Origin: Candidatus Saccharimonadota bacterium
GTDB lineage: Bacteria > Patescibacteriota > Saccharimonadia > Saccharimonadales > UBA4665
Length of the DNA stretch: 32,000 nucleotides
Direction: 5' to 3'
Assembly: GCA_016699955.1 (NCBI GenBank)
Contig: CP064993.1
Coordinates: 150,001 to 182,000, forward strand
Numbering within the stretch: the stretch's first letter is position 1; every line of letters starts with the position of its first letter. Below are positions 1 through 32,000 of this stretch, one piece after another. Below the pieces are notes generated by a model. That model did not search any database. It had not been told where the DNA came from and saw nothing but the letters and a program-made list of their open reading frames with translations. The translations under genes were made by a program, and so were the position numbers.

Positions 1-2
1 TT

Positions 3-323
3 TCACCACAAAGCATTGCGGTTGCGACGGGTGCGACGGGACTGACTGGCCAGGAGGGTACGCTTTTTCGTTTTACCATTTTGCATAGCCTTGCGCTCGT
101 AAGCATCATTGGCATCATGACCTATGTGCAAGCCTACTACGTGCCGTGGATGATACCGCAAGCCCACGGTGCCGCCGTAACAAGCAGTAGCAACGGACTT
201 GGTTCAGGCGAGCTGACGTTAATTGTTATTTCAGTTGTAATGATTGTAGCCACCGCCGTAATCGCTCTGCGGCGCCGTCTTCCCGCACCGAAAAACCTAG
301 CCGATTCCGCAGTAACAGAGTAA
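3..323 (+). CDS. 3' end of a larger ORF entering from upstream; C-terminal membrane-anchor tail of a probable surface protein
   Basis: Frame 3 is open from base 3 to the TAA at 321-323. The listed 81..323 ORF simply starts at an internal TTG. TLIVISVVMIVATAVIALRRRLP is a hydrophobic helix followed by a basic stop-transfer. Confidence 0.4.
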   Translation, partial: SPQSIAVATGATGLTGQEGTLFRFTILHSLALVSIIGIMTYVQAYYVPWMIPQAHGAAVTSSSNGLGSGELTLIVISVVMIVATAVIALRRRLPAPKNLADSAVTE

Positions 324-393
324 AACCTTTCTCTGTTATTTGACCATCCTAGGTGAAATTAGCTCTTAAACGTTAGGATTTTATCAGGCAAAG

Positions 394-792
394 TTACAAA
401 ATTTGCACGAGCTTTTTAGGACTAGCGATCACTTTATCTATGAGTGCGTCACGGCATGGGTCGCCCGTTTTTGGCTCAAGCGCAAATATGGGTTTGCCAA
501 GCGCACTAGCATAGGCCATTTCCATCGTCACGCTCGCCCCAACATAATCATCTTTATTAAACACATAGCAAACTTCGGCCTTCCTAATCCAATCAAAATG
601 CTCAAGCGTCAGGCCTTTGAAAACTTTGCTGGTAATAAACTCTGAGTGGAACGTGTCGGTTTCTGCCACTATATTATTTCCGCTCGGAAAACTTGGTTCA
701 AAAACGAGCACACCAAACTTTTCCAGCTCTGCACAAAACGCCGCAATTTCCTCGCGGTATTTCTTACTGCCACAGACAACAACAGATTTCAT
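394..792 (-). CDS. Nucleoside 2-deoxyribosyltransferase-like superfamily protein (about 132 aa)
   Basis: From the internal ATG at 792 (MKSVVVCGSKKY...), the protein has an N-terminal Rossmann-like strand and the segment VFNKDDYVGASVTMEMAYASALGKPIFAL typical of this fold. The 57-codon extension to 963 is Cys/Phe-rich junk that overlaps the tRNA-Cys 3' end and its terminator. Confidence 0.55.
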   Translation of the reverse strand: MKSVVVCGSKKYREEIAAFCAELEKFGVLVFEPSFPSGNNIVAETDTFHSEFITSKVFKGLTLEHFDWIRKAEVCYVFNKDDYVGASVTMEMAYASALGKPIFALEPKTGDPCRDALIDKVIASPKKLVQIL

Positions 793-916
793 ACGTTTAT
801 TACCCCTAGATGCATCATACAGTCCACCCTGCATAAATCCAAAATAGCATGTTCTACAGTATGAGATAGCGCACATCATATGACAGAATGCGCAGGAGCT
901 TAAACCAGACTTACAT

Positions 917-938
917 AAGAAGGCTCGTAGCCGAGCCC
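917..938 (-). terminator. Hairpin downstream of tRNA-Cys
   Basis: On the minus strand, GGCTCG-GCTA-CGAGCC is followed by TTCTT. It lies just 3' of the tRNA after a T-run. Confidence 0.4.
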
Positions 939-954
939 GTTTTCTAAAAAAAAA

Positions 955-1028
955 TGGAGGCACCTACGGGTAACGCTCCCGTCTACACGGTTTTGCAGAC
1001 CGTTGCCTAACTTCTCGGCCAAGGCGCC
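955..1028 (-). tRNA. tRNA-Cys (GCA), 74 nt with encoded CCA and a non-canonical T-loop
   Basis: The reverse complement reads GGCGCCT TG GCC GAGAAGTTA GGC A ACGGT CTGCAAA ACCGT GTAG ACGGG AGCGTTA CCCGT AGGTGCC T CCA. It has a 7-bp acceptor stem with one G.U pair, 5-bp anticodon and T stems, anticodon GCA and discriminator U73 (the Cys identity element). The T-loop AGCGTTA lacks TTC and the D-loop lacks GG. Confidence 0.6.
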
Positions 1029-1079
1029 AACAGAAGATAGTATATACCGACCACTGTATCTGACCAAATGACTAAACGC

Positions 1080-1209
1080 GGCTGTGATTTGACAATTGAG
1101 AGTATAATACGCTTAGTATTTCACTCAACAGAATAATAATCATGCCGGAAATTGCGCAACCAGCCTCATTGACGGATCTTATGGGCACAGGCTACGAAGA
1201 TCGACTGTT
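1080..1209 (+). repeat. 130-bp direct repeat, copy 1 (upstream region plus first 23 codons of the 1142 gene)
   Basis: Matches 2972-3101 with 3 mismatches by eye. Confidence 0.9.
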
Positions 1210-2161
1210 CGATGCGCCCGAACCTCTTCGTCAAAACGCCAACCTCCCGGGCGGCATGGGTCCTATTATCACAATGCTACTAGAACAGCAGCGAGCTGCC
1301 TGGAAAGATCTAAGTATAAATTTTGCGGGGCTAGAGAAATTGAAACAGAGCCAGATGCGCCTAGCAGAAACGAGCGTGGTTATACAGCTCAATGAAAGGC
1401 GGGCTGGACGCGGAAAACCAACATGCTTTCTTGACGCACAAAGTCTGCCTGCAGAGCAAAAAGGAGTGTCATTAGCGGGCTTATTTGTGGCTTTTAACCC
1501 CTACGCTGTTCTTCTTCAGCATACCACTGGCATATTCCCACAGCATACTGACCAGTCGCTGGACAAACTGCTTGCCGCTTCTCTGAGGCTTGCAGTAGGC
1601 CTCGGCCAACCATCGGCAGTTTTTTATAATGGACCGCTGGCTGGCGCTTCAGCCCCACATCATGCACACATTCAGGCCGTACGCCACCCTCAGTTCCCCA
1701 TTGAGGCTAGCCTAGCGAGATTCGACAAAACTTCGGAGCAAAAAGCAGGGCAGTCAATATTGTACCTGCCGGAAAACTTAGGACGCACCGTTTTAGCTAT
1801 AGATAGCCCTAATATATCCAGTGCAGAAGATGCTGTGCGAAAGGTAATCGAGCGTTTACCCATGACGCCAGAAGACGGATACAACGAGCCTCGTGTCAAC
1901 CTCATGGTGCGGGCATTGGGTACGGGAACCCTGCGTGTTTTTATAGCGCCCCGAGAGGCAAGAGTAGTTACTCTGAAAAATGGATCCAAGCTTCGACCAG
2001 CTACACTTGAAACTATTGGGGGTTTACTGGTTGTTACGACCGAAGATGATTTTTTTCATCTGGGCAATGACCCAGATGAAGTGGCGCGAGTCTTCAGGGA
2101 AACATCGTGCAGCCTTGAAAAAACACGAGACTGTCTCCACGACCTGCCTCTTGCCGCTTAA
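1142..2161 (+). CDS. HIT-superfamily nucleotidyltransferase, Ap4A phosphorylase / DUF4922-like
   Basis: FYNGPLAGASAPHHAHIQAV fits the N-x-G-x2-AGAS-x2-H-x-H-x-Q signature of the ATP adenylyltransferase / GalT branch of HIT proteins. FVAFNPYAVLLQH lies upstream of it. The ORF is 339 aa. Confidence 0.6.
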   Translation: MPEIAQPASLTDLMGTGYEDRLFDAPEPLRQNANLPGGMGPIITMLLEQQRAAWKDLSINFAGLEKLKQSQMRLAETSVVIQLNERRAGRGKPTCFLDAQSLPAEQKGVSLAGLFVAFNPYAVLLQHTTGIFPQHTDQSLDKLLAASLRLAVGLGQPSAVFYNGPLAGASAPHHAHIQAVRHPQFPIEASLARFDKTSEQKAGQSILYLPENLGRTVLAIDSPNISSAEDAVRKVIERLPMTPEDGYNEPRVNLMVRALGTGTLRVFIAPREARVVTLKNGSKLRPATLETIGGLLVVTTEDDFFHLGNDPDEVARVFRETSCSLEKTRDCLHDLPLAA

Positions 2162-2262
2162 GCCAGTGTCGCAAGGTTCTGCTAGCACCTCATTTTACTC
2201 GTAAACTTTGGTACTTTAGTCGTAGGAACATCTCCAATTAACTTAGTCGGTTTACACTCTTA

Positions 2263-2971
2263 ACCTGAGTCTCAAAGCCCCCACATAAGCTGGTAGGCCG
2301 GCAGTACTCTGACATAGTGGAGGGCGTAGCCCTGCACACTCCTCGGGAACGAAGTCTCGAGGAGCAGGTGTTCTTTCAGGTAGTCAAAGGTACATTCTGT
2401 CTTGGTACGTTTGTGTAACAGGAGTAGCTGCCACTGCTGCAGTAGTTTTTTGTTTTGTTTCGGGTGGGGCGGTGCCAGTATGTAGGCCTGGTGTTCACGC
2501 CACATTTTTCGACGCATAACGCTTGCATTGTAGGTACCGTCCCCTACGGCAATAGCTGTTGCGTCATTGACGAGGTGTTGTGCATCTTTAACGAGCAGTT
2601 GGTCAAACATGAACAGCATACCAGGCAGTGCCTGGTGGCACTTCCGGACGAATGACTTGTAACTGGGCAGGTGGAACCGACGGTGGTAATACGTCTGAGC
2701 CCAGTTGTAGATACCTTTCATAGTGCGCTGAGGAGCGACGAAGCTCGAGAACAACAGCAAGGCAACGGTTTCATTCGAGTGGAGTATCACTGGTCTACCA
2801 CCATGCGGGCTAGCGCCCGCTCGCGGCAAGAAGCTGTCTGCCACAGTTACTAAGTTTGTTATATGATGTGAACGTAAAACACGCATACTTTTTCTCCTTG
2901 TTTGTTTGAAAGTGAACAGAAGAAATTGTAGCGTGTTTTTCGTTAGCTAGGGGAGGTTTTGAGACTCAGGT
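2263..2971 (-). mobile_element. Short (709 bp) IS982-like insertion sequence with terminal inverted repeats
   Basis: The left end ACCTGAGTCTCAAAgccccc and the reverse complement of the right end ACCTGAGTCTCAAAacctcccc share a perfect 14-bp terminal IR. The element encloses a single transposase ORF. Confidence 0.6.
2272..2886 (-). CDS. IS982-family-like DDE transposase, apparently internally shortened (204 aa)
   Basis: The N-terminal NETVALLLFSSF...MKGIYNWAQTYY...LPSYKSFVRK and the C-terminal RTKTECTFDYLKEH...RSVQGYALHYVRVLPAYQL match the conserved ends of IS982-type transposases. Only about 6 residues separate VNDATAIAV from GDGTYNAS, where roughly 60-70 aa are expected. Confidence 0.5.
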   Translation of the reverse strand: MRVLRSHHITNLVTVADSFLPRAGASPHGGRPVILHSNETVALLLFSSFVAPQRTMKGIYNWAQTYYHRRFHLPSYKSFVRKCHQALPGMLFMFDQLLVKDAQHLVNDATAIAVGDGTYNASVMRRKMWREHQAYILAPPHPKQNKKLLQQWQLLLLHKRTKTECTFDYLKEHLLLETSFPRSVQGYALHYVRVLPAYQLMWGL

Positions 2972-3101
2972 GGCTGTAATTTGACAATTGAGAGTATAAA
3001 ACGCTTAGTACTTCACTCAACAGAATAATAATCATGCCGGAAATTGCGCAACCAGCCTCATTGACGGATCTTATGGGCACAGGCTACGAAGATCGACTGT
3101 T
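2972..3101 (+). repeat. 130-bp direct repeat, copy 2, abutting the IS right end
   Basis: Matches 1080-1209. It begins at the base immediately after the IS terminal repeat. Confidence 0.9.
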
Positions 3102-3204
3102 TATTTCATCGGCAACAGTAGCCACAGCCACAGAGACAGCAACGCTCGCATTAGTATTCGGCGGACTAGGACTCTTTGCTTGGTTACAAAAAATCTATGG
3201 CTAA
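3034..3204 (+). CDS. 56-aa chimeric ORF: duplicated first 23 codons of the HIT-like gene fused to a hydrophobic tail
   Basis: The ATG at 3034 lies in repeat copy 2. The product is MPEIAQPASLTDLMGTGYEDRLF|ISSATVATATETATLALVFGGLGLFAWLQKIYG with TAA at 3202-3204. It is below the ORF-track length cut-off and expression is unknown. Confidence 0.25.
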   Translation: MPEIAQPASLTDLMGTGYEDRLFISSATVATATETATLALVFGGLGLFAWLQKIYG

Positions 3205-3722
3205 AAAATAACGGTATAAAGTACCGCTACACCGACAGATATTGCCATCATTCCTAGTACAAGTAGCGTCAATTTGCCCCAGTGGGCCATTGAAAATGGA
3301 TCATGTGGGCTAGACAACAGATTGTTTTCTTTGCTATTACCTGCACTGTCGGTACTTAAAAAGTGATACAAACCTTTCCTGAATATGCTTGGGTGAGGTG
3401 GTACGTTCACGTATGCAAAAACTTCTGACCCCGTGCTTTCGATTTGCGATTTTGCTAATGTAGCGTCCCTATCCAGCATCAGACCAGTTATTGTGATACG
3501 TGCATTTTCTTTGGGTAAAGGGCTCAACAGCACAAACCCTGAGAGATATTTTGTTTTGACCAAGTACATATCATTGACCCTATGTGCTTCTATGACATGG
3601 ATATTTTTCTCATCCCAAATGTAAAAATAATCAGAGAATTTGTTCTCTAGCTGCGACAGTGCAGTTTCGATATCTTGTGAGGTTGGGTTATCTGTTGTTT
3701 TGTTTTTGTGTATAAGCTTCAT
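3201..3722 (-). CDS. Hypothetical protein with a C-terminal transmembrane helix
   Basis: 173-aa ORF. The C-terminal WGKLTLLVLGMMAISVGVAVLYTVIF is a TM anchor. No family was recognised. Confidence 0.5.
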   Translation of the reverse strand: MKLIHKNKTTDNPTSQDIETALSQLENKFSDYFYIWDEKNIHVIEAHRVNDMYLVKTKYLSGFVLLSPLPKENARITITGLMLDRDATLAKSQIESTGSEVFAYVNVPPHPSIFRKGLYHFLSTDSAGNSKENNLLSSPHDPFSMAHWGKLTLLVLGMMAISVGVAVLYTVIF

Positions 3723-3877
3723 AGGCGTATTGTAACAGTGACTAACGTAATGTGTAAAAGCAGGGCGGGACTTATGCGGTGCTGCTCGGGAACGACTGAA
3801 GTCTATTCACTCGGCCAAGCTTCGATATCGTAAGCTGCTCCCGCAGCAATTTACGACCTTATTACTAATCGTGTTTA

Positions 3878-6064
3878 TTAGTAGGGAGATACGCCAGGCG
3901 TACCGTAGTTTTTGCTCGTATCATCGAGCACAAGACACCAGTCACCAGATGAAGGAGGCGTAAAGGTCACGAGACCACCGAGGGTAAATACTCCAGCGTC
4001 ATTCGACACACCGGTACGTGGGTTATACCACCAGACGTGCGCGTTGGTGCTCGATAGCTTGGAAGTATTGACCGTGACGGCGGTGTTAGTGGTGTTATAG
4101 ACAAATATATATGAGCCGTCACTCCCGCGACAAGCTTGTTTGCGCGTCCAGTCGTTTGAATAGTTGCTGCCCTGAGTCGAAGTGATGATACTCTGGTCTG
4201 GCACGCGAGACAAAATCGGTCTCGACTCGAGTAGTTTGCGCAGATACTGCATCTGGGCGCCGGCCGGCCGCTGCGTGAGTGCTTGTTGCCATGTACACAG
4301 ATAGTTTGTGCTCGTACTCGTAACAAACGGCCATACCGAATGATGCCCGTAGGTAAAGCCAAACGCACCAGCAAACACAGCCGTCCAGTTGGCGCTGCGA
4401 GCATGCGTGTCGTTAAAAAACCCACTGCCCGCATTCCAGCACCTCGGATGATCTTCGTAGGTTGATTCGCCATCTACCGTTGGTTTGGCTGGCGACAGGC
4501 CATAGTCATACGACATCAGGTCATATGATCGCGGGCGCGGTGGCGTGTCACAGTGCGTGCTCTCTGACGCGTTGAAATCAAGCCACGGCTCAGAGTGGTA
4601 TCCGCCCGATGACGAACCATTTGTGTCATACCCTGGGATTGTCGCGCCTGAGTGAAATGTCATCAGCGTCTTGCTATAGTCACCGGGTGTACCGGCGACG
4701 GCTGTCACTATCGCCTGCGCCATTGGGTTCCATATCGCCGTTTCATAAAACCCGCAGTCGCCACCCATGACCCAGATAATTTTTTTGGTTTTATAGCGAT
4801 TGCCAAAGTACGTCCCCACCTGTGCAGAGTTGCCCGTCGTAAGTTTGTGTGGATTAGTTTCGCACGCATACATCACCGACCAGACCGCAAACATCGCACA
4901 GTACATGCCGCGTTGTTCGATCTGATCCACGACCCAGTCAACATGCTGCATGTAGTTTTCGTTGAAATTCGGGAAATCGCCGTTAAACATCGGATCGCCA
5001 TTGCGGTTGGTCTGGTTGTAACCGTTGACGTAGAAAAACGGCGACATCTGGATCACGTTGTAGCCCTGGGCAAGTCTTGTGTCGAGATAATACTGCGTCT
5101 CAGCCTGGGTCAGTCGACAGCACAGTGACCATGCCGTGTCGGCCTGCCACATAAACGGCGCGCCGTTAGCATCGACCAGAAAATGCCCGTCATTGCTTAC
5201 CCGAATCGGCCAGACAGAACCCGGCTGTTCGACCAGTGATCCACCAGTCGTGCGCACACTTGCGGACACCGTTGAGGTCGTACCTCCCGCCTGAAAATTG
5301 CCCGTCAGGCTATAAGAGTAGTTCGTACCCGCAGTCAGGCCTGAGTCATTGTAGCTCGTCGCACCTGCCGCAGGTGTCGCGATAGTCGAGCCATTGCGTG
5401 TCAATGTATAGTTTGCAAGCGTGGAGCCGCTATAGCCCCATGTCAACGTCAGCGTCGTGTCAGACGTCGCCACACCGCTAAAGCTGATGATTGTACCTGT
5501 CGGAACAGTGCCGACAAGCACACCATACGCTTCGGCTTCCCAGATAGAGTTGCCGTACCCGGCATTCCAGCGGTCTGTCCCGGTGATCCGCAAATACCGG
5601 CCCTGGGCAGCCGCGCTAAAGCTGGTGTGCGTGATCGTCTGCGACTGTGTGTTGTTGGTAACACCCGTCGCTATGGTGCTCCACACCGTACCGTTGGTCG
5701 AGATATCGATACGATAATTTCTGATAGTATCGGCCGCCCATACGATCGTCACACGGCTGAGGTTATAGATGCCCGCCATGTCGACCGTCGCGTTGACGGG
5801 GCTTGTCGGCTGAGAGATCCAGCGTGTGTTCATCTGTCCATCAGTTATATGTGACGGCGGGTTACCCGGCTCAGTTGTCGAATCAGGCACATCAGAGCTG
5901 AAAATTTTGCCCGTCAATATGTTGACGTTCGCATTTATCAATCTGCCTGCACTTGCCCGATGGTTACGACGACGAGGACTAGTCATAGTATCAGTATACT
6001 GTTTTTGCTTGTGATGGGTAGACTGGCTTTGTGAATATTTTTCATATGACTTGACCGGAACCAC
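3878..6064 (-). CDS. Multidomain glycoside hydrolase: F5/8 type C (discoidin/CBM32-like) + fibronectin type III + DUF4038/GH140-like catalytic domain
   Basis: ITDGQMNTRWIS...GRYLRITGTDRWNAGYGNSIWEAEAYG is discoidin-like. TLTLTWGYSGSTLANYTLTRNGSTIA...TNYSYSLTG is FN3. IRVSNDGHFLVDANGAPFMWQADTAWSL...AQGYNVIQM is a DUF4038 N-terminus. The start is uncertain: GTG at 6064 or ATG at 5986 (MTSPRRRNHR). Confidence 0.7.
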   Translation of the reverse strand: MVPVKSYEKYSQSQSTHHKQKQYTDTMTSPRRRNHRASAGRLINANVNILTGKIFSSDVPDSTTEPGNPPSHITDGQMNTRWISQPTSPVNATVDMAGIYNLSRVTIVWAADTIRNYRIDISTNGTVWSTIATGVTNNTQSQTITHTSFSAAAQGRYLRITGTDRWNAGYGNSIWEAEAYGVLVGTVPTGTIISFSGVATSDTTLTLTWGYSGSTLANYTLTRNGSTIATPAAGATSYNDSGLTAGTNYSYSLTGNFQAGGTTSTVSASVRTTGGSLVEQPGSVWPIRVSNDGHFLVDANGAPFMWQADTAWSLCCRLTQAETQYYLDTRLAQGYNVIQMSPFFYVNGYNQTNRNGDPMFNGDFPNFNENYMQHVDWVVDQIEQRGMYCAMFAVWSVMYACETNPHKLTTGNSAQVGTYFGNRYKTKKIIWVMGGDCGFYETAIWNPMAQAIVTAVAGTPGDYSKTLMTFHSGATIPGYDTNGSSSGGYHSEPWLDFNASESTHCDTPPRPRSYDLMSYDYGLSPAKPTVDGESTYEDHPRCWNAGSGFFNDTHARSANWTAVFAGAFGFTYGHHSVWPFVTSTSTNYLCTWQQALTQRPAGAQMQYLRKLLESRPILSRVPDQSIITSTQGSNYSNDWTRKQACRGSDGSYIFVYNTTNTAVTVNTSKLSSTNAHVWWYNPRTGVSNDAGVFTLGGLVTFTPPSSGDWCLVLDDTSKNYGTPGVSPY

Positions 6065-6112
6065 ATTCCACCACCTGCCTCCTGCCGCTTAAGCCAGTGT
6101 CGCATAAGACAG

Positions 6113-6141
6113 TTGCAAGTTACCTATCGAAACGCTATAAT
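6113..6141 (+). promoter_or_regulatory. Sigma70-type promoter for tRNA-Gly
   Basis: TTGCAA (6113-6118), a 17-nt spacer and TATAAT (6136-6141), 13 nt upstream of the tRNA 5' end. Confidence 0.5.
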
Positions 6142-6154
6142 TCTCACCTGTTAC

Positions 6155-6231
6155 GCGGGTGTAGCTCAGTTGTTTAGAGCGCGTCCTTGCCAAGGACGAG
6201 GCCAGGAGTTAGAGTCCCCTCACCCGCACCA
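6155..6231 (+). tRNA. tRNA-Gly (GCC), 77 nt with encoded CCA
   Basis: GCGGGTG TA GCTC AGTTGTTTA GAGC G CGTCC TTGCCAA GGACG AGGCC AGGAG TTAGAGT CCCCT CACCCGC A CCA. All four arms are present and the anticodon is GCC. The T-stem has one A.C mismatch, and the T-loop reads TTAGAGT instead of TTCGAGT. Confidence 0.8.
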
Positions 6232-6543
6232 AATATCTGAATTATGAGCCGAAAGGCTCTTTTTCTTTGCCTCAACAATGGTTTTAAAGGGGTCGTTTAG
6301 TATATAAGACAGCTTTTTGTCCTTTAGTTCAATGTTTGAAAGTACGTATTCTAGCAATTTCTGTCTTAGCCCCTCATCGCTCTCTTTAAACAGCTGGTCA
6401 GCCCGTTGAGCCAAGTCTAACAGGTAAGAAGCGGTTACTTGGAACTGCTTATTGTCGTTTGTTAGCAACTTTAGGCGGTCATTCAATTCCTGCTGTTTCT
6501 TTTCTAGCTCAGTTGCAATTTCATCGTGGAATGTCTGTGTAAT
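6220..6543 (-). pseudogene. C-terminal fragment of a recombinase-like gene (resembles the coiled-coil/C-terminal region of large serine recombinases), 5'-truncated
   Basis: The frame is open from 6543 with no plausible start: TQTFHDEIATELEKKQQELNDRLKLL...YLLDLAQRADQLFKESDEGLRQKLLEYVLSNIELKDKKLSYILNDPFKTIVEA...SDIWCG*. The last codons are the antisense of the tRNA-Gly 3' end and terminator. The frame is cut at 6543-6547 by the 96-nt repeat. The family call is from memory of the LF-x-S...LL-x2-VLSN-x2-L-x-(G/D)KKL-x-Y-x-L-x2-PF pattern. Confidence 0.4.
6246..6264 (+). terminator. Intrinsic terminator after tRNA-Gly
   Basis: GAGCC-GAAA-GGCTC followed by TTTTT. Confidence 0.5.
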
Positions 6544-6546
6544 TCA

Positions 6547-6642
6547 CCCGACCCGAAGCCGGTCGACCCTGGGAGACCGGTTGTCGTGACAGCGCATGAG
6601 CATCTGCGCTAGTCGACAAGGAGAGTCCCCTCACCCGCACCA
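6547..6642 (+). repeat. 96-nt partial copy of the 16579-16719 structured element, ending in the tRNA-Gly 3' 21-mer
   Basis: Identical to 16624-16719 except for 3 substitutions. Its last 21 nt (6622-6642) equal tRNA positions 6211-6231. Confidence 0.9.
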
Positions 6643-6653
6643 TACGCAATTTT

Positions 6654-6676
6654 GAGCCCGTTTAGGGCTCTTTTTT
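6654..6676 (+). terminator. Intrinsic terminator-like hairpin after the 96-nt repeat
   Basis: GAGCCC-GTTTA-GGGCTC followed by TTTTTT. Confidence 0.5.
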
Positions 6677-6803
6677 ATCTGTTAAAATCGGGTTTTAACA
6701 TCTCTAATTCCTAGCAAATGGAGACGAGACAGAAAAGCTAGAATGTAGGGCTATTAACAGAGAAGTCACTTGCAATATGGACAGGTTTTAACTCTTCAAT
6801 TTA

Positions 6804-6832
6804 TTGACATAAGTAATCATTAGTGCTATAAT
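6804..6832 (+). promoter_or_regulatory. Consensus sigma70-type promoter
   Basis: TTGACA (6804-6809), a 17-nt spacer and TATAAT (6827-6832). AGGAG lies 6 nt before the ATG at 6851. Confidence 0.55.
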
Positions 6833-6850
6833 TAAAAGATAGGAGATATT

Positions 6851-7207
6851 ATGACTTTAGATAAAGTTCACATTGTAGGTATGTCCGAAAATGGTAGCAC
6901 CTACTTAACTGTTGACGAATTTGAAGGTAAGGCAGTTAAGCCGCCCATTCAAGTAGTGCTTGAAGGTAAAGACGCTACTAGCGTTGCTGTTACCCAAGAC
7001 GCTCTCGCTGCTCGTTATGATGATGAAGAACTGTGTCAAATAGGTGAAGGTAGCTGGGTACTTGGACTCCAAAGAGTAATCGGCGAGATTGCTACTAATG
7101 GCAATCTAGAGTATGGCGCTACAAAGCCCTTGCATCCCAATCTCATTGATGCAGAAGTTGTAGCTTACGCAAAACTCCCTGCTTCCGTGTGTGAACTTAC
7201 GGCCTAG
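6851..7207 (+). CDS. Hypothetical protein (118 aa)
   Basis: ORF with a consensus promoter and Shine-Dalgarno sequence. No family was recognised. Confidence 0.6.
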   Translation: MTLDKVHIVGMSENGSTYLTVDEFEGKAVKPPIQVVLEGKDATSVAVTQDALAARYDDEELCQIGEGSWVLGLQRVIGEIATNGNLEYGATKPLHPNLIDAEVVAYAKLPASVCELTA

Positions 7208-7384
7208 TTGTTTAGTAATTTTCTAAGAAGTAACGTTTTACTTTCATAGCTAATAGCGCACCACTAAAATAACCGTATTCGTGGGTACGGATTGAACCAG
7301 AAGACAATAGCCCGAATGCTCAATGCTCACATGCGCATCTAGGGTCAGGGTTGTTGTATCAGCTAAAGAACGAGCAATTTTGAG

Positions 7385-7666
7385 CTACTTCCTAAAATCT
7401 AATAAATCCTCGGAGTCATTCCTTACTATTTTCTTTTTACGTGGGATCAACTTTGTGAAATAGGCGTAGGTTGATACTAGTACCTTCACGAATATTGCGA
7501 GTAGACAATAGATTGCAAGAAGGCCTAAGGCCGTGTTTGCGGTATCAATCCATGGTCCTTTAAAATTTTCTGTAATTATTGACCCGGCTAGGCCTATGGC
7601 AAAAACTGCAATAATCAAAACCCACCATGGAAGTAAGTTATACCAAGTAAGGCGATTATTTATCAT
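7385..7666 (-). CDS. Small membrane protein (93 aa, 2-3 TM helices)
   Basis: The hydrophobic segments LLPWWVLIIAVFAIGLAGSII and ALGLLAIYCLLAIFVKVLV are followed by a basic tail. The gene is divergent from the helicase gene. Confidence 0.5.
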   Translation of the reverse strand: MINNRLTWYNLLPWWVLIIAVFAIGLAGSIITENFKGPWIDTANTALGLLAIYCLLAIFVKVLVSTYAYFTKLIPRKKKIVRNDSEDLLDFRK

Positions 7667-7771
7667 GATAATATTATACCTCTCAATTATTCTTGTACAA
7701 TAATTCTTTTACTTAAGTCGTTGCGACGAAAGTTCTGATGTATAATTCGAGCAGAAACACCTTATCAATTT

Positions 7772-10700
7772 ATGGCAAAAATACCAATAACCATTAGTCA
7801 GCTAGCTAAATACGGACTTGATTATGTAAGTCTCATTTCAAGCAGTGCCTCAAGAAGTCGTCCAATTAAGACTGAACAGATGGACGCTGGGCTAGTATCT
7901 GCCCCAGACCTAATCTTCAAAGGAGAGACAGACAGTTTAACTATCAGCTTGGTTACATCGCTCGATAGACAGTTTGACCCAAATACGCTCGGTGAGGAAA
8001 AGAGCGACGAGCAACTACAGGCAGAACGTCGAGTTGAGCGTGATAGGGCGATATTTAATAGGTTCCAAGAAATCGACACGAAGATTAAGACCGACGAGTA
8101 CACGAAAAGGGTTGTATTTCAGACGGGCTTTATCTCATTTGAAGCAAAGCGTCTCAAGGAAAATGAGTTCAGCGATGATTATGAAAGTTATGAAGCACCA
8201 TTATTGCAGATTCCTGTAGCTGCAATAAACTTTAAATATACCAGTGACGGTGCAAATGTAATCATTGACTTGCCTGATAGCTATTTGGAAGTACTAACTG
8301 GCCCTCTTAAGAACTACTTGCCCCAGCAATATTTTGATAATGTCTTTAAATTTGTTGCCGATTCAGAAGCCGAAGGAAAGACAAGCCTTCCAGTGGAAGA
8401 TGATTTTATTGAAGATTTGTGGTCAGCAATCAGGGTGCAATTAGACCGAGTTGATGCCAAGGCGATATCAGAAAGCCCTGGTTTTGATACGAGTATAGTT
8501 GCCATTACAAACAAGACGAATCATTTCTTAGCCGAAGACTTAAGGGCCATTGCAACCCTAGAGGATGAAGACTTGCTAGAAACATCACTCGGTAGCTGGG
8601 TTTCAGACGAGGATATGGCAATTGAGCAAACCGTATCGGATGACGGCAGTACTGAGATATTCTTTCCTTTTGATTATGACAAGTACCAGCTCAAGGTGCT
8701 TGGGATAACTGCCAATAAGGCTGTTATCGTTGAGGGTCCTCCTGGTACTGGTAAATCTCAGACTATCTCGAACTTGCTAGTTCATTTAGCGGCTACTGGA
8801 AAAAGAGTATTGTTCGCTAGTCAAAAAGACCAAGCCATACGTGGCGTGAAGGATAAACTAAAAACTCTTGATGTGCCCTTTTTATTTGGTTATATTCCAG
8901 ACAAGACTTCGAAGTTGTATACAGCAGATGATGAGAAAGACAGTGCCGCCAATACTCTCATAGCGTTGAACCGAGAATTTCAAAAAGGCAAAGTCGGAGA
9001 CCTAAAAGAACCACTGGGCTTGCTTGTCGACCGTTCGAAGAATTTTGTAGAAAATATGAACATCGAACGTTCTCTTTATGCCCTGCACGAAGAGCGAAGA
9101 AGCCTTGGCTACTTAGATGCTTTCTATGATTATGGAATCAACTTAGAGTTTTATGGACAGTGTTTGGAATTTGAGAAAAACATTAGTGAGCTTAGTTCTA
9201 AAATTAAACAGTTTGAAGAGGCTCATAGTAAGTTTATAAAAATAGCCGACACTAAATTCAAGGACCTTAAAATAGACTATCAAGGTACGATTCCCTCTAC
9301 TGAGAGTATCTGCACATACTTCAAAGTAAATATGCCTGAGCGTTCTGGTTGGCTCGGCGGTAAGGTTAACGACATTAAGCTCCGAAGTGCGCTCAAGGAA
9401 CACTGTCGTGACATATTCCAAGAAATTTACGTAGAGTTTGAAAAGATATTATTCTCTGACAATACGAAGTCGGCTAAATTAAATATGCTAGATGGCGTAA
9501 AGGCATACTTCACATACTCCCTTGATAAAGAGACTCTATCCTATGTCTGCTCAGAGCTAGACAAACTCCTAGAGAGCAAAGATATGCCAGAGACAGTGTT
9601 GGCAAGCTTCAAAAAAGTTGTGAGTGAGCACGGTGGCGATAGCGAAGTATTTAAAGACCTTGATAGGTATAATGCAATCTCTGCTCAGATAGAAGAGGCG
9701 TCTCTTTATTCGGCCAACGAACTTAATCGTGAGATTAAGGATATTCGTAAGTTTTATAGGAAGAATGTCACAAACTATGTACGCAACCGAATATTGACAA
9801 GGGTTGGCGAGGCGAACAACAGCAAGGAACTTAGAGCTACGTTAGCCCAAGTTGCCAGAAGCCTAACCAAGAGCAAGAAAGCCAATAAGACATTTGATAG
9901 GTTGAAGCATAACGAGGACAACTTTAGTGCTATGTCAAAAGTAGTACCTATCTGGATGATGAGTCTGGATGACGTAAGCCGTATTGTGCCTCTAGAAATG
10001 AACGCTTTCGATTACGTTATTATCGACGAGGCTTCACAGTGTAACTTTGCATATGCGTTCCCAGCTATGTACCGTGCGGAACATACTATATTCTTTGGCG
10101 ATACGTTGCAGATGCGTGACGACAACATTATGTTCAAGTCAAATGACCAGCTTAGTGCTATAGCCAAAAAACATAAGATACCTGACGTATATCAGATTAA
10201 AGCCGAAGAAGACACTGTTAAGTCTGTGATGGACATAGCAAGCCTAAATGGTTTCAAGACTACCACTCTCAAATACCACTACCGTTCGCCTAAAGAGCTG
10301 ATTGGTTTTTCTAATACAGCGTTTTACGAGCCGATTGGTCGCAAGCTAGAGGCTGTTAATGATAATGTCGTCCCGTATAAAGACACTGGACGGGTCTTGC
10401 TTAACCATTTAGTTACTCCAAGTGATGACGAAGAAATAGGAAGCAAAACTAACCTTGCTGAGATACGAAGAATTCAGGAACTGGTTGAAGAGATTAAGAT
10501 CGACCCCGTTATTAAGGACAAGTCTATAGCTATATTGACATTCTTCAACGAGCAGGCGGAAGAGATACGTAATGTCATCAAAGATGAAGATATTAAAGTT
10601 GCAATTATTGACGGTATACAGGGAGATGAACGAGACATTGTAATTTACTCGTTTGTCATTAAAGACCCTAGTGATAAACGTCGGTATGTAAGCCGTACGG

Positions 10701-11635
10701 GCGAAGGCGGCGAAATAAACAAAGATATAGCTGCTGGACGAGTTAACGTGGCCTTTAGTCGTGCTCGGCTTCAGGTACACTGTGTAACCTCTCTTCCAAC
10801 AGAGCTGTGGCCTGACGGTATTTGGATTAAAAAGTATCTAGAGTATGTAGATAAAAATGGGGTACTATCCCGTCGACACAGTAAGTCTGAGCAACGTTTC
10901 GATTCTAATTTCGAAGAGCAGGTATTTAATTACCTATCTAGGGAATTGGGAGCAGATGAGTACACTGTGGAAACTCAAGCAGAATCTCTTGGCTTCAAGA
11001 TCGACCTAGTAGTTCATCATAAGGGCAAGAAGCTTGCAATTGAGTGTGATGGACCAACGCACTTCGAAGGCGGAGACGGTCAAGTTTATGTGCAGAACGA
11101 TTGGGAGCGTCAAGGTGCGTTAGAGGTCGCTGGATGGACCTTCTACCGCATATCATATTTCGACTGGGTTGATGACCAAGCAGAGGAAGAAAAGGCTCTA
11201 CTAGAGCATATAAAGCATTTCTTTGGCGAAGGACACTCTACAAGTAAGACGACTGTAGTTAAAGAACTTGAAAAAGAGACAGTCGCTCCTGAAGATGCTC
11301 CTAAAGACACTTACATAACAGACTTTTCTGATGAGCGTGTAGATAACGTAAGTCCAGTTAACGCTACACCAGCACCGACTGTTAATAAGGCTAAGACTTC
11401 AACCAAGAAAGAGTTTAGCGTTGGCGACCGAGGTGTTAATCAAGACGATTTTAGTAGGTATCTTCAGCCTCGTGCAAATGGGGTTATTAGAATGAGATAT
11501 CAAAGCGCTCGTGCTGGGAGTGCTGCTTACTGGCGTGATATCAAGTTGGTTAAATATGATGATACTTACCTATACGCTGAGGGCAACGACTACCCAATAA
11601 AATACCGTCGTGACCGTGTCATAGAGTTTAACTAG
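7772..11635 (+). CDS. SF1 (Upf1/Dna2-like, AAA_11/AAA_12) helicase with a DUF4011-like N-terminus, a DUF559/Vsr-like (MTES_1575-type) endonuclease domain and a WYL-like C-terminal domain
   Basis: Walker A is VEGPPGTGKSQT (nt about 8735-8758) and Walker B is YVIIDEASQC (about 10010-10040). Other helicase motifs are FFGDTLQM, LKYHYRS, IDGIQGDERDIVIYS and RVNVAFSRAR. The nuclease core is KIDLVVHHKGKKLAIECDGPTHF...GWTFYRISYFDW (about 10898-11170). The tail is IRMRYQSARAGSAAYWRDIKLVKYDDTYLYAEGNDYPIKYRRDRVIEF (about 11484-11632). Confidence 0.85.
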   Translation: MAKIPITISQLAKYGLDYVSLISSSASRSRPIKTEQMDAGLVSAPDLIFKGETDSLTISLVTSLDRQFDPNTLGEEKSDEQLQAERRVERDRAIFNRFQEIDTKIKTDEYTKRVVFQTGFISFEAKRLKENEFSDDYESYEAPLLQIPVAAINFKYTSDGANVIIDLPDSYLEVLTGPLKNYLPQQYFDNVFKFVADSEAEGKTSLPVEDDFIEDLWSAIRVQLDRVDAKAISESPGFDTSIVAITNKTNHFLAEDLRAIATLEDEDLLETSLGSWVSDEDMAIEQTVSDDGSTEIFFPFDYDKYQLKVLGITANKAVIVEGPPGTGKSQTISNLLVHLAATGKRVLFASQKDQAIRGVKDKLKTLDVPFLFGYIPDKTSKLYTADDEKDSAANTLIALNREFQKGKVGDLKEPLGLLVDRSKNFVENMNIERSLYALHEERRSLGYLDAFYDYGINLEFYGQCLEFEKNISELSSKIKQFEEAHSKFIKIADTKFKDLKIDYQGTIPSTESICTYFKVNMPERSGWLGGKVNDIKLRSALKEHCRDIFQEIYVEFEKILFSDNTKSAKLNMLDGVKAYFTYSLDKETLSYVCSELDKLLESKDMPETVLASFKKVVSEHGGDSEVFKDLDRYNAISAQIEEASLYSANELNREIKDIRKFYRKNVTNYVRNRILTRVGEANNSKELRATLAQVARSLTKSKKANKTFDRLKHNEDNFSAMSKVVPIWMMSLDDVSRIVPLEMNAFDYVIIDEASQCNFAYAFPAMYRAEHTIFFGDTLQMRDDNIMFKSNDQLSAIAKKHKIPDVYQIKAEEDTVKSVMDIASLNGFKTTTLKYHYRSPKELIGFSNTAFYEPIGRKLEAVNDNVVPYKDTGRVLLNHLVTPSDDEEIGSKTNLAEIRRIQELVEEIKIDPVIKDKSIAILTFFNEQAEEIRNVIKDEDIKVAIIDGIQGDERDIVIYSFVIKDPSDKRRYVSRTGEGGEINKDIAAGRVNVAFSRARLQVHCVTSLPTELWPDGIWIKKYLEYVDKNGVLSRRHSKSEQRFDSNFEEQVFNYLSRELGADEYTVETQAESLGFKIDLVVHHKGKKLAIECDGPTHFEGGDGQVYVQNDWERQGALEVAGWTFYRISYFDWVDDQAEEEKALLEHIKHFFGEGHSTSKTTVVKELEKETVAPEDAPKDTYITDFSDERVDNVSPVNATPAPTVNKAKTSTKKEFSVGDRGVNQDDFSRYLQPRANGVIRMRYQSARAGSAAYWRDIKLVKYDDTYLYAEGNDYPIKYRRDRVIEFN

Positions 11636-11644
11636 AATTTTACG

Positions 11645-12721
11645 TTAACTCTCTTGCAATTCTCTCAGTCTAGTAATCACGTAAAGCGATATTTCAATTG
11701 TCATATTTTTGGCAATTCGAGCATCTTCACGTCTAGATTTAATTCTGTGCGTACCATCATTGGACAGAAAGTGTCGATGAGACATGAGTAAGTCGGCCAT
11801 ATCCGTAGACAGAAGTCTTTTTTCTTTAAAGAACTTTGCTGCCTTCTCTGCATCCTTGCCGTCAATTTTTGTTGCTGGGTCTATAGACTTAGCAACTTGT
11901 TCGTAAAATCTTTCAGTGAAAGCACGTATTGCAGACATACAGTCTCTGTACTTCATAGGTGTATTAGCTTGCTCCACTAAATCAGATATGTGTCGCAAGG
12001 ATTCGCTCAGGTCCAAAGGAAAGCCAATACTTTCGATTTGTTCGACAACTCGTGCCTCGTCGGCATTCAACTCTGGGTTAAAGGCGGTGTCAATCTGACG
12101 AGCAAAATCACGAGTTAGCATTTCGTTAGTAGTAATGTAGAGCCTTCTTAAGGCCTTAGTAACATCTGTGTACAGACTACTGTATTCGTCAGCATCTTGA
12201 CCTAACTTAGACCTGCTTTGCATATAGTCGTCTGCGTAGTCCAGTAACCTTTCCGTGATATCAGAACCAAAAATATCTGGACGATGTCTTAGTGCCTGAA
12301 TAATGCAAAGGATGCTTTTTACGCAGGCACCATTATTGTTATATCCCACAAGGGTTTTGCATATATGGTCTAAGAGAATACCTGTGTTGCCCGTGTGCAC
12401 AAAATACAATGTAACAGCGTCAACTATACCGTCCGAGCCATTATTTTCTATGTACGACAGTAATAGTTGCTCAAATTCTTTTAACTCTCTGGCTGAAAGC
12501 TGCTGGGAAAGTTTTATTAACAATCCAGAGTGTTGATTGTTGAGCTGCCAGTCCTCTGGATTGTCGTCAATAAGACCTTTTATAGTACTGTCATCCAGTG
12601 GATAGCGTCCAGCATCTTCGGTAAGTGTATAGTTACTGACTTTGTTATCGCTGGCCTTTATGGCAGCGTTAGTCAGCAGCAGCTTAATCTTTTTTTTCAG
12701 TTTGTCGTCCATTGTTAACAT
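11645..12721 (-). CDS. Hypothetical protein with a DUF4145/HEPN-like C-terminal helical domain
   Basis: The preferred start is the ATG at 12721 (MLTMDDKLKKK); the TTG at 12784 is unlikely. The C-terminus AIRAFTERFYEQVAK...FFKEKRLLSTDMADLLMSHRHFLSNDGTHRIKSRREDARIAKNMTIEISLYVITRL resembles the DUF4145/Abi_C pattern (L-x-R-x2-(G)N-x3-H ... A ... helix). This is a weak, motif-level call only. Confidence 0.55.
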   Translation of the reverse strand: MLTMDDKLKKKIKLLLTNAAIKASDNKVSNYTLTEDAGRYPLDDSTIKGLIDDNPEDWQLNNQHSGLLIKLSQQLSARELKEFEQLLLSYIENNGSDGIVDAVTLYFVHTGNTGILLDHICKTLVGYNNNGACVKSILCIIQALRHRPDIFGSDITERLLDYADDYMQSRSKLGQDADEYSSLYTDVTKALRRLYITTNEMLTRDFARQIDTAFNPELNADEARVVEQIESIGFPLDLSESLRHISDLVEQANTPMKYRDCMSAIRAFTERFYEQVAKSIDPATKIDGKDAEKAAKFFKEKRLLSTDMADLLMSHRHFLSNDGTHRIKSRREDARIAKNMTIEISLYVITRLRELQES

Positions 12722-13117
12722 CTTAGCACTTGCGTGTATGTAAAAGAACTGATTGTGTTTATTGTCAAACAATATCCCCAACAAGCCTCTCCCAACAATC
12801 CTACCACTGTTAGTCGTTGGTCATTGTTGGGCTATTCTCAAAACATAGCTTTTTTATTTGTTGAGACATTTTTAGGTAGTTAGTGCGTTTACAACTACTC
12901 CTAGAAGTCTATGAGCTACGGGTACGGGGGTATATCAAGGCGTGTAAGTCTAGCTCGGCACAACCATACTCTTGTATTGGTTGTACGGTACGGCAAGTAT
13001 ATCTCTCCATCTTTGTATCTCTAACCTCAGTTGTGTGTAGTTATCCAAGCTAATTTGGTGTAAAAGTTTTTGGTCCTGCTGCACCATAGAAAATGTCGTT
13101 ACCACGTCTATACAAAA

Positions 13118-13146
13118 TTGACATAAGTTGTCGTAAGGTATATAAT
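13118..13146 (+). promoter_or_regulatory. Consensus sigma70-type promoter driving an apparently leaderless mRNA
   Basis: TTGACA (13118-13123), a 17-nt spacer and TATAAT (13141-13146). The ATG at 13154 is only 7 nt after the -10 box. Confidence 0.5.
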
Positions 13147-13153
13147 AATACTT

Positions 13154-13699
13154 ATGGCTGATACTTTTAGTGAAAGAATCGAAGCGTTACGTATTCAAAA
13201 GCGAGACGATTCGCGTGCACGCGCCCAAAAGCAAGTAAGTGCAGCAGCTATACAACTAGCAGAAAATGCACGTGTTGCTGAAGAGTCCAAGAAACTTATT
13301 GCAGACCTGCTAACTTTCCTAACGGCACGTGATGTGCCTACCGCACGCTTCGTTAGAACTGATTCAGAGCAAGTAATACTACATAGTAGAAATATTCTAA
13401 AACCATGGAACCCCCCCACATATGGTACGCGTGCGACTGAAAGAGATGTTGCGCGGGGGTGGTATATCTCAGACGTAGACGGCGAGCCAGGCGAGTGGGA
13501 TGTATCGTATCATCCATCCACACCCTATGGGCTTGATACCTTCGGACGCTTATATAGACTCAATGGAATTGCACCTGATAGATACATAGGTGATAAATAT
13601 GCAGTTATGGAAGAAATACTAGATCCTGAAATGCAAGTTCGAATTTTAAATGGCGAAGCAACTATAAACCGTTTAGAGGAACTCAGTAGAGGCAATTAA
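13154..13699 (+). CDS. Hypothetical protein (181 aa)
   Basis: ORF directly behind a consensus promoter. No family was recognised. Confidence 0.6.
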   Translation: MADTFSERIEALRIQKRDDSRARAQKQVSAAAIQLAENARVAEESKKLIADLLTFLTARDVPTARFVRTDSEQVILHSRNILKPWNPPTYGTRATERDVARGWYISDVDGEPGEWDVSYHPSTPYGLDTFGRLYRLNGIAPDRYIGDKYAVMEEILDPEMQVRILNGEATINRLEELSRGN

Positions 13700-13753
13700 A
13701 AACTGGCCACATAGCTAAAGAATCATCACCAAGGGTGGAAAACTCTACGTAAT

Positions 13754-13867
13754 CTACGCAGTTAGGTCGCCTGATAAATTAAATATCTCAACAAGATTAT
13801 TTAGCTTTTGGTCATCAACTTTCTGTGTTGCGGATGTTTGTAATACGTCAACTATGGTGCACCAATT
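13754..13867 (-). repeat. Conserved junction module, copy C: minus-strand coding-like remnant ending at a GCACCA core
   Basis: The minus frame reads NWCTIVDVLQTSATQKVDDQKLNNLVEIFNLSGDLTA*. It is homologous to 14747-14863. The GCACCA core is at 13859-13864. Confidence 0.6.
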
Positions 13868-13907
13868 AGACCCAAACGATTTTGAAACAGTATAGTTTCT
13901 AACATTT

Positions 13908-13929
13908 GAGCCTTTTGAAGGCTCTTTTT
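13908..13929 (+). terminator. Intrinsic terminator-like hairpin
   Basis: GAGCC-TTTTGAA-GGCTC followed by TTTTT. Confidence 0.45.
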
Positions 13930-13943
13930 GTTATGATTGGTTT

Positions 13944-14750
13944 ATGAAAAACGCTTCAAGCGGCGACATCCTTAGCTATAACCAATATGCAGAGATTGAG
14001 AAACAAGGCTTTACTACACCTTATATTGTAGAATTACAGCGTGAGGGTCAAAATCTGCTTTTCTATGGCTCAGAGCATACGAATAATCCTGAGCACCCTC
14101 AGTTCCAAGATGTTGAAGAGCGATGGAAAGCATTTGTCGCAAATTCAGAAAAACCAATCGCACTTGTTGAGGGTCGTTTTGATGAAGTGTCTCAAGATGA
14201 GTCAAAAGATAGGACAAAATCTATTGTGGAAGGCGGCGAGGCACAGTTCGTAGTCCATCTTGCCCGTAAAGACGGAGTGGAAGTAGCTTCGCCAGAACCT
14301 GATAGAATCTGGGAAGCAAACGAACTTGCAAAAGAGTTTGGTAGAGACAATGTTGTTTTCTACTACTTTGTAAGACAAGTTGGCTGGTGGAATAGGTTTA
14401 CCGAAAAACCGGATGTTCAGGCAGAAGCAAACAAAATGCTTGGGCTAATGGAAAAAACCTACAATTGGCATGACGTTGATTTTAGCATTGAGCGAATGGC
14501 TGCTATCCACGAGGAGCTATTCGGTAAGCCATTGTCGTGGGATGATACGCAATGGGTCTATGAGATAACGACACCAACACCTCAAGATTATGTTACAAAC
14601 GAGTTAGCTCGCAGGTCAGGCGAGCTTAGAGACGAGTATATACTTGAGCAGATTATGAAATACTGGAAAGAGAGTAAAAGCTTGTTTATAGTCTTTGGTT
14701 CAGCACACGCTATAAGGCTTGAACCTGCACTTCGTAATCTAGCCGCCTAG
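13944..14750 (+). CDS. Tiki/ChaN/TraB-GumN superfamily-like protein
   Basis: The N-terminal NLLFYGSEHTNNPEHPQFQ...IALVEGRF and the C-terminal FIVFGSAHAIRLEP resemble the paired G-x-x-H motifs of this superfamily. This is a motif-level call. Confidence 0.5.
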   Translation: MKNASSGDILSYNQYAEIEKQGFTTPYIVELQREGQNLLFYGSEHTNNPEHPQFQDVEERWKAFVANSEKPIALVEGRFDEVSQDESKDRTKSIVEGGEAQFVVHLARKDGVEVASPEPDRIWEANELAKEFGRDNVVFYYFVRQVGWWNRFTEKPDVQAEANKMLGLMEKTYNWHDVDFSIERMAAIHEELFGKPLSWDDTQWVYEITTPTPQDYVTNELARRSGELRDEYILEQIMKYWKESKSLFIVFGSAHAIRLEPALRNLAA

Positions 14751-14863
14751 CTATCTAACAAACCGCCCGACAAGTTAAATACTTCAACTAGGTGCTTCAG
14801 CTTATAATCATTCACGACATCGATGGCTGATGTTTGAAATGCGTCAACTATCCTGCACCAAAT
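14747..14863 (-). repeat. Conserved junction module, copy B
   Basis: The minus frame reads IWCRIVDAFQTSAIDVVNDYKLKHLVEVFNLSGGLLDS*. The two peptides are clearly alignable, with shared blocks IVD, QTSA, KL and LVE-FNLSG. The DNA copies also align throughout with scattered substitutions. Confidence 0.6.
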
Positions 14864-14899
14864 GAGGACTTTCGGACACTTCGGTGTCCTTTTTCTTTG
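14855..14899 (+). repeat. 45-nt exact repeat: GCACCA core plus flank plus terminator (copy 1)
   Basis: gcaccaaatgaggactttcggacacttcggtgtcctttttctttg is identical to 16714-16758. It contains GGACAC-TTCG-GTGTCC followed by TTTTT. Confidence 0.9.
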
Positions 14900-15147
14900 G
14901 CGTTAATCCGTAAAGTTAGCTCTTAAGAAATACAAACTTTCCCCTAACTTATTGTACGAAGCAACGAGGCTAGTTTATCCAGGCGTAGCGCTTGGTTACA
15001 TGCCCGAACAAATCATTTAATGACTAGTAGAACTATAAATAACCCACCCAAGAGGCTGCTTGGTAAAAGCATAAACATATTTAAATTGTCAAAAAGCAAG
15101 TGCTATAATGTAGTGACATAACCGCTGGGCGGAAACGAGGAGGGTAC

Positions 15148-16449
15148 ATGTTCAAACGACTAGTAACTTTAAGCGGAGCGGCAGTGTCAGTAGCGGCACT
15201 GTTCGTAGCTTCGGCCGGCGCTATGCCGACTAACACGACGAAGATTATTACGGCGAATGATCTGGATAACACATCATCAAATCCGGCTGTTGTAGCGACA
15301 GACGGCTTGAACAAGTGGTTCATGTATAACGATACTACTGATACGATCGACAATACGCTTGGTAGTTTCGTGTATGGGCCTGCAACGCCGCCTCACGGAA
15401 ACGGTAGCGTAGCATTCACTCTCGGGGCAAGCCCGCTGGATCGTAAGAATATCGCTACCTACCAATTTGGCGGACAAGCATTGTCAACGCTCACGAAGTT
15501 GTCTTACACCGCCTACTCTCACAGTGGTGTTGCTGGCACTAACGAATCGCCATACCTGAATTTCAACGTTGATTTCACCGGCACTAGTACTACGTGGCAG
15601 AAGCGATTGGTTTATGTACCAAGCGCCAACATGGTTTCCGTGCCGCAAGACACTTGGAATACCTATGACGCTATTAGTAGTGGTAACGCATTATGGAACT
15701 GGTCGGGTTTTGCCGCTAATGGCAATAAATGGCCTGACGGCAATATAAACCAAAATCGAACCTGGAGCGACATTTTGACGGCATTTCCGAGCGCCCGAGT
15801 CTTACCTGGTGACTCCTGGCTTGGCGTTCGCGTGGGTGAACCTGGTCCTACGGGCTACACCGGCAACGTCGACTCATTCACGCTCGGCACTGCCAATAAA
15901 GTGACAACCTATGATTTCGAACCTACTAACTTACCTAACAATGAAAAAGACTGCCGTAATAATGGATGGAAAGCCTTCAACGCGCCAACATTCAGCAGCA
16001 AGAAAGCTTGTGAAAACTGGGTTGACGCTGCTGCTCACGGCAACATACGTATGAGTGGCCCCAGCCAGAAAATAAAGTTTAATGTCGCGAACACAAAAGA
16101 CAATGATCGTGATCACCATGATCGTGATGAACGCGGCCGTAAGAACACCGTAGAGTACTGGAACTTCGATTACCCGGGCGGCCTGCACTACAAGGCTGCG
16201 ATCACGTGCCAGAATGTCAACCCGTTGACTAACGATGCACGTTTCATGTTCCAGATCCCTGCTGGCCACCCAGGCCTCAGTGACCTGTATATAGTGGTCT
16301 ATGTCAAGGATGGCGGTAAGCACCAGCCTGCTCAGTATGGGCACGCTGCAACAGCTGACAAAAATACAGCTCAGCAGTGGTGTGAAACCGGCGTTGGCTT
16401 TGCGCCAGCCATGTACACGGTTACCAAGGGCCACGTAGAAGTAAACTAG
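15148..16449 (+). CDS. Secreted hypothetical protein (433 aa)
   Basis: GAGGAGG lies 5 nt upstream of the ATG. The N-terminal signal-like segment is MFKRLVTLSGAAVSVAALFVASAGA. No family was recognised. Confidence 0.7.
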   Translation: MFKRLVTLSGAAVSVAALFVASAGAMPTNTTKIITANDLDNTSSNPAVVATDGLNKWFMYNDTTDTIDNTLGSFVYGPATPPHGNGSVAFTLGASPLDRKNIATYQFGGQALSTLTKLSYTAYSHSGVAGTNESPYLNFNVDFTGTSTTWQKRLVYVPSANMVSVPQDTWNTYDAISSGNALWNWSGFAANGNKWPDGNINQNRTWSDILTAFPSARVLPGDSWLGVRVGEPGPTGYTGNVDSFTLGTANKVTTYDFEPTNLPNNEKDCRNNGWKAFNAPTFSSKKACENWVDAAAHGNIRMSGPSQKIKFNVANTKDNDRDHHDRDERGRKNTVEYWNFDYPGGLHYKAAITCQNVNPLTNDARFMFQIPAGHPGLSDLYIVVYVKDGGKHQPAQYGHAATADKNTAQQWCETGVGFAPAMYTVTKGHVEVN

Positions 16450-16549
16450 CACAAAACGTTCTAGATTGGCCGAAGATGGTGACTTCATTAAACGGAGTCA
16501 CCATTTTCATTGTGAGAGTCGTTGTGTTTTTGTGCTCCATGAAAAGAGT

Positions 16550-16578
16550 CTTGCCCGATTGGGCAGGGCTTTATTCTT
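16550..16578 (+). terminator. Terminator-like hairpin after the 15148 gene
   Basis: CTTGCCC-GATT-GGGCAGG (one G.U pair) followed by the T-rich GCTTTATTCTT. Confidence 0.4.
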
Positions 16579-16719
16579 GGTGCAGGGCTAGTAGGGACTC
16601 TAACGGCTTTGCCAGTGGCAAAGCCCGACCCGAAGCCGGTCGACCTTGGGAGACCGGTTGTCGTGACAGCGCATGAGCATCTGCGCTCGTCGACAAGGAG
16701 AGTCCCCCCACCCGCACCA
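16579..16719 (+). ncRNA. Unclassified GC-rich structured RNA-like element with a tRNA-Gly-like 3' terminus
   Basis: Closing helices are GGTGC(A)GGG/CCCGCACC and GGGACTCT (16594-16601)/AGAGTCCC (16699-16706). Internal hairpins are GGCTTTGCC-AGT-GGCAAAGCC, CCGGTC-N10-GACCGG and AGCGCA-N8-TGCGCT. It is visibly more GC-rich than its surroundings and is followed by a strong terminator at 16733-16753. No Rfam family was recognised. Confidence 0.35.
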
Positions 16720-16758
16720 AATGAGGACTTTCGGACACTTCGGTGTCCTTTTTCTTTG
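16714..16758 (+). repeat. 45-nt exact repeat: core plus flank plus terminator (copy 2)
   Basis: Identical to 14855-14899. Confidence 0.9.
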
Positions 16759-16812
16759 CCATGCGAAGTCATATCTCATCACTTCTTTTAATATCTGCCA
16801 CTGGTTTTCTTT

Positions 16813-17241
16813 ATGACAAATAATAATTCTCTTCAGGACCTTCTCGCGACACTGGATGATATCACATTAAAAGATAGCAAAATACTTCTTGAGATAATGC
16901 AGCGTATAAGCGCTGCCGAACCTAAAATATGGAATGAACATACTATAGGTTTTGGTACATATCACTACAAATACGACAGCGGGCGCGAAGGCGACAGTCA
17001 AATTCTTAGTTTTTACCCAAGAAAGGGTAGGATTACCGTTTACCTGATGGACGGTACGGCACGCTATTCCGTGCTACTGGATAAGCTGGGCGGTCACAGT
17101 CCTACTGGTTACTGCATCGTGATTAAACGACTTAGTGATATAGAATTACCTGTACTTGAGGAGATTTTGCAGCAGTCTTATGAGTACATCAAGTCAATGT
17201 CACAGAAGGGACCTATCAACAGAATATTATGGAAAAATTAA
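16813..17241 (+). CDS. DUF1801 (YdhG-like) domain protein
   Basis: KIWNEHTIGFGTYHYKYDSGREGDSQILSFYPRKGRITVYL is typical of DUF1801. Confidence 0.7.
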   Translation: MTNNNSLQDLLATLDDITLKDSKILLEIMQRISAAEPKIWNEHTIGFGTYHYKYDSGREGDSQILSFYPRKGRITVYLMDGTARYSVLLDKLGGHSPTGYCIVIKRLSDIELPVLEEILQQSYEYIKSMSQKGPINRILWKN

Positions 17242-17263
17242 AAATGAACATCGTGGAAGGTAA

Positions 17264-17428
17264 TTAGTAAATAATCTTTTCACAATTCTCCATTCCATTT
17301 TGGATCAGGACACCCATATTGGGCGCCGATAAACGACCGCCCTCAGTCAGCCATTCAAAAAGTTTAAGTAAATTCTCTGTAAAGGTGCGCCAAACAGGGA
17401 TAGCGGGACGCTTATTTGCCCTGTTATT
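17264..17428 (-). pseudogene. Start-less remnant resembling the C-terminal part of a class I methyltransferase
   Basis: The minus frame between stops reads NRANKRPAIPVWRTFTENLLKLFEWLTEGGRLSAPNMGVLIQNGMENCEKIIY*. A related remnant lies at 18193-18300. Confidence 0.3.
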
Positions 17429-17483
17429 TTATTATTAGCAGTGATTCAATATATAATGTGAAAATAACTAAGGAGTATCCGCT

Positions 17484-18125
17484 ATGGCAACAAAAAAAGA
17501 TAAGTATCCGGCCACTTTTGATATAGATTATCCGAAAAAACTTGACCGTCTGAGTACTTTTTTTCGTATCGTATGGAGTATCCCTGCGATAATCATCATT
17601 AGCATGCTGACAGCATCTGGTAGCGAGCGGCTCATGAACGAAGCGGGCCAGGAAGTTTCTACGGGCGGTGGTGGCATTGCGGCTGGACTGTTTTGTGCTA
17701 CTGCCCTGATGATTCTTTTCCGCCAGCGTTATCCACGATGGTGGTTTGATTTTGCGCTCGAACTAAACAGATATTCATCTAGAGTCGGTGCTTACATTCT
17801 CCTGCTAACTGATCGTTACCCTTCCACCGTTGAAAAGCAATCAGTCCAGTTGGACATAGAGTACCCAAATGTTGAGCGAGATCTTAATCGTTGGTTGCCA
17901 TTGGTAAAGTGGTTGCTAGCTATACCTCATTATTTTGTATTGTTCATTCTTGTAATTGCTGCCTCAGTAGCGACTGTCATTGGCTGGTTTAGCATACTCT
18001 TTACCGGTCAATACCCCAGGAGTTTATTTAACTTTGTGGTTGGGGTGGGCAGATGGGGTGTTCGAGTCACTGCTTATGCGTTTTTGCTAACAACCGATGA
18101 ATATCCACCGTTTAGGCTTCGATAA
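17484..18125 (+). CDS. DUF4389 domain membrane protein
   Basis: Duplicated modules ...LSTFFRIVWSIPAIIII...RYPRWWFDFALELNRYSSRVGAYILLLTDRYPS and ...LLAIPHYFVLFIL...GQYPRSLFNFVVGVGRWGVRVTAYAFLLTTDEYPPF. AAGGAG lies 8 nt upstream of the ATG. Confidence 0.8.
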   Translation: MATKKDKYPATFDIDYPKKLDRLSTFFRIVWSIPAIIIISMLTASGSERLMNEAGQEVSTGGGGIAAGLFCATALMILFRQRYPRWWFDFALELNRYSSRVGAYILLLTDRYPSTVEKQSVQLDIEYPNVERDLNRWLPLVKWLLAIPHYFVLFILVIAASVATVIGWFSILFTGQYPRSLFNFVVGVGRWGVRVTAYAFLLTTDEYPPFRLR

Positions 18126-18192
18126 CATCCGCTGAACCAGTAGATTGTCTGATAACCCAAAGATTTGATCAATATGTTGTAACTTCTTATAG

Positions 18193-18300
18193 CTATGTTC
18201 TATGTCGTCGATTATATCTAGGGGGTGACAGTAGGCTAAAAAGCCGACCACTCACCAGACATTCAAAAAGTTTATAACTCTGCACCAATAGGACTGTCAG
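18193..18300 (-). pseudogene. Second start-less methyltransferase-like remnant
   Basis: The minus frame reads LTVLLVQSYKLFECLVSGGRLFSLLSPP.... It shares KLFE-x-L-x2-GGRL with 17264-17428, and the DNA core cattcaaaaagttta is identical. Confidence 0.3.
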
Positions 18301-18426
18301 TTATTAAGCCTATTTTTGGGAAGAATTTTACAGACAAAAACCTGGGCAAAGGATAGAGTATAAAGAGCTTCAGGTGTTAAACCTATTAAGAGCACGTAAC
18401 TTTAACGAAAAAAAGGGGTAAATGAA

Positions 18427-18807
18427 ATGGCTAAATACATTGATGGATTTGTACTTGTAATACCTAAAGGCAAAGAAGCCGAATACCAGAAAATGGCAGA
18501 AGAAGGGCGTGATTCATGGATGAAGCATGGTGCACTTCAGTACTTTGAGTGCAGAGGCGAAGATCTTAAGCAGCAGGAAATGGGTGACCTAAAATCACGA
18601 GCTTTTCAGGAGATGGCTGGCGCTAACGGGGATGATAATGTCTGGTTTTCATTCATTGTTTTCGAATCAAAAGAGCACCGCGACGAAGTAAACAAAAAAG
18701 TTATGGACGAAATGAGCGAATTGTATAAGGATAAAACTGATTTTGAAATGCCGAACGATATGAAAAAAATGGCATACGGCGGATTTGAAGTGGTAGTTGA
18801 AGGTTAA
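18427..18807 (+). CDS. DUF1428 (YbaA-like) protein
   Basis: MAKYIDGFVLVIPKGKEAEYQKMAE...WFSFIVFESKEHRDEVNKKVM...MAYGGFEVVV is collinear with E. coli YbaA-type proteins. Confidence 0.8.
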   Translation: MAKYIDGFVLVIPKGKEAEYQKMAEEGRDSWMKHGALQYFECRGEDLKQQEMGDLKSRAFQEMAGANGDDNVWFSFIVFESKEHRDEVNKKVMDEMSELYKDKTDFEMPNDMKKMAYGGFEVVVEG

Positions 18808-18976
18808 AGGGCTTTTTTATTAGTCTGACTCTAGAGTCTTACCGCTGTCCAAAAGCAAAGGTAAAAATTGCCGGTGGCAGTTAGTTATCCACATTTCGTT
18901 AAGTGATGGTATATACTAGACAGGCGGTATAATAAAACAAGTTACGCATTAACAATCAATTTAAGAGGAGGCCGAC

Positions 18977-19168
18977 ATGGTTACAGGATACTGCGTTAAA
19001 TGTAAGGAAAAAGGCGTTGAATTGTCAGCACCAGAGATTGTCAAAACTAAAACAGGTGGTTTCATGGCCAAGGGCAAGCATGAAAAATGCGGAACTACAG
19101 TTTGCGCAATGATGTCTAAGGAAAATGCCGAAAAAGCAGTAGAAGCCGGCGCAAAAAAAGCCTACTAG
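18977..19168 (+). CDS. Small zinc-ribbon protein, DUF5679-like
   Basis: GYCVKCKEKGVEL...KGKHEKCGTTVC has paired CxxC-like motifs. AGAGGAGG lies 6 nt upstream of the ATG. Confidence 0.6.
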   Translation: MVTGYCVKCKEKGVELSAPEIVKTKTGGFMAKGKHEKCGTTVCAMMSKENAEKAVEAGAKKAY

Positions 19169-19207
19169 ACCTCAAGGCACGAAAATCTAATCAGTAACCG
19201 TATGCTG

Positions 19208-19247
19208 CCACACTATGAAAAACCAGTCCTTGTGGCTGGTTTTTTCA
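19208..19247 (+). repeat. Junction/terminator repeat (copy 1) related to the flank of the tRNA-derived minihelix
   Basis: ccacactatgaaaaaccagtccttgtggctggttttttca compared with 22981-23018 caccatgaaaagtccactccttgtggctggttttttca. It contains AACCAG-N9-CTGGTT followed by TTTTT. Confidence 0.75.
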
Positions 19248-19386
19248 CGGTCTATCTTGAACCCCTAGCTCCTGGCCGAATAAAATATTTATCACCAGGA
19301 GTAGCTCTTGCCCACATGGCTGGTCATTATTACAGTTACTCTGACCGACACCGTCCTTGCTGTCCGTTTTTGATATAGTTAAGTTT

Positions 19387-20025
19387 ATGAAAGAAACTCT
19401 AGGCATACTAGCCGTTATCGTTGGCTTCATCGGATATATCCCTTATTTCCGCACAATTTTTAGTGGAAAGACTAAGCCTCATGCATTCAGTTGGCTGGTG
19501 TGGGGGACTCTAACGGGTATTGCGTTTGTTAGCCAAGTTGCTGGCAATGGTGGGGCTGGGGCCTGGGTAACTGGCTTCACCGCGCTGATTAGCTTTACAA
19601 TATTTGGCCTTGCTCTGTTTAAGGGTGTTAAAGATTTTCCTCTTACTGACTGGCTGTGCCTCGCCGGAAGTATAATTGCTATTGCGTTGTGGGCACTCAC
19701 TAAGAATCCATTGATAGCAGTCGTGTTGATCACGATAATTGATTTCGTGGCATTCCTTCCTACAATTCGTAAGTCCTATTCTGAGCCGAACTCTGAACCT
19801 ATATTCACCTACTCGCTGAGCGGCCTCAAGTTCTTGATTGGGATCATAGCGCTCACTGAGCTGTCATGGCTAACAGTGTTATATCCCGCCTCATTAGTTA
19901 TGGCTAACGGAGGATTTGTGGTGATGTTGCTTATACGAAGAAATAAACTGGCTCAGGAGCAGTCATCTCTTGCGTTGAGTCCCCTCACCCGCTCCAAAGT
20001 GACACAACAGAGGACACATCGCTAA
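19387..20025 (+). CDS. Polytopic membrane protein (about 6 TM) whose 3' end runs into a tRNA-Gly 3'-end repeat
   Basis: The preferred start is the ATG at 19387 (MKETLGILAVIVGF...). The last codons ...SLALSPLTRSKVTQQRTHR* are encoded by the 19977-19996 repeat and its flank. Confidence 0.55.
   Translation: MKETLGILAVIVGFIGYIPYFRTIFSGKTKPHAFSWLVWGTLTGIAFVSQVAGNGGAGAWVTGFTALISFTIFGLALFKGVKDFPLTDWLCLAGSIIAIALWALTKNPLIAVVLITIIDFVAFLPTIRKSYSEPNSEPIFTYSLSGLKFLIGIIALTELSWLTVLYPASLVMANGGFVVMLLIRRNKLAQEQSSLALSPLTRSKVTQQRTHR
19977..19996 (+). repeat. Copy of the tRNA-Gly 3' end (19 of 20 nt)
   Basis: gagtcccctcacccgcTcca compared with tRNA 6212-6231 gagtcccctcacccgcAcca. Confidence 0.85.
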
Positions 20026-20076
20026 GGCGTGGCGTTTTTGACATAACCTTATAATTTCATCTGTTATTATACATTC

Positions 20077-20799
20077 ATGAAAGATAAAATTATCGTAATT
20101 ACTGGTGCAAGCGAAGGCCTGGGCAAAGCTGCTGCGGCTAAACTAGCCCAAGAGGGTGCAAAATTAGTTTTAGTTGCACGCAACGAGGAAAAGCTTAAGC
20201 AAGTGAGTGAACAGATGGGCGAAAATACTCGATATTACGTGTGTGATGTGGGTGTCCCCGCCCAAGTTAGGGAAGTAGCAAGCAAGATATTAGACGAGTA
20301 CGAGTCAATAGATATCCTTATTAACTGTGCTGGTATATGGACAGACGAAGAGCTGGAGAAGAACGATGCTGATCGACGCAAGAGAGTTCTCGAAGTAAAC
20401 ACACTCGGAACAATTGAGTTCATAAAAGCCTTTGAGCCATCACTAAGAGCCAACAACAAAGGCCATGTCTTGAATGTGATATCTACCTCAGGAAACTTTG
20501 ATACAAGCTCTGGCGACAATACGTTGTGGCAAACTTACGGCGCAAGTAAATGGGCACTGTCTGGGTTTACTCGCGCATTTAAAGATTCTCTTGAGGGAAC
20601 CAGGGTTAAAGTTACCGGCTTCTACCCTGGTGGCTTTGATAGTAACTTGTATGAAAATGCGAATGTTCCAGACGCACACAACCAACCGTGGATGATGAAA
20701 ACTGATGATGTGGCAGACGCGCTGATATTTTGTCTGACTCGACCAGACGATATGCTCGTTGAAAAGCTCATTGTTACGAAGTTCGGTGCCGATAGTTAG
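20077..20799 (+). CDS. Short-chain dehydrogenase/reductase (SDR) family oxidoreductase
   Basis: Carries VITGASEGLGKA (TGxxxGxG), NCAG and YGASKWAL (YxxxK). Confidence 0.85.
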   Translation: MKDKIIVITGASEGLGKAAAAKLAQEGAKLVLVARNEEKLKQVSEQMGENTRYYVCDVGVPAQVREVASKILDEYESIDILINCAGIWTDEELEKNDADRRKRVLEVNTLGTIEFIKAFEPSLRANNKGHVLNVISTSGNFDTSSGDNTLWQTYGASKWALSGFTRAFKDSLEGTRVKVTGFYPGGFDSNLYENANVPDAHNQPWMMKTDDVADALIFCLTRPDDMLVEKLIVTKFGADS

Positions 20800-20835
20800 A
20801 TACAAGTACGTTTTAACCTCTGTTATGATATAGGT

Positions 20836-21771
20836 ATGAAAATAGTTCTTCCTGACAAAATCAATATCTCTAGTGATTACAAAAATATGATTAGAGAACT
20901 GGGAGCAGAGGTCTTTGAGGACTTACCTGATAACAACGAGCTTAAGAAGCGAATTGCTGATGCTGAAATTATCACAGCTAGTTATGTAGATATTACACCT
21001 GATGTAATTGACGCTGCACCAAATCTCAGATATATTGTTGTGCCTGCTGTTGGGTTTGAATGGGTTGATACTAAATACGCTGCGTCTAAGGGTATAACAA
21101 CGCTTAATTGCCCAACTTTTAATAGTCAGGCTGTTGCCGAACACGCAATGACATTACTCATGGCTGCAAATCGCAATCTGATAGTAGGCATAGACGAGCT
21201 ACGAGCTGGCAAGTGGAGTCCCCAAACTTTGATTGGCTACGAACTTGATAGCAAAAAACTAGGTTTGATTGGCTACGGAAATGTCGGTACAAGAATAGAA
21301 AAAATCTCAATTGGACTCGGTATGAGCGTCAGTTATACAAACTCAAAATCAACATCTGACGAGGTAGATGAACTGCTTAGTAGCTCTGACTTTATTATTA
21401 TCTGCGCCCCGTTAAATGACGGCACAAGAAACTTAGTTGATGACCGCCGATTAAAGCTTCTGAAACAAACTGCAATACTAGTCAATGTTGGACGTGGTGC
21501 AGTTATTGACCAAAATGCACTAATTGAACTACTAAAAAATAAAATGATACGAGGTGCGGGGCTAGATGTATTTGACGGCGAGCCGCTAACAGGGGTACCT
21601 AGCGATGAGATAGTTGAGCTGGCAAGGCTACCGAATGTCGTAACTACCCCACATATTGCCTATAACACAGAAGAAATTAACGACAAACAAGGTGCAGAAA
21701 TACTGTTAAACCTGCAATCGTGCATAGCTGGTGAGCCAGTCAATGTTGTTATGCAGGGCAGTGCAAAGTGA
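20836..21771 (+). CDS. D-isomer-specific 2-hydroxyacid dehydrogenase family protein (NAD-binding)
   Basis: Carries LGLIGYGNVGTRI (GxGxxG), VNVGRGAVID and TPHIAYNT. Confidence 0.85.
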   Translation: MKIVLPDKINISSDYKNMIRELGAEVFEDLPDNNELKKRIADAEIITASYVDITPDVIDAAPNLRYIVVPAVGFEWVDTKYAASKGITTLNCPTFNSQAVAEHAMTLLMAANRNLIVGIDELRAGKWSPQTLIGYELDSKKLGLIGYGNVGTRIEKISIGLGMSVSYTNSKSTSDEVDELLSSSDFIIICAPLNDGTRNLVDDRRLKLLKQTAILVNVGRGAVIDQNALIELLKNKMIRGAGLDVFDGEPLTGVPSDEIVELARLPNVVTTPHIAYNTEEINDKQGAEILLNLQSCIAGEPVNVVMQGSAK

Positions 21772-21783
21772 GTGGAATGAATA

Positions 21784-22686
21784 ATGGCTAATAAGAGGCC
21801 CCTTTCAGCACCAGTCGGCGCAAGCCTCATTGTTTTGTCGTCGTTTTTCTATGCCAGTTACGGTATTTGGACAAAGCTAATGGGCGACTTCTTTCAAGGC
21901 TACACAGCTTCGGCTCTGCGAAGTGTGTTGGTACTTCTTATCCTATTACCTATTGCCCTTTTCTATCGGCACTTACAGCCACTAAAGCTAAAGCAAAATT
22001 GGCGGTACATAGCTGGAATGCTCATTGCTTCATTGTTTACTTGGGGACCGTTATACTACGCAATCTTACATGCAGGAGTCGGTATAAGTCTGGCTATTGT
22101 GTATGCAAGCATTGTTATTGGTTCATTCTTTTTTGGCTGGCTATTTGGTCGGGAACGGTTTACGAAAGATAAAGCTATATCTGCTGGATTAGGCGTAATT
22201 GGACTGGGGCTAATCTTTTCCCCAAGCACAGGCAGTTTAGGCTGGCTAGCACTACTAGGAGCTTTGGTTAGCGGTCTATCTGCTGGTGCAAACGCTGTTT
22301 TTTCTAAGCAGATACGGTACAACGCTACTCAATCAACTATTGTTCTATGGGTTACGTCAGTAATAGCAAACTTTGTTATGGCTTTTGCGCTTCAAGAACA
22401 TTATCCAGAAGTTGGCTGGTATGCTCCCTGGCTGTGGCTTGTTTTCTTTGCAGTTGCTTCGGTTATTGCGTCTTGGTCACTTGTAAAGGGAGTAAAGCTC
22501 ATAGATGCTGGCGCAGCAGGTGTTTTAGGATTATTAGAAATTGTGTTTGGCGTAATCTTCGGAGTTATATTCTTTCACGAACGACCAGCAGCAATAGCAT
22601 TGCTTGGAATGGCTGTAATAATTGGTGCGGCTTCCATACCGTACTTTAAAGACTATAACGCTAAGCGTGGGACATTAGATGAGTAA
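21784..22686 (+). CDS. EamA/DMT-family transporter
   Basis: About ten hydrophobic helices arranged as two EamA-like halves, in a 300-aa protein. Confidence 0.75.
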   Translation: MANKRPLSAPVGASLIVLSSFFYASYGIWTKLMGDFFQGYTASALRSVLVLLILLPIALFYRHLQPLKLKQNWRYIAGMLIASLFTWGPLYYAILHAGVGISLAIVYASIVIGSFFFGWLFGRERFTKDKAISAGLGVIGLGLIFSPSTGSLGWLALLGALVSGLSAGANAVFSKQIRYNATQSTIVLWVTSVIANFVMAFALQEHYPEVGWYAPWLWLVFFAVASVIASWSLVKGVKLIDAGAAGVLGLLEIVFGVIFGVIFFHERPAAIALLGMAVIIGAASIPYFKDYNAKRGTLDE

Positions 22687-22950
22687 AGTTCAGAAGGAAG
22701 AAACGGTTAGTCCAAAAGTGCAAACACCTGAAACTGAAACAGGGAGAGGTATTGTTGAGCCAGGTAGGCAATTTGTAGCAGACTTTTATAATCAATTGGC
22801 AGAGGCAACGAGTCCGTATGTCGAGGGTGCAAGTTAGCATAGTCTATATTACCTAAGCAGGAACACAAGTGCTTATTTGTACTGTACAATTTTACAATTT
22901 CTAAGGGGTAACGTTTTACTTTCGTAGCTGGAGTTACTAAATTGGCGACA

Positions 22951-22985
22951 GCGGGGTAAGAGTAGGGTTCTCCTAACCCGCACCA
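22951..22985 (+). other. tRNA-Gly-derived 35-nt acceptor/T-arm minihelix with encoded CCA (internally deleted pseudo-tRNA or displaced att remnant)
   Basis: GCGGGGT AAGAG TAGGGTT CTCCT AACCCGC A CCA, i.e. a 7-bp acceptor-like stem (one mismatch), a 5-bp T-like stem (one mismatch) and a 7-nt loop. It is followed by a hairpin and T-run at 22990-23016. Confidence 0.5.
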
Positions 22986-23066
22986 TGAAAAGTCCACTCC
23001 TTGTGGCTGGTTTTTTCATATACATGCCCATATTCTAGAATGAAAGTGTCGCAGAGACTGGGGCTT

Positions 23067-23230
23067 AAGACCTCCCGCATAATAAGCCCGCAGTCCAGAC
23101 CGTGCTCTTGTTGCCTCACACTGAGTCACAGCTTCCTCAGCGTAACCACAGTTACGCGTCGTCTTCTTTGATCACCGTGGAACAACAATCATCACGTTCT
23201 GATCCTACGGGTTATTCTGCAAGAGGTCTT
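23067..23230 (-). ncRNA. Candidate rod-shaped structured RNA with 6S-like architecture (164 nt)
   Basis: On the minus strand, AAGACCTCTTGC pairs with GCGGGAGGTCTT (12 bp, 2 G.U). AGAATAACCCGTAGG pairs with CTGCGGGCTTATTAT (13 pairs, 1 mismatch, 1 bulge). A 15/14-nt internal bubble follows. TTGTTGTT pairs with GGCAACAA (8 bp, 2 G.U). The apical hairpins are GCGTAAC-TGTG-GTTACGC and CTGAG-N10-CTCAG. The G.U pairs exist only on the minus strand. A possible promoter is CTGTCA-17-ACTAAT (23265-23237). Confidence 0.35.
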
Positions 23231-23258
23231 TAGTTTATTAGTATGTAGGGGAACATAC

Positions 23259-23287
23259 TTGACAGGTAAGCATTTTTAATATATAAT
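23259..23287 (+). promoter_or_regulatory. Consensus sigma70-type promoter for the LPXTG protein gene
   Basis: TTGACA (23259-23264), a 17-nt spacer and TATAAT (23282-23287). AGGAG lies 9 nt before the ATG at 23325. Confidence 0.55.
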
Positions 23288-23324
23288 GGTGTTGTATCAA
23301 TGTGATGAATAGGAGATATTTGAG

Positions 23325-24011
23325 ATGAATAAGTTTATAACGGTTAAATCTTTTGTAGCTGCAGCACTAGTAGCGGGAACTTTAGGCATGAGTGTCTTCC
23401 CGTCACAGAATGTTTCAGCAACCCAATTACCAACCGACGCTAGCTGTTCTGCGGCTAACGATGGTGGTAACTACGTAAATGGCCCTTTCAAGATACGATG
23501 GGCTAGTATGAATGAGGTTCACATCCAGGCAAAAGCCGATGTCGTGCCTGGTACAAAACTCTACTTTAGCTCATACACAATGCCAGATACTTGGAGCCAA
23601 GATACGAAGGTATTTGATGAAACAGCAGTACCACAAGATATCTATGGTGTTTCTGATTCAGTAATATTCAACAAAGAAGGTGACTGTAAAGTATTAAAAG
23701 TACAGCTTCCTGACCCATGTAAGAACGTCCAGGTAGATGTTTACTACGGGCCAGAGATCAAGCACCTTGATAAAACGGTTCAATACGGTCATAAAGACCA
23801 GTACGTTGATCACCAATTTATCAAGAAACAAGGTACTTGCGCAGGTCAGGGTGAGGCTCAGGTGAGCGGAACCTCAACCAAAGTTCCTGCCGAACTCCCT
23901 GCCGAACTCCCTGCAACAGGTGCAAGTAATATGGCCCTATTCGCTGGCGTGCTTGGTGTACTGACCTATATTACGAGCCTTTGCCTTCAAGCTAAAAAAT
24001 TAGAAAAATAA
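23325..24011 (+). CDS. LPXTG-anchored cell-surface protein
   Basis: It has an N-terminal signal peptide. The C-terminal sorting signal is ELPATGASNMALFAGVLGVLTYITSLCLQAKKLEK, i.e. LPATG, a hydrophobic stretch and a basic tail. Confidence 0.75.
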   Translation: MNKFITVKSFVAAALVAGTLGMSVFPSQNVSATQLPTDASCSAANDGGNYVNGPFKIRWASMNEVHIQAKADVVPGTKLYFSSYTMPDTWSQDTKVFDETAVPQDIYGVSDSVIFNKEGDCKVLKVQLPDPCKNVQVDVYYGPEIKHLDKTVQYGHKDQYVDHQFIKKQGTCAGQGEAQVSGTSTKVPAELPAELPATGASNMALFAGVLGVLTYITSLCLQAKKLEK

Positions 24012-24033
24012 TACACATTTCTAAAGTAACCAA

Positions 24034-24057
24034 AGAACCGCACTAACGTGCGGTTCT
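24034..24057 (+). terminator. 10-bp hairpin after the LPXTG gene
   Basis: AGAACCGCAC-TAAC-GTGCGGTTCT. The downstream T-run is weak (TAAATAGTTT). Confidence 0.4.
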
Positions 24058-24299
24058 TAAATAGTTTATTATAATGAGCGTTTTATACTAGCTGTGTAAC
24101 TCCTGCCCGTTACTTACTCATTAAATATGCCTGATACGGCACGTCAAGGATATTCTTTGGGTGAGCTACCTCATGCCTTACGCCGAGTGGAGTGACAATC
24201 GCTAGTTACATGCGTGTCTGAAAAATCCAAACCAACACCGTCGGGGGCTAGGCGCTAATCTGCCGGTAAGTTTTTTGGTCTTTAGTACAAGAGGCTTGG

Positions 24300-25184
24300 C
24301 TACTGCCCTAGGAACGGCTGGAGGCTGTCAATCTTATCTGCGAGCTCGCTTGTTTCGTTTAATGTTACAGAACGATTGGCCGCGGTCGTGAATAGAGCGT
24401 TGTCGCTGGACTCGATTTTAAGTATAGCCTGCTCCAGGAATCCTGCGCCGGCGTTGACCTGCGAATCATCGCTGGCATACAAGCCATTGGAAATCTCTGT
24501 CAGTCCAAAAAGACCTTGCTCAAAACTAACAATAAGCGCGGCGTGATACTCGGCGAAACCAGTCGGTGCATGCGTCTTCTTTAGGGCGTCAAGCGTGCCG
24601 CTGAGCTGCGTGGCCCGTTTTGCGATTACATCGCCTTGTCCAGCCAGTCGGGTAAGGTCGGTTAGGTCATTGATATCTGTTGCACTATTTTTCAATACTG
24701 TCCGAGCGGTGTTGACGTCAAGCAAGTAAGCAGTCAACTCCTTGTATCCGCTCAGGACTTCACTGCTTTGCAGCATCACATATTTTGCTCTGGTGCGAAT
24801 AACTTCTGCCTTTTTATAGCTTTCTGAGTGAGTTGCAAGCGGACTACCCGGGAGCTTATCGGCCTGCTGTTGGTAGTTAAGTAGTGACACCTCGGTTTCG
24901 GCTATCAGCTTCTGAGTTGCCAGCAGTTCTTTGCGGGCAGCTTGTCCGTCGGTGTAGGGATCGTTGTACGCGGGTAATCCAGAAGATGCGGAAACAGCGT
25001 TGAACTTTGCGCTTAGCAGCTTGAAGGCTGGTTTAAGGTGATGGTCGTACTGCATAGAGATTGCTCGTGGAATGAGTATCGTCTGAGCTATAACGACGTA
25101 CGCGAGGAGTACGACGGACACAAACAAAAAAAACTTTGTGAGTAATGGAATTTTTTTGGCAAACAACTGGCGTTGTAATATCAT
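24300..25184 (-). CDS. Membrane-anchored hypothetical protein, translationally coupled to the synthase gene
   Basis: N-terminal TM segment KFFLFVSVVLLAYVVIAQTIL. Its ATG (25184-25182) overlaps the upstream TGA (25183-25181) as ATGA. Confidence 0.6.
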   Translation of the reverse strand: MILQRQLFAKKIPLLTKFFLFVSVVLLAYVVIAQTILIPRAISMQYDHHLKPAFKLLSAKFNAVSASSGLPAYNDPYTDGQAARKELLATQKLIAETEVSLLNYQQQADKLPGSPLATHSESYKKAEVIRTRAKYVMLQSSEVLSGYKELTAYLLDVNTARTVLKNSATDINDLTDLTRLAGQGDVIAKRATQLSGTLDALKKTHAPTGFAEYHAALIVSFEQGLFGLTEISNGLYASDDSQVNAGAGFLEQAILKIESSDNALFTTAANRSVTLNETSELADKIDSLQPFLGQ

Positions 25185-27526
25185 TTCGGCTCTCCTAAGT
25201 TACCTGTTTGAGGTGACAGCCCTGGCATTTTGGGGTAGCGGACGTTGCCGGTACGCTGCAATTTGTTCCAACTTACCTGTGCACCCCTGAGGGCTGTGAG
25301 GGCAGTACGAAACAATATGTATGTTTTTAGCGGGCTATACATAATCCGGGTTAGAGGAACAGTAAATAGCAGTCGGTAGCGTTCGCGGGCAAGCGTAATA
25401 CCAGCGAAAGCGACGATGAACTGTATGAGCAACGTCAGACCGGCGAATAGGGCAATGGTGCCGTACTGGCCAGAAGTGAGGTTTTCTATCAGCAAGCTGA
25501 ACAGGACGGGGATGAATACAAACGGCAGGAGGATGTTGATCATTGCATATGGTAATACAAACATTCCGAGCCAACCGTATCTGCGGCGCAGCATGATGTG
25601 GCGATGTTTCCAGAAAGACTGCAAGTTACCAAATATCCAACGGTAGCGTTGTTTACCGAGAGCGCGGTACGTTTGCGGTACCTCGGTATAGCCTTTGGCG
25701 CTATTGTCTTGCACTATGCGGTAGCCGAGCTTGTGTATGCCAAGTGTCAGGTCGCAGTCTTCGGCTAATGTCGACTTGGAAAAACCACCTGCCTTAAGTA
25801 CTGCTTCTTTTCGCCATGCGCCGCATGCTCCAGGTACGACAATGATTGAGCCGAGGAAAGCCTGAGCGGTTCGCTCAAGGTGGATGCCGACGGTATATTC
25901 TAAGGCCTGCCAACGGGTAATCATATTGGTAATATTTCCCACCTTGACGGAACCGGCTACTGCGCCGACCGTGGGATCGGCGAAATGACGCACCATATTA
26001 GCGACAACGTAAGGGGGAAAGACCGTATCAGCATCGATGCAGATAAGTATCTCGCCCTTCGCCCTTTTAATGCCGTTGTTAAGCGCTCTGGCTTTGCCGC
26101 CATTTTGCTGGGTGTAGCTGCGGACGCGTTTGTACAACTTTGCAATTTTCTTGGCCTCTGCCCTAGTGCCGTCTTTGGAGCCGTCATTTACGATAAGTAT
26201 TTCGATATTGCTGTAGCGCGACTGTAGTAAAGATCGAACAGTCTGTCTAAGGACGATCTCTTCATTATAGGCTGGCACAATTACTGACACGAGCGGATTG
26301 TAGTTACGAGGCCGCCTTTTGTAATGCGCCCGGCGCATCTGTAGGATTGCCAGGACGACATTTATACACATGCTGAAGACGATGGCAAACGCCGATATGA
26401 AGAACAAGATACGGACGATATCGCGTGGCCAAACCAGAAACGCGCTAAAAACGGTGAAAGATACTTTGTCGACAAGGCTAGGGCGTGCTGGGGCGGATAG
26501 CGGTGGAGTCTGTTCATACAGCTGGTTTAAGTTGACGAAGGTGTAGCCATGCGCACGGGCTGCCGGCGCAATTTTTTTAAGGTATGCGATGGTTCTGGAG
26601 CGGTCTCCTCCACCGTCATGGAGCAGAGCGACGATGTTGGTGCCATCAAATGTAGGTAGCGGGGGTGAGTCTTTGCTCTTCTCGTAATCTTTCGTGTCGA
26701 AATTGTAGGAAGCGTTTATATAGCCGAGTTGCTGGGCGTATAAAAGACCGCGAAGTGTGTCGCGCATCGCTTGGTCGTTGGGACCGCCGTATGGCGGGCG
26801 GAAGAAACTGGTAGAATGGTGCGTTGCTGCGCTGATGACTCTTCCGGTCTGGTTTATCTGCTGCTTGGACTGGAAAGCGTTTTGTAGATCGAAGTTGATA
26901 TGGCTGAAAGTATGGTTGGCAACCGTATGGCCTTCTCTGGCCATTCGCTCAGCTATGCCCGAGTATTTTACAACATTGGAACCGACCAGGAAAAAAGTAG
27001 CCTGTATTTCTTGTTTTGAAAGTACATCGAGAATTTGCGGCGAATAGACTTCGTCTGGACCGTCATCAAACGTCAGAGCTATCTTCTTGGATGCGCCCGC
27101 TCCGTAGCGTTCTATGGCGTATGTGTGAGTGCCCACTGCGGCAGTCTCGTCTGTAGACAATATGCGCGTGACATTGTGCGAGTACGCCTGTACGGCAACT
27201 GTCTTGCCGCCAGTTTTTACAATGTGGTCAATTCTAACCAGCGGACCCGTACCGATGACGGGGACATTGATGGCTTCCAGTTGATTAGCCAGCGTTTCTG
27301 GTTGCGGCGTCTGGATGTTTACCGGCGCGGCTATGTTTATGGCAGATGTAGGCTGATGGGGTGCAACATTTGTTGGGGCTAGTACTCGTGGAACATAGAA
27401 ATAGAGAAAAGTTCCGATACCGGTAGCCAGGAATAGAGAGAATACTTTAATGATTCTCCAGCGCTTCCCCGAAGGATCATGGAATACCTCATGTTCGTGT
27501 CGCGGTAATTGTATCCCTCGACTCAT
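25181..27526 (-). CDS. Bifunctional polysaccharide deacetylase (NodB/CE4) plus family 2 glycosyltransferase, a PNAG/chitin-synthase-like processive synthase
   Basis: NodB domain: LTFDDGPDEVYSPQILDVL...ATFFLVGSNV...HTVANHTFSH. GT2 domain: VSVIVPAYNEE, VNDGSKDGT, CIDADT and GKQRYRWIFG (QxxRW). It has multiple TM helices. Confidence 0.85.
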   Translation of the reverse strand: MSRGIQLPRHEHEVFHDPSGKRWRIIKVFSLFLATGIGTFLYFYVPRVLAPTNVAPHQPTSAINIAAPVNIQTPQPETLANQLEAINVPVIGTGPLVRIDHIVKTGGKTVAVQAYSHNVTRILSTDETAAVGTHTYAIERYGAGASKKIALTFDDGPDEVYSPQILDVLSKQEIQATFFLVGSNVVKYSGIAERMAREGHTVANHTFSHINFDLQNAFQSKQQINQTGRVISAATHHSTSFFRPPYGGPNDQAMRDTLRGLLYAQQLGYINASYNFDTKDYEKSKDSPPLPTFDGTNIVALLHDGGGDRSRTIAYLKKIAPAARAHGYTFVNLNQLYEQTPPLSAPARPSLVDKVSFTVFSAFLVWPRDIVRILFFISAFAIVFSMCINVVLAILQMRRAHYKRRPRNYNPLVSVIVPAYNEEIVLRQTVRSLLQSRYSNIEILIVNDGSKDGTRAEAKKIAKLYKRVRSYTQQNGGKARALNNGIKRAKGEILICIDADTVFPPYVVANMVRHFADPTVGAVAGSVKVGNITNMITRWQALEYTVGIHLERTAQAFLGSIIVVPGACGAWRKEAVLKAGGFSKSTLAEDCDLTLGIHKLGYRIVQDNSAKGYTEVPQTYRALGKQRYRWIFGNLQSFWKHRHIMLRRRYGWLGMFVLPYAMINILLPFVFIPVLFSLLIENLTSGQYGTIALFAGLTLLIQFIVAFAGITLARERYRLLFTVPLTRIMYSPLKTYILFRTALTALRGAQVSWNKLQRTGNVRYPKMPGLSPQTGNLGEPK

Positions 27527-27616
27527 AGTATAATACCCGTAGCTTCATGATTAACTTATTTTAAGGGTCAAAAGCTATATCGTCAATGAATTTGGTCATA
27601 ATGTACAATTATTGGT

Positions 27617-28423
27617 ATGAATAAGCCTACAATCTCACTCAGTTCAACCCGGTCTAAGGTGTTAATCGGAGTGGTATTAGCCGCGGTAGCTATGGGTACA
27701 TATATGGCTTTTTTTCTCCCGACGAACGATTTACCAAACTATATGTCGCCGAAGCAGCCGGCAGGCTCTTCTAGTAAGCAATCACAAACGCCAAAATCCT
27801 CTGGGTCAGCTGACGCTTCCGGAACCACAAATTCTATAATAAGTAGTATGCCTGAACACAGAAACATTGTTGCGACCGTGTTCTGGGTTGGGGAGGCAGC
27901 CGATACCGACAATGACTACATTCATAACCGCTCATCTACCTGGCAGGAGGACTGGCAGGGTCATTATGGAGGTGCAGACGATCCCGATAATCGATGCGGA
28001 TATAATCCTTGCAGTTTCGTGCCAAAAGAGAACCCGTTTTATTTCGCCTTGCCGTTCAACGATTACCAAGAAAACGGCCAGCCGAAGCCGGCCAGCGTTC
28101 TGCAAAAGATACCATGGTATGCAGGCCAACCAAAAGAAGGGACTTCATTGCTGAAGAACCGCTGGGTCAAAATTACAAATGGCAACAAGGAGGTGTATGC
28201 CCAGTGGGAAGACGTAGGTCCGTTCAACGAAGACGACGTTGATTACGTCTTTGGCGACAATATACCTAAGGAAAGGCGCGCAGGAATAGACCTATCACCG
28301 GCAACCGCGATGTACCTAGGTATTAATGGTCGTGGAACGGTTACCTGGCAGTTTGTAGACGAGGCTCAAGTTCCAACGGGTCTGTGGAAACAAGTTGTTA
28401 CGACTTCCGGCATCGTGTATTAA
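27617..28423 (+). CDS. Secreted protein with an RlpA-like double-psi beta-barrel (DPBB)-like C-terminal domain
   Basis: It has a signal/anchor segment. RWVKITNGNKEVYAQWEDVGPFNEDD...RAGIDLSPATAMYLGINGRGTVTWQFV resembles the RlpA/expansin DPBB pattern (V-x-V-T-N...DRGPF...IDLS-x-AA...LG). This is a motif-level call. Confidence 0.45.
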   Translation: MNKPTISLSSTRSKVLIGVVLAAVAMGTYMAFFLPTNDLPNYMSPKQPAGSSSKQSQTPKSSGSADASGTTNSIISSMPEHRNIVATVFWVGEAADTDNDYIHNRSSTWQEDWQGHYGGADDPDNRCGYNPCSFVPKENPFYFALPFNDYQENGQPKPASVLQKIPWYAGQPKEGTSLLKNRWVKITNGNKEVYAQWEDVGPFNEDDVDYVFGDNIPKERRAGIDLSPATAMYLGINGRGTVTWQFVDEAQVPTGLWKQVVTTSGIVY

Positions 28424-29218
28424 TTAGACGACAAGGGGTGCAGCTGGAGTGGCGATGGCACCGCCCGTACCTGAGGTGGCCGGTGGCGGAGTCGTATTAC
28501 CTGCCGGTGTTGTAACCGTTGTGCCTGTATTCTCCGGATTTGTCGTCCCTGGATCTGGACCGGTAGCTGGAGTTTCCGGTGTAGCAGCTGGTGTCGTGCC
28601 TGGTGTTGTAGTCGGAGTTGTGGCTGTAGTCGTAGGCGTAGGCGTTACGGGCGTTGTTGTGGTAGCAGTGGTAGTGGCAACTGCGACGCCGCCCATACCG
28701 CCCACTGTACCAGTTGTGGTAGCCGGTGTGGCTGCTGCCAAGGCAATCGCTTCCGCGGCAGCATCGGCAGCTTCCTGCTGGGCAGCAAGAGCCTCATTCT
28801 GCTGATCCAATAAGTGCTGTGCGGCGTCACTGGCTGCAATTTCTGCTGCTCTACGCTCATTTTGGGCGTCGACTATGGCCTGCCACGCGTCACTGGCTGC
28901 AATTTCTGCTGCTCTACGCTCATTTTGGGCGTCTATCCTATCCTGCCAGGCATCACGGGCTGCCTGTTCGGCGTCTAATCTAGCTTGCAGTGCGTCATCA
29001 ACCAAACTAGATGCGGCAAGTGGGCGCAAGTATATAGCACTCGGAGGTGCAGGCGCTCCCGGTGCGCCGACCATGTTAACCGGCTTGGCTACTGATATAG
29101 ACTGGATAGGAGTCTTGGCACTATGTGCCAAAAGTAAGGCTACTGTGACAGCGACTAAGGTTAAGATGAGTCTTGTTACCTCGGATTCTCGGTGTAAAGA
29201 GAAGTTGTATAGTTTCAT
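28424..29218 (-). CDS. Secreted or membrane-anchored repeat protein with an Ala/Gln-rich coiled region and a Thr/Pro-rich C-terminus
   Basis: N-terminal TM/signal segment LILTLVAVTVALLLAHS. Tandem 21-aa units read AAEIAASDAWQ..DAQNERR. The tail is TTTATTTTPVTPTPTTTATTPTTTPGTTPAATPETP. Confidence 0.6.
   Translation of the reverse strand: MKLYNFSLHRESEVTRLILTLVAVTVALLLAHSAKTPIQSISVAKPVNMVGAPGAPAPPSAIYLRPLAASSLVDDALQARLDAEQAARDAWQDRIDAQNERRAAEIAASDAWQAIVDAQNERRAAEIAASDAAQHLLDQQNEALAAQQEAADAAAEAIALAAATPATTTGTVGGMGGVAVATTTATTTTPVTPTPTTTATTPTTTPGTTPAATPETPATGPDPGTTNPENTGTTVTTPAGNTTPPPATSGTGGAIATPAAPLVV
28824..28933. repeat. 63-bp-period tandem repeat inside the 28424 gene
   Basis: The 47-nt core gcgtcactggctgcaatttctgctgctctacgctcattttgggcgtc occurs at 28824-28870 and 28887-28933. 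Confidence 0.85.
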
Positions 29219-29422
29219 CGGTCGTTCCTTTCGAGCACGTTTTATGTATAAAACATATATTTATTGGCAACATTAACACAGCTTGGGCAGTGCCTCAGTA
29301 TGAATTTTTACAATTTTTGCTTTAAGTATTTTTAAGCTTGCTCGCACAACAAAAGTGGGAATAAAAGGGATTTGACCAACGTATTGTCCAGGGTTAGACC
29401 CTGTAAAAACTAAGGTATTTGT

Positions 29423-30250
29423 CTAGCTGCTTAGCGTAAAATGTGTCCCAATCTCGCCGTCCATTGCTAGTTGTATAGCGTTTTCGGTCTGACCATTCGC
29501 AATCCACATTTCAACACCAGCAGCAGCGGCTATCTTTGCAGCTTCAAACTTAGTCTTCATACCACCTTTACCATGAGCTCCATTTGAACCACCTGCTAAA
29601 TGTTCGTACTGAGCAATATCACCCATGCTAATTTTTCTGATAATAGAAGACGGGTTATTCATGTCAGCGTAGACACCATCCACATCACTAAGTAGTACTA
29701 AGCGGACATCGTTACCGAATAGTTCTGACTTAGCGATTTGAGCAGCGTAAATTGCCGACAATTCATCGTTTTGACCAAATGACTGGTTGGATAGTTCGCC
29801 GTGAGTTATGCCGTCATTCTCGTTTAAGATTGGGATTTCTCCATGAGAGAGCAGAGTATGTGTAGTTCTTAGTGCTTCGTCATGCTCAGGGGTATTTATG
29901 TTAAGTTCCCTACGAGTTACTAATAGGCCGCCGTTTTCAACGCCCATTGCGTCGAACCAAGCATTTAATACACGCCTCCAACCAATAGTCGCAAGCCGCT
30001 GTATTTCGGGCATGGCTTCTTGACCGTCCGGTCGCATGGCAGTACCAGTTGCTTCCATACCAGCCGTAACAGCACCAGACGAGACTAGTGGCACATGGTA
30101 ACCTTGTTGTCTGAGATTAAGAACTTGAGCGCAAATAAGCTTCATGGAATCACGGTCTAGTAACTCACGGCCGGCTTCGTGGCGAAACATAGAGGTAGTA
30201 CCAATTTTAACGACCACAACCTTATCAAGTTGTTCAGATGTTTTTGACAT
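29423..30250 (-). CDS. proB: Glutamate 5-kinase (amino acid kinase family, no PUA domain)
   Basis: Collinear with ProB: VVVKIGTTS, LVSSGAVTAG, ILNENDGI, GQNDELSA, VLLSDVDGVY, GKGGMKTKFEAAKIAAAAGV. Confidence 0.8.
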   Translation of the reverse strand: MSKTSEQLDKVVVVKIGTTSMFRHEAGRELLDRDSMKLICAQVLNLRQQGYHVPLVSSGAVTAGMEATGTAMRPDGQEAMPEIQRLATIGWRRVLNAWFDAMGVENGGLLVTRRELNINTPEHDEALRTTHTLLSHGEIPILNENDGITHGELSNQSFGQNDELSAIYAAQIAKSELFGNDVRLVLLSDVDGVYADMNNPSSIIRKISMGDIAQYEHLAGGSNGAHGKGGMKTKFEAAKIAAAAGVEMWIANGQTENAIQLAMDGEIGTHFTLSS

Positions 30251-30323
30251 TTATATACAATACGATTTTTAGTCGTAATAATATAGTTAAAAACAGTAAA
30301 GTTTGCTACCTACTGGCTCATCT

Positions 30324-31784
30324 CTACCAAAGCTGCTGGTATTTGGCTGCGGACTGTGGCATGTACGTGTTCGGGTACAACTCGAACTGGGTCCCATAGC
30401 CAGCGACGTTGAAGACAACGTCATACAGCAGGTTCCCAGGTCCTGTGCCTCCGTTAGCGGTCATCCAGTCGTACATGTATTGGAACCAGTTCGGCGCTTC
30501 ACCGGCGCTGGCAGCGTTGCTCCACTCACAGAGCGCTATTGGCTTGCCATGCTGCGCCGCAAACAGGCGATACTGTTCGATACCCATAGGGCCGCCGTTT
30601 GATGTTCGGTTGATATGCGTGTTAAATGCTGACAGGTTGTTAGTACCAGATCCTTCCCAGTTATAGTAGTCGACACCAACTACGTCTACGTACTGGTCTC
30701 CAGGCCATGTAGTGCGCACGTCGTAACCCTGGTGAGTGCCGTCGTTTGGACACCAGACGGTCTTCGCGCCAGGAAAGTGAATCCGGACGAGGTTAGCCCA
30801 GCGTGCCCACGCAGTTTTAAAGTTGTTGACGTTACCAGGGGTCACAGACCACGGATACCACGTGCCATTAAACTCGTGTGCAAATCGGATGTGCATCTTC
30901 GTCGCGTCACGAGCGCCCCACGCGTTCTTGAGCGTGGTTAGTTGAGAGGTCCAACGTGAGTCAAACGCTCCAGAGGCAGCGGATCCCCACGCACCGCTCT
31001 CGCTGTTCAAGAAGGCGCCGATAGCCCAGTCCATGGCGGGGATGTTACCGTAAGGCGCCCCCGAAGGCACGAACCAACTAACTGATGCAATGTGGTTCCC
31101 TTCTGTGTCCTGTGCGGCCCAAGAGCCGCCGATCTCCACAGGACGGCCACGCCAGGCGGCAAAGCTGCCGTTCGCCGTGGTTGCAGCTTCGGACTGGCCG
31201 GATATCCACGTGCCTGTGCCTACGCCGCCAGTCGTCGTACCATTTGTATTTACGGTACTGGTCGTGCCGCCGCCCTGCAAATTGCCTGTGAGCGCGTAGG
31301 AATAGTTTGTGCCAAGGGTAAGACCAGTGTCAGTATAGGTAGTTGCTCCGGCAGCCGGGTTGGCTATGGTAGAACCACCGCGGTTAAGCGTGTAGTTAGT
31401 GAGAGTCGCGCCGCTATATGCCCAGGATAAACTAACAGTAGTATCGGTAGTAGCCGTAACCATAAAGTTAGATATGAAATTGCCGACACCGGATATAAGG
31501 AGTGAGACGGTATCGCTATAACCATCACCTGAGACAGTAAAGTTATATGTTGAGCCGGTGACTAAGAAATTAAATGTCGTCTCGCGCACCGCACCGCCGA
31601 CTGTTCCTGACCATGGCCCGGTGCCTTCGGAATCCACTCCGTCGCGGCCTACCGTCCAGCCACCTGCAGGGTTAAGCGCTGTCGTCCATGTCAGTTTAGC
31701 CTGACCGCTGCCAAGATACGTTATCTGGGCCGATAATATACTAACGGGATTTGCCCTCATACGACGTCTGGCGCTATTACTCAT
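30324..31784 (-). CDS. Glycoside hydrolase, GH26-like (mannanase-type) catalytic domain preceded by two FN3-like modules
   Basis: Carries RFAHEFNGTWYPWSV (the HE-x-NG-x-W motif), VWCPNDG and YVDVVGVDYYNW. The FN3 segment is TVSLSWAYSGATLTNYTLNRGGSTIANPAAGATTYTDTGLTLGTNYSYALTG. Confidence 0.65.
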   Translation of the reverse strand: MSNSARRRMRANPVSILSAQITYLGSGQAKLTWTTALNPAGGWTVGRDGVDSEGTGPWSGTVGGAVRETTFNFLVTGSTYNFTVSGDGYSDTVSLLISGVGNFISNFMVTATTDTTVSLSWAYSGATLTNYTLNRGGSTIANPAAGATTYTDTGLTLGTNYSYALTGNLQGGGTTSTVNTNGTTTGGVGTGTWISGQSEAATTANGSFAAWRGRPVEIGGSWAAQDTEGNHIASVSWFVPSGAPYGNIPAMDWAIGAFLNSESGAWGSAASGAFDSRWTSQLTTLKNAWGARDATKMHIRFAHEFNGTWYPWSVTPGNVNNFKTAWARWANLVRIHFPGAKTVWCPNDGTHQGYDVRTTWPGDQYVDVVGVDYYNWEGSGTNNLSAFNTHINRTSNGGPMGIEQYRLFAAQHGKPIALCEWSNAASAGEAPNWFQYMYDWMTANGGTGPGNLLYDVVFNVAGYGTQFELYPNTYMPQSAAKYQQLW

Positions 31785-31843
31785 ACTATACAGGGTATCT
31801 TACATGCTTATATTTAGCTACATGATTATGCCGAACCGGGGTT

Positions 31844-32000
31844 CTACGTATTGAAGTAGCAGTCAAGCAAACTCGTAGCCAGTAATTGCAACGTGTCAAT
31901 TATCGTATCGTTATTTAAGCTTTCGCCGTACACTAGCGGCAGTTCGGTGCAACCCAAAATTACAGTGTCTAGCTTATTGATTTGCCTAAACTTATTTACT
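31844..32000 (-). CDS. Asp/Glu racemase family protein, C-terminal 51 codons (5' part beyond the window)
   Basis: The minus frame reads VNKFRQINKLDTVILGCTELPLVYGESLNNDTIIDTLQLLATSLLDCYFNT*. LGCTELPL is the second catalytic-Cys motif of aspartate racemase-type enzymes. It is absent from the ORF track because no start codon lies in the window. Confidence 0.6.
   Translation of the reverse strand, partial: VNKFRQINKLDTVILGCTELPLVYGESLNNDTIIDTLQLLATSLLDCYFNT

Follow-up and report, generated by a model that had tools for sequence, protein, structure and literature searches.

A tRNA-Gly-anchored accretion island in a Saccharibacteria genome with signatures of large serine recombinase integration

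Introduction

The SCC composite islands of staphylococci are formed by Ccr large serine recombinases, which target rlmH (orfX). Tandem accretion is also known at tRNA genes, as in ICE/CIME accretion (for example, ICESt1/ICESt3). Class I tRNA integrases were reportedly described by Williams in 2002, and the integration-dependent immunity of mycobacteriophages is said to have been reported by Broussard et al. in 2013. Phage–ICE tandems are a subject of PMC13651849.

Here we describe a locus 3′ of a tRNA-Gly(GCC) gene in a 32,000-nucleotide stretch of Saccharibacteria DNA (the window). Its likeness to SCC at rlmH would lie in large serine recombinase (LSR) integration at the 3′ end of a conserved gene, in tandem accretion with several core direct repeats and mixed cargo, and in the many units that lack a recombinase (pseudo-SCC). 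In contrast to SCC, the target is a tRNA 3′ end in a CPR host, attP would lie inside the recombinase ORF, and extra attB-like copies would come from a structured element. As in tRNA-gene islands of the ICE/CIME kind, the units lie between direct repeats of the 3′ part of the tRNA, the tRNA is regenerated by the element and non-autonomous units are kept; those islands have tyrosine integrases and 20–50-nt identity blocks, whereas this one points to a serine recombinase and a core of 6–7 nt. With SSV1-type integrases and mycobacteriophage immunity it shares a core placed in coding sequence, such that integration alters the C terminus of the product, but the recombinase would be of the serine type and only the ~36 C-terminal codons would be exchanged for a tRNA-derived Gly-stop.

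The tRNA-Gly 3′ end recurs across a 16.8-kb island

The tRNA-Gly(GCC) gene spans 6155–6231 on the + strand, according to ARAGORN and Rfam. Its last 21 nt, AGAGTCCCCTCACCCGCACCA, are present again downstream on the same strand, as a first-pass annotation had noticed: at 6622–6642 (0 mismatches), 16699–16719 (one mismatch, 20/21 nt) and 19976–19996 (two mismatches, 19/21), with a diverged copy of the tRNA end, a member of repeat family D3, at 22960–22985 (from 22965). By chance, zero matches are expected (100 shuffles). The copies at 6622 and 16699 terminate a 96-nt repeat (family D2; 6547–6642 and 16624–16719 are 97% identical), and no arm was recognisable beside the copy at 19976. At least six additional junctions retain only GC[ACG]CCA (one has GCTCCA), among them 7256–7263, 16534–16539, 17387–17392 and 18282–18287; another, near 19205–19213, is doubtful. 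Several junctions retain only 6 nt, and some of these could be chance occurrences. The GCACCA motifs at 13859 and 14855 had both been thought to share the downstream flank of 16714; the flank at 14855 matches it over 48 nt (98%), but that at 13859 is unlike it. Terminator-like hairpins lie 3′ of the copies at 6246, 6654, 13908, 14874, 16545, 16733 and 20020, and a hairpin with a T-run at 22989–23018, in agreement with the earlier description.

The island extends over ~6232–22985, about 16.8 kb. At 42.8%, its GC content lies below the 49.4% and 49.1% of the flanks, a drop of ~6.5 points that bears out the compositional discontinuity suspected by eye. Among GTDB species genomes, 103 stretches carry the 21-mer, almost all of them in Saccharibacteria MAGs. 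Each stretch has one to three copies and is a tRNA-Gly locus whenever the tRNA falls inside it, and the complete or chromosome-level sequences CP064992.1, OZ246406.1 and OY970322.1 have one matching stretch each among the first 80 matches listed. The 21-mer is thus tied to tRNA-Gly and is not a generic genome-wide repeat. Gene content and order 3′ of tRNA-Gly differ in every genome examined, and the search turned up no relative of this genome with an empty site. With tRNA 3′-end direct repeats bounding the units, all in the orientation of the tRNA, these data support the view that foreign units have accreted at the 3′ end of tRNA-Gly.

The tRNA-Gly gene appears chimeric

The tRNA-Gly gene is preceded by a sigma-70-type promoter (TTGCAA-17-TATAAT; 6113–6141, + strand); the same promoter sequence also drives a tRNA-like structured RNA 5′ of tRNA-Gly in three other loci (L063, L018 and L014). 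In the T-stem of the gene, the 5′ strand AGGAG faces the 3′ strand CCCCT, which leaves an A·C mismatch, a non-canonical pair. Among the 115 tRNA-Gly(GCC) genes compared, 114 have a perfect T-stem and that of the window is the sole mismatch; every other gene with AGGAG pairs it with CTCCT. The outermost copy of the tRNA end (22965–22985) carries CTCCT, the complement of the tRNA's AGGAG, which identifies it as the displaced or native-type 3′ end of the tRNA and as the right-hand boundary of the island. It forms part of a minihelix-like hairpin at 22951–22985 (+ strand; GCGGGGT-AAGAG-TAGGGTT-CTCCT-AACCCGC-ACCA), which resembles tRNA-Gly with nucleotides 8–48 deleted and has its terminator at 22989–23018. 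The pairing pattern supports a chimeric tRNA-Gly whose native 3′ strand now lies at the distal end of the island. An LSR crossover in the att core GCACCA (6226–6231) would leave the swapped T-stem strand unexplained, so a second mechanism is needed: at least one exchange within the T-loop region, homologous or site-specific, would have changed the native tRNA 3′ end to the foreign type.

A conserved LSR fragment and a putative attP site inside the recombinase ORF

The ORF adjoining the tRNA (6220–6543, − strand) encodes the C terminus of an LSR, residues ~390–498 of 498, and represents the left (P′) end of an LSR-type element. Its stop codon falls within the tRNA 3′ end, and the terminator at 6246–6259 is embedded in its coding sequence. 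The ORF has 99% amino acid identity to a distant MAG (L098), to which window positions 6155–6543 are 98.5% identical. The intact 498-residue LSR (Resolvase, Recombinase and Zn ribbon domains in L098) adjoins tRNA-Gly in L098, in L076 and in most of 41 tRNA-bearing metagenome loci. Neither an intact recombinase nor an N-terminal LSR fragment was found in the window; the full domain set of an autonomous LSR is present at the same site in L098. With only residues ~390–498 left, the window holds derivatives and not an autonomous LSR element, and nothing here is self-mobile. The first-pass annotation was right that only a truncated recombinase survives, but its view of the fragment as a decay remnant did not hold: dN/dS is 0.02–0.16, and the breakpoint falls at the same codon as in other contigs, in many metagenomes. 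By these sequence measures, the fragment is not debris but an ORF that recurs and evolves under purifying selection. The selected LSR C-terminal ORF (~110–143 residues) may be a regulator of recombination.

The arm to the left of GCACCA junctions encodes the last ~36 LSR codons, which places attP inside the recombinase ORF. In L108rc, L138rc and L140rc, a stretch beginning with the LSR or its C-terminal ORF ends in ...GTTTGAAATGCGTCAACTATGNTGCACCA and is followed by the native terminator and a structured element; the window arms at 13768–13865 and 14764–14861 belong to the same family as this right end. The DNA of the arms is only 71% identical, and the encoded peptide is conserved. When the element ends are joined in silico, the result is an in-frame ORF, and contiguous ORFs of C-terminal fragment plus tail (136–162 residues) occur in public data. 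GCACCA(A) is the only sequence common to the four site types: attB-like (tRNA with native flank, as in L055), attP-like (L146 and L148), attL (window 6226–6260) and attR (window 13840–13880, L108rc and L138rc). Judging from their arms, the GCACCA-only junctions are attR-type scars of LSR elements. We infer a crossover in GCACCA(A), and not in the 21-mer, solely from the core that these sites have in common and from weak dyad symmetry. A search for circular forms or contigs of the units found none.

A structured element carries copies of the tRNA end

The copies at 6622 and 16699 are, on sequence and predicted fold, 3′ arms that belong to a structured element of ~140–180 nt not described before, located beside tRNA-Gly, tRNA-Val and tRNA-Leu genes across Saccharibacteria. 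The element is built from a terminator, the 3′ part of the tRNA in inverted copy, one to three covarying hairpins and the last 18–21 nt of the tRNA, from T-loop nucleotide 56. A complete class-A element lies at 16540–16719 (+ strand; folding z = −4.65), with a bidirectional terminator (16545–16572), a left arm that repeats the tRNA 3′ end in inverted, diverged form (about 16579–16602), three hairpins within about 16606–16692 (hairpin 1, 16606–16624) and a right arm matching 20/21 nt of the tRNA end (16699–16719). A partial class-A element at 6547–6642 (+ strand) has the 3′ 96 nt, comprising hairpins 2–3 and the right arm (6622–6642), and is fused to the LSR fragment at 6543/6547. The class-A fold has 37 pairs, of which 18 show compensatory changes, and its arms covary with tRNA type. 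An Rfam covariance-model search (E ≤ 1) of the window and six element-bearing loci returned tRNA only.

Like tRNA minihelices and tRNA-like structures (the tRNA-like domain of tmRNA, YrlA), these structures have a helix of acceptor and T-stem 3′ strand and a CCA end. They differ from the tmRNA domain and YrlA in having no Rfam match, a CCA that is predicted to be paired, and a left arm that is a true inverted copy including the T-loop complement. The inverted arms also invite comparison with MITEs; no flanking target-site duplication was seen, and the arms match the adjacent tRNA (Gly, Val or Leu), which transposase-defined MITE ends would not.

Structured elements stand 3′ of tRNA genes in island-free genomes too, so the element is older than the integrations. 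It appears to recreate an attB-like site into which LSR elements landed: a left-end remnant directly follows the right arm that ends at 16719, which indicates that an LSR-type unit integrated there, and in L108rc the LSR-like sequence 3′ of the element's 21-mer is 80% identical to window 6201–6525. The idea that all of the repeats are att scars therefore holds for the arm-bearing GCACCA junctions but not for the copies at 6622 and 16699, which are right arms of the structured element.

Proposed mechanism and alternatives

We propose, with a probability of roughly 0.7, that the tRNA-Gly 3′ end is an LSR-driven hotspot at which tandem units accumulated over about 16.8 kb, together with attB-like copies supplied by structured elements. 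The driver would be the LSR family, demonstrated by sequence in the relatives and inferred for the window. The attP core GCACCA(A) would be read as Trp-Cys codons on the opposite strand, inside an LSR ORF that in the attP state would run ...SDIWC-xIVDAFQT...DYKLKHL..FNLSG-stop. Integration at the tRNA-terminal GCACCA would bring the gene body beside the tRNA, with the ORF ending ...IWCG-stop in the tRNA; the terminator embedded in the LSR coding sequence would then serve the tRNA, and the ~36-codon tail would become the right-end arm. Repeated integrations would yield a series of junctions consisting of arm, GCACCA and terminator, and because each structured element recreates an attB-like site, LSR units would also land behind the elements. 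Units without a recombinase, which are most of those here, would have moved in trans or been fixed by deletion. The LSR arms at the junctions and the chimeric tRNA favour the serial integration that had been suggested earlier; decay alone does not account for everything seen.

An unlikely alternative is that the tRNA ends are functional 3′ modules, each a structured RNA with a tRNA-like end and a terminator, that close native operons in a vertically inherited neighbourhood. The strong covariation would fit such modules, as would a G·U bias indicating selection on a single strand, the + strand. The elements also come last in + strand gene units, followed by terminators, several genes are common neighbours of tRNA-Gly, and a related core lies under a promoter in other genomes. 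However, no promoter of their own was found for the small elements in the window, and native operons would not account for an LSR ORF adjoining the tRNA, tail-coding arms at GCACCA junctions, the lower GC content, the chimeric tRNA or a gene order unlike that of any other genome examined. The chimeric T-stem, which needs an exchange on the 5′ side of the LSR core, would fit arrival of all or most of the island in one or a few homologous-recombination steps, for example by natural transformation, with the tRNA as one anchor and the repeats already present in the donor. The near identity of the tRNA and LSR fragment to a distant MAG would also follow, and the 21-mer and structured elements offer homology. 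We nevertheless regard this route as distinctly improbable: the LSR arms and cores remain, such that serial site-specific events are still needed somewhere, and a native-type 3′ end at the far edge fits insertion better than replacement.

Very unlikely, in our judgement, is an integron-like platform, in which the elements would be folded single-stranded sites (attC-like), the tRNA end would act as attI and cassettes would be inserted and shuffled singly. Like attC sites, the elements are imperfect inverted repeats between same-facing cassettes, with conserved ends, variable interiors and conservation at the level of structure. One-to-three-gene cassettes share one orientation, the same small genes follow tRNA-Gly in different orders across genomes, and L090 has element-only tandem units. 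But Pfam scans of the island ORFs found no IntI-type tyrosine recombinase or integrase family, and the recombinase present is of the serine type, which is not known to act on single-stranded substrates. The cassettes have consensus promoters of their own, many junctions have just an LSR-type arm and GCACCA with no hairpin, and the elements differ from attC in their multi-hairpin interior and in arms that copy the neighbouring tRNA 3′ end.

Cassettes and cargo of the island

The following units lie between the junctions. A cassette at 6643–7263 (+ strand) has a terminator (6654–6670), a consensus promoter (6804–6832) and a 118-residue ORF (6851–7207), and ends in a D10 arm (7220–7251) and the junction GCGCACCA (7256–7263); its flank at 6643–6700 has homologues in the flank behind the final element of L090 and of L034. 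The cargo block at 7264–13864 (+ strand) holds a 93-residue ORF (− strand), a helicase-nuclease (7772–11635; PADLOC PDC-S37/Hhe-like), a 379-residue ORF (− strand) and a 181-residue ORF, and ends in a D5 arm (13754–13864) that encodes the LSR tail on the − strand and includes GCACCA (13859–13864). Next come a cassette at 13865–14860 (+ strand), whose left flank has homologues among those of L077 and L032, with a terminator (13908–13924), a 268-residue ORF (13944–14750) and a second D5 arm (14747–14860) ending in GCACCA (14855–14860), and one at 14861–16539 (+ strand), opened by a 39-nt LSR-type left-end remnant with terminator in the D7 copy at 14852–14899 and containing a promoter (15080–15109), a 433-residue ORF (15148–16449) and the junction GCTCCA (16534–16539). 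The second such remnant, at 16720–16758 (+ strand; D7, 98%), also has a terminator and has a parallel in L108rc at 18428. Two one-gene cassettes follow at 16759–18287 (+ strand), encoding DUF1801 (16813–17241) and DUF4389 (17484–18125) proteins, and end in a related arm (CATTCAAAAAGTTTA..) with GCGCCA (17387–17392) and GCACCA (18282–18287), respectively.

The segment at 18288–19996 (+ strand) contains DUF1428 (18427–18807) and DUF5679 (18977–19168) genes, a terminator (19218–19247) and a degenerate class-B-like element remnant at about 18815–18900 (hairpin-1 remnant, 18854–18889); the 21-mer copy at its end lies within a 222-residue membrane ORF (19357–20025). Elsewhere among Saccharibacteria, the DUF1428, DUF5679 and membrane genes are common tRNA-Gly neighbours, although their order is shuffled; they may be ancestral and not imports. 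The earlier claim of unrelated cargo agrees with foreign accretion but may not extend to these genes. A metabolic and transport cassette occupies 19997–22950 (+ strand), with an SDR (20077–20799), a 2-hydroxyacid dehydrogenase (20836–21771), an EamA transporter (21784–22686) and a D10 arm (22898–22929). By eye, the stretch at about 19248–19352, just upstream of the membrane ORF, resembles a class-C element.

A tRNA-anchored island in which the tRNA-Gly 3' end recurs

ARAGORN and Rfam placed a tRNA-Gly(GCC) gene at 6155-6231 on the plus strand, the last 21 nt of which (6211-6231; the 21-mer) recur at 6622-6642 (21/21), 16699-16719 (20/21) and 19976-19996 (19/21), followed by a diverged copy of the tRNA 3' end that ends at 22985. 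The chance expectation for three plus-strand recurrences of the 21-mer is none. Reading the intergenic regions located additional short junctions, which keep GC[ACG/T]CCA only and are followed by a hairpin and a T-run, at 7256-7263, 13859-13864, 14855-14860, 16534-16539, 17387-17392 and 18282-18287. The GC content of 6232-22985 is 42.8%, versus 49.4% and 49.1% in the flanks. The first-pass annotation had proposed recurrence of the tRNA end on the plus strand, a discontinuity in composition and accretion anchored at tRNA-Gly. The repeats and the GC values bear out the first two proposals, and the third agrees with the layout of the locus: the end of a large serine recombinase (LSR) gene abuts the tRNA, and junctions of a right-end stretch (arm) with GCACCA, the terminal 6 nt of the tRNA, follow.

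We scanned one genome per GTDB species for exact matches to the 21-mer, which returned 103 stretches, nearly all from Saccharibacteria MAGs. Ninety matches were within tRNA-Gly genes. Several of the other 21 were tRNAs clipped by the edge of the stretch, and most others were just 3' of a tRNA-Gly gene; the few exceptions were in stretches without a tRNA-Gly gene compatibly placed or within the slice. The three complete or chromosome-level genomes among the first 80 stretches listed had just one 21-mer stretch each in that listing. Because the matches fall at or near tRNA-Gly, the repeat is tied to this gene, and the possibility raised by the first-pass annotation that it is a generic, dispersed genome-wide repeat was ruled out. 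We conclude that a genuine accretion island, of a kind already known, is anchored at this tRNA in a CPR bacterium. It stands out in three ways: the predicted attP of the serine recombinases lies within the recombinase gene itself, a C-terminal piece of the recombinase is kept under selection, and a new structured element reproduces tRNA ends and increases the number of landing sites.

A large serine recombinase with a predicted attP inside its reading frame

The ORF that overlaps the tRNA end (LSR-C; 6220-6543, minus strand) corresponds to residues ~390-498 of a 498-aa protein whose Resolvase, Recombinase and zinc-ribbon domains identify it as a large serine recombinase. Intact LSR genes occupy the same position in two loci from relatives (L098 and L076). 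Scanning metagenomes with the 498-aa protein identified 41 loci and, where the stretch includes the tRNA, the LSR gene terminates within the 3' end of tRNA-Gly(GCC) as ...IWCG followed by a stop codon. A scan of viral contigs with the LSR found no relatives and thus no sign of phage, a PDB sequence search with it gave no match, and no recombinase was found, by tblastn with the LSR or by eye, in the listed cassette ORFs of L032, L077, L029, L073, L089 and L002.

In three reverse-complemented loci (L108rc, L138rc and L140rc), the stretch that begins with the LSR or LSR-C finishes with ...GTTTGAAATGCGTCAACTATGNTGCACCA, past which lie a terminator, a short structured element and the tRNA 21-mer of the respective genome, copied without mismatch. 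The window has two members of this arm family, 13768-13865 and 14764-14861 (repeat family D5). The sole sequence shared by the four types of site, namely tRNA with native flank (attB-like), tRNA with LSR end (attL), arm with flank (attR) and arm with LSR end (attP-like), is GCACCA(A), within which we infer that the LSR crosses over. A weak dyad was seen by eye at the core (TCAACTAT-GCTG-CA-CCAA-ATATCTGA). For genome engineering, these sites offer a candidate attB/attP pair of a serine integrase, the core of which measures 6-7 nt. LSR copies that do not adjoin a tRNA were found in L128 (10001-11551), L110, L115 and L116, where the ORF past ...IWC runs into other short tails. In L128, on an 86-kb contig, the DNA beyond TGGTGC is similar to the D5 arm, with a frameshift; this copy may be an attP-state or differently integrated element.

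Read on the minus strand from TGGTGC (Trp-Cys), the arms encode WC-xIVD(A/V)(F/L)QT..(D/E)DYKLKHL..F(N/Q)LS.. and a stop codon. Five arms, taken from four genomes, conserve this peptide, even though the DNA identity of the two arms in the window is just 71%. When the right end (13864) was joined in silico to the left end (6232), a single in-frame ORF resulted. A protein search with LSR-C plus this tail returned 238 matches, the best of which are ORFs of 136-162 aa with LSR-C and tail contiguous. Such ORFs lie between cargo blocks in L145 and L146, as expected for the boundary of two tandem units, and among housekeeping genes in L148. The arm peptide, the in-frame join and the contiguous ORFs argue that integration would replace the last ~36 LSR codons with Gly-stop from the tRNA, and attP is accordingly predicted to be located inside the LSR ORF. 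When we looked for circular forms, contigs with contiguous LSR-C and tail ORFs showed no terminal overlap. Arms of a different repeat family (D10; 7220-7251 and 22898-22929) also have a conserved reading frame (SYESKTL..LR), which at 7263 continues from TGGTGC, and suggest that another recombinase family is organised in this way too.

The recurrent C-terminal fragment

A break in the LSR gene falls no more than a few nt past ...CTGTGTAAT, at codon ~390 (between ...GR and ITQTFHDE; 6543/6544 in the window). A break at the same codon was found in L134, L135, L136, L137, L138/L140, L139, L141 and L142, followed by unrelated sequence each time. Truncation within a few nt of this point also recurs in L148 and among the 120 best protein matches (P0001-P0120). 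The partner is the middle of a structured element (class A) in the window and, in L135 and L138, a CsoR-type copper cassette, a reading made by eye and backed by a Pfam Trns_repr_metal match on the equivalent gene of L146. Among the truncated copies dN/dS was 0.02-0.16, like that of intact genes; L135 and L138 have a common break partner, yet differ with a dS of 0.30 and a dN/dS of 0.14. The longest protein match among the best 120 of the 238 was at most 228 aa. The first-pass annotation had taken a truncated recombinase to be all that survives. The truncation stands, as the N-terminal part of the LSR is nowhere in the window, but the low dN/dS argues that the fragment is a selected module. 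The att core TGGTGC is immediately 5' of the break in L148 and in P0001, a protein-search match. We considered the common breakpoint as a pseudo-att site and rejected it, as its likeness to the P arm (9/16 nt by eye) is too weak. AlphaFold2 modelling of the 143-aa ORF gave a pLDDT of 47 and was unusable. If the fragment does regulate recombination, it would add a novel level of control to serine integrases.

Structured elements that copy tRNA ends

The 21-mers at 6622 and 16699 are the ends of a 96-nt repeat. A full class-A element (16540-16719; fold z = -4.65) has a bidirectional terminator and then three hairpins between two arms: the left arm repeats the tRNA 3' end in inverted, diverged form, and the right arm is the 21-mer. 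Like units of 149-185 nt are directly 3' of tRNA-Gly in L010, L015, L023, L055, L061, L066 and L077, and L090 has two in tandem; their identity to the tRNA always starts at T-loop nt 56 (between GGGGTT and AGAG). Class A was also found 3' of tRNA-Leu(UAA) in L071, L044 and L014, with arms that match tRNA-Leu. For a second core type, class B, we count at least 28 occurrences. They adjoin tRNA-Gly, -Val or -Leu, with one, less clear, close to tRNA-Phe, and their arms always derive from the adjacent tRNA; a covariance-model search of the window for the class-B core found just a hairpin-1 remnant. The cores, ~90-140 nt long, are grafted in two ways, with a 5' tRNA piece upstream of the tRNA or with inverted and direct copies of the 3' end downstream.

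Covariation was extensive in both classes. Compensatory changes were found in 24 of 31 class-B pairs, with 95.6% of cells paired, a value reached by 0 of 500 shuffles and compared with 28-45% paired cells in slid controls. In class A, such changes affect 18 of 37 pairs, among them pairs between the two arms, which switch with tRNA type. Conserved G.U pairs far exceed A.C pairs, which points to the plus strand as the one selected as a single strand. Rfam scans of the window and six element-bearing loci found tRNAs only, and a tmRNA or permuted tmRNA was rejected, as ARAGORN found none. The elements would constitute a new structured nucleic-acid family that copies tRNA ends, directly testable in cultured strains.

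In 15 loci, a class-B core with its own promoter follows the first 25 nt of tRNA-Gly just 5' of the real tRNA, and in 3 of these it uses the promoter sequence from which tRNA-Gly itself is driven in the window. This upstream unit consists of the 25 nt of tRNA-Gly, a ~88-nt three-hairpin core and an anticodon-arm-like CCTTGCCAGGCCAAGGA, then a ~45-75-nt spacer and the real tRNA-Gly (L065:2870-3000, L063, L018, L014, L102, L009, L016, L061, L069, L035, L100, L107, L108 and L118). It shows heavy covariation and has no Rfam match; the window has its promoter, but with the tRNA directly behind. A pseudo-tRNA-Val in L011 (2722-2875), made of the 5' two-thirds of tRNA-Val, a class-B core and a degenerate palindromic T-arm, is just 5' of the genuine tRNA-Val gene; 3' of the latter, two elements with the tRNA-Val 3' end stand in tandem.

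A chimeric tRNA and the order of events

T-stems are perfect in all 114 other tRNA-Gly(GCC) genes of the loci, in which AGGAG is always with CTCCT. The window tRNA-Gly alone has AGGAG with CCCCT, and the matching native-type strand is held by the outermost copy at 22951-22985 (GCGGGGT-AAGAG-TAGGGTT-CTCCT-AACCCGC-ACCA). Right arms in other loci follow the host tRNA exactly. The unique mismatch and the CTCCT of the outermost copy argue that the present 3' end was imported and that the island is bounded on the right by the native-type end; in addition, there must have been an exchange, homologous or T-loop specific, on the 5' side of the LSR core. In the window and all loci, the lineage's tRNA-Gly(GCC) lacks GG in the D-loop (AGTTGTTTA) and has the T-loop TTAGAGT, with A instead of C at position 56. 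TTAGAG is in both loops, and the structured cores join tRNA pieces exactly there.

The structured element is distal to the LSR attR in L108rc, L138rc and L032 and is alone beside the tRNA in genomes without an insert, which argues that it predates the LSR integrations. Its right arm and terminator together rebuild the attB-like site. Behind the element's 21-mer in L108rc is a further LSR-like sequence, and in the window the same 39-nt left-end remnant (repeat family D7) follows both GCACCA at 14860 and the element arm at 16719. The most far-reaching reading, to which we assign a probability of roughly 0.3, is tentative: an undescribed family of cores in Saccharibacteria may sit on tRNA pieces, its downstream form multiplying the landing site to create an integron-like cassette platform served by serine recombinases with attP in their ORF, with the ~110-143-aa fragment as a selected trans-acting regulator. 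A literature search found no description of this LSR and structured-element system.

Cargo and surroundings

Saccharibacteria and other CPR bacteria have tiny genomes and live as epibionts, and we know of little work on their mobile elements. The locus illustrates how these epibionts gain defence, metal-resistance and metabolic genes at a single tRNA. The island encodes a 1287-aa helicase-nuclease that matches the PADLOC candidate PDC-S37 (6.8e-72) and Hhe; DUF1801, DUF4389, DUF1428 and DUF5679 proteins; a 222-aa membrane protein, an SDR, a 2-hydroxyacid dehydrogenase and an EamA transporter; and ORFs of 118, 93, 379, 181, 268 and 433 aa without a Pfam match. The DUF1428, DUF5679 and membrane protein genes are each the first gene past tRNA-Gly in some other genome. 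Copper and metal modules (CsoR-type repressor, DUF305 and P-type ATPase) recur in L138rc, L135rc, L146, L145 and L032 as cargo of LSR-C-bounded units at tRNA-Gly of other Saccharibacteria. Perfect 12/12 sigma-70 consensus promoters are at 6804-6832, 13118-13146 and 23259-23287; the first two have a common extended sequence (ATTGACATAAGT..) and head different cassettes.

The left flank contains an apiosidase-like glycoside hydrolase, and the right flank a GT2/deacetylase, an amino-acid kinase and a GH26-like protein. Between tRNA-Cys (955-1028, minus strand) and tRNA-Gly are interleaved direct repeats (1080-1209/2972-3101, 130 nt, 98%; 2136-2173/6067-6104, 38 nt, 95%) and a 204-aa ORF bracketed by a 20-nt inverted repeat (2263-2282/2952-2971). 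Since the two tRNAs are only ~250-270 nt apart in L063, L018 and L014, the DUF4922/GH block may likewise be inserted. Two tandem 63-nt copies, 78% identical, are at 28793-28918 inside a 264-aa ORF on the minus strand.

Follow-up and report, generated by a model that had tools for sequence, protein, structure and literature searches.

Among the closest described systems is Hhe (NCBIfam NF042953), a DUF4011 helicase with a Vsr endonuclease that protects E. coli from lambda, T3, T7 and PhiV-1, in a manner that depends on the Vsr-domain residue E1731 (bioRxiv 10.1101/2022.06.16.496414). A further relative is ProA (NCBIfam NF058533, 'anti-phage protein ProA'), for which our literature search found no describing paper. 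We used as its example a 1963-aa DUF3320 protein from a Klebsiella plasmid (WP_064360768.1), which scored as a true ProA (2225 bits). Mokosh also belongs in this comparison, since PADLOC shows that its MkoA and MkoC have the Upf1-like helicase core in common with the protein described here.

We analysed a window of 32,000 nucleotides from a Candidatus Saccharibacteria genome. The initial annotation had proposed its AT-rich segment (6644-13867) as one multi-gene defence system on mobile DNA at a tRNA gene. The six ORFs and features that it listed are all present at the positions given, and the segment is indeed AT-rich (GC 0.413, against 0.49 in either flank). On balance, our results point to a genomic island of defence type that occupies an integration hotspot at tRNA-Gly, with the segment as one part of it; the island is a mosaic of stand-alone modules that do not make up a single system.

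The helicase-nuclease

The following features define the central gene:

7772-11635, + strand: 1287-aa helicase-nuclease, the only gene of the segment that is conserved elsewhere
7772-8704, + strand: N-terminal region (aa 1-311), no Pfam match
8705-10786, + strand: SF1 Upf1-like core (Pfam AAA_11/AAA_12)
8735-8758, + strand: Walker A, GPPGTGKS (aa 322-329), near-invariant in 27 homologs
10025-10036, + strand: Walker B, DEAS (aa 752-755), near-invariant in 27 homologs
10910-11212, + strand: Vsr-type PD-(D/E)xK nuclease (REase_MTES_1575, aa 1047-1147), motif D..LAIECDG..H
11441-11629, + strand: C-terminal helix and predicted five-stranded Sm/SH3-like barrel (aa 1224-1286; AlphaFold2, Foldseek)

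The gene is a self-contained transcription unit, and a short stretch upstream that belongs to it (7729-7771) is conserved as well. The two Walker motifs are separated by an insert of about 280 aa, and the closest PDB sequence matches of the core are IGHMBP2 and Sen1. Pfam recognised the nuclease domain at 2.8e-19, with 69.4 bits where the cut-off is 38.2, and its motif is near-invariant among the homologs.

PADLOC, one of the checks that had been suggested, matched the protein best to the candidate system PDC-S37 (6.8e-72, over query residues 539-1184 and 41% of the model) and also to Hhe (3.9e-30). NCBIfam returned ProA (4.9e-67) and Hhe (3e-45), with 226 bits against a curated cut-off of 1500 for ProA and 154 against 2000 for Hhe, and these matches fall mostly on the generic helicase and nuclease parts. 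By these comparisons, the protein is a compact, colinear but divergent relative of ProA and Hhe, two anti-phage enzymes of the single-protein type. ProA, likewise one large protein, shows the same order of DUF4011 end, Walker A, long insert, AAA_11/AAA_12 and MTES_1575 Vsr-type nuclease. BLASTP aligned the two in two blocks (24-26% identity, E 1e-26 and 7e-16): residues 128-382 pair with ProA 494-743, overlapping the end of DUF4011, and the nuclease domains also align. However, the protein described here is shorter (1287 against 1963 aa), has no counterpart to the first ~490 residues of ProA and has a shorter insert; Pfam finds no DUF4011, and the C-terminal Sm/SH3-like barrel takes the place of DUF3320. 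Like Hhe, it joins an SF1 helicase and, towards the C-terminus, a Vsr-type nuclease in a single polypeptide, the Hhe match spanning the C-terminal half of the helicase and the nuclease in both NCBIfam and PADLOC. It differs from Hhe in the undetected DUF4011, a length about 500 aa shorter, another C-terminus, its confinement to Saccharibacteria and its unusual conservation. Mokosh was rejected, as it had been in the initial annotation, because both a PLD nuclease and an MkoB partner are missing.

The tail of the protein had been read as a WYL domain. While helicase and nuclease stood, WYL found no Pfam match. Structure prediction instead suggests an Sm/SH3-like barrel that follows a disordered linker (AlphaFold2 pLDDT 84-94 over helix and barrel), with Hfq/Sm and SH3 barrels as the top Foldseek matches. 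Oral Nanosynbacter homologs do not have this barrel, and one of them, P0099, stops short of it.

These parts suggest how the enzyme could act. The N-terminal region, lineage-specific and partly DUF4011-like, and the optional barrel may recognise or bind foreign nucleic acid, along which the Upf1-like SF1 motor would translocate using ATP, and which the Vsr-type domain would nick or cut. No fixed partner would be required.

Island architecture at tRNA-Gly

The array that contains the segment is organised as follows:

6155-6231, + strand: tRNA-Gly(GCC) (ARAGORN; Rfam, 65.2 bits)
6232-6642, no strand: Unit A, a 411-bp remnant holding an 88-aa ORF fragment and a 96-nt class-1 right end
6220-6486, - strand: the 88-aa ORF fragment in Unit A, 70% identical to an ORF of locus L005
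6547-6642, no strand: class-1 right end (96 nt), closing with the second tRNA 3'-end copy, 97% identical to 16624-16719
7220-7263, no strand: probable internal junction, apparently a cut-down copy of the sequence 5' of the 22985 junction, ending in GCGCACCA, then a hairpin
12794-13092, no strand: right end of the unit that carries the helicase, conserved and non-coding, ending in TGCACCA (13080-13086)
13768-13865, no strand: class-2 right end, closing with GCACCA (13859-13864), 71% identical to 14764-14861 (repeat D4)

The tRNA-Gly(GCC) gene is the anchor, that is the integration target, for the whole array, a tandem series of at least eight units of which the segment is one part. Both proposed outer junctions were found where they had been placed. 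At 6642, the junction coincides with the close of a perfect duplicate (6623-6642) of the last 20 nt of the tRNA gene, a 20-mer found four times in the window at up to one mismatch (chance expectation, 0). At the other side, GCACCA at 13859-13864 is followed by a terminator hairpin (13908-13924), and the class-2 right end resembles sequence in two other loci (L001, 7426-7531; L015, 3-43). These att-like repeats, together with the homology of the helicase to ProA and Hhe, bear out the idea of mobile DNA that carries defence-type genes at a tRNA gene.

The segment does not hold as one unit. It is composite, with an internal junction at 13081-13086 and a probable second one at 7256-7263; near the latter, 7220-7251 is 91% identical to 22898-22929 (repeat D7). 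The right end at 12794-13092 recurs in L018/L019 (79% identity, 303 bp) and in L001 (80%, 149 bp), flanked by different genes in every one of these loci. It gave no Rfam match and no convincing fold. The 9-bp inverted repeat previously noted in this spacer is present (CCCAACAAT at 12791-12799, ATTGTTGGG at 12823-12831).

A search of the window returned no recombinase gene. Elsewhere, serine recombinases adjoin tRNA genes in 10 of the 17 loci first examined, and helicase homologs often lie beside large serine recombinases, mutually unrelated, at various tRNA genes. Such elements would normally be moved by large serine recombinases inserting at tRNA 3' ends, and the copy in the window has presumably lost its own. 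The likeness to published SCC-type composite islands lies in a conserved gene that receives the insertion at its 3' end, tandem units with short repeated junctions between them, target-proximal large serine recombinases (here, in related genomes) and defence genes among the cargo. The target differs, being rlmH there and a tRNA gene here. Unlike in SCC-type islands, the units are mostly single genes without a recombinase, and there are several classes of conserved right ends of 100-300 nt.

Small genes

Three small genes and two promoters lie around the helicase:

6804-6832, + strand: sigma-70 promoter of the 118-aa gene, 12/12 match to TTGACA-17-TATAAT
6851-7207, + strand: 118-aa protein of a small unannotated family
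7385-7666, - strand: 93-aa protein with two hydrophobic segments, divergent from the helicase
13118-13146, + strand: second perfect consensus promoter, 12/12 match to TTGACA-17-TATAAT
13154-13699, + strand: 181-aa leaderless ORF (IPL85_00830), an orphan

These genes are unrelated cargo or orphans. The 118-aa gene, preceded by AGGAG at 6841-6845 and by the perfect promoter already recognised in the initial annotation, probably forms a separate cassette (6643-7263). Its product has 12 homolog clusters and had no match in Pfam, PADLOC, NCBIfam or PHROG; three of its homolog loci (L027-L029) lack the helicase. The 93-aa protein has two hydrophobic segments and is divergent from the helicase, as had been described, and tblastn over 22 loci found no homolog of it beside helicase homologs. 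The 181-aa ORF is a separate unit (13087-13864) and is leaderless, as had been suggested, because its promoter ends 7 nt before the ATG; both perfect promoters have ATTGACATAAGT in common (repeat D10). Its product is 100% identical to IPL85_00830 of a Ca. Saccharibacteria MAG, was its own sole match among 5.8 billion proteins, and gave no family match in Pfam, PADLOC, NCBIfam or PHROG.

The convergent 355-aa protein

11645-12712, - strand: 355-aa all-alpha protein (IPL85_00825), HEPN-like in its C-terminal third (11648-12085)

This gene had been taken to start at ATG 12721 (358 aa, 11645-12721). The longest ORF begins at TTG 12784, and NCBI places the start at 12712, for a product of 355 aa that is 100% identical to IPL85_00825 of a Ca. 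Saccharibacteria MAG. Of the proposed DUF4145/HEPN-like end, a HEPN likeness is suggested at the fold level; Pfam matched neither DUF4145 nor any other family. Foldseek aligned the C-terminal bundle locally with HEPN structures (1wwp, 1ufb, 8yuf, 7bxo, 7ae8 and 8xeh) at probabilities of 0.75-0.98 and target-normalised TM scores of 0.47-0.63, with weak E-values, all above 0.1. Profile comparisons with HEPN_LA2681, the HEPN protein of L014 and PDB sequences gave no match. The family has an invariant R-x4-N-x3-H motif, whose spacing we take to be one residue longer than in DUF4145. The protein belongs to a separate, probably HEPN-like family.

The protein is an independent module in a variable slot downstream of the helicase, and its homologs are found without the helicase. 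Its relatives adjoin genes for Shedu nuclease, Mrr, MmeI-type and type I R-M, HEPN_LA2681, SocA and Zeta toxin. The helical bundle, the motif and this defence-island location recall HEPN toxins and RNases, from which the protein differs by a large N-terminal helical domain. It would probably act as a stand-alone HEPN-type RNase or toxin, its variable cargo slot being taken by other defence genes in other genomes.

Conservation, neighbours and alternative explanations

All helicase loci come from Saccharibacteria. We surveyed by tblastn the neighbours of 22 helicase homologs (48-93% identity) and obtained no match to the 118-, 93-, 355/379-, 181- or 268-aa proteins of the window, even beside homologs that are 92-93% identical. 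DNA similarity across the loci is limited to 7729-11654, ending within about 40 bp of the ORF. The proposal of one multi-gene system, for which co-occurrence of the 358-, 93-, 118- and 181-aa genes with the helicase had been the suggested check, is therefore not upheld. The neighbours change from locus to locus and include IetAS (IetS 1e-49, IetA 8e-84), an AriA/GajA-like ATPase, TIR, a TPR-HEPN_LA2681 protein (1e-31), PDC-M36A (2e-45), and GmrSD together with type I R-M; PADLOC matched only one of ten genes upstream of the homologs.

Purifying selection on the helicase itself is strong (dN/dS 0.03-0.08 at 70-93% identity, synonymous sites being saturated in the more distant pairs). Defence genes are usually far less conserved, and this conservation counts against a defence role. 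It could reflect a core or anchor gene of integrative elements that helps to replicate, process or maintain the element once excised, with the variable flanking genes as cargo; we regard this as unlikely. In its favour, the helicase stays conserved while its flanks turn over, the slot beside it is filled by variable, often defence-type genes, as at cargo hotspots in other mobile elements, and besides a serine recombinase and the conserved right end it alone recurs in bounded elements (L001, 7531-15835; L018, 7534-15706; L014, 641-9946). Its counterpart would be the conserved Cch helicase that adjoins the ccr serine recombinases in staphylococcal SCC elements. The repeat-bounded tandem arrays also resemble composite SCC islands, whose tandem cassettes are described as carrying defence genes. 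However, recombinases next to the helicases share only 20-35% identity with one another, against 70-92% among the helicases, so that recombinase and helicase do not co-evolve, and roughly half of the loci (the window, L020 and L015 among them) lack a recombinase within 10 kb while selection remains strong (dN/dS 0.076 between the window and L020). Moreover, the named homologs are anti-phage proteins, and we know of no replicative or relaxase architecture that fuses an SF1 Upf1-like helicase to a Vsr nuclease.

The same selection, extending over all 1287 aa, would also fit a lineage-specific host function of these small-genome epibionts, such as processing of imported DNA or repair, with the island location incidental. 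The gene occurs in several complete or near-complete genomes of different Saccharibacteria groups, and some homologs, as at L025, are found among housekeeping genes, and one distant homolog lies amid ribosomal-protein and RNase J genes. We consider this quite improbable, given that the location differs in every genome, typically beside recombinases, tRNA junctions or defence genes, that the gene is dispensable, its ORF being split in L017 and truncated in members on long contigs, and that the C-terminal domain is absent throughout an oral clade.

Least probable of all, and by our estimate very much so, is that the helicase cooperates here with its neighbours, be it the 355-aa protein in the role of an exchangeable HEPN effector, the small membrane protein, or both. 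HEPN-type proteins of three families do adjoin it, in the window, downstream in L007 and upstream in L014 (Aga_HEPN / PD-Lambda-3_B), and in the window only 9 bp separate its stop from that of the convergent gene. Nevertheless, these three proteins are mutually unrelated and most loci have none, no gene family co-occurs with the helicase, and the 355-aa homologs exist without it. Being convergent, the two genes are not co-transcribed, and ProA and Hhe are both filed as single-protein systems.

The segment genes do not recur together

The segment at 6644-13867 (GC content 0.413 vs 0.49 in its flanks) was read in the initial annotation as a candidate multi-gene defence locus. All six features described there were found in place, and both of its boundaries and two perfect promoters were likewise recovered. 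A Candidatus Saccharibacteria MAG (1.21-Mb contig) encodes two of the window proteins at 100% identity, as IPL85_00825 and IPL85_00830.

Features of the segment and its left flank
6155-6231, tRNA-Gly(GCC)
6642, left boundary, at which a second, exact copy of the tRNA's 20 3'-terminal nt ends
6804-6832, promoter, 12/12 vs TTGACA-17-TATAAT
6851-7207 (+), 118-aa ORF
7385-7666 (-), 93-aa ORF
7772-11635 (+), 1287-aa helicase-nuclease ORF (hereafter the helicase)
11645-12712 (-), 355-aa protein, IPL85_00825
13118-13146, promoter, 12/12 vs TTGACA-17-TATAAT
13154-13699 (+), 181-aa ORF, IPL85_00830
13859-13864, right boundary, GCACCA followed by a terminator-like hairpin

We defined a multi-gene defence system operationally, as component genes that lie adjacent to each other across genomes, and searched 22 loci with helicase homologs (48-93% identity) with every protein of the segment. 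All loci with a helicase homolog came from Saccharibacteria. Homologs of the 118-, 93-, 355/379-, 181- and 268-aa proteins were found in 0/22 of them, including those with helicases 92-93% identical, and DNA similarity around the helicase extended from at most ~40 bp 5' of the start codon to no more than ~20 bp 3' of the stop. The helicase was also absent from 4/4 inspected neighbourhoods of the 355-aa family and from three loci of the 118-aa family. This gene-neighbourhood comparison, which the initial annotation had itself suggested, gave the outcome it had named as refuting a single multi-gene system, and a "new system" of several genes is not supported. The best-supported reading is instead that of a mosaic defence-type island of independent modules. 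More generally, a plausible cluster of helicase, nuclease, HEPN and membrane protein can be the mere juxtaposition of independent cassettes.

A tandem array of units behind tRNA-Gly

The 20-mer of the tRNA 3' end was found at 6212, 6623, 16700 and 19977 (at most one mismatch; none expected by chance), with a fifth, degenerate copy at 22960-22985, and the breakpoints from conserved to variable sequence coincided with the junctions. Repeats of the tRNA 3' end thus stand at unit boundaries, as for an integrative element at a tRNA gene. Neither a recombinase gene nor a recombinase pseudogene was found in the 32-kb window, and what can be recognised at its junctions is limited to the final ~20 codons.

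The segment itself is a composite. Its spacer at 12794-13092 shares 79% identity over 303 bp with two other loci (L018/L019) and 80% over 149 bp with a Saccharibacteria locus from S. aalborgensis (L001), and terminates in TGCACCA (13080-13086). In L018 and L001 the same sequence is the right end, that is, the conserved non-coding sequence closing a unit, of an ~8.2-kb element ordered as junction, hairpin, serine recombinase, two small genes, helicase, variable gene(s) and right end, and a further helicase locus (L014) has a comparable junction 126 bp 3' of the helicase. Since the spacer closes the element in L018 and L001, we infer that the helicase unit of the window ends at 13086, and that the 181-aa ORF forms a separate unit (13087-13864). 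The 118-aa gene may well be a unit of its own, as suggested by a different right end of which a truncated copy lies at 7220-7263.

Overall, the array (6155-22985) comprises at least eight short units (6232-22985) of 0.4-5.8 kb, mostly with one gene each. Its junctions, at 6231, 6642, ~7263, 13086, 13864, 14860, 16719, 19996 and 22985, take the form (G)CACCA plus a terminator-like hairpin, and its right ends fall into four conserved classes. We also considered the right ends as RNA, and rejected this for want of an Rfam match or a convincing fold: Rfam matched nothing but the tRNA, both at the gathering threshold and at E up to 1, and when the 96-nt and 150-nt ends were folded as single sequences, z-scores ranged from -0.2 to -2.4 and they had no structure in common. 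We therefore treat them as DNA sites. An exact-pattern scan of metagenome contigs for the class-3 right end returned just the known S. aalborgensis sequence. Direct repeats of tRNA 3' ends were not found in the other loci, which fits the short crossover of serine recombinases, and element limits there consequently rest on the "CACCA plus hairpin" junctions.

Two further observations concern unit ends. A 96-nt direct repeat (6547-6642 and 16624-16719; 97% identical, 10 kb apart) closes with the tRNA-Gly 3' end, has no Rfam match, and folds only marginally better than shuffled sequence. In L001, a 286-aa reverse transcriptase (RVT_1) gene (19096-19956) occupies the unit directly after the helicase element, and one and the same hairpin is present at the junctions on both sides of this unit (15844-15860 and 21730-21746).

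Of all the features seen here, this tandem array behind tRNA-Gly, with its mostly single-gene units, is the most unusual. We read it either as an integron-like array or as tandem islands that have decayed. On a joint reading that we consider improbable, the helicase unit would be one cassette of an integron-like, Saccharibacteria-specific platform, a tRNA-anchored array into which unrelated large serine recombinases would insert, or within which they would shuffle, mostly single-gene cassettes. Every cassette would close in a conserved 100-300-nt right end, (G)CACCA and then a terminator hairpin, and the ultra-conserved helicase-nuclease would be a recurrent and perhaps functionally required member of the platform. 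Defence and mobile DNA are poorly charted in Saccharibacteria and other Candidate Phyla Radiation (CPR) bacteria, and the window provides a worked example of island building behind tRNA genes in such genomes.

The helicase is a compact, divergent relative of ProA and Hhe

Pfam matches above the cut-offs placed in the helicase an Upf1-like SF1 core (AAA_12, 1.5e-20; AAA_11, 1.3e-14) and a Vsr-type REase_MTES_1575 nuclease (residues 1047-1147, 2.8e-19), and the Walker A, Walker B and nuclease motifs are nearly invariant across 27 homologs. The best PADLOC match was PDC-S37 (6.8e-72, covering model positions 733-1363 of 1550), with Hhe and MkoA/C also matched; our literature search found no papers on ProA or PDC-S37. 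Like Hhe and ProA, the helicase joins SF1 AAA_11/AAA_12 with a later Vsr-type (MTES_1575) nuclease in one protein. On the other hand, it scores far below the curated cut-offs of both profiles, with 154.2 bits vs 2000 for Hhe (NF042953), where the match is limited to profile positions 1468-1722 of 1797, and 226.5 bits vs 1500 for ProA (NF058533).

For comparison we used a genuine ProA of 1963 aa from a Klebsiella plasmid (2224.9 bits on the ProA profile), which is ordered as DUF4011, Walker A, insert, AAA_11/12, MTES_1575 and DUF3320 (1820-1868). Two stretches of the helicase (residues 128-382 and 664-1201) align colinearly with this ProA at 24-26% identity, but its N-terminal ~490 residues and its DUF3320 tail are missing from the helicase. 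Pfam matched no DUF3320 in the helicase and no DUF4011 in residues 1-310 at E up to 10. Since the BLASTP alignment of residues 128-382 reaches a ProA region overlapping the end of DUF4011, remote homology to that domain is possible. As for Mokosh, which requires MkoA together with the PLD nuclease MkoB, or a PLD-fused MkoC, only the helicase core matches MkoA/MkoC and no PLD nuclease was matched in the helicase or its neighbours, in agreement with the initial annotation, which had set this system aside. We regard the helicase as a novel, compact and divergent version of the ProA/Hhe type of helicase-nuclease. In phage and plasmid collections only distant homologs (24-30% identity) were found.

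The C-terminal WYL domain proposed initially was not recovered as such, PF13280 giving no Pfam match in the last 87 residues at E up to 10. WYL domains have a Sm-like/SH3-like beta-barrel fold. The last ~65 residues of the helicase were modelled as a helix and a five-stranded barrel (pLDDT 84-94), whose best structural matches were Hfq/Sm and SH3 barrels (probability 0.99, TM 0.6-0.7, E >0.05), with no WYL chain among the top 50. The modelled tail is therefore compatible in fold with WYL, while membership in that family is unproven. The helicases of oral Nanosynbacter (P0099, 1200 aa) end before the C-terminal barrel.

Hhe reportedly protects E. coli from lambda, T3, T7 and PhiV-1, in a manner that depends on a glutamate of the nuclease domain (bioRxiv 10.1101/2022.06.16.496414). 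On the reading of independent modules, the helicase-nuclease would work without partners, as a compact enzyme of the ProA/Hhe type. Extrapolating from the published work on Hhe and from the domain content of our protein, we propose that the N-terminal region, together with the optional Sm-like barrel, would recognise foreign nucleic acid, and that ATP-driven translocation by the helicase would then be followed by Vsr-type cleavage. This lineage-wide version of the family is, at a compact 1287 aa, easier to study, and a natural barrel-less variant exists.

Neighbourhood turnover and conservation of the helicase

A single type of neighbour recurs beside the helicase, namely large serine recombinases (PF00239, 430-731 aa). 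Their genes were upstream and divergent in 10/17 of the first loci, and overlap at the 3' end with a tRNA-Pro, tRNA-Trp or tRNA-Gly gene. Several recombinase ORFs (L003, 6328-8214; L005, 4331-5980; L014, 564-2310; L018, 7458-9088) continue past the terminator hairpin and cover 22-58 nt of the tRNA 3' end in antisense, so that their C-terminus is encoded across the attachment junction.

Directly 3' of the helicase, the genes change from each locus to the next, and defence genes are frequent among them: IetS (1e-49) and IetA (8e-84), an AriA/GajA-like ATPase, a TIR protein, a TPR-HEPN_LA2681 protein (1e-31), PDC-M36A (2e-45) and a weak Mrr match. Furthermore, a homolog of 50% identity adjoins GmrSD and a type I R-M system. 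Among ten upstream genes tested, one, encoding a HEPN protein, had a PADLOC match.

Purifying selection on the helicase is very strong, with dN/dS of 0.076, 0.040 and 0.026 for the window protein against its homologs in L020, L018 and L014, at dS of 0.48, 0.99 and 2.6, respectively. Such extreme conservation amid full neighbourhood turnover is unusual for a defence gene, and is the point most worth explaining. The main rival to an independent defence module, in which integrative elements would have the helicase as their core or anchor gene, would account for this combination. However, the helicase does not co-evolve with the recombinases, which share 20-35% identity with one another where the adjoining helicases share 70-92%, and it is still under selection where the recombinase is absent. 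A host function for the helicase is less likely; one distant homolog does sit among housekeeping genes. The helicase is dispensable, since one locus (L017, 10001-13505) has it broken into two ORFs, of 196 and 921 aa, and several members of its cluster, on long contigs, are shortened to 678-917 aa.

The 355-aa protein

The 355-aa protein has 38 relatives in Saccharibacteria/Patescibacteria, and no Pfam, PADLOC or NCBIfam profile match. Using 34 homologs, AlphaFold modelled it as entirely helical (mean pLDDT 90.3). Foldseek against the PDB gave no significant E-value, and the sole high-probability local matches were HEPN domains or toxins (0.75-0.98; TM 0.47-0.63, target-normalised; HEPN toxin matches E >0.1). 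Profiles gave no match for the DUF4145/HEPN-like end proposed initially, and a local structural likeness to HEPN at E >0.1 was retained. The C-terminus carries an invariant R313-x4-N318-x3-H322, plus E329, D330, R332 and N336; R313 and H322 are eight residues apart, the HEPN-type motif being R-x(4-6)-H. Neither hhalign against a HEPN_LA2681 protein and the L014 HEPN protein nor a profile search against PDB sequences returned anything. Residues 205-259 gave a weak alignment (E 0.008-0.2) with the first part of the nuclease domain of the helicase, which was judged to be due to chance.

The relatives adjoin genes for Shedu nuclease, AAA_15 ATPase, Mrr, MmeI-type and type I R-M systems, as well as HEPN_LA2681, SLFN_AlbA_2, SocA and Zeta-toxin genes. 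This is a new helical family, probably HEPN-like, located consistently in defence islands, and with moderate strength we take the 355-aa protein for a stand-alone defence or toxin module, probably of HEPN type.

L003 (RAAC3_TM7) and L021 carry different islands, each with a serine recombinase, both flanked by murT/gatD on one side and by the RNase Y gene on the other. The helicase and a TIR protein are found in one of the islands, and a 355-aa homolog with Shedu nuclease, AAA_15 ATPase and Mrr in the other. Their shared location suggests a common chromosomal hotspot in Saccharibacteria.

Small genes and promoters

Among 5.8 billion proteins searched, the 181-aa ORF had no relative but itself. 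For the 118-aa protein there is a small family without annotation, and its remaining members are located elsewhere, in the absence of the helicase. The two 12/12 promoters (6803-6832 and 13117-13146) have ATTGACATAAGT in common, while the genes they drive are unrelated and lie in different units.

The 3' end of the tRNA is overlapped by an 88-aa ORF fragment (6220-6486, -), which shares 70% identity with a 119-aa ORF that L005 carries 3' of its helicase. In PADLOC, the fragment weakly matched a type I specificity subunit at its C-terminus (E 9e-4). Lastly, a small ORF of 63 aa (18977-19168), cysteine-rich (CxxC...C) and followed by a strong terminator at 19218-19247, shares 84% DNA identity with two copies in L014 (11726-11918 and 12983-13113).

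Follow-up and report, generated by a model that had tools for sequence, protein, structure and literature searches.

The gene considered here encodes a helicase joined to a nuclease and ending in a small additional domain, and the question that it raises is what such a protein, working as a single polypeptide, does in a bacterium of the CPR. The gene lies in a 32,000-nucleotide stretch of Candidatus Saccharimonadota DNA, which we call the window. The original prediction was of a giant SF1 helicase fused to a Vsr/DUF559-type nuclease and a terminal WYL-like domain, acting as a self-contained sense-and-cut enzyme; overall, our analysis supports this interpretation in part. All of the motifs quoted for it are found in the 1287-aa open reading frame, those other than Walker A (Table 1) being DEASQ (residues 752–756), GDTLQ (776–780), YRS (837–839), QGDERD (950–955), VAFSRAR (993–999), IDLVV (1077–1081), AIECDG (1089–1094), YRISY (1125–1129), and IRMRY...YRRDRVIEF (1239–1286). 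It was also correct that no Shine-Dalgarno sequence lies 5′ of the gene, and the start codon is right, because residues 1–21 are kept across homologues. The word "giant" is relative: canonical family members comprise 1540–2086 aa, so that the protein is a compact form. Full-length homologues in Saccharibacteria share 43–93% identity with it, and homologues at 35–42% identity occur in many CPR phyla.

Table 1. Features of the helicase-nuclease gene and of the surrounding island (positions are those of the window)
Feature	Position (nt)	Strand	Remarks
Helicase-nuclease, complete CDS	7772..11635	+	1287 aa plus stop; single ATG-initiated ORF
N-terminal region, aa 1–300	7772..8671	+	no Pfam match; hhalign to canonical N-termini
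Probable, distantly DUF4011-type core, aa 113–268	8108–8575	+	motifs GFISF, APLLQIPV, NKTNHFLAEDL
Helicase domain 1A, first part	8672..8881	+	AAA_19 and AAA_30 hits
Walker A GPPGTGKS, aa 322–329	8735–8758	+	G322–S329 invariant in 67 sequences
Poorly conserved insertion of ~360 aa, aa 371–730, Walker A to motif II	8882..9961	+	without a Pfam family of its own
Helicase motifs II–VI (DEASQ, GDTLQ, YRS, QGDERD, VAFSRAR), aa 731–1010	9962..10801	+	AAA_11 and AAA_12 hits
MTES_1575 / Vsr-DUF559-type PD-(D/E)xK nuclease, aa 1047–1147	10910..11212	+	Pfam 69.4 bits, cut-off 38.2
Low-complexity linker, aa 1148–1215	11213..11416	+	contains conserved short motif PE..PK..Y(I/V)TDF
Sm/SH3-like beta-barrel, aa 1216–1287	11417..11632	+	helix plus five strands (AF2); without a Pfam model
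tRNA-Gly(GCC), integration target, left edge of island array	6155..6231	+	ARAGORN and Rfam
88-aa ORF abutting the tRNA, probable C-terminal remnant of a large serine recombinase	6220..6486	-	weak match
96-nt direct repeat, copy 1	6547..6642	+	ends in exact 21-nt tRNA-Gly 3′ end (6622–6642)
96-nt direct repeat, copy 2, 97% identical	16624..16719	+	tRNA-Gly 3′ end, one mismatch (16699–16719)
Degenerate tRNA 3′ end copy plus terminator-like hairpin	14840..14899	+	candidate right boundary of helicase-bearing segment
Fourth tRNA-Gly 3′ end copy, outer array edge	19976..19996	+	2 mismatches; repeat search

The predicted Upf1/Dna2-type SF1 motor is present. The Pfam models AAA_11 (55 bits) and AAA_12 (74 bits) both score above their cut-offs, and none of the motif residues varies across 67 homologues, 34 of which are only ~36% identical. 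The nearest solved motors are those of IGHMBP2, Sen1, Dna2, Upf1, and ZNFX1. The long insertion, which is flanked by the Walker A hits (aa 312–363) and the AAA_11 match (aa 634–781), is 21% identical to distant homologues, as against 55–65% for the motor, and by analogy it may be the counterpart of the 1B/1C region of Upf1-like helicases. The assignment of the nuclease to the Vsr/MTES_1575 type likewise held, with the invariant acidic and histidine residues in place; when 67 sequences were aligned, the nuclease core was found to keep its catalytic residues (E1048, D1078, E1091, D1093, H1097, D1110, and R1113).

The N-terminal region had been described as DUF4011-like, and for this part the outcome was mixed. 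Pfam detected DUF4011 neither in the query N-terminus nor in five distant N-termini, and the model is likewise missing from the Pfam lists precomputed for 120 homologues. On the other hand, hhalign comparison of the query N-terminus with eight canonical N-termini, drawn from proteins that RefSeq names "DUF4011 domain-containing", gave a local match over aa 113–268 with a probability of 87% (E 4e-6), and a global probability of 96%, with 0.2% for the reversed-template control. An AF2 model of the region (pLDDT 74) found no fold match in the PDB (TM ~0.1). The profile comparisons support a distant, probable DUF4011-type N-terminus.

The gene would belong to a branch of the DUF4011 / Upf1-like SF1 helicase / Vsr-type (MTES_1575) nuclease superfamily that is compact and divergent and that occurs in CPR bacteria, Saccharibacteria among them. 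Other members of this superfamily are Hhe, an anti-phage protein that is encoded by a single gene and has been validated, PDC-S37, a PADLOC candidate, and the NCBIfam protein ProA (NF058533, "anti-phage protein ProA"). The last two are the best-scoring defence models and have the helicase-nuclease core in common with the query: PDC-S37 matches with an E-value of 6.8e-72 over aa 539–1184 and ProA with 226 bits (cut-off 1500) over aa 656–1220, the profiles being 1550 and 1903 positions long, and the matches leave out both the N-terminus and the tail of the query. The models for Hhe of E. coli (NCBIfam NF042953; PADLOC PDLC02194) match the query at 3.9e-30 in PADLOC and, over aa 934–1189 only, at 154 bits in NCBIfam (cut-off 2000); both NCBIfam scores are far below the equivalog cut-offs, and both matches cover only the C-terminal half of the query. 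Like the query, Hhe is a single polypeptide that has no conserved partner gene, is carried on mobile or island DNA, and has, in this order, a DUF4011-type N-terminus, a Upf1-like SF1 motor, and a Vsr-type nuclease with conserved acidic residues, including a Vsr-domain glutamate that is required for defence (bioRxiv 10.1101/2022.06.16.496414). It differs in being about 1800–1900 aa long, whereas the query has an N-terminus unseen by Pfam and a C-terminal Sm-fold barrel in place of DUF3320 winged helices.

More distant homologues (~29–30% identity over motor plus nuclease) were found on 520 plasmids. Eight were inspected: six bear the names DUF4011, DUF3320, or AAA, and among these six, four adjoin BREX brxL, Cas I-E, DUF262, or AbiE/GIY-YIG genes. 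Such plasmid proteins, for example WP_065871658 (Vibrio) and UUV20015 (Fusobacteria plasmid), have N-terminal motifs collinear with those of the query and occupy defence-island settings, but they are 1540–2086 aa long and belong to other phyla. The DUF3320 name that some of them carry is taken to mark a wHTH C-terminus, and ssDNA binding, where present, comes from a separate PC4/YdbC gene, which in the Fusobacteria plasmid lies 15 bp upstream. Among enzymes from elsewhere, eukaryotic Upf1-like SF1B helicases resemble the query in the helicase motifs alone, their N- and C-terminal domains being unrelated, and Dna2 also couples a PD-(D/E)xK nuclease to its motor, except that the nuclease is N-terminal and RecB-like.

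With moderate confidence, we read the protein as an Hhe-like defence enzyme of CPR bacteria that works from a single gene and targets nucleic acid; its tail would be an accessory module, serving in regulation or in the binding of nucleic acid. Such an enzyme would act on foreign or aberrant nucleic acid. Its DUF4011-type N-terminus might hold or target it, the SF1B motor would load on single-stranded DNA (or RNA) and travel 5′→3′ using ATP, and the Vsr-type nuclease would nick or cut the substrate. The Sm-fold barrel, where canonical members have DUF3320 winged helices, could add a contact to single-stranded nucleic acid or to a small ligand, and so tether or tune the enzyme.

For the tail, too, the outcome was mixed. 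AF2 folds its ~72 residues confidently (pLDDT 84.8), and the best Foldseek matches are Lsm/Hfq and an integrase SH3 domain (probability 0.9–1.0, but E ≥ 0.06); since the tail is an SH3/Sm-like barrel, the outcome named as fatal to the idea, a tail of some other fold, did not arise. Membership of the WYL family, in contrast, was not borne out. Pfam WYL does not hit the query tail and hits three of 45 tails below the gathering score (best E 7e-4, one of the weak hits spanning profile positions 15–67 of 70); hhalign against 57 BrxR-type WYL proteins gave 1.9%, compared with 0.6% for the reversed control; and no WYL chain appeared in a PDB profile search. As modelled, the tail is WYL-like in topology only. 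It is conserved in 110 of 120 homologues and belongs to a family of 69 representatives in 1.84e9 proteins that has no Pfam model, i.e., it is an uncatalogued domain on a known type of helicase-nuclease.

On the original view, the barrel is a true WYL-type sensor through which a nucleotide or ssDNA signal switches the helicase-nuclease on. Its helix and five strands do follow the order seen in WYL/Sm domains, including the defence and DNA-damage regulators BrxR, CapW, and PafBC, and the placement of the non-helicase proteins that carry the barrel recalls that of WYL regulators of defence systems. These carriers are DNA-binding proteins near R-M, MORC-like, and SNF2 loci that pair the barrel with HTH-type modules: small wHTH-like proteins with the barrel at the C-terminus, one divergent from an SNF2/DUF4391 operon, and alphaCTD/sigma-r4/DpnI_C proteins that neighbor GHKL-ATPase genes and, in one case, type I R-M genes as well. 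The query shows no significant sequence or profile similarity to BrxR, CapW, and PafBC, has no WCX-like extension, and bears its barrel on an enzyme rather than a transcription factor. Sister clades either have no tail or have a different one with a weak PC4-like signal, and the barrel is missing from the Nanosynbacter proteins, from one large cluster, and from the entire ~1180-aa core family. Since these tail-less relatives keep every catalytic residue, the tail is dispensable for the basic mechanism. A linker motif (P1173 and T1183 invariant, Y1181 and L1166 nearly so) is present even in the Nanosynbacter proteins without a tail. A helicase-WYL fusion would have a precedent in Pif1 of Thermotoga elfii, an SF1B helicase of 5′→3′ polarity that ends in a small Sm-like barrel. 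Pif1 differs from the query in its Pif1/RecD motor, in having no nuclease, and in that its barrel is a recognized Pfam WYL; in this, the only studied fusion of the kind, the WYL domain is an accessory ssDNA binder (bioRxiv 10.1101/163188). The variation in tails, the PC4/YdbC neighbor, and the Pif1 example together favor an accessory nucleic-acid-binding module, and we consider the sensor model unlikely.

The helicase-nuclease gene sits in a decayed array of integrated elements at a tRNA-Gly gene. Three further copies of the tRNA 3′ end (at 6622, 16699, and 19976) bring the matches in the window to four, versus 0 expected in 100 shuffles. The copies of the 96-nt repeat are 10,077 bp apart, with the gene between them, and a 48-nt repeat links 14852–14899 to 16711–16758, the candidate right boundary resembling a Ca. 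Saccharimonas aalborgensis sequence that adjoins the 3′ end of the recombinase. GC content is 0.40–0.43 over 6–15 kb versus up to 0.55 in the flanks. The tRNA is 98.7% identical to the tRNA-Gly upstream of the homologue at locus L014, and the 88-aa ORF, which weakly matches residues 412–469 of the recombinase at L059 (E 0.012), has the position and orientation of the intact recombinases at L001, L007, L014, and L036. PADLOC returned no hits among the island neighbors of the gene in the window, and the wider gene content is that of ordinary metabolism. Neither the tRNA-Gly array nor the linkage to serine recombinases across CPR had been noticed in the original prediction.

At 21 of the 77 loci, in several phyla, a serine recombinase lies within ~6 kb of the homologue, mostly divergent and 0.3–5 kb upstream, and one is also nearby in Ca. 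Saccharimonas aalborgensis, whose genome is complete; a tRNA gene is 0–0.5 kb from the recombinase in six loci and overlaps it in three of these. The 77 loci have no conserved partner gene. The gene is best read as the single-gene cargo of serine-recombinase islands that integrate at tRNA genes. Defence-type neighbors are found in relatives: at L001 an OLD/GajA/AriA-like gene begins 13 bp downstream of the homologue, and in Nanosynbacter an AbiJ-like gene lies ~1.1 kb downstream, past a tRNA-Leu.

A housekeeping role in genome maintenance, Dna2- or AddAB-like (end processing, flap removal, nick-directed repair) and mainly vertically inherited, is in our estimation distinctly improbable. It would account for the full-length conservation, the invariant catalytic residues, and the presence of Dna2 among the nearest solved motors. 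The gene stays between prfB and ftsEX in 8–9 species of the oral clade, and identity declines roughly with taxonomy, both of which fit vertical inheritance; moreover, P. aeruginosa has a DUF4011 gene in its core genome (PMC10250203). These last observations, like the low NCBIfam scores for Hhe and ProA, the lack of PADLOC hits among the island neighbors, and the metabolic content of the wider window, also count against the defence reading. Against housekeeping stand the island location in the window, gene contexts that differ even among copies 80–88% identical, the linkage to recombinases and tRNA genes at many loci, one copy that is a pseudogene, one MAG with two divergent copies, and the defence genes that adjoin relatives.

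Several hints point to RNA: the best solved relatives of the motor, IGHMBP2, Sen1, and Upf1, include RNA helicases, the RAP model scores 24.3 bits on the nuclease (cut-off 24.2), PADLOC matches MkoA (2.2e-27) and MkoC (3e-26), and Lsm and Hfq are the best fold matches of the tail. The protein might then be an RNA-directed enzyme, with a Upf1/IGHMBP2-like helicase, a RAP-like RNase, and an Hfq/Lsm-like barrel, engaged in Mokosh-like decay of foreign or faulty transcripts. However, the MkoA and MkoC matches span the shared SF1 motor only, the Vsr-type DNA nuclease model scores far higher than RAP, Hhe is regarded as a nuclease system acting on DNA, and other modules associated with the family bind ssDNA or dsDNA (PC4/YdbC and, by name, the DUF3320 wHTH), and we give this reading a low probability.

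A RepHel-like nickase-helicase starting replication or transfer of an excised serine-recombinase island is very improbable. In its favor, the recombinase lies close by at many loci, these loci share no other conserved element gene, and Vsr enzymes are nickases. Against it, many copies have no recombinase nearby, the oral-clade synteny is fixed, 2.9 million viral contigs contain almost no members of the family, its canonical relatives are defence genes, whether validated or candidate, and the same islands hold other defence genes.

The single long open reading frame of the window (7772-11635, + strand) starts with ATG and encodes a protein of 1287 amino acids. All of the motifs quoted in the original prediction were found in this frame at their expected positions, and inspection of the upstream sequence confirmed that the gene is not preceded by a Shine-Dalgarno sequence. 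We consider the start codon to be correct, because residues 1-21 are conserved among homologues. The assignment of an Upf1-type SF1 motor was also borne out: Pfam AAA_11 (aa 634-781, 55 bits) and AAA_12 (aa 824-1005, 74 bits) both matched above their gathering cut-offs of 27, Pfam models of the Walker A region matched aa 312-363, and Walker A, DExx and motifs III-VI are intact. Based on the nearest solved motors, which are those of IGHMBP2, Sen1, Dna2, Upf1 and ZNFX1, we assign it to the Upf1-like SF1B helicases. For the nuclease, the Vsr-type model MTES_1575 matched aa 1047-1147 with 69.4 bits (gathering score 38.2) over positions 1-96, the full length of the profile. Across 67 aligned full-length sequences no helicase motif residue varies (K328, D752, E753, Q780, R838, Q950, G951, E953, R990 and R997 in the motor), nor do E1048, D1078, E1091, D1093, G1094, H1097, D1110 and R1113 in the nuclease, a set that includes the acidic residues and the histidine of the predicted D ... 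ExDG..H core. The invariance of both sets of residues suggests that both predicted activities are under selection. Pfam searches at E <= 10 with the N-terminus, the insertion and the tail, each taken alone, gave nothing useful.

The original prediction had attributed WYL character to the end of the protein. The last ~75 residues are conserved in 110 of 120 homologues, with the consensus FSVG.R.VNQ..F..YL....G..I.IRYQS.R.GSA..WR.I.L.KYD.TY.Y......Y.I.YRRDRVVEFK. An AlphaFold (AF2) model of this tail, based on 45 sequences (pLDDT 84.8), consists of one helix followed by five strands (H17-27, E31-36, E47-55, E59-62, E69-72 and E76-79), and in Foldseek comparisons with the PDB it matched Lsm/SmAP proteins, Hfq and the SH3-like C-terminal domain of HIV integrase (probability 0.9-1.0, TM to target 0.5-0.73, no E below 0.06). 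From the model and these matches, the predicted fold of the tail is an Sm/SH3-like small barrel. WYL domains belong to the same fold class, and to that extent the claim stood, whereas membership of the Pfam family was not supported. Pfam WYL (PF13280) did not match the query tail; it matched 3 of 45 homologous tails (best E 7e-4), none at the gathering score, and one tail reached 13.8 bits (cut-off 21.8), aligned in register over positions 15-67 of the 70-position profile. When PDB sequences were searched with two tail profiles, no WYL chain was returned and only chance matches, such as a glutamate receptor, appeared; hhalign of the tail against 57 BrxR-type WYL regulators gave 1.9%, compared with 0.6% for the reversed control. 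We regard the barrel as WYL-like in shape and company, and not demonstrably WYL.

A true WYL-type sensor switch, as in the sense-and-cut enzyme originally proposed, would suit that shape and company and is one of the main rivals to our own reading. The distribution of the tail points elsewhere. A core family of ~1180 aa lacks it, and the proteins of Nanosynbacter (a 188-sequence cluster, 1200 aa) end after the linker motif Y(I/V)TDF, with no barrel; a separately encoded barrel was sought in Nanosynbacter and was not found. In three related loci (L028, L029, L031) an extra domain precedes the barrel, and in five others (L027, L030, L034, L035, L036) there is a different tail of ~170 aa with the duplicated motif DIR.Y...YTGF.KKGFR; its similarity to PC4 is weak (Pfam E 0.008, under the cut-off; hhalign 4.6%). 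Upstream of the best plasmid homologue, on a Fusobacteria plasmid, a gene for a "PC4/YdbC family ssDNA-binding protein" (1669-1896 of that locus) lies 15 bp away. There is also a precedent in the Pif1 helicase of Thermotoga elfii, in which the WYL domain is reported to be an accessory ssDNA-binding module (bioRxiv 10.1101/163188). Given that the tail is optional and exchangeable, that a PC4/YdbC gene adjoins the plasmid homologue, and that WYL is reported to have this role in Pif1, we think the tail more likely to be an accessory nucleic-acid-binding module than an obligatory sensor.

The barrel also occurs outside helicases. A search of 1.84 billion representative proteins with the tail profile gave only 69 matches, and the barrel is C-terminal in three kinds of protein, with no Pfam annotation over it in any of them: the helicase-MTES_1575 proteins, proteins of 200-300 aa with weak winged-helix signals, and proteins of 610-800 aa with an RNA-polymerase alpha-CTD and, in most cases, sigma-70 region 4. 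Among five of the largest kind that were scanned, DpnI_C was found in two and a winged helix in one. The genes of these alpha-CTD proteins (P0149, P0159, P0166, P0170 and P0172, in loci L092, L096 and L097) lie directly 3' of a GHKL/MORC-like HATPase_c_3 ATPase gene, and once also directly before type I hsdM / R-M genes; the barrel gene and its GHKL/MORC-like partner may form a two-gene conflict module. Two proteins of ~275 aa (P0152 and P0161, in loci L091 and L093) combine the weak winged-helix signals with the barrel; the gene for one is divergent from an SNF2/DUF4391 operon, and that for the other belongs to a conjugative element that also carries VirD4-like, Replic_Relax and MT-A70 genes. 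A word-indexed search that used the non-helicase barrels as queries gave nine proteins, all unannotated. Based on these carriers and their genomic settings, the barrel is a small unannotated family found on DNA-binding proteins of mobile or defence-type loci, and its binding target would inform several systems, since carriers lie beside R-M, GHKL/MORC-like and SNF2 loci.

At the other end of the protein, the predicted DUF4011-like region proved more difficult to recognize. Pfam DUF4011 (PF13195) matched neither the isolated N-terminus of the query at E <= 10 nor five distant N-termini, and it is absent from the precomputed domain lists of 120 homologues. The AlphaFold model of the N-terminus (pLDDT 74) had no meaningful Foldseek match among solved structures (TM ~0.1). 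By tblastn, homologues of ~29% identity are encoded on 520 plasmids and are named "DUF4011", "DUF3320" or "AAA domain-containing". When two of these canonical plasmid homologues were read alongside the window family, three N-terminal motifs proved to be collinear: LYLALGF.KW in the canonical proteins with VVLQTGFISF in the window family, APLVLIPV with APLLQIPV, and FSFGKFQMYQDL with NKTNHFLAEDL. The similarity was detected only with profiles on both sides. The N-terminal alignment was negative by hhalign against single canonical sequences, whereas a profile of 71 CPR N-termini, compared with one built from 8 canonical proteins that RefSeq names "DUF4011 domain-containing", gave a global score of 96% and, once the 50 residues adjoining Walker A had been removed, a local match over aa 113-268 (probability 86.9%, E 4e-6); the reversed-template control gave 0.2%. 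Because these profile matches are positive and the control is not, the DUF4011-like assignment stands as a distant homology, as judged from sequence profiles, with no match to the Pfam family itself. The matched stretch, aa 113-268, presumably corresponds to the PF13195 region.

Full-length homologues (43-93% identity, 100% coverage) are all from Saccharibacteria (TM7), among them L336_0164 of Ca. Saccharimonas aalborgensis (85% identical). When one genome per species was scanned, 77 loci emerged, and a match over aa 1-1286 was confined to Saccharibacteria. Many other CPR phyla, including WWE3, Daviesbacteria, Moranbacteria, Levybacteria, Nealsonbacteria and Uhrbacteria, matched aa ~6-1136 at 35-42%, as did a few bins of Omnitrophota, Chlamydiia, Planctomycetales and Verrucomicrobia; these proteins outside Saccharibacteria are the ~1180-aa core, which ends ~64 aa past the ExDG motif. 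One MAG contains two divergent copies of the gene. In one species representative (L052, 10001-13499) the copy is disrupted, with aa 193-342, including Walker A, missing and a frameshift; it is probably a pseudogene, although it may reflect a MAG assembly error. A phage origin was considered and rejected, as there was one weak match among 2.9 million viral contigs, from which the family is nearly absent. Megablast against phage and plasmid collections gave no match.

Comparison with known defence systems identified relatives, none of them at the equivalog level. The best PADLOC matches were PDC-S37 (6.8e-72) and Hhe (3.9e-30), as well as MkoA/MkoC, which have only the motor in common with the window protein. 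The NCBIfam equivalog cut-offs were not reached for Hhe (NF042953; 154 bits against 2000, aa 934-1189 only) or for ProA (NF058533; 226 bits against 1500, aa 656-1220, corresponding to profile positions 1218-1761 of 1903). In E. coli, Hhe confers protection from the phages lambda, T3, T7 and PhiV-1, and the glutamate of its Vsr domain is required (bioRxiv 10.1101/2022.06.16.496414). A literature search on PDC-S37 and ProA found nothing.

The genes next to the helicase-nuclease in the window are not its neighbours in any related locus; a locus with 88% protein identity (L014) has in common with the window only the gene, a tRNA-Gly and a short repeat. A conserved operon partner was therefore rejected. 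Just one neighbour is widely shared, a large serine recombinase, which is encoded near the gene in 21 of the 77 loci, spread over several phyla; in most cases it is divergent and 0.3-5 kb upstream. In the complete genome of Ca. Saccharimonas aalborgensis (CP005957; L079), for example, a 522-aa Resolvase-domain protein is encoded 0.9 kb upstream of the homologue. A tRNA gene lies within 0.5 kb of the recombinase in 6 of 18 loci scanned, overlapping it in three (Trp, Asn and Arg); the other three are Gly, Phe and Glu. Some other neighbours are of defence type. At one locus (L001) an OLD/GajA/AriA-like ATPase gene follows 13 bp downstream, in two Nanosynbacter loci (L081/L082, 10001-15591) the gene is followed by tRNA-Leu and then by an AbiJ_NTD3 + Ymh (HEPN-type) gene, and canonical plasmid homologues adjoin BREX brxL, Cas I-E, DUF262 or AbiE/GIY-YIG genes. 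PADLOC found no match among the window's own neighbours, and a comparison of its convergent 379-aa neighbour with the AbiJ-like and other downstream genes of relatives revealed no similarity.

The window itself has the marks of an island at a tRNA gene. Direct copies of the 3' end of tRNA-Gly recur downstream of it, together with longer repeats (see table), and none of the three clear copies would be expected in shuffles. GC is 0.40-0.43 over 6-15 kb, compared with up to 0.55 in the flanks. The region 6155-19996 looks like a stacked array of several integrated elements at one tRNA gene, now decayed, with segments of ~0.4, 8.2, 1.9 and 3.3 kb. The helicase-nuclease sits in the second segment (6643 to ~14860 or 16719), in which neither Pfam nor PADLOC matched any of the other genes. 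The tRNA was the one Rfam match in the island, and the 96-nt repeat has no convincing RNA fold.

Features of the tRNA-Gly array in the window
Feature	Position	Strand	Remarks
tRNA-Gly(GCC)	6155-6231
Last 21 nt of tRNA-Gly, copy	6622	same strand	exact
Last 21 nt of tRNA-Gly, copy	16699	same strand	1 mismatch
Last 21 nt of tRNA-Gly, copy	19976	same strand	2 mismatches
tRNA-Gly end, degenerate copy	14840
96-nt direct repeat	6547-6642 and 16624-16719		97% identical; spacing 10,077 bp, gene between
48-nt repeat	14852-14899 and 16711-16758		adjoins degenerate tRNA end at 14840
88-aa ORF	between tRNA-Gly and first 96-nt repeat	-	weak serine recombinase C-terminal match, E 0.012

The array and low GC of the window, together with the recombinases, tRNA genes and OLD/GajA-like and AbiJ-like neighbours of its relatives, place the family in mobile or defence islands. 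In 8-9 oral-clade species, the gene lies between prfB and ftsE/ftsX, and this stable placement counts against a purely mobile picture. A housekeeping repair enzyme, the second main rival, would be at ease in such a position, and less so in recombinase-associated islands. The third is an RNA-directed enzyme, which the Upf1-like motor and the Lsm- and Hfq-like barrel would suit. The fourth is an element-propagation nickase-helicase: we think it highly improbable that the protein has no part in defence and instead drives the propagation of a new class of CPR islands that carry serine recombinases and integrate at tRNA genes, in which a post-excision Vsr-type nick would be followed by SF1B-driven rolling-circle-type replication or transfer, with the Sm-fold tail holding the displaced strand; the recombinases and tRNA genes would fit, and the stable oral-clade placement would not.

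The window protein most likely represents a compact CPR lineage within the superfamily of DUF4011 / SF1 helicase / Vsr-nuclease proteins and, by homology and context, a putative single-gene enzyme against foreign or aberrant nucleic acid. In such an enzyme, the N-terminal domain would position or restrain the whole, the SF1B motor would move 5'->3' on single strands, the Vsr-type domain would nick or cut, and the Sm-fold tail would provide an extra single-strand or ligand contact. Since Hhe has already revealed both the helicase-nuclease architecture and its role in defence, the advance is incremental rather than categorical. What is new is the compact clade specific to CPR, its link to serine-recombinase islands inserting at tRNA genes, and an Sm-fold barrel that has no Pfam model, takes the place of the DUF3320-type C-terminus and is common to other defence-associated DNA-binding proteins. 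Few of the classical defence systems are believed to occur in CPR/Patescibacteria, whose mobile elements have been little described. The family is a widespread candidate single-gene defence enzyme of the CPR radiation, at least partly mobile by way of these islands. Current annotation models miss it at the equivalog level, with Hhe and ProA far below their cut-offs and two of its four parts missed by Pfam, and its barrel defines a small domain family for which a Pfam model has yet to be made.

Several minor features of these loci may be recorded. In Ca. Saccharimonas aalborgensis, a metal-resistance block (L079, 1-9082: cation efflux, P-type ATPase, CsoR-like repressor and MerR/HTH_17) lies beyond the recombinase, and an RVT_1 reverse transcriptase is encoded ~5 kb downstream of the homologue, in a region rich in mobile elements. 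A 149-nt non-coding stretch of the window (12943-13091) lies ~1.3 kb downstream of the gene and shares 80.5% identity with L079 15692-15840, which has the same relative position; the stretch was found nowhere else, and evidence for an RNA fold was unconvincing (in the window z -0.4 for the + strand and -2.3 for the - strand; ~0 in Ca. Saccharimonas aalborgensis). A dispersed 193-bp intergenic repeat at 18977-19169, which has no Rfam match, is 84% identical to L014 11726-11918 and 12983-13113. The 23 nt around the start codon, TATGGCAAAAATACCAATAACCA (7771-7793), have an 83% identical copy 176 nt upstream (7595-7617), within a small minus-strand ORF (7385-7666), a recurrence that may be due to chance. 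Finally, there are two copies, 77% identical, of a 30-nt promoter-like sequence (TTGACA, 17 nt, TATAAT), at 6803-6832 and 13117-13146, each just 5' of a small island ORF (6851 and 13154).

Follow-up and report, generated by a model that had tools for sequence, protein, structure and literature searches.

A Saccharibacteria-specific family of structure-conserved non-coding elements at the 3' flanks of tRNA genes

Results

Organization of the locus

The window, that is, the whole 32,000-nucleotide stretch of DNA analyzed here, encodes on the + strand a tRNA-Gly(GCC) (6155..6231; one A·C mismatch in the T-stem), which is followed by a cassette or island array (6232..22986) punctuated by + strand copies of the tRNA tail. 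These cores, which the sequence-only reading overlooked, lie in about ten places between 6.2 and 23 kb (ending at 6231, 6642, 13086, 13864, 14860, 16539, 16719, 18287, 19996, and 22985); most are followed by a terminator, the motif YGCACCAWW occurs 12 times against 2.7 expected, and the 21-nt tail itself is directly repeated at 6211-6231, 6622-6642, and 16699-16719. The cargo of the array includes a helicase-nuclease. Pfam detected no recombinase in the array and no tyrosine recombinase in the ORFs scanned from 394 to 31784, and NCBIfam and PHROGS revealed no recombinase among the ORFs of 6.2-25 kb that lack a Pfam match. In relatives, a large serine recombinase abuts tRNA-Gly; a search of the window for its remnant yielded only matches of the tail that overlaps the tRNA. 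The upstream 433-aa ORF has a signal peptide and no Pfam match. This ORF was considered as a candidate RNA-guided recombinase or TnpB and was rejected on account of the signal peptide and of its secreted, 'choice-of-anchor'-like homologs; in the relative L002, the secreted-protein homolog is directly followed by tRNA-Gly.

The element that is the subject of this work occupies positions 16577-16720 within the array. The minimum free energy of 16579-16720 as RNA is -72.9 kcal/mol, compared to -49.9 +/- 3.9 kcal/mol for shuffled sequences (n = 200; z = -5.86), and the fold as DNA has z = -6.14. According to the sequence and the predicted fold, the + strand structure is closed by the helices P0, in which GGTGC(A)GGG (16579-16587) pairs with CCCGCACC (16711-16718), and P1, in which GGGACTCT (16594-16601) pairs with AGAGTCCC (16699-16706). 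These are followed inward by P2 (16605..16625), a perfect 9-bp hairpin with an AGT triloop and the family hallmark GCCRGTGGC; the junction strand CGACCCGAA (16626..16634); P3 (16635..16658), a 7-bp stem (16635-16641 with 16652-16658) with a conserved 10-nt loop, GACCNTGGGA, whose likely structure comprises tandem G·A pairs, a C-G pair, and a YNTG tetraloop; P4 (TGTCG, 16659-16663, with CGACA, 16691-16695), which encloses the variable hairpin P5 (16667-16689); and a conserved AAGG after P4 (16695-16698). Thus, the closing helix and the three hairpins described in the sequence-only reading were recovered in the fold, the second of these hairpins with 7 bp and the 10-nt loop and the further one as P5.

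Both arms of the structure derive from tRNA-Gly. The 3' arm, X (16699..16720), is a copy of tRNA-Gly positions 56-76 that is identical to the tail at 20 of 21 positions, with the sole difference at 16708; it provides the 3' strands of P1 and P0, pairing in a register other than that of the tRNA, as had been noticed from the sequence, and doubles as one core of the cassette array. The 5' arm, X' (16577..16604), previously overlooked, is an inverted, diverged copy of the tRNA-Gly tail (GTTAGAGTCCC...CCCTGCACCAA), specifically of the T-loop segment, and consists of TTGGTGC(A)GGG in P0, the 5' strand of P1, and AAC (16602-16604), which is complementary to G53-T54-T55 of the tRNA.

The terminator scan detected a strong intrinsic terminator directly downstream of the element, S2 (16721..16758; hairpin at 16733-16748 followed by a T-run), in agreement with the earlier reading, and CCYGCACCA together with S2 forms a 48-nt direct repeat with 14852-14899. 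On the upstream side, the segment 16534..16578 aligns with the tRNA-Gly tail, spacer, and 5' arm of the homologous locus L108 and contains a degenerate, displaced tRNA-Gly tail (GCTCCA, 16534-16539) and a spacer terminator hairpin, S (16545-16572, with a T-run), also detected by the terminator scan. This tail and S are the remains of an ancestral tRNA-Gly - S - element order.

A second copy of the element (6547..6642, + strand; 96 nt, 97% identical to the full copy) is located 315 nt past the live tRNA-Gly. Of P2 it retains only the final two bases (CC), which are followed by the junction strand, P3, P4/P5, and the 3' arm; the 5' arm and the rest of P2 are missing. In accord with the earlier description of this copy, one of the three substitutions is in the P3 tetraloop (16646), another in a linker (16688), and the last in the 3' arm where it is unpaired (16708).

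A family of homologous elements in Saccharibacteria

Searches with nhmmer and a covariance model identified 36 homologs of about 110-145 nt in Saccharibacteria genomes and metagenomes, all with a common four-way-junction fold. In a six-sequence MAFFT alignment, RNAalifold detected covariation in 18 of 37 pairs. The alignment of all 36 sequences was fitted to the model, so that its percentages of paired cells are inflated, a bias from which the six-sequence alignment is free: 95.1% of cells are paired, compared to 72.6% after shuffling and 34-47% in slid controls, with double changes in 32 of 37 pairs, and the observed values were reached by none of 500 shuffles. In this model-fitted alignment, P2 shows double compensatory changes in seven of nine pairs (96% of cells paired), and P3 covaries in six of eight pairs (99% of cells paired), with a loop that is invariant except for one N. 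The pairing that defines P4, noticed earlier only as an alternative, is the one with covariation support (CATCG/CGATG in L030, TTGCT/AGCAA in L077), whereas the CGAC/GTCG pairing thought to flank the second hairpin is not conserved in the homologs. The unpaired columns of the junction strand are conserved as well (consensus CCgnCCC(GAA/TT)GC), and P5 is absent from short members. The interior of the window element is 83% identical to that of L044; in L026, copies at different tRNAs of one genome have unrelated interiors.

An ORF of 94 codons on the minus strand overlaps the element (16488-16772) and would encode a low-complexity product. We judge this ORF to be spurious because the covariation at the nucleotide level explains the conservation.

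Comparison with known families agrees with the sequence-only reading, in which the element could not be matched to tmRNA, SRP, RNase P, 6S, or a riboswitch consensus. At the gathering threshold, Rfam 15 detected only tRNA-Gly in the window; at E <= 10, positions 16500-16800 gave nothing but noise, with 15 and 11.6 bits where the gathering scores are 45.5 and 80; and in sixteen homologous loci, Rfam found only tRNAs and one unrelated SAM riboswitch. ARAGORN reported only tRNA-Cys and tRNA-Gly in the window and did not recognize the element. BLAST against plasmids and phages gave no match, the exact P3-region pattern GAAGCCGGTC-N10-GACCGGTTGTCG was absent from viral, genome, and metagenome collections that do not include the source genome, and, in viral contigs, neither the tRNA tail nor the family motif gave more than a chance coding match (L128). 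Likewise, about 40 of 67 pattern matches in metagenomes are due to chance and lie in GC-rich coding DNA or other RNAs. Literature searches revealed no description of the element. The element is a member of a hitherto undescribed, Saccharibacteria-specific family of non-coding, structure-conserved elements at tRNA 3' flanks. With 36 homologs that share covarying helices, the concern that it might be mere island-junction debris falls away, and its reality as a structured element is upheld by the fold (z = -5.9), the homologs, and the covariation alike.

The homologs also bear on the suggestion that the element is a riboswitch-like leader or attenuator of the DUF1801 gene. The element is highly structured and lies 93 nt upstream of the DUF1801 ORF (16813-17241), as such a leader would, but it is separated from this ORF by an intrinsic terminator as well as a distinct promoter-like site, no Rfam riboswitch matches, and the homologs precede unrelated genes or tRNAs, such as a HIT-like gene in L104 and tRNA-Phe in L078. 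Given that there is no conserved downstream gene, this reading is already contradicted, and we find it hardly credible.

Position behind tRNA genes and matching of the arms

The canonical layout consists of a tRNA, the intrinsic terminator S, X', the conserved core of three hairpins, and X. Here X' is complementary to the T-loop/T-stem segment of the tRNA, X copies its last 21-22 nt including the CCA, and the pairing of X' and X closes the four-way junction. The homologs lie 28-60 nt past nine different tRNAs (Gly-GCC, Gly-CCC, Gly-TCC, Leu-TAA, Leu-CAA, Val-TAC, Ser-GGA, Ala-GGC, and Gln-TTG), with fixed orientation and distance, and most copies are found directly behind an intact tRNA, with neither an island nor an integrase. 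In every homolog, X equals the tail of the adjoining tRNA, and both arms are re-matched to each neighboring tRNA: the X' consensus gggnntngAAC is kept in the 36 members and varies with the T-loop sequence of the adjoining tRNA. The middle of X' is consistently non-complementary. Where AAGG meets the arm taken from the tRNA, the boundary shifts by 1-2 nt (AAGG|C, AAGG|TC, AAGG|TT), which is untidy for a precise site-specific recombinase.

Across 37 element loci, there is no recurrent neighboring protein family, be it a recombinase, a transposase, or another partner. As to whether homologs always adjoin a recombinase or tRNA-Gly, a check suggested in the sequence-only reading, the neighbor is tRNA-Gly at some loci and a Leu, Val, Ser, Ala, or Gln tRNA at others, and no recombinase recurs.

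RNA gene or DNA-level element

The fixed position and orientation behind tRNA genes, together with the strong covariation and the conservation of loops and junctions, could also reflect a functional non-coding RNA, expressed by read-through from the strong tRNA promoter or within tRNA operons. The four-way junction would then be a protein-binding or catalytic scaffold, X' would recognize the T-loop region of the cognate (pre-)tRNA, or of the corresponding gene, by base pairing, and X would mimic the tRNA tail; possible roles include a guide in the style of bridge RNAs or omega-RNAs, a 't-element' processing signal, and a decoy or regulator of tRNA 3'-end metabolism. On the tRNA-sense strand, P3 is closed by an invariant G...T pair, the element usually has a terminator after it, and in L078 the element is embedded in a tRNA-Val/Phe/Gly cluster, between tRNA-Val and tRNA-Phe and 15 nt before the latter; with only 15 nt to spare, this copy must be transcribed. 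Moreover, TnpB omega-RNAs consist of a scaffold and a 3' segment identical to the flanking target, an architecture that the element resembles.

These observations notwithstanding, a terminator lies immediately upstream of the element, strong canonical terminators separate it from the tRNA in most loci, and no + strand promoter-like site was found upstream of it in the window, L044, L066, or L129. Outside the one invariant G/T column pair, the helices contain 20 G·U (G·T) and 20 A·C pairs, small counts that show no excess of G·U. Given the lack of a promoter, the strong flanking terminators, and the G·U counts, an RNA gene is doubtful. The sporadic occurrence across species and tRNAs, with truncated copies and arrays away from tRNAs, is furthermore unlike that of a housekeeping RNA, no effector gene recurs, and the putative guide is sequestered by X'. 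We regard a functional non-coding RNA as a serious, albeit unlikely, rival explanation. As for the proposal that the element is a small RNA gene used as an integration target, the second part is borne out in that the tail copy serves as a core of the cassette array, and the first is in doubt on the grounds just given.

Sporadic presence, direct repeats, and islands

The elements are present only sporadically. An orthologous site is empty in L008, where tRNA-Leu is followed 37 nt on by a HIT-like gene, and filled in L104, where tRNA-Leu, S, and the element precede the same gene; this insertion polymorphism is represented by one distant pair, as the collections contain one genome per species. 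An exact 14-nt duplicate of the tail is present within 260 nt of 17 of the 268 tRNAs in the sampled loci, and direct repeats of tail plus terminator flank a core of ~95-100 nt in L066 (60 nt) and L135 (59 nt). The arms of the element form an inverted repeat of 8-11 bp, and the flanking repeats, which vary in extent, comprise 21-60 nt of the target. At least two copies are present on one 805-kb contig (L169, L180) among genomes sampled as 8-kb chunks, and arrays carry defense or toxin cargo in L171 (AbiTii), L170 (Fic), and the window (helicase-nuclease). Truncated copies and arrays also occur away from tRNAs. No circular or excised form was seen in these data.

In L059, L127, and the window, islands have entered between the tRNA and a spacer-plus-element unit that was already in place: because the islands end in a GCACCA core upstream of S and the element, the element predates them and is not part of them. 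In the window, the ancestral order would have been secreted-protein gene, tRNA-Gly, S, and element; a later insertion of cassettes at the tRNA tail would have put 10 kb between the working tRNA and the unit of S and the element, and the truncated second copy would have arisen beside tRNA-Gly. This order of events weighs against the element being an island-borne arm of a classical integrase att site, the right end of a 10-kb island (6643-16720) in which the hairpins would be incidental or would bind an integrase or excisionase. The full and partial copies do bracket ~10 kb of foreign-looking cargo, and the large serine recombinase next to tRNA-Gly in relatives fits such an island. Repeated integrations typically leave arrays of partial tRNAs, for example in tycheposons (10.1101/2020.12.28.424599), and the window contains such an array. 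However, most copies stand behind intact tRNAs without an island or integrase, and double-stranded protein-binding arms show no free compensatory covariation. The island-arm explanation, and with it the earlier idea of an element-borne att-arm RNA, is very unlikely.

A further explanation, quite improbable in our view, is that the elements are passive by-products that involve no dedicated machinery. Template switching at the palindrome of the tRNA terminator would produce the inverted tail copy; the tail duplicate and the conserved tRNA body would serve as homology handles by which linked DNA spreads between naturally competent Saccharibacteria through homologous or homology-facilitated recombination; and the hairpins, as palindromes, would be maintained either selfishly or neutrally. 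Saccharibacteria are indeed naturally competent, the tRNA ACCA and A-tract can pair with the T-tract and TGGT across the terminator, and long imperfect palindromes run through the tRNA tail, S, and X'. The variable extent of the direct repeats (21, 48, 59, and 60 nt) and the variable junctions are likewise in line with such a process, as is the independent assortment of S and the interior: the window and L044 have a common interior and different S, whereas the window and L108 have a common S and different interiors. Neutral palindromes would nevertheless lose the unpaired motifs (AAC, the AGT loop, GACCNTGGGA, and AAGG) as well as the five covarying helices, which are kept in 36 diverged copies at nine tRNAs, and the consistently non-complementary middle of X' is unlike a fresh fold-back copy.

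Discussion

Taken together, the evidence leads us to lean, tentatively, toward the view that we are dealing with a miniature, non-coding insertion or attachment element that targets tRNAs and is active in the form of folded single-stranded DNA. The DNA-level action, the mechanism of mobility, and the enzyme acting in trans that we infer could be combined as follows. The element would fold much as the attC sites of integrons or the attP hairpin of CTX phage do, and the fold would rebuild the duplex T-loop segment of the tRNA and, in the Gly members, also its GCACCA end, to be recognized by a recombinase or nuclease encoded elsewhere. Insertion behind a tRNA would duplicate its tail, sometimes along with the terminator, and the additional tail copy would become a further attachment core. 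Because X' reads the near-universal T-loop sequence, the element might re-target other tRNAs. Counting against such a DNA element, functional RNAs just as typically conserve their loops and junction strands, the copy in L078 is transcribed, and there is no recurrent partner protein.

Improbable as we judge it, the family might even be the nucleic-acid component of an unrecognized programmable tRNA-targeting insertion system in CPR bacteria. In such a system, X' would provide guidance to a tRNA gene by reading its near-universal T-loop sequence, an enzyme encoded elsewhere would be brought in by the four-way junction, and the copying of the tRNA tail upon insertion would create new landing sites for cassettes of defense and niche genes. 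The outcome would amount to a platform for gene capture that is similar to an integron and anchored on tRNA genes, with the target specified by base pairing and not by protein-DNA recognition alone.

Saccharibacteria (TM7, CPR) have tiny genomes with few recognizable mobile elements and yet with hypervariable islands. With regard to the ways in which they gain genes, the family provides a concrete, searchable marker of tRNA-linked plasticity zones. The design of the element, a conserved folded core with both arms re-matched to the preceding tRNA, is unusual. If the elements function as RNA, they represent a new, widespread class of structured RNA with a built-in tRNA-reading segment; if they are folded-DNA attachment sites, the principle of integrons and CTX phage extends to tRNA genes and to the CPR. 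Either way, the family merits a covariance model in Rfam and a place in mobile-element annotation, and since cultivable, transformable Saccharibacteria now exist, there is a direct experimental handle.

Comparison with known systems

With classical att sites of tRNA islands, the element shares the flanking direct repeat of the tRNA 3' end; the adjoining integrase and the island-dependent presence of those sites have no counterpart here. The window also resembles the tycheposons of Prochlorococcus and the CIMEs of Streptococcus in that 6.2-23 kb represent successive insertions at a tRNA tail, with scattered partial tRNAs, defense and niche cargo, and degenerate units devoid of an integrase. Tycheposons and CIMEs, however, are defined by tyrosine recombinases and plain att repeats, unlike the element, and for neither has a structured, covarying module been described in which one arm is complementary to the T-loop.

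Among RNA-based systems, TnpB omega-RNAs and IS110 bridge RNAs likewise combine a scaffold of ~100-150 nt with a target-derived segment; the 3' segment of the omega-RNA comprises ~16-20 nt of DNA flanking the element end, and here its counterpart is the 21-nt tRNA tail. The differences are that Pfam detects no adjacent TnpB, IscB, or IS110 gene, the other element loci being devoid of such genes as well, that there is no promoter, that the putative guide is paired to X', and that the G·U signature of RNA-level selection is missing. Plant mitochondrial t-elements and mascRNA share the cloverleaf-like shape of four helices next to or within tRNA units and an acceptor-tail 3' end, whereas neither ARAGORN nor the Rfam tRNA model recognizes the element, in whose closing helix an unrelated 5' strand is the partner of tRNA positions 56-63 and whose CCA is paired.

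As non-coding, sporadic intergenic hairpins of ~100-150 nt that presumably depend on an enzyme encoded elsewhere, the elements are reminiscent of MITEs and REPINs, such as Correia elements and the REP doublets mobilized by RAYT. They depart from these in their strict targeting of tRNA 3' flanks, in terminal repeats that copy the target and change with it, in direct repeats of 21-60 nt as opposed to target-site duplications of 2-10 bp, and in a multi-branched fold with conserved loops; furthermore, the copies in L026 have unrelated interiors.

The integron attC sites differ from the element in their boxes, R'' (RYYYAAC) and R' (GTTRRRY) and L''/L' with extrahelical bases, in place of which the element has arms (GGGAYTNNAAC / NNARTCCC) taken from the tRNA T-loop and tail. 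Moreover, the element, whose DNA-level action is putative, has no integron integrase or attI; in its interior, a conserved three-hairpin junction and conserved loops take the place of a variable terminal structure; and its usual state is an 'empty' unit behind a tRNA. Nevertheless, like attC and the attP(+) of CTX phage, it spans ~60-150 nt in which covariation keeps the structure while the sequence drifts, and its paired arms rebuild a duplex recombination site broken by an unpaired stretch. Its arm topology, ...AAC [interior] G(T)T..., matches R''/R', and, as in integrons, single-gene cassettes are arrayed in one orientation, in the window and in L171/L170.

Arm re-matching and family structure

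The structured stretch at 16577-16720 is bounded on both sides by tRNA sequence. Its final 21 nt equal the tail of tRNA-Gly(GCC), a gene detected by ARAGORN and Rfam at 6155-6231, at 20 of 21 positions, and its 5' arm at 16577-16604 (TTGGTGCAGGGCTAGTAGGGACTCTAAC) is a diverged, inverted copy of the same tail (GTTAGAGTCCC...CCCGCACCA) that the sequence-only reading had missed; what was described there as the closing helix is thus tRNA sequence in inverted repeat. Folded as RNA, positions 16579-16720 reach -72.9 kcal/mol, compared with -49.9 +/- 3.9 in dinucleotide shuffles (z = -5.9); as DNA, the fold has z = -6.1, and the opposite strand folds about equally well. The earlier description of the fold, the tRNA tail, the second copy (6547-6642, 96 nt, 97% identity) and the intrinsic terminator 3' of the element (16733-16757) holds on re-examination, and its failure to find a known RNA class is echoed by Rfam, where no family matches the element even at E <= 10. 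The T-stem of the tRNA-Gly gene itself contains an A·C mismatch (AGGAG/CCCCT; AGGGG in relatives), and AAGGAG also occurs in the 3' region of the element, which may reflect either gene conversion between element and tRNA or simple mutation. A 94-aa minus-strand ORF (16488-16772) spans the entire element in the same frame in which a recombinase of relatives reads through the tRNA; we treat it as spurious because its product is of low complexity.

Scanning genomes for the tRNA-Gly tail pattern returned 120 loci, nearly all from Saccharibacteria, and nhmmer with the element as query detected full-length relatives in five loci. One of these (L044, 83% identity) follows tRNA-Gly; the other four (L030, L116, L066 and L077) follow tRNA-Leu(TAA), and both of their arms are tRNA-Leu sequence (GGGACTTGAAC ... 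CAAGTCCCACCTCGCCCACCA) around a conserved interior. A covariance model and a metagenome scan with the interior motif enlarged the family to 36 members, located 28-60 nt 3' of tRNA-Gly(GCC, CCC, TCC), Leu(TAA, CAA), Val(TAC), Ser(GGA), Ala(GGC) or Gln(TTG). In all members the 3' arm consists of the last 21-22 nt of the adjacent tRNA, whose T-loop and T-stem are complementary to the 5' arm. Between tRNA and element there is invariably a strong terminator hairpin, its stem often extended by pairing of the tRNA ACCA with TGGT of the element. No protein family was found to recur beside the elements, and the suggestion of a riboswitch-like leader for the DUF1801 gene is excluded; nor were copies found in viral, plasmid or phage sequences. 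A conserved GC-rich structured region in three further loci, L132, L134 and L157 (GCCGGTGGCCCGGTGGTACGCCAGCCGCGCAGGCGACCTTGGGAGCCCGCG...), matched the search motif by chance and is unrelated to the family; it may be another unclassified RNA, and in L132, the one of the three submitted to Rfam, nothing matched at that position.

The fold of the family is a four-way junction. Of the 37 pairs that RNAalifold yields for six MAFFT-aligned members, 18 show compensatory double changes, and the homologue comparison suggested earlier bears out the fold. Across the 36 members, in an alignment that is itself fitted to the model, standard pairs occupy 95.1% of cells; column shuffles give 72.6%, and sliding the partners by 1-3 columns gives 34-47%. 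None of 500 shuffles reaches the observed values, and double changes occur in 32 of the 37 pairs. The two arms form P1. P2 (9 bp, RGT triloop, with the hallmark GCCRGTGGC) is followed by a conserved junction strand, then by P3 (7 bp) with the invariant loop GACCNTGGGA, and P4 encloses an optional P5, with AAGG and the tRNA tail at the 3' side. The covarying P4 is TGTCG/CGACA, the pairing previously regarded as an alternative.

Sporadic presence and stacking

Several features speak for insertion and mobility. Presence is sporadic: an exact 14-nt tail duplicate lies within 260 nt of only 17 of the 268 tRNAs in the sampled loci. At one orthologous site, L008 is empty (tRNA-Leu, 37 nt, HIT-like gene) and L104 is filled. 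A direct repeat of the tRNA tail together with the entire terminator flanks a core of ~95-100 nt in L066 (60 nt) and L135 (59 nt); analogously, a 48-nt repeat in the window (14852-14899 and 16711-16758) encloses a secreted-protein gene and the element. Two other loci, L171 and L170, each contain a pair of elements separated by AbiTii or Fic/HTH cargo. In L026 (1014-4400), a tail duplicate and structured element stand behind all four neighboring tRNAs (Leu-CAG, Val-TAC, Phe-GAA, Gly-GCC), each ending in the tail copy of its own tRNA, with mutually unrelated interiors; thus, the architecture is common to a wider superfamily, in which Phe, Leu-CAG and Leu-GAG types are also present. The Phe-specific subfamily recurs in L046, L059, L062 and L099. 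In L162 (1440-1590), one element and its terminator are directly followed by another element, which belongs to a different subfamily (GGGATCCGAAC ... TATCCCTGTCTCGCCA), and tandem stacking behind one tRNA-Ser is therefore possible; L046 has the same arrangement behind tRNA-Phe.

The best-supported interpretation is a miniature non-coding tRNA-flank insertion/attachment element with a folded single-stranded form. The data show the family, its fold, the matching of the arms to each adjacent tRNA, the position, the presence/absence polymorphism, the repeats and the arrays, whereas the mechanism of action and the enzyme are inferred. Passive palindrome growth combined with homologous recombination is a weaker rival.

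RNA or DNA

The main rival is a functional RNA, namely a guide, processing signal or decoy. Evidence that the element is transcribed at least sometimes comes from L078, where it sits between tRNA-Val and tRNA-Phe/Gly, 15 nt ahead of tRNA-Phe. Against an autonomous RNA gene, no promoter-like site was found in the interval from tRNA to element in four loci, canonical terminators stand immediately 5' of the element, and, outside one invariant G/T column pair, the helices contain G·T and A·C 20 times each. RNA families as a rule show a clear G·U excess. We therefore lean, not strongly, to a DNA-level role of the single-stranded fold. As an autonomous gene, the small RNA proposed earlier is doubtful.

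Locus history and the cassette array

Window positions 16536-16606 align with L108 from its tRNA-Gly tail through the spacer terminator to the 5' arm; a tRNA-Gly therefore once directly preceded the element, the arrangement of L002, L044 and L108, and GCTCCA is its sole remnant. Immediately 5' of the element, a 433-aa ORF (15148-16449) encodes a signal peptide, and its product shares 100% identity with a hypothetical protein from a Candidatus Saccharibacteria MAG. In a relative, L002, the homologous secreted-protein gene is directly followed by tRNA-Gly and then by a large serine recombinase gene running into the tRNA. This minus-strand gene (11437-13030, 524 aa; also in L001 and L004) overlaps tRNA-Gly by 58 nt, and its final 18 codons are the reverse complement of the tRNA; integration may have split the gene, or the 3' half of the tRNA may come from the island.

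The weaker alternative of a classical island att arm, also raised by the sequence-only reading, places the element at an island end. In L059 and L127, a short GCACCA core closes the islands beside tRNA-Gly; next come a spacer terminator and a structured element belonging to a sister subfamily. Thus, islands insert at the tRNA tail and shift the pre-existing spacer-plus-element unit downstream, and the element is not their arm.

The recurrence of tRNA-tail cores on the plus strand was overlooked previously; they lie at 6231, 6642, 13086, 13864, 14860, 16539 (degenerate), 16719, 18287, 19996 and 22985, most of them followed by a terminator; YGCACCAWW occurs 12 times in the window against 2.7 expected. 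From 6.2 to 23 kb, small cassettes follow one another in a chain; they encode a helicase with an MTES_1575 nuclease domain, DUF1801, DUF4389 and DUF1428 proteins, an SDR, a 2-hydroxyacid dehydrogenase, an EamA transporter and several ORFs without family, with no recombinase detectable in this chain. The 3' end of a 222-aa ORF (19357-20025) contains a 19/21 copy of the tRNA-Gly tail (TGAGTCCCCTCACCCGCTCCA, 19976-19996); a homologue of this ORF occurs in L144, 1.5 kb downstream of an element.

A conserved AT-rich module of ~95 nt terminates exactly in TGCACCA at 13770-13864 and 14768-14860, in L007 (12579-12672, minus strand) and in L059 (about 5706-5810). Its minus strand holds an open-frame tail with protein-like conservation (WCxIVDAFQTSA...KLKHLVEVFNLSGxL*). 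The module probably marks the right end of small tRNA-Gly-targeting cassettes or islands that form a family; alternatively, it could be a C-terminus split off from a gene that, in the circular form, crosses the attachment site. A conserved left-end module, AGACCCAAACGATTTTGAAACAGTATAGTTTCTAAC or more fully (A/T)TTAGACCCAAACGATTTTGAAACAGTATAGTTTCTAAC plus terminator, follows the tRNA-tail core at 13865-13935, in L127 (1300-1370) and in L059 (1703-1772 and 5957-6006), and is common to islands of different Saccharibacteria; its AGTTTCTAAC motif resembles the T-loop-complementary arm of the element. Elsewhere in the window, a 130-nt direct repeat (98% identity) at 1080-1209 carries TTGACA...TATAAT, which resembles a promoter, together with the ~23 initial codons of a DUF4922 gene (1142-2161); the copy at 2972-3101, 1.9 kb downstream, is a truncated duplicate.

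Relationship to known systems

No match to the element was found in Rfam 15 or in the searchable literature, and we regard it as new, but of known kinds, namely folded attachment sites and miniature non-autonomous elements. There is a real, though small, chance that it represents the nucleic-acid part of a tRNA-targeting system that is categorically new and directed by base pairing. In principle, it resembles the folded attachment sites integron attC and CTX attP; in size and in its inferred reliance on a trans-acting enzyme, it resembles a MITE. The element would feed a cassette array of the kind observed in the window, which is similar to tycheposons.
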